A DNA stretch of 24,101 nt, from the NCBI GenBank assembly GCA_003345545.1, contig PRDH01000064.1, positions 1 to 24,101 on the forward strand, given 5' to 3'. The notes under the pieces were generated by a model. The model had not been told where the DNA came from. It made no database searches and saw only the letters and a list, made by a program, of their open reading frames with translations. Shown piece by piece: positions 1 through 24,101 of this stretch. The first letter of the stretch is position 1; every line of letters begins with the position of its first letter. A program made the translations under genes and the position numbers. The stretch comes from Candidatus Thorarchaeota archaeon (GTDB lineage Archaea > Asgardarchaeota > Thorarchaeia > Thorarchaeales > Thorarchaeaceae).

Positions 1-678
1 TAAGGTGTATTCTTGACCCTTCTGAAGAATGACAACCCGGACTTTGGACTTGCTCTCGAGTTTCTCCTTGAAGGCCCTAGGGTCTGCGGACCTCCCATGT
101 ATTGGGATTACAACCTTCGGATTGAGAGATACAGCAGCTTTGACTGCTTCCTCGACATCCATTGTGTATATGCCATCGAAGGGTAGCAGTGCCACATCTG
201 CTCCACGGAGTAGGTCGCCCAGTTCGGCCCAATCTGGGACTAATTCCGTGTCTCCTGCATGGAAAATTCTCTTGTTGTTGATGGTCAGCAAATAGCCGGA
301 GCCCACGCCCTTGGGATGGAATGGTTCGCCGGAGGGTCTGACCCTCTTCAGATTGTATGCTGGCACCGCTCTAATCAGGATGCCATCGCCCATCTTCATT
401 ATTTCGCCCGGGTTCAGAGGCCAGAGAGCACCAGCCTTGCCAAGCTCCTTGCGGCAGTTCTCAGGTGCCATGATTGGCGTCCCACCTTTGCGAATCTTCT
501 TGACCAAGTCAGGATCACAGTGGTCAGCGTGGCCGTGGGTCACCAAAGTTAGATCAGATGGCCCAAAATCATCCTTACGTAGACCAGTATCTTTTGTTGA
601 TGGGTCAATGTAGATGTTCTGGGGTCCATTCTTAATCACAATGCTTGCATGTCCTAGGTATCGGATTGAGATGCTCAC
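1..678 (-). CDS. Metallo-beta-lactamase-fold hydrolase (UPF0173/UlaG-like), runs off window start
   Basis: Not in the ORF track; translated by hand. GTG at 678 after AGGTGA gives VSISIRYLGHASIVIK..IYIDP..VTHGHADH (HxHxDH)..FHAGDT..DVALLPFDGIYTMDVEEAVKAA..PKVVIPIH. Frame is open to base 1. Confidence 0.92.
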   Translation of the reverse strand, partial: MSISIRYLGHASIVIKNGPQNIYIDPSTKDTGLRKDDFGPSDLTLVTHGHADHCDPDLVKKIRKGGTPIMAPENCRKELGKAGALWPLNPGEIMKMGDGILIRAVPAYNLKRVRPSGEPFHPKGVGSGYLLTINNKRIFHAGDTELVPDWAELGDLLRGADVALLPFDGIYTMDVEEAVKAAVSLNPKVVIPIHGRSADPRAFKEKLESKSKVRVVILQKGQEYTL

Positions 679-809
679 TCATTTCACCTGCACGTGCTGT
701 GACTATCGTGGCTTTAATGTCTGTTGGAGTCAATGGCAATCCATCTCAATCTGAAGGATTAAATTAGAATTGCACGTCTAGATTGGGCATACTGGAGTAT
801 GACAGAAAC

Positions 810-1634
810 ATGAGATGCAAAGTAAGGGACTGCGAAGTATTCTACGAGCGGATTGGAGAGGGTATACCTCTCATCAGTCTTCATGGATCCCCACTTGATT
901 CTCGTTCGATGAAGGGATGTATCGAACCAGTATTCAAAAAACGCAAGGGCTGGAGTAGAGTCTATCCGGACTTGCCTGGGCATGGTCAGACGCCAGGGAG
1001 GGATTGGATTAAGAACTCCGATGACATGGTTCAAGTCGCCCTTGACCTCATCGACAGTATCATTCCTGATACTCAATTTGCTCTTGCAGGCATGTCCTAT
1101 GGAGGATATATCGCAAGGGGAATCATACACCATCGACCTGATCAGGTTGCAGGGCTGCTACTTGTTGTTCCGCGAGTGGTGTCTAATCCGAAATACAGAG
1201 CTCTGCCACCAAAGAGAGTTCTTGCGAGGGATGAGGAACTCCTAGCTGAACTTGACACACAGTCACGAATAGGATTCGAAAATGTAGCCGTTGTCCAGAC
1301 AAGGAGTCATTGGAACCGTTTTGTGAAGGAGATCATCCCTGGTCTTCGCGCAGGAGATGAGCAGTTCCTAGAGCGACTTCACCCATCAATTGACACATGC
1401 TCCTTTGAGACTGGTGGAACGGCTTCAAGATTCGACAAACCAACGCTGATCGTCGTCGGACGCCAGGATCATTTTGTGGGCTACCGAGATAGTTGGATGA
1501 TACTTGAGAACTATCCTCGAGCAACCTTCGCAGTTCTAGATCGTGCGGGACACGGTCTCCATATTGAACAAAAAACACTGTTCGGCGCTCTCACAAGCGA
1601 ATGGTTGGACCGTGTAGAAGAGACTCTTGGTTGA
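810..1634 (+). CDS. Alpha/beta-fold hydrolase
   Basis: LHGSP oxyanion motif, DLPGHG, GMSYGG nucleophile elbow, GRQD acid, AGHGLH catalytic His. ATG 810 preferred over TTG 783. Confidence 0.93.
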   Translation: MRCKVRDCEVFYERIGEGIPLISLHGSPLDSRSMKGCIEPVFKKRKGWSRVYPDLPGHGQTPGRDWIKNSDDMVQVALDLIDSIIPDTQFALAGMSYGGYIARGIIHHRPDQVAGLLLVVPRVVSNPKYRALPPKRVLARDEELLAELDTQSRIGFENVAVVQTRSHWNRFVKEIIPGLRAGDEQFLERLHPSIDTCSFETGGTASRFDKPTLIVVGRQDHFVGYRDSWMILENYPRATFAVLDRAGHGLHIEQKTLFGALTSEWLDRVEETLG

Positions 1635-1746
1635 TTCGGATTAGCACTTCTTCTGAGTGCTTCAACAGACATACATTTCCTCTCGTGATTAGTCCTGGCG
1701 AAAGTTGAAGAACAACTTGAGCTATAGCAAATCCGGTCGATGAACC

Positions 1747-2043
1747 ATGTCTGACAACACTGAGGATATTGAGAGAATCGCCCGAATCGTCTATGATGCC
1801 ATATTTCAAAACAGACCATCTGTGGAGATTAATGGAGAGGCCTACTCAGTGAAGCGGACCTCGAAGAGCAGGGTACGCTTCATCGAACATGAAGGTCTCA
1901 CTTATATGGAGCAGAACAAGCTCAAGTCCTCCACATGGGGAAAGGAGGCTCAGGAGGGCCATCAAATCTTGTGGGTCATGCGTGGAAGGCAGTACTTGGC
2001 GCGGATACGGGATGGAAAGTTCCTAGATCTCAAGAAAAGGTAG
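1747..2043 (+). CDS. Hypothetical protein (98 aa)
   Basis: ATG-started ORF with protein-like composition (YMEQN..S.WG..A.EGH.I.W); fills the gap after the hydrolase. Confidence 0.8.
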   Translation: MSDNTEDIERIARIVYDAIFQNRPSVEINGEAYSVKRTSKSRVRFIEHEGLTYMEQNKLKSSTWGKEAQEGHQILWVMRGRQYLARIRDGKFLDLKKR

Positions 2044-2091
2044 GAGCTTTTCAATGCCTGTTCATACAAAACAGTATGTGCCAGAAGATAG

Positions 2092-2140
2092 TTCTCAGGA
2101 ATGGGTCAAGATGGAAGACCATCTGCGCTGCTGGAACTCA
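2092..2140 (+). repeat. Dispersed junction repeat, copy E (plus-strand, degenerate)
   Basis: TTCTCA-GGAATGGGTCAAGA matches the reverse complement of copy B (TTCTCATGGAATGGGTCAAGA) at 20/21. It is followed by AAGACCAT and GCTGGAACTC, which resembles the first hairpin arm GCTGGAAGTC. Confidence 0.6.
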
Positions 2141-2260
2141 TGATGTGAAGAATGGCGAGATGGTGCTCGTATGTCCCAAATGCCTTAAGGCGTTTGTCGT
2201 TGCAGACTAGTACTAGATATCAAGTGGCAGACTTGATGAATAAGCTGAGCAGAATAGGAA

Positions 2261-2722
2261 TCAAGATGTGTGTAGTTTCTGCCCAAATTGAATTCCGAAT
2301 TCCAGTGCCTTATCCTCCTCGTTATCAGCGAGCGGTCCTTTCCTTCCGGTGACTTTGGATGACAGACGTCCTATCAGTTGTATACCTGGGAGCTTTTCGC
2401 GTACCTTCGCTTCCAGTTTCTTCACAGCAACATCCTTGTTGCCTCCAGTGTACGTGTCAAAGACAGCTCCAGTCTTCGCGTTCAGATGCACAATCGATGC
2501 TCTATCTATGAATTTCAAGAGATTAAGTGCTGGTTCTTGATCGTGATTAGGGCATCCGAATATGATTGCATCATAATCACGGAGGTCATCTGTGTGAATT
2601 TCTCCCGTCTTCTTGACAACTGACTCAAGCTCGGAGTTCTTGTTGATACCCCTGCTAATTGCCTCTGCAATCTTCTGTGTATTTCCATATACGCTTTCAC
2701 AGACGAGGATTACTCTCTTCAT
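2261..2722 (-). CDS. Flavodoxin-domain protein
   Basis: ESVYGNTQKIAEAI FMN-binding loop, YDAIIFGCP, GAVFDTY, A.EFG C-terminal helix. Confidence 0.9.
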   Translation of the reverse strand: MKRVILVCESVYGNTQKIAEAISRGINKNSELESVVKKTGEIHTDDLRDYDAIIFGCPNHDQEPALNLLKFIDRASIVHLNAKTGAVFDTYTGGNKDVAVKKLEAKVREKLPGIQLIGRLSSKVTGRKGPLADNEEDKALEFGIQFGQKLHTS

Positions 2723-2770
2723 GGACAATCACGCTATTGACCTCTGGTTCATCCCCTTATGTGCATTGTT

Positions 2771-2810
2771 GATTCTCTGTTGAGATATGAAGACGATGCA
2801 ACAGAGAATC
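2771..2810. promoter_or_regulatory. Perfect 12-bp inverted repeat with 16-nt spacer
   Basis: GATTCTCTGTTG (2771-2782) / CAACAGAGAATC (2799-2810), about 50 bp upstream of the flavodoxin start. Operator or RNA hairpin unresolved. Confidence 0.5.
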
Positions 2811-2904
2811 TTGGAGGAAACAAACATGACTGAGATTGTGGCATGCGATTCGAGTTGGTTTCAACACTGAAACGCTGGTGGGTCAGTGAGTTGTACTGGA
2901 AAGA

Positions 2905-4008
2905 CTAGCTGGAAGCCTGTGCCTTTCTCGCTTCCTCTTCGCGCTTCTGACGCTCCTTCTCTAGGTCCCGAATGCGTTTCTCTTTTGCTTCCTCAGCTTT
3001 CTTCACCCGTTTGTCAACATCACTCATCCGCTTTTCAGCATCGGAGAGCTCTTTCTTCCTCCGGTTGTCTACGTTCTTGTACTCCTTATTCGCATCGTCG
3101 TACTCCTGCTTTGCACCACGCAATTCGCGCTCTATACCTTCAGCACGGATTCGTTTGGTCTCAGCCACCGTACGGTAGCGTTCGACTTCTTCATCAAGAC
3201 GACCTCGCAGCTTGTCGTATTCTGACTGGAGTTGCTGACGCTCAATGTTGCATGCCTTGATGTCAGAGTCTAGCATTCGAACCTTGTCATCTCTGACTTG
3301 ATCTTCAGCCGCAGCAGAAACCATGGGACGTGATGGTTGAGCGAAGCTCTCTGTTGGCATCACCTTCGGAGCCGAAGAGAACAAAGCGCCTGATGGGCGT
3401 TCAGCTGCAGCAACCGGCTCAGTCGGTTCAAGAGAAGCAGGCTCCTCTTCAACCTCCAAACGGGTTTCTTGCGGCGGGGCTTCTGCTTTCGCACGAGCTT
3501 CTGCAGCTTTGACCCTCTCAAGTATCTGCTTCACAACTTCTTTTCCTTCTTTTGGCTCGACAGGCGCTGGTTCTGCCTCGAACTCGCCCATCGCACTCTC
3601 AGGAAGCACCGGTTCATCAGTATCCGTGTCAAGTCCCCGAAGCTCACTTGCCCTGAGCGAGCGTTCGTCCGGACTTGCATTCTCAGAGCTCGCAAATGTT
3701 TCCTGGGCTCTCTCGTACTCTGTCTTTTCCATATGACGATCAGCTGTTCTCACTCTGTCCGGCGAAACCTCGCTAGCATGTACGGTTCGCTCCACATCTG
3801 AGTCGCTCGCCACTGCTGAAAACAATGGTTCTTCAGATGCCTCTGCCTTCTTTAGGCTGGCTCCGGTGGTAACTCTTCCTACTTCGGGAATGGCTCCAGA
3901 AGGTTTTGCTGTCTTTTCTTCTGCTACCTTTAGCAGAGAGGCACCACAGCGGGTACAGTATTTTCGTGTCACATCATTGGCTCTGCCACACTTCGCGCAT
4001 ATTCTCAA
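2905..4008 (-). CDS. Zinc-ribbon protein with acidic/Pro-rich linker and long C-terminal coiled coil
   Basis: N-terminal CAKC-x10-CTRC; E/P/A-rich middle; last ~125 aa E/K/R-rich helical. TTG start after AGGAG. Confidence 0.85.
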   Translation of the reverse strand: MRICAKCGRANDVTRKYCTRCGASLLKVAEEKTAKPSGAIPEVGRVTTGASLKKAEASEEPLFSAVASDSDVERTVHASEVSPDRVRTADRHMEKTEYERAQETFASSENASPDERSLRASELRGLDTDTDEPVLPESAMGEFEAEPAPVEPKEGKEVVKQILERVKAAEARAKAEAPPQETRLEVEEEPASLEPTEPVAAAERPSGALFSSAPKVMPTESFAQPSRPMVSAAAEDQVRDDKVRMLDSDIKACNIERQQLQSEYDKLRGRLDEEVERYRTVAETKRIRAEGIERELRGAKQEYDDANKEYKNVDNRRKKELSDAEKRMSDVDKRVKKAEEAKEKRIRDLEKERQKREEEARKAQASS

Positions 4009-4316
4009 GTTGGAAACACTCCTCTAGGCTCAAGTAATGGCTTTACTATGGAAACAAGGGCAGATATAGATTTGGCGTATCCTTTTGCTGAAGAAAACAC
4101 GAGTCTGTGGTTATTTGCTCGCTAACTCATAGGGCTCCAAGCCATCTTCAGGATACATCAGAATGAGATTGAAGGTACTCCTTCATGCGTCCCTTCTCAA
4201 GGCTAATTGGACCCGGCATTCTGGATTTCATTCATCTTTGCTCGGTAAATCTAGTTGGTAAGTTTAATTAGAAAGAGAGTCCTGAGGAACAGTACCCTTG
4301 ATAGGGAGGTTAGGAA

Positions 4317-4649
4317 ATGGGTAAGTACATAGAGGATATTAGCCTACCTTACGGTGAGAAAGAGGCCGCTCAGAGAATTGCTGATTGGACTCGCTCCGAG
4401 GGTGTAAGGCTAAAGGTAAAGAAGAAGAAGGATGACTTTGTCAGGCTCGAGGGGAAGGTTGGCCTCATGGGAATGAGGAAGGGCGTTACCTTTGAGTTGA
4501 CCCTCAAATCAGATGGTATTCACTCAGAGTGCTGGGTTGGAGGCATGATAAAGGAATCCATCGAACCTGGTATTGGATGGGCTGGAAAACTAGCCAAAGA
4601 CAGTGCTTGGGGGCAATATGAATCTCTGAAAGAGAAGCTGCTGTCATAG
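4317..4649 (+). CDS. Hypothetical protein (110 aa)
   Basis: GGGAGG RBS before ATG; protein-like sequence. Confidence 0.8.
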   Translation: MGKYIEDISLPYGEKEAAQRIADWTRSEGVRLKVKKKKDDFVRLEGKVGLMGMRKGVTFELTLKSDGIHSECWVGGMIKESIEPGIGWAGKLAKDSAWGQYESLKEKLLS

Positions 4650-4650
4650 C

Positions 4651-4896
4651 ATGGTGAAGAGAATGGGGGAGACTCCAGTAGACATTCTCCCTGATCCTGA
4701 GAGCCCTGCGAAAGGCTGGCTTCGTAGAGGGATTGGATTCTGTGGGGCGTTGTTTCTAGTTATTGGCTTCATGTCACTTATGTCGGAAATGAATGCCATT
4801 TCATCAGATGTCGGACCACAGTATATGATACAGGCAGCTCTGGCTTTGGCGATCGGATTCATTCTCACTCTTATTCAGTTACGCATGGAAAAATAG
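4651..4896 (+). CDS. Small two-helix membrane protein
   Basis: Starts 1 nt after the previous stop (alternative ATG 4663); two hydrophobic segments GIGFCGALFLVIGFMSLM and MIQAALALAIGFILTLI. Confidence 0.75.
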   Translation: MVKRMGETPVDILPDPESPAKGWLRRGIGFCGALFLVIGFMSLMSEMNAISSDVGPQYMIQAALALAIGFILTLIQLRMEK

Positions 4897-4902
4897 AACT
4901 TC

Positions 4903-4953
4903 GGAGAAGAATGTAGAATTCTCTGTACTCTTCTCCTTGTTCTTCTTCTCTTT
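4903..4953 (+). terminator. Hairpin plus pyrimidine tract
   Basis: GGAGAAGA (4903-4910) / TCTTCTCC (4929-4936), then TTGTTCTTCTTCTCTTT, directly after stop 4896. Confidence 0.55.
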
Positions 4954-5051
4954 GTGGTTATCATGCTCCTTCATATTTTCTTCTTGATGAACCAAATGAC
5001 TATTCTTAATAACCGACTTCCTATTGATGAGGAGAATGAGAGGTCAGAGAG

Positions 5052-5522
5052 TTGACAAGTGCGGTAGACAAAGGAGTCGAAGATGTCATTCGTTTTGGTC
5101 TTGGCGCTCGAAACTGGTTGATTGCACAATTCAGCGGGGCAGATGAGCTGTATACATGGAAACCTCCTGGTGGCGGTCGCTCAGCAGAAGAGATGATTAC
5201 CCATGTTGCATGGGCGGTTTCAGCAGCATGTTCAGGGACCGCTGCAGAACTAGGTCTCGTCCTCAAAGAGCCCGAAATCACTGAGCAAGAAGGCATTGCG
5301 GCTCGATTGAAGGCTGAAGTCAGTGCTTCATACGAACTGTTTGCAGAGTTGTGTGAAAAGATGGATGAAAGCATGCTCAAAAAGACCATCAACCTTCCAC
5401 CTCCTGCGAGAGTCAAGGAGGGAACTGTCGAGCGAATGTTGCGAATCATAGCAGGATATCATGTAGTCCACCATGCAGGACAAGTCGCCATGGTCCTCAG
5501 TATGGCGAGAAAGGCACGATGA
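5052..5522 (+). CDS. DinB/YfiT-family protein
   Basis: WKP...RS..E...H near the N-terminus and HxxHHxGQ (YHVVHHAGQV) near the C-terminus; TTG start after GAGGT. Confidence 0.88.
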   Translation: MTSAVDKGVEDVIRFGLGARNWLIAQFSGADELYTWKPPGGGRSAEEMITHVAWAVSAACSGTAAELGLVLKEPEITEQEGIAARLKAEVSASYELFAELCEKMDESMLKKTINLPPPARVKEGTVERMLRIIAGYHVVHHAGQVAMVLSMARKAR

Positions 5523-5605
5523 TGCAGAAACTAACAGCATCAATCTTGCGTTCACCGTTGACATAATATGAACAGGAGCAGTTTCTCTTATCCTGGTCAC
5601 TTGGC

Positions 5606-6417
5606 ATGAATGCTCCAGAATCTAATCCAGTATTGATTCCCAAAACATGGGGGACGTTCTGGGATATCTTTGGGGAACCGTTGGTCGGATTCATGGATAA
5701 ACCAGAAGGAGCTAGGATTCTTGATGTAGGTTCAGGGGGCGGGTCTGTTCTCTATCCATTAGCCAAGAAGACTGGACCAACAGGCCATGTCATTGGCGTT
5801 GAGCTCTGCGAACATTGCACCAGGAAGACTGCATCTGAGATTGAAAGATGCAAGATAGAGAATGCAGAGATTATCCTCTTGGACGCCAGACAGACTGAAT
5901 TCGCAGATGCGTCTTTTGACTGCGTCACTGTTGGATTCATAGGATGGGAGGACTACTTCGATTTTCAGAAGAATGAATACATCAAACCAGACCTGTTGAT
6001 GAGAGAGATCACTAGATTGCTGAAGCCAGGAGGGCAATTTGGTATGAGCACCTGGTTGCTACAGGAGGATCTCGACTGGATGTATCGATTCCTCACATCT
6101 CAGTCAATCAGGAGTAAGAAGAACTATCACATTGAGGATGAGAAAGGGTGGAGGAAAATCCTGACAAATGGGGTTACACGGACATTCAGGTCTTCGTCGA
6201 AGCTGCAACTTATGCCTACAACTCGATCGACTTCTGGTGGAGAGAAGTGACTGACTACGACTGGGTATTGGATGACCATGATGACAAAACCTCCGTGGAA
6301 TCTCTGAAACCTTTGGCGTATGAGAAAACCAAGCCAATGATAAGGAGAGGGAAGATTCCGTTTACTAGAGAGGCGTTATTTGTTATTGGAGAGAAGCGAG
6401 AGGAAGAAGAGTGCTGA
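5606..6417 (+). pseudogene. Class I SAM-dependent methyltransferase split by a single frameshift near 6166-6173
   Basis: ILDVGSGGG, VIGVE, LLDA, SFDCV, LLKPGG in 5606-6250. The natural continuation (G)YTDIQVFVEAATYAY..FWW lies in the -1 frame (ORF 6148-6417). One extra base in AAA or GGGG at 6166-6173 fuses them. Confidence 0.8.
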
Positions 6418-6465
6418 GTTAATGACAATTCGCCAACTCTGTTTTGCTGCGCCTTCGTTCGTGGA

Positions 6466-6518
6466 AAAGAGAAAAGTAATTCGGGGTTCTGTAATCTTGT
6501 TAGACCAACAGAATCCCC
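6466..6518 (-). terminator. Hairpin between convergent genes with pyrimidine tract on the minus strand
   Basis: GGGGTTCTGT (6483-6492) / ACAGAATCCCC (6508-6518), followed on the minus strand by TTTTCTCTTTTCC. Confidence 0.45.
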
Positions 6519-6558
6519 TGGTATGCTATAATCTAGTTCCTTTATGGTAATCTTCCGT

Positions 6559-7008
6559 CTACTTCTTGCTAGGGTGTCTCTTGAAGGGATTCTTGAACAA
6601 CTTGCGCTTGGGTTTCTCCTTCTTCTCTTCAGGCTTCGCTGGTTTGGGAGGAGGAGCCGCTGGTGTAGCAGGCTTGGCTGCTGGAGCAGGAGTCACTGGC
6701 CTCTCAACAGGCTTGGCTGCTGGAGCAGGAGTCACTGGCCTCTCAACAGGCTTGGCTGCTGGAGTAGGAGTCACTGGCCTCTCAACAGGCTTGGCTGCTG
6801 GAGTAGGAGTCACTGGCCTCTCAACAGGCTTGGCTACTGGAGTAGGAGTCACTGGCCTCTCAACAGGCTTGGCTACTGGAGCAGCAGATGGCGCAGGAAC
6901 AGCTGCAGGAGCAGCTGGCTTGGCCTCTGGAGCAGGTGCTGAGCGCTTCGCCCGTGTCCTCTTGGCAGGAGCCTTGGCAGGAGCTTCAGTCTTCTTATCA
7001 TCATTCAT
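6559..7008 (-). CDS. Low-complexity Pro/Ala/Lys protein with 13-aa tandem repeats
   Basis: ATG after GAGGT; repeat unit P(A/V)AKPVERPVTP(T/A); basic termini AKRTRAKR and KPKRKLFKNPFKRHPSKK. Confidence 0.8.
   Translation of the reverse strand: MNDDKKTEAPAKAPAKRTRAKRSAPAPEAKPAAPAAVPAPSAAPVAKPVERPVTPTPVAKPVERPVTPTPAAKPVERPVTPTPAAKPVERPVTPAPAAKPVERPVTPAPAAKPATPAAPPPKPAKPEEKKEKPKRKLFKNPFKRHPSKK
6669..6884. repeat. 39-bp tandem repeat, about 5.5 copies
   Basis: Unit CAGGCTTGGCT(G/A)CTGGAG(C/T)AGGAGTCACTGGCCTCTCAA at 6669, 6708, 6747, 6786, 6825 and partial at 6864. Confidence 0.97.
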
Positions 7009-7387
7009 ATTGCTTGACCTCAGAAAAACAATCCTCTTCGTAAGAGGATGTATCTGATATGACTGCCTAGCTATATACGGCTAATGATGAGTTGAAAAAT
7101 CGGTCTGTGAGCAGCTGTTGTGGCTGATTTAGAAGATTGTATCATATATGATGCAATAATAGAGCTATTCCGGGACACAAGAGGAAATCCTGAACTCGAA
7201 AAGGATGGCCTTTTGTACATACGTATCCAAATGGATTGTGATGTGATCATGCAGGGAACAGAGTAGTATCGAGAAGACAAGAATAGAAGCCAACAAGTTG
7301 CCCGTTCTCATGCCCTGCCCCGATTGCCTTGCAGCTGCTTTGGACTTAAGTCATTCGCTCACATCATGGGCTTATGATTTTGATGCA

Positions 7388-8956
7388 CTAGAGGTTTTGT
7401 TTGTCCATTTCTTTCAACAACTCATCAATGAATCGATCTTGAGCTATTATTGATTTCTTTTCCTCTGATCTCAAATCACTCTTGTCAGTTGGTTCTTCCT
7501 GAGTCGGGAAGAAGAGCTTTGTCTGACCTTTCATCTCTTCATCTATCATCATCTTCAGAGTGGGCTCAAGTATCAATGCAGAAGTCATAGTTACTGAAAT
7601 GGATGCTTTCGTTGAAGGCTCCTTTCGAAGAAGCAAAACATCGCCTGTGAATAATAGGTCTGACAAGTCAGCATTTCCTCCATCACGAGGAACTTTGGTT
7701 TCATGGTAGGTGATAATGAACGACGCCGGACTATCACCTCTTATTTCGTTCAACATGCATGGCAAAGAGTCGCAATAAACTCTGCCGCCTCCAGTCCCAA
7801 AAGTCGTTACACAATGAACAGAGGGCAACCCCAAATGGGGAGCATAAGAAGAGATTCTCTTGAGCTCTCCATTCACGAGACTGTGAACCAAGTCTCCAAC
7901 CGATGTACCTACTTTGACGTGGAGTTCAGTCAAATACCTGAGATACAATCCACCGCTACTCGGAGCAGAAGAAGAATCATCCGTCTTTCTGAAATACTGG
8001 AAAAAAACCTTCACTGACTGAATCGAGCCTTCACCTTTCTTAAGAGCATCTCTCAGTAACAGCGATTGAGAATAAGGCGAGTCACCTTCCTTGAAAGTAC
8101 CCAGAGTGTTCAAACATTGATCAGTCTTGTTTTGTAGTGCGTATAGCCGGGCAAGTTGCCATCTGTTGGAAATGTTATCCGGATTCTTTGAAATCAGCCT
8201 ATCCAGAATCCTCTCAGCATCGCGGTATCTCTCCTGATGAATGAATATTCCGCAAAGGATACTCAGAATCTCCGGATTGAGAATGTGCTTCCTCAGATGC
8301 CTTTCCACGAATTTCACAACTTGTTCAGTATTCCCTTGTAGAGATAACAAGAAGCTAATCAGCGATGCGGCATCAACGAGATTTCTGCTGGATTGAAGGA
8401 ATTTGCCTACTCTTGCAGCCTCATCCGTTCTAGACAGCGCCCTGTATACTAATTCAAGATTCCTCCAAGAATCCTCGTAGAGGGGATTGTGTGTGAGTGC
8501 CGAAAGATATGCACGCTCAGCGGAATCAATCCTACCCATTTTGTCGAGGAGAACGCCATAGACGTTCCAAGATTCGGGATCACTATCATTGAGTTCGAGA
8601 GTCTGCTTCATGTATTTCAAGGCTTCATTGAATTGACGAAGTTCCATATGACAGATAGCAAGAGATTCTAGCTGCAGCCTGAACATCTTCCTGTAGTCTT
8701 CCAGAGAATATCTTTTAGGCAATAGCAAGGTTCTGACAGAGATTTCAGGGCGCTTCTTTGCTTCTGCCTCCTGTAGGGTGGCTCTCATCAGAGTCGATAA
8801 GGTTGTCAGCGGACCCATTGCTCTTGAGAAGTCTTTTCGCTGCATACATTTCTCTGCGAGAAGTAGGTTGGATTCAAAATCATTCGGAACCTTCCTCACC
8901 ATGTCCTCTAGCTGTTCAACAGTGAAGATCTCAATGATATTGATCTTGTCGCCCAA
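7388..8956 (-). CDS. TPR protein with C-terminal beta-grasp-like (TGS/ThiS/MoaD-like) domain
   Basis: TPR consensus (ESWNVYGVLLDKMGRIDSAERAYLSALTHNP; RWQLARLYALQ). C-terminal LHVKVGTSVGDLVHSL...DLLFTGDVLLL. Confidence 0.85.
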   Translation of the reverse strand: MGDKINIIEIFTVEQLEDMVRKVPNDFESNLLLAEKCMQRKDFSRAMGPLTTLSTLMRATLQEAEAKKRPEISVRTLLLPKRYSLEDYRKMFRLQLESLAICHMELRQFNEALKYMKQTLELNDSDPESWNVYGVLLDKMGRIDSAERAYLSALTHNPLYEDSWRNLELVYRALSRTDEAARVGKFLQSSRNLVDAASLISFLLSLQGNTEQVVKFVERHLRKHILNPEILSILCGIFIHQERYRDAERILDRLISKNPDNISNRWQLARLYALQNKTDQCLNTLGTFKEGDSPYSQSLLLRDALKKGEGSIQSVKVFFQYFRKTDDSSSAPSSGGLYLRYLTELHVKVGTSVGDLVHSLVNGELKRISSYAPHLGLPSVHCVTTFGTGGGRVYCDSLPCMLNEIRGDSPASFIITYHETKVPRDGGNADLSDLLFTGDVLLLRKEPSTKASISVTMTSALILEPTLKMMIDEEMKGQTKLFFPTQEEPTDKSDLRSEEKKSIIAQDRFIDELLKEMDKQNL

Positions 8957-9065
8957 GTACGCGGCCCCAGATGTTATTGCGCTGTAGTGACCAATAAATG
9001 TACTGACTGATGGTTGGCATCAATCTCTTGAAGCAAGGTACTTGTATCGGAAAAACAAAAGAGCT

Positions 9066-9160
9066 GAGCTGGTTGTCAGCCGACTTCCAGCACATTCGAG
9101 GAGTGAGATTACTTCGTGGTCTTGGCCCATTCATAGACAGGTTTACAGAACTCCTTCAAG
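9066..9160 (-). repeat. Dispersed junction repeat, copy A
   Basis: Plus strand: GCTGG-TT-GTC-AGCC-GAC-TT-CCAGC (9068-9091), then GAGATTACTTCGTGGTCTTGGCCCATTC, then N15 and AGAACTCCTTCA. Confidence 0.88.
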
Positions 9161-9226
9161 CAATCAGGTTTTTTCATGCTTTCGAACCAATACGGAAACA
9201 AGTCATTAGAGCTCATCTGTATAGGT

Positions 9227-10627
9227 TCAATGTCGAGATGACCAATTGGCCAGTTCCTTTGTAGTCTGACTTTTGATCACAGGATAATAAGTAACAAGCC
9301 GAAGATCATCTATCATAGACATTGGCGGAGTCAGCAGAATTACATCTCCAGATTCAATTAGATCGTTCTTATCATTTACAGGATTGATTCCACGATGAGA
9401 TCCACGTTCCATGAACTTAACGATAAACGCCCCAGGTTGGAATTCTTGGAAAAACCAAAGCTTGGTTGACAGTGCTTCAGTCATAACTTCTGTGCCAGTC
9501 TTGGCAAAGACCATGTGAACAATCACTGATTTGAGATGCTCGTCTGTGGTAAAACGATTCACGTCGCCCTTAGTCAAGGCGTGAATTGCATCTTCGACTG
9601 TTGCGCCTAAAGGAAGAGAAAGGACGGGGAACACTGTGTAAGCAAACAGCTGAGAATCCATTATTTCCGGAGAATCAGCGAAGGTATTTGTCTCATCCTC
9701 TACACTCAGTACTCCGAATGTCTGGATTGCTCCAGGTTTGGTTGCTTTAAGTAATGACCTAAGGGCAAGAGCATTGCGATGTTCGGGGTCGATTTTAAGA
9801 AGTCTATCAAGTAGTTGTCCACACCCTCTTCCATTTCCTAGCATGCAATGTACTCGGGCAAGATGCCATAATGCATCCTTGTTTTTCATATCTATATCAA
9901 GGATTTTTTTTAGATACCCCACCGAGTCAGCCAATGAGCCCTCCAGTATTCTAAGTCGTGCCAGTGATATTAGTCCTCTGATTTCATCGGGATTCCACTG
10001 CAGAATTTGATTGGCGATAGCCAGTGTTTCATCATAATACCCTGATGATAGATTGAGTTCAGCAAGCAGGCCCCAATTACGCTCTATATCCATCTTGCTT
10101 CCAAGCACAGCATTGATTTCCCTAGCTTCTGGTCTTCCAAGATGCCTGTAGCATTTCTGAAGATTCGTCCACAAATCGACCCGGCCAGGACTGAGCTTCA
10201 CTGCCCTAAGAAATGACCTGCGTGCTCCCTCGGAATCCTTACAACCTACTTGAGAAATACCCATGAGATTCCAAGTGTCTGAATCATCACTAGTAATTAG
10301 CAGAGCACGATCGAATGCGCTTTTTGCATTTTTTGGTTGGTTTAGTCTGAGTAGTGAATCGCCTCTCATCATGTAGAAACTGTGCAATACTTTGACTGCC
10401 ATATCAAACGGAAACATGCCGATTTCGTCAGGTTTCTTGTCCACTTCCACTTGAAGGATCTCAGCAGCTTTTTGAAGAGGTTCGATGGCTTCGGAATATC
10501 TCCCTGCTTGATATAGAAGTTCACCAAGGAGACCCTGTGACTCATGAGAATCCGGATTGTTCTTCACACGGTCCCTTGCATCTTTGATCATATATGACTC
10601 ATCAGTTGGCATAAGATGACCTCTCAT
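9227..10627 (-). CDS. TPR protein, paralog of 7388-8956, with C-terminal beta-grasp-like domain
   Basis: TPRs (LLGELLYQAGRYSEAIEPLQKA; DTWNLMGISQ; ALWHLARVHCMLG). C-terminal LSLPLGATVEDAIHAL...DLIESGDVILLTPP. Confidence 0.88.
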   Translation of the reverse strand: MRGHLMPTDESYMIKDARDRVKNNPDSHESQGLLGELLYQAGRYSEAIEPLQKAAEILQVEVDKKPDEIGMFPFDMAVKVLHSFYMMRGDSLLRLNQPKNAKSAFDRALLITSDDSDTWNLMGISQVGCKDSEGARRSFLRAVKLSPGRVDLWTNLQKCYRHLGRPEAREINAVLGSKMDIERNWGLLAELNLSSGYYDETLAIANQILQWNPDEIRGLISLARLRILEGSLADSVGYLKKILDIDMKNKDALWHLARVHCMLGNGRGCGQLLDRLLKIDPEHRNALALRSLLKATKPGAIQTFGVLSVEDETNTFADSPEIMDSQLFAYTVFPVLSLPLGATVEDAIHALTKGDVNRFTTDEHLKSVIVHMVFAKTGTEVMTEALSTKLWFFQEFQPGAFIVKFMERGSHRGINPVNDKNDLIESGDVILLTPPMSMIDDLRLVTYYPVIKSQTTKELANWSSRH

Positions 10628-10732
10628 AATCCTGATGTCATGGAAATCCTTGGACGCTGCCCTAAGGCTATGTTATTAGTTGGCCCGTATTTAAGACCTC
10701 TCAAGAATTACGTTCTGTACGAGCAGGTCCGT

Positions 10733-10750
10733 TCATCGTCTTGGCCAGTC
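10733..10750 (-). repeat. Dispersed junction repeat, copy F (core only)
   Basis: TTCATCGTCTTGGCCAGT versus copy D TTCATCGTCTTGACCCAT; lies a few nt after the LRR stop codon. Confidence 0.55.
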
Positions 10751-10753
10751 TTT

Positions 10754-11974
10754 CTATTTGGATGATTTCTTCTCAATTCTGTTTCTCAGTGATTCGAGAC
10801 CTTTGGGCCAAGTACCAGATGATTTTGCAGAATCAATCACAAGCCGAGTTCTCTTATCGACTGACAGGATCTCTAAATCGTGGCACCCCAAAAGCGGAGT
10901 GACATCAATCTCAGAAAAGCTGTTGTCTTTTAGTAACACTCTCCTGAGCGAAGAGCATGCTGCTAGAGGTGTAAAATCGATTGAATGAATAGCATTCTTA
11001 TTCAAGCTCATAACTTTGAGAGAGCTATTGCCCAACGGCGTAAGATCTATTTGGGTCAGGCTGTTCTCCAGTAGACTAAGATTCTCAAATGCCGGGCTAT
11101 TCGATAGAGGTCTTAAATCAATCTTCTGGAGCTTGTTCCCACCTAGCCACAGGACCCTAAGCCTACTGCAGGACTTCAATGCACTCAAGTCGATACTGTG
11201 AAGTTGATTGTTGGAGAAATAGAGCTTCTCTAACCCCTTGGATGACTCTAGGCCTGAAAGATCTAGAGACTGCAGTTGATTCTTGCTCAGATCCACCACT
11301 CTTAAGTTCTGCAAATCTCTCAAAGAACTAAGATTCAATGTAGTCAGCCTATTTGCCCTTAGATTGAGATGTGTAAGTCGCTTCATCTTGGAGATGGGAT
11401 TCATATCGAATTCATTCAGACCCATACTCCACAGATTCAGCACTCTCAACGACTCAGGCAATTGACTACTGTCAAGTCCTTGAAGATAGTTTTGGGCTAG
11501 CTGGAGTATCTCGAGGGACTTGCAGTGCTTCAAAGGTTGTAGGTCTAGATTCTGGATATTCGCATATCTCAAATCAAGACTCCTCAATGCAGGACATTTC
11601 GCCAAGGGCAAGAGATCAAGACCCCTACTTAGTAGATTTCTCTGGAGAACAATAGCCTTCAAACATGGATGTCCAGCGAGGGGCGAGAGATCCAATTCCT
11701 GCAGTTGATTATATCCAAGTATCAAGGTCTTGAGTTTCGTTGCATGAGCGAGCGCATCCAAATTGATACGCCCAATTTGATTCTTCGCAAGATTGAGTAG
11801 TCGTAGATTCTTCATTTCACGAATGTCAGTTAGTTCAATCTCCTTGATGGGTGCTGGACGTTGTCGAGAGAGATTAATGAACGATTCACCATCACTGTAG
11901 CGCCTGACTTCACTCTTTGTTTCTGGACCTCTTCCAATATACATCACATATGTCTTGAATGTAATCGCGGGCAT
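10754..11974 (-). CDS. Leucine-rich repeat protein (22-aa SDS22/internalin-like repeats)
   Basis: About 14 repeats of LxxLxLxxNxLxxIDLxPL; AGGAGGT RBS. Confidence 0.95.
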   Translation of the reverse strand: MPAITFKTYVMYIGRGPETKSEVRRYSDGESFINLSRQRPAPIKEIELTDIREMKNLRLLNLAKNQIGRINLDALAHATKLKTLILGYNQLQELDLSPLAGHPCLKAIVLQRNLLSRGLDLLPLAKCPALRSLDLRYANIQNLDLQPLKHCKSLEILQLAQNYLQGLDSSQLPESLRVLNLWSMGLNEFDMNPISKMKRLTHLNLRANRLTTLNLSSLRDLQNLRVVDLSKNQLQSLDLSGLESSKGLEKLYFSNNQLHSIDLSALKSCSRLRVLWLGGNKLQKIDLRPLSNSPAFENLSLLENSLTQIDLTPLGNSSLKVMSLNKNAIHSIDFTPLAACSSLRRVLLKDNSFSEIDVTPLLGCHDLEILSVDKRTRLVIDSAKSSGTWPKGLESLRNRIEKKSSK

Positions 11975-11986
11975 GTGTTGGACCTC

Positions 11987-12301
11987 CTACCATATTCTGA
12001 ACCCTTCGTTGCTCTCGCAGAAAGTGAGCAATGCTTGTAGATTGGACCATGTAATATCATCAATGCCATATCGATTTATTCCAGAGGATAGCACTTCATC
12101 AAGAGTACGGATTATCGCAAAATGCTTATTCCCGTCGATGAGGAGGCCATCATTCATTGATCCCTTCTCTTGGTCCTCTTTTGTGAGCTCGTGTACGTAT
12201 CTGCACAATTCGTTCCACAGAGGATACCATGAAACATTGTTGAAACTGAGATACAGCCCATTCTCATTGAGAGGATTTATACCCATTATGTCGAAGGTCA
12301 T
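11987..12301 (-). CDS. Hypothetical protein (104 aa), resembles a widespread phage-associated hypothetical family
   Basis: Pattern MxFDxxGxNPxNExGxY..N..W.PLW...C...NDG..ID...FCExxxGFxIW recalled from uncharacterised viral proteins (not searched). Ends 12 bp before the LRR start. Confidence 0.8.
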   Translation of the reverse strand: MTFDIMGINPLNENGLYLSFNNVSWYPLWNELCRYVHELTKEDQEKGSMNDGLLIDGNKHFAIIRTLDEVLSSGINRYGIDDITWSNLQALLTFCESNEGFRIW

Positions 12302-12476
12302 TCTGCTCAGCCTCTTTCTTGTTTATTATAGAGGTCAGCAATTGAAATGCAAATATCGAACTGCACCTCAATAACATCCAAATCAATAGTGATGTTCAGT
12401 CATTTAAATGGTCGCTATGAGCATTAGCTAGTGGCCAAAAGAAACCAATTGGAAATTCGTATAAATGGAAGGAGAA

Positions 12477-12566
12477 GAGCTGGCTCATCACACTAACCCA
12501 CCACTATGTTGTTTCATTTCATCGTCTTGACCCATTTGCAAGCAGAAGCGGAGAGCTCCTTCATAC
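12477..12566 (-). repeat. Dispersed junction repeat, copy D (hairpin degenerate)
   Basis: GAGCTGG...TCATTTCATCGTCTTGACCCATT-N15-AGAGCTCCTTCATAC; same spacing as copies A and H. Confidence 0.8.
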
Positions 12567-12580
12567 ATCTCCTCAGATAT

Positions 12581-12967
12581 TCAGTCCGGAGGTTCAAGGG
12601 CTTTGAATACATACTCTTTCGTATCCTTACTCAAAACAGCGGAGGCTATCAGGATTCCTTCTTCTTGGAGCATCTCCAAGCCGAACCCGATGGAAATTAG
12701 ACGTTTCAGATATCGAAGGGTGGCAATCACACTATCTATGGACTCCTGCATTGATGTCACGTCAGAAGTCTCTGGCAGGAAGGGCAGAGAAACCTCAATA
12801 TCAACATCAAGGTCCTCTGTCCTGTACTCATATCTCGTCAGGATGATGCGTACTGCGCTGGTTTTGAGTAGTACCTCTGAAACCTGATGCATCCGGTTGG
12901 GAGGGGTGAGGAAGAGGTCCCCTGAGGCGAACCTCCGGAACCGCTCCATCATCTCAGTTGAATTCAT
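12581..12967 (-). CDS. Hypothetical protein (128 aa)
   Basis: AGGAG RBS, 17 bp after the permease stop; protein-like alpha/beta pattern. Confidence 0.8.
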   Translation of the reverse strand: MNSTEMMERFRRFASGDLFLTPPNRMHQVSEVLLKTSAVRIILTRYEYRTEDLDVDIEVSLPFLPETSDVTSMQESIDSVIATLRYLKRLISIGFGLEMLQEEGILIASAVLSKDTKEYVFKALEPPD

Positions 12968-12984
12968 CTTGTGATTTCTCCTGA

Positions 12985-13776
12985 CTACAGCTCAGTTCTA
13001 TCAAACACAAAGAGGGAAATGAGTGAGAAAAGGACAATCTGAACAGACGCCGATAGGAGCATCCATTCAAGACCCTGAACGGGATCCCCTGTGACAAGAC
13101 CGATTCCCATCACTGGAAGGGAGTATGGAATCAGAAATAGGACTAAGGGGAAGAATCTCGCAACAACCTCTGCTACAATGCGCAGACCCACAACTGCTCC
13201 AAGTACCTTGCCTCTGCTGGTGGTAAGTGTACCCAGCATTACTGTCAGGCTGGCAAAATAAGCCACGAGAATACCGGTGAGCCCGAGGTTCATGAGATAT
13301 CCAGGTATATTCGGAGTGTAGCCAAATGCACTAAAGACCGCATATCCTATGAGACCGTTAATGACCACAGAGACTCCTATGATTGCCAGAATGCTGGCGA
13401 CCAACTTCGAGAGAAGATAGGCCTTCTTTGACACAGGTTTTGAGAGAATCCATGCCGCCGTGCCTGATAGTTTCTCATCGATGACGATGCCCTGCAACAA
13501 TACAGGGATGAAGATAGAAATGAGAAAGGACAACATGCTGTAGAATGTCACCAACGAGAGAAGATACGCTGATGACATCCCTTCAAACATACCAACAGGT
13601 AGACTGAGAAAGAGAGCAGTCAGCCCATTTGTAAATAGAGTCCAGACCAGTAGCTGCTGTATCCAGTACATCCTACTGCGTTCGTGATAAAGCTCGCGGC
13701 TGATCAGATTCTTCATCCCTGCGTACCAGGGCTCTGTATTGGTTCGGGGTATCGTTTCAGTTGTCACTTCTTTCAT
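12985..13776 (-). CDS. ABC-2 type transporter permease
   Basis: Six hydrophobic helices and IDEKLSGTAAWILSKPVSKKAYLLSKL motif. Start is ATG 13776 or GTG 13767, overlapping the ATPase end. Confidence 0.9.
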   Translation of the reverse strand: MKEVTTETIPRTNTEPWYAGMKNLISRELYHERSRMYWIQQLLVWTLFTNGLTALFLSLPVGMFEGMSSAYLLSLVTFYSMLSFLISIFIPVLLQGIVIDEKLSGTAAWILSKPVSKKAYLLSKLVASILAIIGVSVVINGLIGYAVFSAFGYTPNIPGYLMNLGLTGILVAYFASLTVMLGTLTTSRGKVLGAVVGLRIVAEVVARFFPLVLFLIPYSLPVMGIGLVTGDPVQGLEWMLLSASVQIVLFSLISLFVFDRTEL

Positions 13777-14746
13777 CCTCCACAAGTCTAAAGAAAATCT
13801 CTTCCAACTCATACTTCTTCATGCCAAATTCACAGACAGAGAGAGACCGATCTCTGAGAGTGAGCCTCAGGAGTTCCTCCTCTGCCATGGCTTCATCCCT
13901 GACAGAGACTAGCCATTTTGTCCTCCCATTCTGTTCCATAGTCTGCACAGAGTTCACCCATGACTGCTTGGTGATCAGGTCTTTAGCTCTCTGTGCGTCG
14001 CCCTTGAGGGTCATTGTATAGACAATGCCTTCTGCTCCTGCAAGAAGCTCGTTTAGAGGTGCACTTGCTACTAGACTTCCTCTGTTCAGAATTGCCACAC
14101 GGTCGCTGACTCTCTGCGCATCATCAAGGATGTGCGTAGAGTAGAAGATAGTTGCTCTACTTCTGAGAGACTGCATCAGATCAAGGACATCCTCTCTACC
14201 CTGAGGATCTAGTCCCGCCGCTGGCTCATCAAGGATGAGCAAATCTGGATCATTTATGAGGGCTTGGGCAATCCCAAGACGCTGTCTCTCTCCACCCGAG
14301 AAGCCCTTTGTCTTTCGGTCAGCATTTCGATCAAGCTCGACAAGATGTAGCAGTCTGTTGATTTTGTCCTCTAGCTGGTCACCGCCTCGCTCATAGAAGA
14401 ACCTGGCTGCAAATCTGAGTATCTGGCGAGGAGTCATGTACTGAGAGTACTGTTGATTCTGTGCCATGTAACCCACTCGAGAACGGATTTTTTTGTTCTC
14501 AGTTATGAGGTCATGACCAAGAATGGTTCCGCCACCCGATGTGGGTCGAGTCAGGCCTAAAAACAGCTTGATCGCGGTTGTCTTCCCAGCACCGTTTGGA
14601 CCCAGGAATGCGAAGACCGAGTTCTTCGGCACCTGTAAATTAAGCCCCTTCACCGCATGGAAGTCTCCAAAGGCCTTACTGAGCCCGTGGATCTCAATCG
14701 CGGTGCGGCTTTCATTTTCCTTCATTTTTTCTTGTGATTCCGACAT
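13757..14746 (-). CDS. ABC transporter ATP-binding protein
   Basis: Walker A GPNGAGKT, signature FSGGERQR, Walker B LLILDEP, H-loop STH. Confidence 0.97.
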   Translation of the reverse strand: MSESQEKMKENESRTAIEIHGLSKAFGDFHAVKGLNLQVPKNSVFAFLGPNGAGKTTAIKLFLGLTRPTSGGGTILGHDLITENKKIRSRVGYMAQNQQYSQYMTPRQILRFAARFFYERGGDQLEDKINRLLHLVELDRNADRKTKGFSGGERQRLGIAQALINDPDLLILDEPAAGLDPQGREDVLDLMQSLRSRATIFYSTHILDDAQRVSDRVAILNRGSLVASAPLNELLAGAEGIVYTMTLKGDAQRAKDLITKQSWVNSVQTMEQNGRTKWLVSVRDEAMAEEELLRLTLRDRSLSVCEFGMKKYELEEIFFRLVEDERSDN

Positions 14747-14873
14747 GGTGATTCACGATACAACCACGTGCAAAACAGGATATCTAGCTGCGTCAGGTAT
14801 GAAGTTGGCAGGAGTATCAGAAGAGGCTCAAAGAGCGTCAGTTTGTAAAGACAGCGCTTTACAGAGTGGCTGG
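14486..14873 (-). repeat. Duplicated segment, copy 1 (upstream region plus 5' end of ABC ATPase)
   Basis: Aligns colinearly with 16716-17067, for example TGCAAAACAGGATATCTAGCTGCGTCAGG is identical in both. Confidence 0.93.
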
Positions 14874-14964
14874 AATGAATCCATCCGAAACTCAAAGGCA
14901 ATTTATCGAGATCTTGCGGTGTGGTATCCCAGAGAACGAGAGAAGTTGGAAAATTAGGGGAGTT

Positions 14965-14995
14965 AAAAAAAGTGAAGAGGGCGGGAAGCCCTCTT
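14965..14995 (-). terminator. Hairpin plus T7 tract
   Basis: AAGAGGGC (14975-14982) / GCCCTCTT (14988-14995), then CACTTTTTTT on the minus strand, 3 nt after stop 14999. Confidence 0.75.
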
Positions 14996-14998
14996 AGA

Positions 14999-15754
14999 CT
15001 ACATTGATACTATTTTATCGCGGTTGAATCTCCTAATTGCAAGAACCCATGTGACGATTGCCAGCACAGATGCGATAAGTAGCGTGAAAATGTCAGACAA
15101 CCATACAAGGTTCATGTCCACATTTCCTGTATTGCTTATTGACAACATGGGTAGAATCAGGGGAATTAGGAGGACCATAACGACTGCTCCAGAGGCCTGA
15201 TAGGCCTCGTAGACACGCTTGACTCTCCCACTGATGAGAACCATCACTGATACTACTGCCGCAATGAGAATGGGACCTGCTACCAGAAGCAGAAACAGAC
15301 TGGATAATCCTGGAAAGAGGATTGCCTGAGCTCCCACAGACGTGAGTATTATGATTGTGGCAATCTCTGTGACAAGGACTGAACCAAGTAGAAGAGCAAT
15401 GGTCGGAATGAATGAGCTCAATACTTTGCCGATCAGGAGTTCACGATCTGTCAAGGGTGTGCATAGGAGAGCCTCAAGAGTGTTCTGTTCTTTTTCACCT
15501 ACAAGGGCATTAGCAGAGATCATAGACGCCGGAATGATGACCATGATTCCAATCACAGGTGACATCACTGGATCCAGCATTGCTATCATAGATGCTGCAA
15601 ATGCTGGTGCTGATATTGCGAACAGTAAGGCAAGTCCAATTAGCATAATAGGTGCCATTGCAGCCATCATGACCAGACCATACTTGACCATCTTCACTTT
15701 CATTGCCATTCGTAGGTCAGCTCTGGCAACGACCATCGATTTCCACAGAGCCAT
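14999..15754 (-). CDS. ABC-2 type transporter permease
   Basis: ALVGEKEQNTLEALLCTPLTDRELLIGKVL motif, six TM segments; TAATG coupling with the ATPase. Confidence 0.93.
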   Translation of the reverse strand: MALWKSMVVARADLRMAMKVKMVKYGLVMMAAMAPIMLIGLALLFAISAPAFAASMIAMLDPVMSPVIGIMVIIPASMISANALVGEKEQNTLEALLCTPLTDRELLIGKVLSSFIPTIALLLGSVLVTEIATIIILTSVGAQAILFPGLSSLFLLLVAGPILIAAVVSVMVLISGRVKRVYEAYQASGAVVMVLLIPLILPMLSISNTGNVDMNLVWLSDIFTLLIASVLAIVTWVLAIRRFNRDKIVSM

Positions 15755-16695
15755 TATTGGACACCTCCATTTATGACACCAAGGTACAGGTCTTCTAGTG
15801 TCGCCTCTTGTTCCGCAAATTCGATAATATTGACCCCATGCGACAATAGCGATTTCATTAGAGTTGAGTTATTGCCCATTGGGTCCTCAATAGTGACCTG
15901 GAGAGAGTCGACTTCCTTCTCAGCAGATGTCACGAATTTCATAGACTTGGCAATAGATAGAGCCTTCTCCAGATCATCGGTAACACGAATCGTGAAATTC
16001 TGGCTAGCCTGCAATTTAGACTGAAGCTCCTTGGTCTTGCCGCTGAGCAATATCCGACCCTTATCGATGATTGCAATCCTGTCGCAGATTCTCTGAACCT
16101 CCGCCAGATTGTGTGAGTTGATGAAGAAAGTCTGTCTGTATTTCTCGGCAAGACTAAGAATGAGTTCTCGAACCCTCTTGGCAGCAATGGGATCTAATGC
16201 AGATGTCGGCTCGTCCAATAGGATCACTCTTGGTCGGTGTAGTAATGCACGGCACAAAGCAAGACGCTGGCGATTGCCTGTGCTTAACTCCCCAGCAGGA
16301 TCATCCTTTCGTTCCCAGAGCCCCATGAAGCTCAGCAGCTCCTCTATCCTTTCTGGTATCTCCGCCTCAGGAATTCCATAGAGCTTGCCAAAGTACTCCA
16401 GATTCTCGTACGTTGACATTGCAGGATAGAGCGTATGATTGCTCTCTTCTGGCATTACGCCAATTATCTCTCGAACACTTACTGGTGATTCGATGATATC
16501 AAAGCCCCCTACAGATGCTGTGCCTTCACTGGGTTTGAGAAGTGTGCAAAGGAGTCGAATTGTTGTGGACTTACCTGCTCCATTTGGCCCTAGCAGTCCG
16601 TAGATCGAACCCTCAGGGACATTCAGCTCAATATGATCGACGGCCGTTAAGTCGTCAAATCTCTTTGTTAGATCTTCAATTATTACTTCATCCAA
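15754..16695 (-). CDS. ABC transporter ATP-binding protein
   Basis: GPNGAGKS, LSTGNRQR, ILLDEP, NSH; TTG start after GGAGGT. Confidence 0.96.
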   Translation of the reverse strand: MDEVIIEDLTKRFDDLTAVDHIELNVPEGSIYGLLGPNGAGKSTTIRLLCTLLKPSEGTASVGGFDIIESPVSVREIIGVMPEESNHTLYPAMSTYENLEYFGKLYGIPEAEIPERIEELLSFMGLWERKDDPAGELSTGNRQRLALCRALLHRPRVILLDEPTSALDPIAAKRVRELILSLAEKYRQTFFINSHNLAEVQRICDRIAIIDKGRILLSGKTKELQSKLQASQNFTIRVTDDLEKALSIAKSMKFVTSAEKEVDSLQVTIEDPMGNNSTLMKSLLSHGVNIIEFAEQEATLEDLYLGVINGGVQ

Positions 16696-16706
16696 TTTAC
16701 TACCTC

Positions 16707-16940
16707 CTAAACTAAGATTCTTTTGTTATCCATTGTGAGGTCATGACCAAGAATTATTCCGCCGCCCGATGTGGGTCGAGTTAGACCCAAGACTAGCTTG
16801 ATCGTTCTTGTCTTCCCAGCACCGTTTGGACCCAGGAATGTGAAGACCAAGTTCTTCGGTACCTCTTGATTACCAAGCCCGTAAGTTTCAATCGCAGTGT
16901 GGTCTTCATTTTCCTTCGGTTTTTCTCGTGATTCTGTCAT
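16707..16940 (-). pseudogene. Truncated paralog of the 13757-14746 ABC ATPase (77 aa)
   Basis: [36 protein letters not shown] matches the N-terminus of 13757-14746, with a net 12-codon deletion, and stops after Walker A. Confidence 0.9.
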
Positions 16941-17067
16941 GGTGATTCACAAGTGCAACATCTGCAAAACAGGATATCTAGCTGCGTCAGGCATGAAGTT
17001 GACAGGAATATCAGAAGAGGCTCCAAGAGAGCCACTTTGTAAAGAAGCCGCATTACAGAATGACTGG
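16716..17067 (-). repeat. Duplicated segment, copy 2
   Basis: 352 bp versus 388 bp for copy 1; the 36-bp difference equals the in-frame deletion. Confidence 0.93.
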
Positions 17068-17077
17068 CCGAGCCTAT

Positions 17078-17992
17078 CTAAATCCCTGCGGCCTGAATGG
17101 CCTCCTCAAGACGGAGTCTCTTGATGCTCTTGTAGTTATGTGAGGGTCTGTAGATGAAGGCTTCAGAATATAGTATGCCGGGGTGCGACTTAATCTCGGC
17201 TGTAATCGTGTCAACGTGATTCATGTTGTCAACAGTCACAGCAACCATCAGAATCGGGTCACTTGCAGAAGGAAGAATCTCCCATAATTCGTCCTGGTAG
17301 TTCTTCAACAGCATATCTGTGATTTCATTCCTTGAGGCTTGCTTTGGATCCCATTTCAGTCTTAGAAGAACGGTCACCCTATCACCCACGTTAAGATGCC
17401 ATCTCAGTCCGAACTTGATTGCCTCGCTCTCCTTTAGTTCTCGCAATGTCTTTCGAACGAGGCGCACTGTCAGACCAGTTTCTCTTGAGATGTCACTAAT
17501 CAACATCCTAGCATCCGTAAGGAGTGCTTTGAGGACCCTTAGCTGAAGATGCGTCAGGCTTGTTTTCTTACCTCGTGGTCTAAGTATAGTATGCATTTCA
17601 GTGGAACTGACATGGGGATTGCTCTTGAAGGCTTCAGAAAGAGCCGCCAGCTCGAGCGAGCTTGTATACTCCGCACCTACCAAATAGTCTCCTCCATAAA
17701 GGGGAGAAATCTGCATCACGCCTTTGTTCATTGAAATATCTGATATGAATTGCTCTCTGTCTTCTGCGGCATCTGTTTTAAGCCAGACCAGCATGACTTC
17801 AGAGCCAATCATGGCTGGCGCGAACTCAACAATGAATTCTATTATAAGTCCACTAGCGACTATATCATCGACTCTACTCTTAATGGCAGTAGCGGACATT
17901 CCTAGAGATTTGGCAATCTCTCGATACGAAGTTCTGCAGTCACTAGCTAGAATGCTAACTATCTGCTTGTCAATATGATCTAGTTTGGGCAT
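17078..17992 (-). CDS. Two-domain Lrp/AsnC-family transcriptional regulator
   Basis: LDHIDKQIVSILASDCRTSYREIAKSLGMS and a second HTH LQLRVLKALLTDARMLISDISRETGLT. ATG 17992 preferred over the longer ORF-track start. Confidence 0.92.
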   Translation of the reverse strand: MPKLDHIDKQIVSILASDCRTSYREIAKSLGMSATAIKSRVDDIVASGLIIEFIVEFAPAMIGSEVMLVWLKTDAAEDREQFISDISMNKGVMQISPLYGGDYLVGAEYTSSLELAALSEAFKSNPHVSSTEMHTILRPRGKKTSLTHLQLRVLKALLTDARMLISDISRETGLTVRLVRKTLRELKESEAIKFGLRWHLNVGDRVTVLLRLKWDPKQASRNEITDMLLKNYQDELWEILPSASDPILMVAVTVDNMNHVDTITAEIKSHPGILYSEAFIYRPSHNYKSIKRLRLEEAIQAAGI

Positions 17993-18001
17993 CAAAAGAA
18001 C

Positions 18002-18032
18002 TATCAATATGGAATTCATTAATGTATTGATA
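18002..18032. promoter_or_regulatory. AT-rich inverted repeat directly upstream of the Lrp/AsnC gene, candidate operator/promoter
   Basis: TATCAATA (18002-18009)-N15-TATTGATA (18025-18032), 10-40 bp upstream of ATG 17992. Confidence 0.5.
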
Positions 18033-18107
18033 ACAAGATCCTTTCTTGAGAATGACTCCGAGAACAAGATAAGATCAGTTTCAATGCTCTATCTGAGAAT
18101 ATGAGGT

Positions 18108-18836
18108 CTATTGACTGTCCAGTCGCTTAATCGTTTCAAGTGCAATCTTGAACACATTCCTCTCGCCGAGCTTGAACTCATCAACTCTTTGCCCCTTGAA
18201 TTGATTCTCGGTGGTGACAAGATTTGAACCCACCGTGAGAATCCCACCTGCCCTCTTTCCCAAGTCAATTGCTGCCATCAAGACTGCTGACAGCTCCATA
18301 TCAAGGGCCACGGCACCAAGTCTGGTGTACTGCCTATTGAGTTCTCGCAAGCGGTTTCGGAGGTAGAAGTTCTCGCATGTCCTGACAATTCCTGCAGGGT
18401 ATGATACTTCTGCTGCCTTTGCAGACTCTATCAGGCTCGTGAGAACCTCAAAGTCTGGTATTGCGGGGAATGACAGAGTTGCGAGTTCGAGGGTGCATCC
18501 CTCATCTCGAATACAACCGGTGGCGATTATGATGTCACCCAGTGCGATCTCTGGTTGATAATTCGCACATGTTCCAATCCGAATGAAAGTATCTGCGCCG
18601 ATATCTGCGAGTTCCTCGACACAAGTCACAGTTGAGAAACAACCCAAGCCGGTTGATATGACTGTGATCTCGACTCCCTGATACTTGCCGGTGAAGGAGA
18701 GGTACACCCTATGACATGACATCTCCTTTGATTCGCCAAACATTGACACTGTCAGTCGTGCCCGTTCTGGAGACCCGGGCAAGAGAACGTACTTCGCAAT
18801 CTCATCTTCCTTGAGCCCTATGATGGGTGCTCTTCT
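18108..18836 (-). pseudogene. Uridine/purine nucleoside phosphorylase (NP-I family), lacking a canonical start codon
   Basis: Homology extends upstream of TTG 18782 (IIGLKEDEIAKYVLLPGSPER) to an in-frame TGA with no ATG/GTG. Motifs STGLG, EELADIGADTFIRIGTC, RDEG, DME. Confidence 0.7.
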
Positions 18837-18841
18837 TCAGA

Positions 18842-19051
18842 TCACATCGGCGGATTCTTGTGAATGAAGTAGAGAGCGTAGACAGATGATGCGACCGCCA
18901 CAAGAGCAGCTACCGTAATTATGATGGAGATATCAACCATATAGACTACTAAAAGAAAGCCCATTACGAGATAGATCAATACGTTCACGTAGAGCAGTCG
19001 TCTAAGATAGTTCCTGCCTGTCTCATCGTAGGTTGGGATTACATCCCCCAT
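18842..19051 (-). CDS. Small two-helix membrane protein (69 aa)
   Basis: GAGGA RBS, ATG, two long hydrophobic stretches. Confidence 0.75.
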   Translation of the reverse strand: MGDVIPTYDETGRNYLRRLLYVNVLIYLVMGFLLVVYMVDISIIITVAALVAVASSVYALYFIHKNPPM

Positions 19052-19121
19052 ATCAGCTCTTCCTCACACAGGACTATTGGTATTTCGACTAAAAAACAAT
19101 TGGAATTCTACTAAACAGATA

Positions 19122-19297
19122 GAGGGAGATGCTCCGAACTGCTTTGACCTAGCCCATTCGTAGACCGGTGCACAGGGTTGCTTCATACGCTGCTTTTCCG
19201 GCGTCATCGCGACACTCGGCTTCCACCCATCAGCAGGCTTGAGCCAGAAGTCTGTGACCGTGCCCTGTCGTTCGTTCTGAAGTTCGAAGATGGGCTA
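19122..19297. ncRNA. Candidate structured RNA or element containing junction-repeat copy H
   Basis: Nested helices 19150-57/19290-97, 19172-77/19263-68, 19180-84/19247-51, 19187-92/19199-204, 19218-22/19241-45. GCCCATTCGTAGACCGGTGCACAGGGTTGCTTCA aligns without gaps to copy A GCCCATTCATAGACAGGTTTACAGAACTCCTTCA. Confidence 0.45.
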
Positions 19298-19424
19298 CCC
19301 CGCCCTGCTTGTCAACTTCTATGCTATGCCCTAATGTTGGAAATGGATGAATGACCTCTTCACAGTAATGTCGTGATTACCCCATAAAATCGACGCTTGG
19401 TCGATGCTCGTCACCCTATTCTGC

Positions 19425-20057
19425 TCAACTAGCCTTCAGGAATGACATTACAAAGGAACACCATTTGTCCTTCAGTTTGAGATATTCGCTATCTCGTGCC
19501 ATCGCCACATCTCTCATCAGTCTGGATGCATCTTCCTGTTGATGTATTGACAAGCTGTTCCAGAACTCCGCATTGGTGATTGTGAGTGCTGAGCTGACTT
19601 GATTCTCTCGTTCAAACATTCGTTCAAGTATGCTCAGTGCCTCAGCCAATCTTGTTTCCGGGATACTGACTCCATACGCTTCAAGACCCAGTAACATATT
19701 GCGGAGTCGATCCTTTGCATAAGCCTTCATCCCATCGTTTGACTTCATCATGTCTGCAATTCCAAGACGGTATTCTCTGGCTGTCGCTCTATAGTAGCGC
19801 TGAACAATTCCAGTTGTGGTCTTTTCAGTGCGGACCTGCTGGACTAGGCCCACACTCTTTAGCCGTTCGATGTGCCGTAGCACATTTCCTGGATTCTTCC
19901 CTATGGCATCGGCAAGTTGTTTGACTGTCATCTCCTCATTGACAAGGTATTTGAAAACAATCAACGCACGTATCTTGTCAAAGAGGACTTTGATAGTGTT
20001 TGGGTCTGTTATGATCTCAAGATCCTTCATTAGCCGAGATGCACTCACTGGATTCAT
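19425..20057 (-). CDS. ArsR-like winged-helix transcriptional regulator
   Basis: IKVLFDKIRALI..EMTVKQLADAIGKNPGNVLRHIERLKSVGLV..RYYRATA. ATG 20057 is 1 nt after the upstream stop. Confidence 0.9.
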   Translation of the reverse strand: MNPVSASRLMKDLEIITDPNTIKVLFDKIRALIVFKYLVNEEMTVKQLADAIGKNPGNVLRHIERLKSVGLVQQVRTEKTTTGIVQRYYRATAREYRLGIADMMKSNDGMKAYAKDRLRNMLLGLEAYGVSIPETRLAEALSILERMFERENQVSSALTITNAEFWNSLSIHQQEDASRLMRDVAMARDSEYLKLKDKWCSFVMSFLKAS

Positions 20058-20058
20058 T

Positions 20059-20958
20059 CTACGTTGACTCCTTCGTGTGGGATTCTTGTACTTCTTTGAT
20101 GTTCGGATCTGAAATGATGAGATACGTTCTCGTCGCCGAGAGCACATAGACCGGCAATAGCAGCAGACCGATTACAAGAACTGATGCGACTATGTAGAGA
20201 TCATACGCTGCTCCTGTCAAGAATATGAAATCAGTGAACTCTTGGAATATGATGGGTCCGAGCAGCAGTAATCCCAAAGACGAAAAGGTAATCCAAATTG
20301 AGAATACAGCTCTGAAGTTGTGTCGAGTTAGCTGTATTGAGTGCTTGGTGGACGATGAAATGGACATACCGTCAACTATCGAGGGAAAGACCAGTGATAA
20401 TATTCCTGAACTGAACAGAAACCAGGCAACTGCTGTAGCGACTAGAATCGTGAACGCGGAACTATCGGGCATTCGGTCTCCATAATACCATGCCGCAAGG
20501 ATGTATTCCATCCCGATTGGACCGACTATTATGAGGAACTGAACCATTCCTCCTGCAGCTAGACGAGCAAACTTCTGCCGATACCAAAGCAGTACTTCCT
20601 CGGCAGATATGCTCCCACTCTCCATGACTTCCTGTCCCATTCCGAATAGTGCACCCAGAGCTGTTAGAAAAGGCGCTAATAGTGCAGAACCTGCGAACAA
20701 GGCAATACCGACTGCTTCAACATCGCTTGCGCGGTCCAATGCAAGTCCAATAGATTCGAAGACATCGAACATGTCATCAAAGGGACCATAGACAAATGAG
20801 AGCAGTATGCTCCCTATGAATAGTATCGACAGAAACAGGCTCACCGTTATGACAAAGACACCGAGTATTGCTAAGAAGATCGAGAGGTAGTATGTACGTG
20901 TGAATGAAACGCTCAGCTGAATTGTTTCAACATAGTCCCTTAACTTCCAGCTACCCAT
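20059..20958 (-). CDS. Multi-pass membrane protein
   Basis: About six hydrophobic helices; 5 nt after the peptidase stop. Confidence 0.85.
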   Translation of the reverse strand: MGSWKLRDYVETIQLSVSFTRTYYLSIFLAILGVFVITVSLFLSILFIGSILLSFVYGPFDDMFDVFESIGLALDRASDVEAVGIALFAGSALLAPFLTALGALFGMGQEVMESGSISAEEVLLWYRQKFARLAAGGMVQFLIIVGPIGMEYILAAWYYGDRMPDSSAFTILVATAVAWFLFSSGILSLVFPSIVDGMSISSSTKHSIQLTRHNFRAVFSIWITFSSLGLLLLGPIIFQEFTDFIFLTGAAYDLYIVASVLVIGLLLLPVYVLSATRTYLIISDPNIKEVQESHTKEST

Positions 20959-20963
20959 CTATT

Positions 20964-22799
20964 TCACATCCGTTTTTGCTTTCTATAGACTATGAAGATG
21001 CTACTAAATACTACGATAATCAAGATTGAGAAAGGAAGGACAAGCGAATCAGATATTGATGGACTCCTTGTATCTCCCTCAGTGATTGTGAAGTCTAGAC
21101 CTTCTGTTGGGATCTCAGCAAGTGAGGACACATCTTCATGATCAGTCGGCGTTACGTGTGATATTAGACTCGTTATCACATACACTTCTTCAGCCTCAGC
21201 GCTTTGAATATACTCAGAGAGTGTTCCAGACGCTGAATACAATTGAAACTGTGATACATGCCAGCCGCTGGAATTCCTGACGGCTACGACTACCCCCACA
21301 GCATATGGATACGGATTCTCAATCGCAATCGTGAAGTTATCAGGCGGCGCAGTCAGTTTGTTTACATCGAAACCATAATGATAGTGTATGGTATTCTCCT
21401 CCATGATTGGATAGTTATTCCCTAAGGCTGTGTATCTTCGTGTTGTATAGTTTAATGACTCGAATCCATAGACACCATCCTCAATCTCAGAGTCATCCAA
21501 AACGCATGCTGTGATGAAGTCAAGATAGACATCATTGAATGTCAAATCATATCCCGCATCAGCGAGTGCAATCTCAACAGCTGCTGGCCCGTCCTCACTT
21601 ATACTCACGAGACACTTCACAGTATTCACACCAAATCTCTCAGCAAGATAGGTTACAAAGAGATATGCCTGACCATAGCTTGCATCCCAGTAGACGCTGT
21701 AGAACCTGTTGAAATGCAGTAGGGACACCTCTGGATGATACGTGAAAGCAGTGGTGACTGCATCCGTTATATGAGACCAGAATCCTGTGAGATCTACAGC
21801 CAGATTGGCTAATCCCTCCACAAGAAAGTCCGCTTCATCCATCTCGTAGTTGTTCCAGATTAGATGATTGAACTCATGGGTAGTAATGCATAAAGTATCA
21901 TTCAGGTCCATCTCCGCATCTACATAGACCATTTCTCTCCGATTCGAATATGGACCAAGAAACTCATCCTTAGGATCATCGAATCCAAGATACGCTCGTC
22001 CCATATTCCTCACCAATGGTGCCAGAAACACTGTGACTCTGGGATCACCATCGATATCTCCAAGATGACCATCTGGATCTCCCGCTATCTCAATTGCCTT
22101 GGGGTAAATCACATCATCGAATATTTGCCCAAGGTGGTGGCATTTCGTGATTGCTGCTTCTTCACCTAGAATCTCGATGGATGAGTTTGCCATGTACATA
22201 TAGCAGGATATCCCAGGAAATAGAAGAGTTGCCCTCACTTCGCTAAATCCTGGAGATTCCGGCCACATGAGATGAGTCCAGAATACTTGTTGATTCCCGA
22301 AGGACTCTGAAGCTAGCCGGAATTCCTCGACCGTAGTCTCTTTCTCGATTTGGACACTTGCATTGTCAGGAGTGAAGTCAACCGCGAGATAAACTGTTTT
22401 CACCTTGCTGTATTCATCAAGGAATCTGAAGGTGAACTGATATGCGGTTCCTGTAACAAAGTCGCCATAGATGTCCAGAGTCAGGGTTGCGTGGAAGGGA
22501 GTGTCATAGGCAGACTCATTCGTTTCACTGTATACTGGATTGAGGTCAGCGACAGATGGCTCACACTGGAGCGTCTGAAGTCGGAGCTCTTCATCGAATG
22601 GCTCGAAGATGCCAAGAATCTGAACGCAGTCAGGTCGCATATTGTTGACCCCAATACTCATGAGGACGATGTCAGACTGGTTATTGCCCGAAGCTGCGAA
22701 GTAGACTACACAGCCCAAGCTCCCAAACACTACAATCAATGCGATGGCTAGCGCCATGCGCCTCGTTGACCCCCGTGGTAGGTGCTCTTCGGATGACAT
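20964..22799 (-). CDS. Membrane-anchored HEXXH zinc metallopeptidase (M30/hyicolysin-like)
   Basis: N-terminal signal/TM, GDIDGDPRVTVF, THEFNHLI + FLVEGLA third ligand, YGQAYLFVTYLAERFG, C-terminal TM with basic tail. Confidence 0.88.
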   Translation of the reverse strand: MSSEEHLPRGSTRRMALAIALIVVFGSLGCVVYFAASGNNQSDIVLMSIGVNNMRPDCVQILGIFEPFDEELRLQTLQCEPSVADLNPVYSETNESAYDTPFHATLTLDIYGDFVTGTAYQFTFRFLDEYSKVKTVYLAVDFTPDNASVQIEKETTVEEFRLASESFGNQQVFWTHLMWPESPGFSEVRATLLFPGISCYMYMANSSIEILGEEAAITKCHHLGQIFDDVIYPKAIEIAGDPDGHLGDIDGDPRVTVFLAPLVRNMGRAYLGFDDPKDEFLGPYSNRREMVYVDAEMDLNDTLCITTHEFNHLIWNNYEMDEADFLVEGLANLAVDLTGFWSHITDAVTTAFTYHPEVSLLHFNRFYSVYWDASYGQAYLFVTYLAERFGVNTVKCLVSISEDGPAAVEIALADAGYDLTFNDVYLDFITACVLDDSEIEDGVYGFESLNYTTRRYTALGNNYPIMEENTIHYHYGFDVNKLTAPPDNFTIAIENPYPYAVGVVVAVRNSSGWHVSQFQLYSASGTLSEYIQSAEAEEVYVITSLISHVTPTDHEDVSSLAEIPTEGLDFTITEGDTRSPSISDSLVLPFSILIIVVFSSIFIVYRKQKRM

Positions 22800-22903
22800 G
22801 GGTCACATAACGTTTGCTCTTATTAAAAACGTTTGCTGTAAGCGCAAACGTTCGCCTGCGGCGCATTAGATCTCTGCGAAAATCAAGAGAAAAAGAAGGA
22901 AAT

Positions 22904-22976
22904 GATCTGGTTGTCGGCAGACTCCCAGCTCGTTCATATCGCCGTTATTTCATGCTCTTGACCCATTCCATGAGAA
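22904..22976 (-). repeat. Dispersed junction repeat, copy B
   Basis: CTGG-TT-GTC-GGCA-GAC-TC-CCAGC then TTATTTCATGCTCTTGACCCATTC; core lies about 20 nt after the vapC stop. Confidence 0.9.
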
Positions 22977-22987
22977 GCCAACGTAGG

Positions 22988-23392
22988 CTATATCGGGTCC
23001 ACGACATCGACCTCAGGAATTCGTCTGAATGCTTGATCGTGAGTCATCAAGTTGTGTATGCCCTCAAGTGACATTGTTGCAAGGATTGTAGCGTCTCTTC
23101 CACCTATTCCAAGGTGAGTGAATTCACTGAGTTTTGTCAGTGTCAGTTCAACCACCTGCTCATCAATCTCATAGAGCGGCATGCCATAGCTCAAAAAGAC
23201 CCTTCCCTTCTTCTCGCCCTCCAGCGGACCTAGACGTTTTACAAGATAATGCAGAGTTTCAACAGAGATTGTTGCGTTGACTGCAACCTGATTCTTCTTT
23301 AGGAGGGACTCAAGAGGTTTGATGACCTTGACATGTTCTGGAAGAGTTGAATCAAAGTAGTACGCCCACATGTTACTGTCGACTAGTATCAC
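22988..23392 (-). CDS. vapC: PIN-domain (VapC) toxin
   Basis: ILVDSN, E in ISVETLH, RDATILA, LMTHDQAF acidic tetrad. GTG 23392 overlaps the antitoxin stop as GTGA. Confidence 0.93.
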   Translation of the reverse strand: MILVDSNMWAYYFDSTLPEHVKVIKPLESLLKKNQVAVNATISVETLHYLVKRLGPLEGEKKGRVFLSYGMPLYEIDEQVVELTLTKLSEFTHLGIGGRDATILATMSLEGIHNLMTHDQAFRRIPEVDVVDPI

Positions 23393-23622
23393 GACACTGT
23401 TCTCCAAATCTCTTTTAGTTTCAGTGGATCAATGTCACCCTTTACTACGATGCACCCTCTGAGTTCGGTCATGAAATCACTCAGGTCAACAGCCTTCTCA
23501 ATCCTCACTCCGTTCTTCCCTGCAATAATACGCACACGAGCTTTGGTTTTGAGACCAGTCTTCTCGCGAAGTTCCTTTGGAATGGTGACTCTACCTCGTT
23601 CGTCAATGTCGTCAGTACCCAT
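23389..23622 (-). CDS. vapB: AbrB/MazE/SpoVT-family antitoxin
   Basis: IDERGRVTIPKELREKTGLK swapped-hairpin motif; ATG 23622 after GGTGA; coupled to the PIN gene. Confidence 0.92.
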   Translation of the reverse strand: MGTDDIDERGRVTIPKELREKTGLKTKARVRIIAGKNGVRIEKAVDLSDFMTELRGCIVVKGDIDPLKLKEIWRTVS

Positions 23623-23702
23623 TTCACCGCCCACACCCACATTCATTCCAATGGTTATCAACCTTGCGACCATGTGGAAGTTTACAGAAGAACAAGGAAA
23701 AC

Positions 23703-23775
23703 GAGCTGGTTGTCGCGTGACTCCCAGCCCCTTCACATTGAGATTATTCCATGGTCTTGACCCATTTGAAGACAT
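23703..23775 (-). repeat. Dispersed junction repeat, copy C
   Basis: GCTGG-TT-GTC-GCGT-GAC-TC-CCAGC (23705-23728), then GAGATTATTCCATGGTCTTGACCCATTTGAAGACA. Confidence 0.9.
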
Positions 23776-23835
23776 AGTCGAACGAATTCCGCCAAGATTA
23801 TTGCCGAAAGAAATCTTAGAACTTGTGGGAGTTCC

Positions 23836-24101
23836 ATGAAGACTTACCTAGGTACTGGCATGTCTTTGCTAATCGTTGTGATGTTGGCGGCACCACTTTC
23901 AAACGTGGGAGCACCTATTGTAAACAATCACACGTCTCCACTATCCATCTTTCATGAGTGCCAATCCTCGGGCCCTTCATTCGACCTTACGCTCTTGCCC
24001 GCTTTTGCAGATCTAGTTCCCGGTACTGAACCTGTGAACTTGACTCTTGAACTCAGAGTTGGAGTGACAGATCCTGAAGGTGTGAGTGTGGTCATTGGAA
24101 G
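23836..24101 (+). CDS. Secreted/surface protein, N-terminal part (runs off window end)
   Basis: Translated by hand: MKTYLGTGMSLLIVVMLAAPLS (signal-like)...VNLTLELRVGVTDPEGVSVVIG; frame is open to the end. Confidence 0.8.
   Translation, partial: MKTYLGTGMSLLIVVMLAAPLSNVGAPIVNNHTSPLSIFHECQSSGPSFDLTLLPAFADLVPGTEPVNLTLELRVGVTDPEGVSVVIG

Follow-up and report, generated by a model that had tools for sequence, protein, structure and literature searches.

The 24,101-nt contig analysed here (the window), from a Thorarchaeota (Asgard) archaeon, is most of a hypervariable cassette array attached to the 3′ end of a DUF35 (zinc-ribbon/OB-fold) gene associated with thiolase, which we refer to as the anchor. 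Each unit of the array ends in a copy of the end of this gene (an att copy), in which the final 8 to 130 codons are followed by the stop codon, a hairpin and a T-tract, with repeat lengths across copies of 20 to about 400 nt. All copies share a core of ~20 bp, GTCnnnGAATGGGTCAAGAC, which corresponds to the codons V-x-E-W-V-K-T of the anchor’s end. On balance, we consider it probable that non-autonomous cassettes were inserted serially at this core, within the last codons of the DUF35 gene, by a recombinase acting in trans.

The anchor is recognizable from related genomes. In G001, the 5′-most copy ends an intact 270-aa gene (PF12172 + PF01796) with an adjoining thiolase gene, and the same layout occurs in at least 15 further genomes, where the downstream copies are 3′ fragments of the anchor, 17 to 128 codons long. 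Most related Thorarchaeota genomes sampled contain an intact anchor followed by 1 to 11 more co-oriented copies on one contig. The source genome’s own intact anchor lies just past the end of this contig; repeats of this kind break assemblies in practice, and the gene is missing from this MAG for that reason. A 1.1-kb metagenome contig of the same population (L151), the sole metagenome match to a C-type junction, extends the array past the window to a further att copy. Using a covariance model, we detected copies in 31 of 36 genomes of the family, confined in each genome to a single contig and strand. Across 15 other families of the phylum, the model gave nothing but two weak matches; a second genome sample yielded copies in 24 of 40 genomes. 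All genomes compared were MAGs and species representatives, and neither excision nor a circle was observed at the population level. A preliminary description of the repeats had called them a dispersed family; we find one cluster per genome instead.

Seven copies, lettered A to F and H, had been proposed in the window, and five of these hold up. Copies A (9047–9153), B (22877–22985), C (23669–23781) and D (12443–12558), all on the minus strand and supported by nhmmer matches, covariance-model matches and alignment, match one another at nhmmer E values of 1e-20 to 1e-27 and at 101–121 bits with the covariance model; in the source genome, nhmmer confined this family to this one contig. Their cores lie at 9119–9132 (A, GAATGGGCCAAGAC), 22955–22968 (B), 23754–23767 (C, AAATGGGTCAAGAC) and 12524–12537 (D). 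Alignment bears out the claim that similarity ends at differing 5′ positions: ~28 nt of anchor coding sequence precede the core in A and D (MKEL.. in D), the 5′ arm of B is short, and anchor similarity in C extends only ~7 nt. The hairpin and pyrimidine tract were also correctly described, with hairpin and T-tract retained in A, B and C (together with the stop codon in C), and past the T-tract of D lies a 3′-end remnant of a convergent 192-aa cassette gene. The junction of copy C with its upstream cassette recurs in genomes G001 and G003.

Copy H (19098–19291, minus strand; tblastn, nucleotide match and sequence reading) is a genuine though decayed copy. It contains a 49-codon DUF35 anchor fragment (19145–19291) with 71% identity to residues 220–268 of the anchor protein by tblastn and 80% nucleotide identity to the native gene of G001, while its core is an indel-bearing remnant, GAATGGGC/TAGG, and its hairpin is mostly deleted, with a remnant of the GAATTCC-AATTG block present. 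The TGAAG(G/C)AR block noticed upstream of the core in A, D and H is explained by the anchor codons M-K-E-L. Candidate F (10732–10751, minus strand), flanked by the LRR and the TPR gene, matches at 17/19 positions with a single gap, which is not significant (nhmmer E 7.4), and is possibly a decayed core. Candidate E (2099–2112, plus strand) consists of a 13-nt core match only (nhmmer E 1.4) and sits within a conserved 91-aa Zn-ribbon-like ORF (1935–2210), the orthologue of which in a congener (83% identity, on a different contig) lacks the motif; we read it as a chance match to the core. Across the family, the unit hairpin is supported by covariation; helix 1 of the RNAalifold prediction, which falls within the core, showed none and was dropped. 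A match to an Rfam family had been named as evidence against a new repeat family, and scans of the window with Rfam (E up to 1) and for tRNAs found nothing.

Between the copies lie unrelated accessory genes. From the contig end inward, a surface-protein cassette gene (23836–24101, plus strand; signal peptide, TM anchor), is cut by the contig end and continues on L151. It runs antisense to the att copies and falls into one cluster with L042:8529-9239 and L037:3597-4217. A MazE/AbrB-type antitoxin and PIN toxin (22988–23640, minus strand; Pfam) form the cassette between C and B, which measures 799 bp core to core and has a homologue in G001 that follows the same upstream cassette. Copy H closes a three-gene cassette (19425–22799, minus strand) encoding a 611-aa membrane-anchored HExxH metalloprotease-like protein, a 299-aa multi-pass membrane protein and a 240-aa ArsR-type HTH protein, and this module also lies within arrays of four other genomes. 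The large segment from H to D (12581–19051, minus strand; Pfam) carries a 69-aa ORF, a PNP/UDP phosphorylase, a double wHTH regulator, a 128-aa ORF and two ABC-2 transporter sets, with an ATPase 5′ fragment duplicated internally. The D–A segment (9227–12301, minus strand; Pfam) encodes a 104-aa ORF, a 406-aa LRR protein and a 466-aa TPR protein, and distal to copy A lie a 522-aa TPR protein gene (7388–8956, minus strand; Pfam) and a fragment (residues 130–168) of the 192-aa cassette gene (7141–7257, plus strand), which probably marks a decayed cassette junction. A 367-aa protein (2905–4008, minus strand) that combines a Zn-ribbon with a disordered region and a coiled coil forms the conserved distal flank of the array in the genus; its family occurs in 8 genomes, and at all six loci checked (the window, L011/L061, L054, L053, L044 and L058) its gene lies on the distal side of the final att copy detected.

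Comparison across genomes shows that some cassettes are shared and reordered. Core-to-core intervals (n = 46) span 492–9667 bp (median 1.7 kb), 16 of the 46 units are 1.2 kb or smaller, and some units are multi-gene. The cargo includes toxin–antitoxin pairs, methyltransferases, GNAT, TPR, LRR and surface proteins. Co-orientation of the genes with the repeats, which had been remarked on in the window and holds there, does not extend across arrays, with 58 ORFs co-oriented and 44 opposite. A surface-protein cassette recurs in G000, G001 and G003, a methyltransferase cassette recurs in G001, G010 and G014, and one entire cassette is 86% identical between G017 and G027. These recurrent cassettes are found in different species and at different array positions, with an identical right-hand junction at the core. 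Long anchor fragments often resemble the native gene of another species more closely than that of the resident genome, and the DNA beyond the native gene’s att copy is unrelated in every species. The source genome also has arrays behind other anchors, with repeat sequences unrelated to those of the DUF35 array; cassettes common to the DUF35 arrays and these other arrays were limited to distant homologues.

The core is the only stretch common to all 62 aligned copies. In over 10 independent types of cassette, the 5′ limit of similarity clusters between −5 and −10, and the 3′ limit falls at +14 in at least four. Among 24 distinct native genes, codons −10, −8, −6 and −5 are near-fixed at their third positions (GTC in 20/23, GAA in 22/24, GTC in 23/24 and AAG in 22/22, respectively), whereas codons −11, −9, −4, −2 and the stop codon are free to vary. 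The core GAA is near-fixed, whereas GAG dominates elsewhere. This synonymous-site constraint could also come from an RNA-level or other DNA-level function.

We searched for an enzyme that might act on this core. The recommended look for an adjacent recombinase came back empty, with PF00589 on the att contigs of none of 25 genomes; genome-wide, 13 of these 25 att-bearing genomes have no PF00589 gene, and in the other 12 such genes lie on other, mostly small contigs. PF00589 is absent from G000, G001 and G017. PF16795 was found in none of G000, G001, G017, G003 and G024, and PF00239 in neither G017 nor G003, with a sub-threshold match only in G000. Neither clustering nor annotation revealed an integrase among ~100 array ORFs of at least 90 aa from 21 genomes, and array ORFs searched in Pfam, PHROG and NCBIfam gave cargo families or nothing; the genome-wide searches covered PF00589, PF16795 and PF00239. 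The ~35 ORFs of the window include no recombinase or reverse transcriptase, as the preliminary description had stated. Searching for the core itself beside integrase genes or on integrase contigs gave nothing convincing, with a 2-mismatch pattern at background level, and six matches on viral contigs, none with flanking similarity, are consistent with chance.

Several array proteins were weighed as hidden recombinases and set aside. The 611-aa cassette protein is membrane-anchored and HExxH protease-like, the 299-aa protein is a multi-pass membrane protein, a 236-aa cassette protein is a signal-peptide/TM surface protein, and the 367-aa flank protein, with its Zn-ribbon and coiled coil, is not an enzyme. 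The 192-aa gene matches no family, and its 3′ end accompanies many att copies in relatives; intact, it lies beside the anchor in only two genomes, which excluded it as a conserved neighbour or general enzyme. It has distant, 27%-identical paralogues elsewhere in two genomes.

Because no recombinase was identified, we can only infer the central recombination step, namely a conservative site-specific crossover at the core with circular intermediates and a trans-acting recombinase. In such a process, small non-autonomous DNA circles would carry the same core as the anchor’s last codons, with a replacement gene end (last codons, stop codon, terminator hairpin and T-tract) on one side and a short element-specific arm on the other. 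A circle would recombine with the anchor gene at the core, and the incoming unit would displace the old gene tail downstream; the anchor would stay intact because the unit brings a new tail. After repeated events a row of cassettes would remain, every one of them ending in a co-oriented gene-end copy with a 5′ extent set by the cassette in front of it. A downstream cassette is not always accompanied by the same core-to-T-tract segment: the hairpins on the methyltransferase cassette differ between G001 and G014, so that the crossover could also fall elsewhere in the ~100-nt shared stretch, and gene conversion may blur the core signal. In addition, the arrays behind other anchors, with their unrelated repeats, would require either several specific enzymes or one sequence-blind enzyme.

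The main rival is homologous recombination alone, in which cassettes loop out between copies, pass into another cell and integrate there by a single RadA-type crossover anywhere in the ~100–400 nt shared with the anchor’s 3′ end, with no dedicated enzyme. The lack of an integrase in cis, and in many genomes altogether, would suit this explanation, as would the several unrelated anchors bearing arrays in one genome, the variable repeat length and the loose tie between hairpin type and downstream cassette. We nonetheless regard it as unlikely. On the 5′ side of the core, similarity in many cassettes extends for just 5–10 nt, and on the 3′ side a few copies show no similarity at all, arms too short for homology on the side concerned; similarity limits cluster at one 20-bp stretch rather than being spread; position-specific synonymous constraint is not expected from homology alone; and the first acquisition of the anchor’s end by a cassette would be left unexplained. 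A somewhat poorer case can be made for autonomous integrative elements or proviruses that have decayed, their own tyrosine or serine integrases having been deleted later or residing on unbinned DNA. Direct repeats of a target gene’s 3′ end are the classic footprint of such elements, mobile DNA is lost in MAG binning, and PF00589 genes are indeed present on other contigs of 12 of the 25 att-bearing genomes. We think this improbable, since the 16 units of 1.2 kb or smaller, conserved whole between species, are too small ever to have housed an integrase plus cargo. The empty integrase searches of array ORFs and att contigs, and the failure to find the core beside an integrase gene or, with flanking similarity, on a viral contig, point the same way.

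Two further readings are far weaker. attC clusters without an integrase have been reported in Archaea, with enrichment in Asgard and most archaeal cases integrase-less (PMC9668308), and Thorarchaeaceae MAGs with attC clusters and no IntI are listed by Ghaly et al. 2022 (PMC9668308), so the array might be a true integron array minus its integrase (CALIN), with the units as attC sites. It resembles one in its small shuffled cassettes of ~1 kb, its integron-like cargo (toxin–antitoxin pairs, GNAT, methyltransferases) and the structured hairpin of each unit. In contrast to integrons, whose attC sites are imperfect palindromes of variable sequence with R''/L''/L'/R' boxes and a GTTRRRY core, the units copy a host coding end with a conserved core, alignment showed no R''/R' (GTTRRRY) boxes, and there is no IntI; the array is headed by the housekeeping-type thiolase–DUF35 gene pair rather than attI/intI, and its genes run both ways (58 versus 44) instead of mostly as single co-oriented ORFs per cassette. 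We therefore hold this reading to be very improbable. Local duplication of the gene end (unequal crossing-over or slippage), or 5′-truncated retro-copies or MITEs, would produce variable 5′ truncation with a common 3′ end and no cassette mobility. This reading, the least credible of all, is already contradicted by the recurrence of the unrelated genes between copies in other species and positions, by fragments often foreign to the resident gene, and by the single locus per genome with no reverse transcriptase present. The copies occur only on this contig and match no Rfam family, unlike a MITE or known RNA. Of the three origins offered in the preliminary description, a truncated mobile RNA or MITE is thus rejected, because there is a single locus per genome, always behind one same gene. 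The data bear out the second origin, in which the copies are scars left where one gene’s 3′ end was repeatedly the target of integration, and that gene is now identified. The comparison with an integron, using sites other than attC and an enzyme supplied in trans, fits the behaviour of small shared cassettes in variable order with no integrase.

Insertion in trans at the core, the reading we favour, has partial parallels in known systems. The SCC/SCCmec elements of staphylococci accumulate as composite islands at the rlmH (orfX) 3′ end; their recombinases are the serine enzymes CcrAB/CcrC, and many of the islands contain them. As in SCC, the core here lies in the last codons of a conserved gene that stays intact, elements are stacked between direct core copies, and, as we propose, many units without a recombinase would rely on one in trans. 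The arrays differ from SCC in that the searches turned up no member of any known recombinase family in cis, in their much smaller units (median 1.7 kb), and in repeats that often span a long gene tail plus terminator. Archaeal elements of the pNOB8 and SSV types encode their own tyrosine integrase, which SSV-type elements split on integration; they too insert site-specifically at the 3′ ends of conserved genes and leave direct repeats, but PF00589 and PF16795 revealed no such integrase here. Tn7-type insertion, with its short target duplications of about 5 bp, is not known to leave gene-end copies. A preprint on Tn7 in Asgard archaea makes no mention of Thorarchaeota or thiolase. Tycheposons (Hackl et al., bioRxiv 10.1101/2020.12.28.424599) occupy tandem ‘additive’ islands at the 3′ ends of tRNA genes. 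The likeness to tycheposons lies in newcomers displacing older elements inward, scattered partial target copies and adaptive or defensive cargo; the differences are a protein-coding anchor and the absence here of both an integrase and a fragment of one, whereas tycheposons carry tyrosine recombinases and their islands integrase fragments. The arrays share with SCC elements and tycheposons 3′-end direct repeats with an intact gene at one end and a short common core, but the PF00589 search of att contigs and the Pfam, PHROG and NCBIfam scans of array ORFs found no recombinase gene (Tyr, Ser or DDE) in the array elements. In the library searched, we found no description of such arrays in Thorarchaeota or Asgard archaea.

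More tentatively, and with rather less confidence than we place in trans-acting insertion at the DUF35 core, we suggest that Thorarchaeota may have a lineage-wide mode of gene capture without an integron- or phage-type integrase, in which cassettes would enter short cores at the 3′ ends of conserved genes through either a recombinase from a family not yet described or a host pathway able to read the cassette’s copy of the anchor. The closest prokaryotic relatives of eukaryotes would then possess a functional counterpart to integrons. The 20-bp core offers a handle toward the enzyme, as a defined DNA bait and a defined junction for reads, and the finding bears on published integrase-less ‘archaeal integrons’ and on Asgard gene flow. 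If our interpretation is correct, the arrays would give Thorarchaeota a major means of acquiring and shuffling accessory genes, among them those for surface proteins, toxin–antitoxin pairs, transporters and modifying enzymes, and this shuffling would proceed without the recombinases that define integrons, SCC elements or tRNA-island elements.

We found that four of the seven repeat copies listed in the preliminary description, A, B, C and D, were indeed strongly similar to one another (nhmmer E 1e-20 to 1e-27). Within the genome of origin (G000; a 2.69 Mb MAG in 82 contigs), they were confined to the complete 24.1-kb contig that forms the window (C64), where all four are on the minus strand. 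In that orientation, the unit comprises the end of an ORF (..Y-E-W-V-K-T-M-K-stop), ~20 nt, a hairpin (GAGCTGG..CCAGCTC), and a T/C-rich tract; scans of the window yielded neither an Rfam match nor a tRNA. Copy H proved to be real but decayed, with an indel in its core and a largely deleted hairpin, and corresponds to a 49-codon fragment with 71% identity to residues 220–268 of the anchor gene described below. Copy F was not significant, while copy E was reduced to a 13-nt match within a conserved 91-aa ORF whose orthologue in the related genome G001, located on another contig, does not carry the motif. The small Zn-ribbon-like ORF holding this match (window 1935–2210) is 83% identical to G001:C22:4834–5103, which lies ~3 kb from a gene for a 201-aa serine recombinase (G001:C22:1317–1724). 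The TGAAGGAR block thought to be shared upstream of several copies corresponds to the anchor codons M-K-E-L.

A covariance model built from A–D recovered copies in 31 of the 36 same-family genomes searched, on one contig and one strand per genome and with at most 12 hits (G001); these repeat-bearing relatives are MAGs deposited as Candidatus Thorarchaeota or Promethearchaeota. The 5′-most copy in G001 belongs to an intact gene, whose 3′ end it forms; this 270-aa gene encodes a DUF35/ChsH2 zinc ribbon and OB-fold (PF12172, PF01796) and sits directly after a thiolase-like gene. The same intact thiolase–DUF35 pair stands at the head of the copies in at least 15 genomes besides G001. Downstream copies are 3′ fragments of this anchor gene, ranging from 17 to 128 codons. 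The G000 assembly contains no intact anchor, only paralogues of 26–33% identity. Upstream of copy C, the contig continues for 325 bp before it ends; the array is extended by one further copy in a metagenome contig that matches this end of the window at 99.3% identity. At three loci in other genomes (L059, G005:C95; L040, G030:C7; L052, G032:C20), the core shared by these 3′-end (att) copies was found on or beside a different, shorter DUF35 paralogue within a cluster of two thiolases and two DUF35 genes. This paralogue has 28–40% overall identity to the G001 anchor, although the two are nearly the same over the last ~20 codons.

The segments between copies, or cassettes, carry unrelated accessory genes. 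Cargo in the window includes a MazE/AbrB–PIN pair in a 799-bp toxin–antitoxin unit between C and B, a protease-like/membrane/HTH trio, ABC-2 transporters, a phosphorylase, LRR and TPR proteins, and a surface protein, and that of relatives includes HepT/MNT pairs, GNAT proteins, SAM methyltransferases, a CAAX protease, beta-helix surface proteins, and an HNH/HerA pair. Core-to-core intervals spanned 492 to 9667 bp with a median of 1.7 kb (n = 46, 21 genomes), and 16 of the 46 were no longer than 1.2 kb. Although the reported co-orientation of genes with copies holds in the window, 58 array genes were co-oriented and 44 opposite across arrays, and it is therefore not a rule. A gene for a Zn-ribbon/coiled-coil protein of 330–380 aa (window 2905–4008), whose family occurs in eight genomes, was located beyond the last detected copy at all six loci checked, and we read it as the native far flank of the array. 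Within the ABC-transporter segment, window 14486–14873 and 16716–17067 form a direct duplication (77% identical), and a 77-aa ORF at window 16707–16940 is the N-terminal part of an ABC ATPase, probably a pseudogene that a duplication left behind. The unit adjoining the intact anchor in G001 (L038:6560–11499; G001:C10:26560–31499) encodes two proteins, a HerA/FtsK-like ATPase of 1028 aa and one of 618 aa in which an HNH nuclease domain accompanies five NUMOD3 motifs; this could represent a defence pair or a homing-type nuclease.

Across all 62 aligned copies, the sole common stretch was the ~20-bp core, GTC(W)(W)(Y)GAATGGGTCAAGAC. In more than ten independent cassette types, similarity to the anchor broke off on the 5′ side at −5 to −10 from GAATGG, and in others it extended to approximately −380; in a few copies, similarity ended directly past ..AAGAC. 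Amongst 24 distinct native genes, third positions were nearly fixed at codons −10, −8, −6, and −5 (GTC in 20/23, GAA in 22/24, GTC in 23/24, and AAG in 22/22, respectively), while codons −11, −9, −4, and −2 and the stop codon varied freely. The preference for GAA is notable, given that Glu is more often encoded by GAG at the other positions. Judged from these codons, the synonymous-site pattern indicates a DNA-level constraint over ~18 bp, beyond what coding explains. The hairpin past the stop codon is kept via compensatory changes, including a C-G to U-A swap in 13 sequences; outer-stem cells were 95.8% paired, a figure biased towards structure because the alignment was fitted to the model, relative to 24–51% in slid controls.

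Comparison of arrays between genomes indicates cassette mobility. The surface-protein cassette upstream of C has the same junction (..GACTATGTCTTC|RAATGGG) in G000, G001, and G003; in G003 it comes directly behind the gene as the first unit, and in G001 it fills the eighth interval. In both G000 and G001 it is followed by the same toxin–antitoxin cassette, past which the arrays diverge. A methyltransferase cassette occurs twice in G001 and also in G010 and G014 with a single right-hand junction, and G017 and G027 share one entire unit, spanning one att copy to the next, at 86% identity. Often, a long anchor fragment resembles the native gene of another species more closely than the resident gene; one G001 fragment and the G020 native gene, for example, are 86% identical, and one G032 fragment is 90% identical to the gene of another genome. 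Past the att copy of the native gene, no sequence was shared between any two of 24 species.

We propose that the array would grow by serial conservative recombination at the core, whereby each incoming unit would supply a replacement anchor tail (last codons, stop, hairpin, and T-tract) and displace the old one, with the enzyme acting in trans. Such tail replacement would explain why the 3′ part is kept in nearly all copies while the 5′ part is dispensable and cassette-specific. In mode of working, the closest known systems are SCC composite islands at rlmH and tandem tRNA-anchored islands such as tycheposons, while cargo and cassette size resemble those of integrons and of the integrase-less attC clusters reported in Asgard archaea. 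By the tests that define integrons, however, the array is not one, as it has no IntI or attI, its sites are not attC, and its genes show no orientation bias; unlike the families of integrative elements, it also lacks their defining recombinase gene. No description of such arrays was found in the literature searched.

The main rival explanation is homologous recombination between shared stretches, with which the absence of an integrase is consistent. No recombinase, transposase, or RT was matched among the ~35 window ORFs. Searches returned no hit to PF00589 in G000, G001, and G017, to PF16795 in five genomes, or to PF00239 in G017 and G003, with only a sub-threshold PF00239 hit in G000. In a cross-check of 41 family genomes for tyrosine recombinases, none of the 25 with att copies had PF00589 on the att contig, and 13 of these had no hit anywhere. 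PF00589 was wholly absent from 25 of the 41 Thorarchaeaceae genomes, several of them 97–99% complete, which suggests that no XerA-type tyrosine recombinase is universal in the family. No core was found beside an integrase gene, nor on viral contigs with flanking similarity.

Similar arrays in G000, presumably behind unrelated anchors, are also consistent with homologous recombination. An array at G000:C81:68485–80330, larger than the DUF35 array, contains at least ten co-oriented copies of a ~100-nt unit ending in GCTGTTGAGCCACCC and a T-tract, with variable 5′ limits and copies 0.4–3 kb apart; G000:C34:20084–22136 holds three copies of a ~130-nt unit (97% identical), and G000:C35:814–3408 a 470-nt direct repeat (79% identical, 2.1 kb apart). 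Homologous recombination nevertheless leaves unexplained both the pile-up of similarity limits at one 20-bp stretch and the synonymous-site constraint. The DUF35 arrays and the G000 arrays on C81, C34, and C35 had no cassettes in common beyond distant homologues. Cassette pools would thus be specific to each anchor, in keeping with the idea that a cassette is linked to the anchor sequence that it carries.
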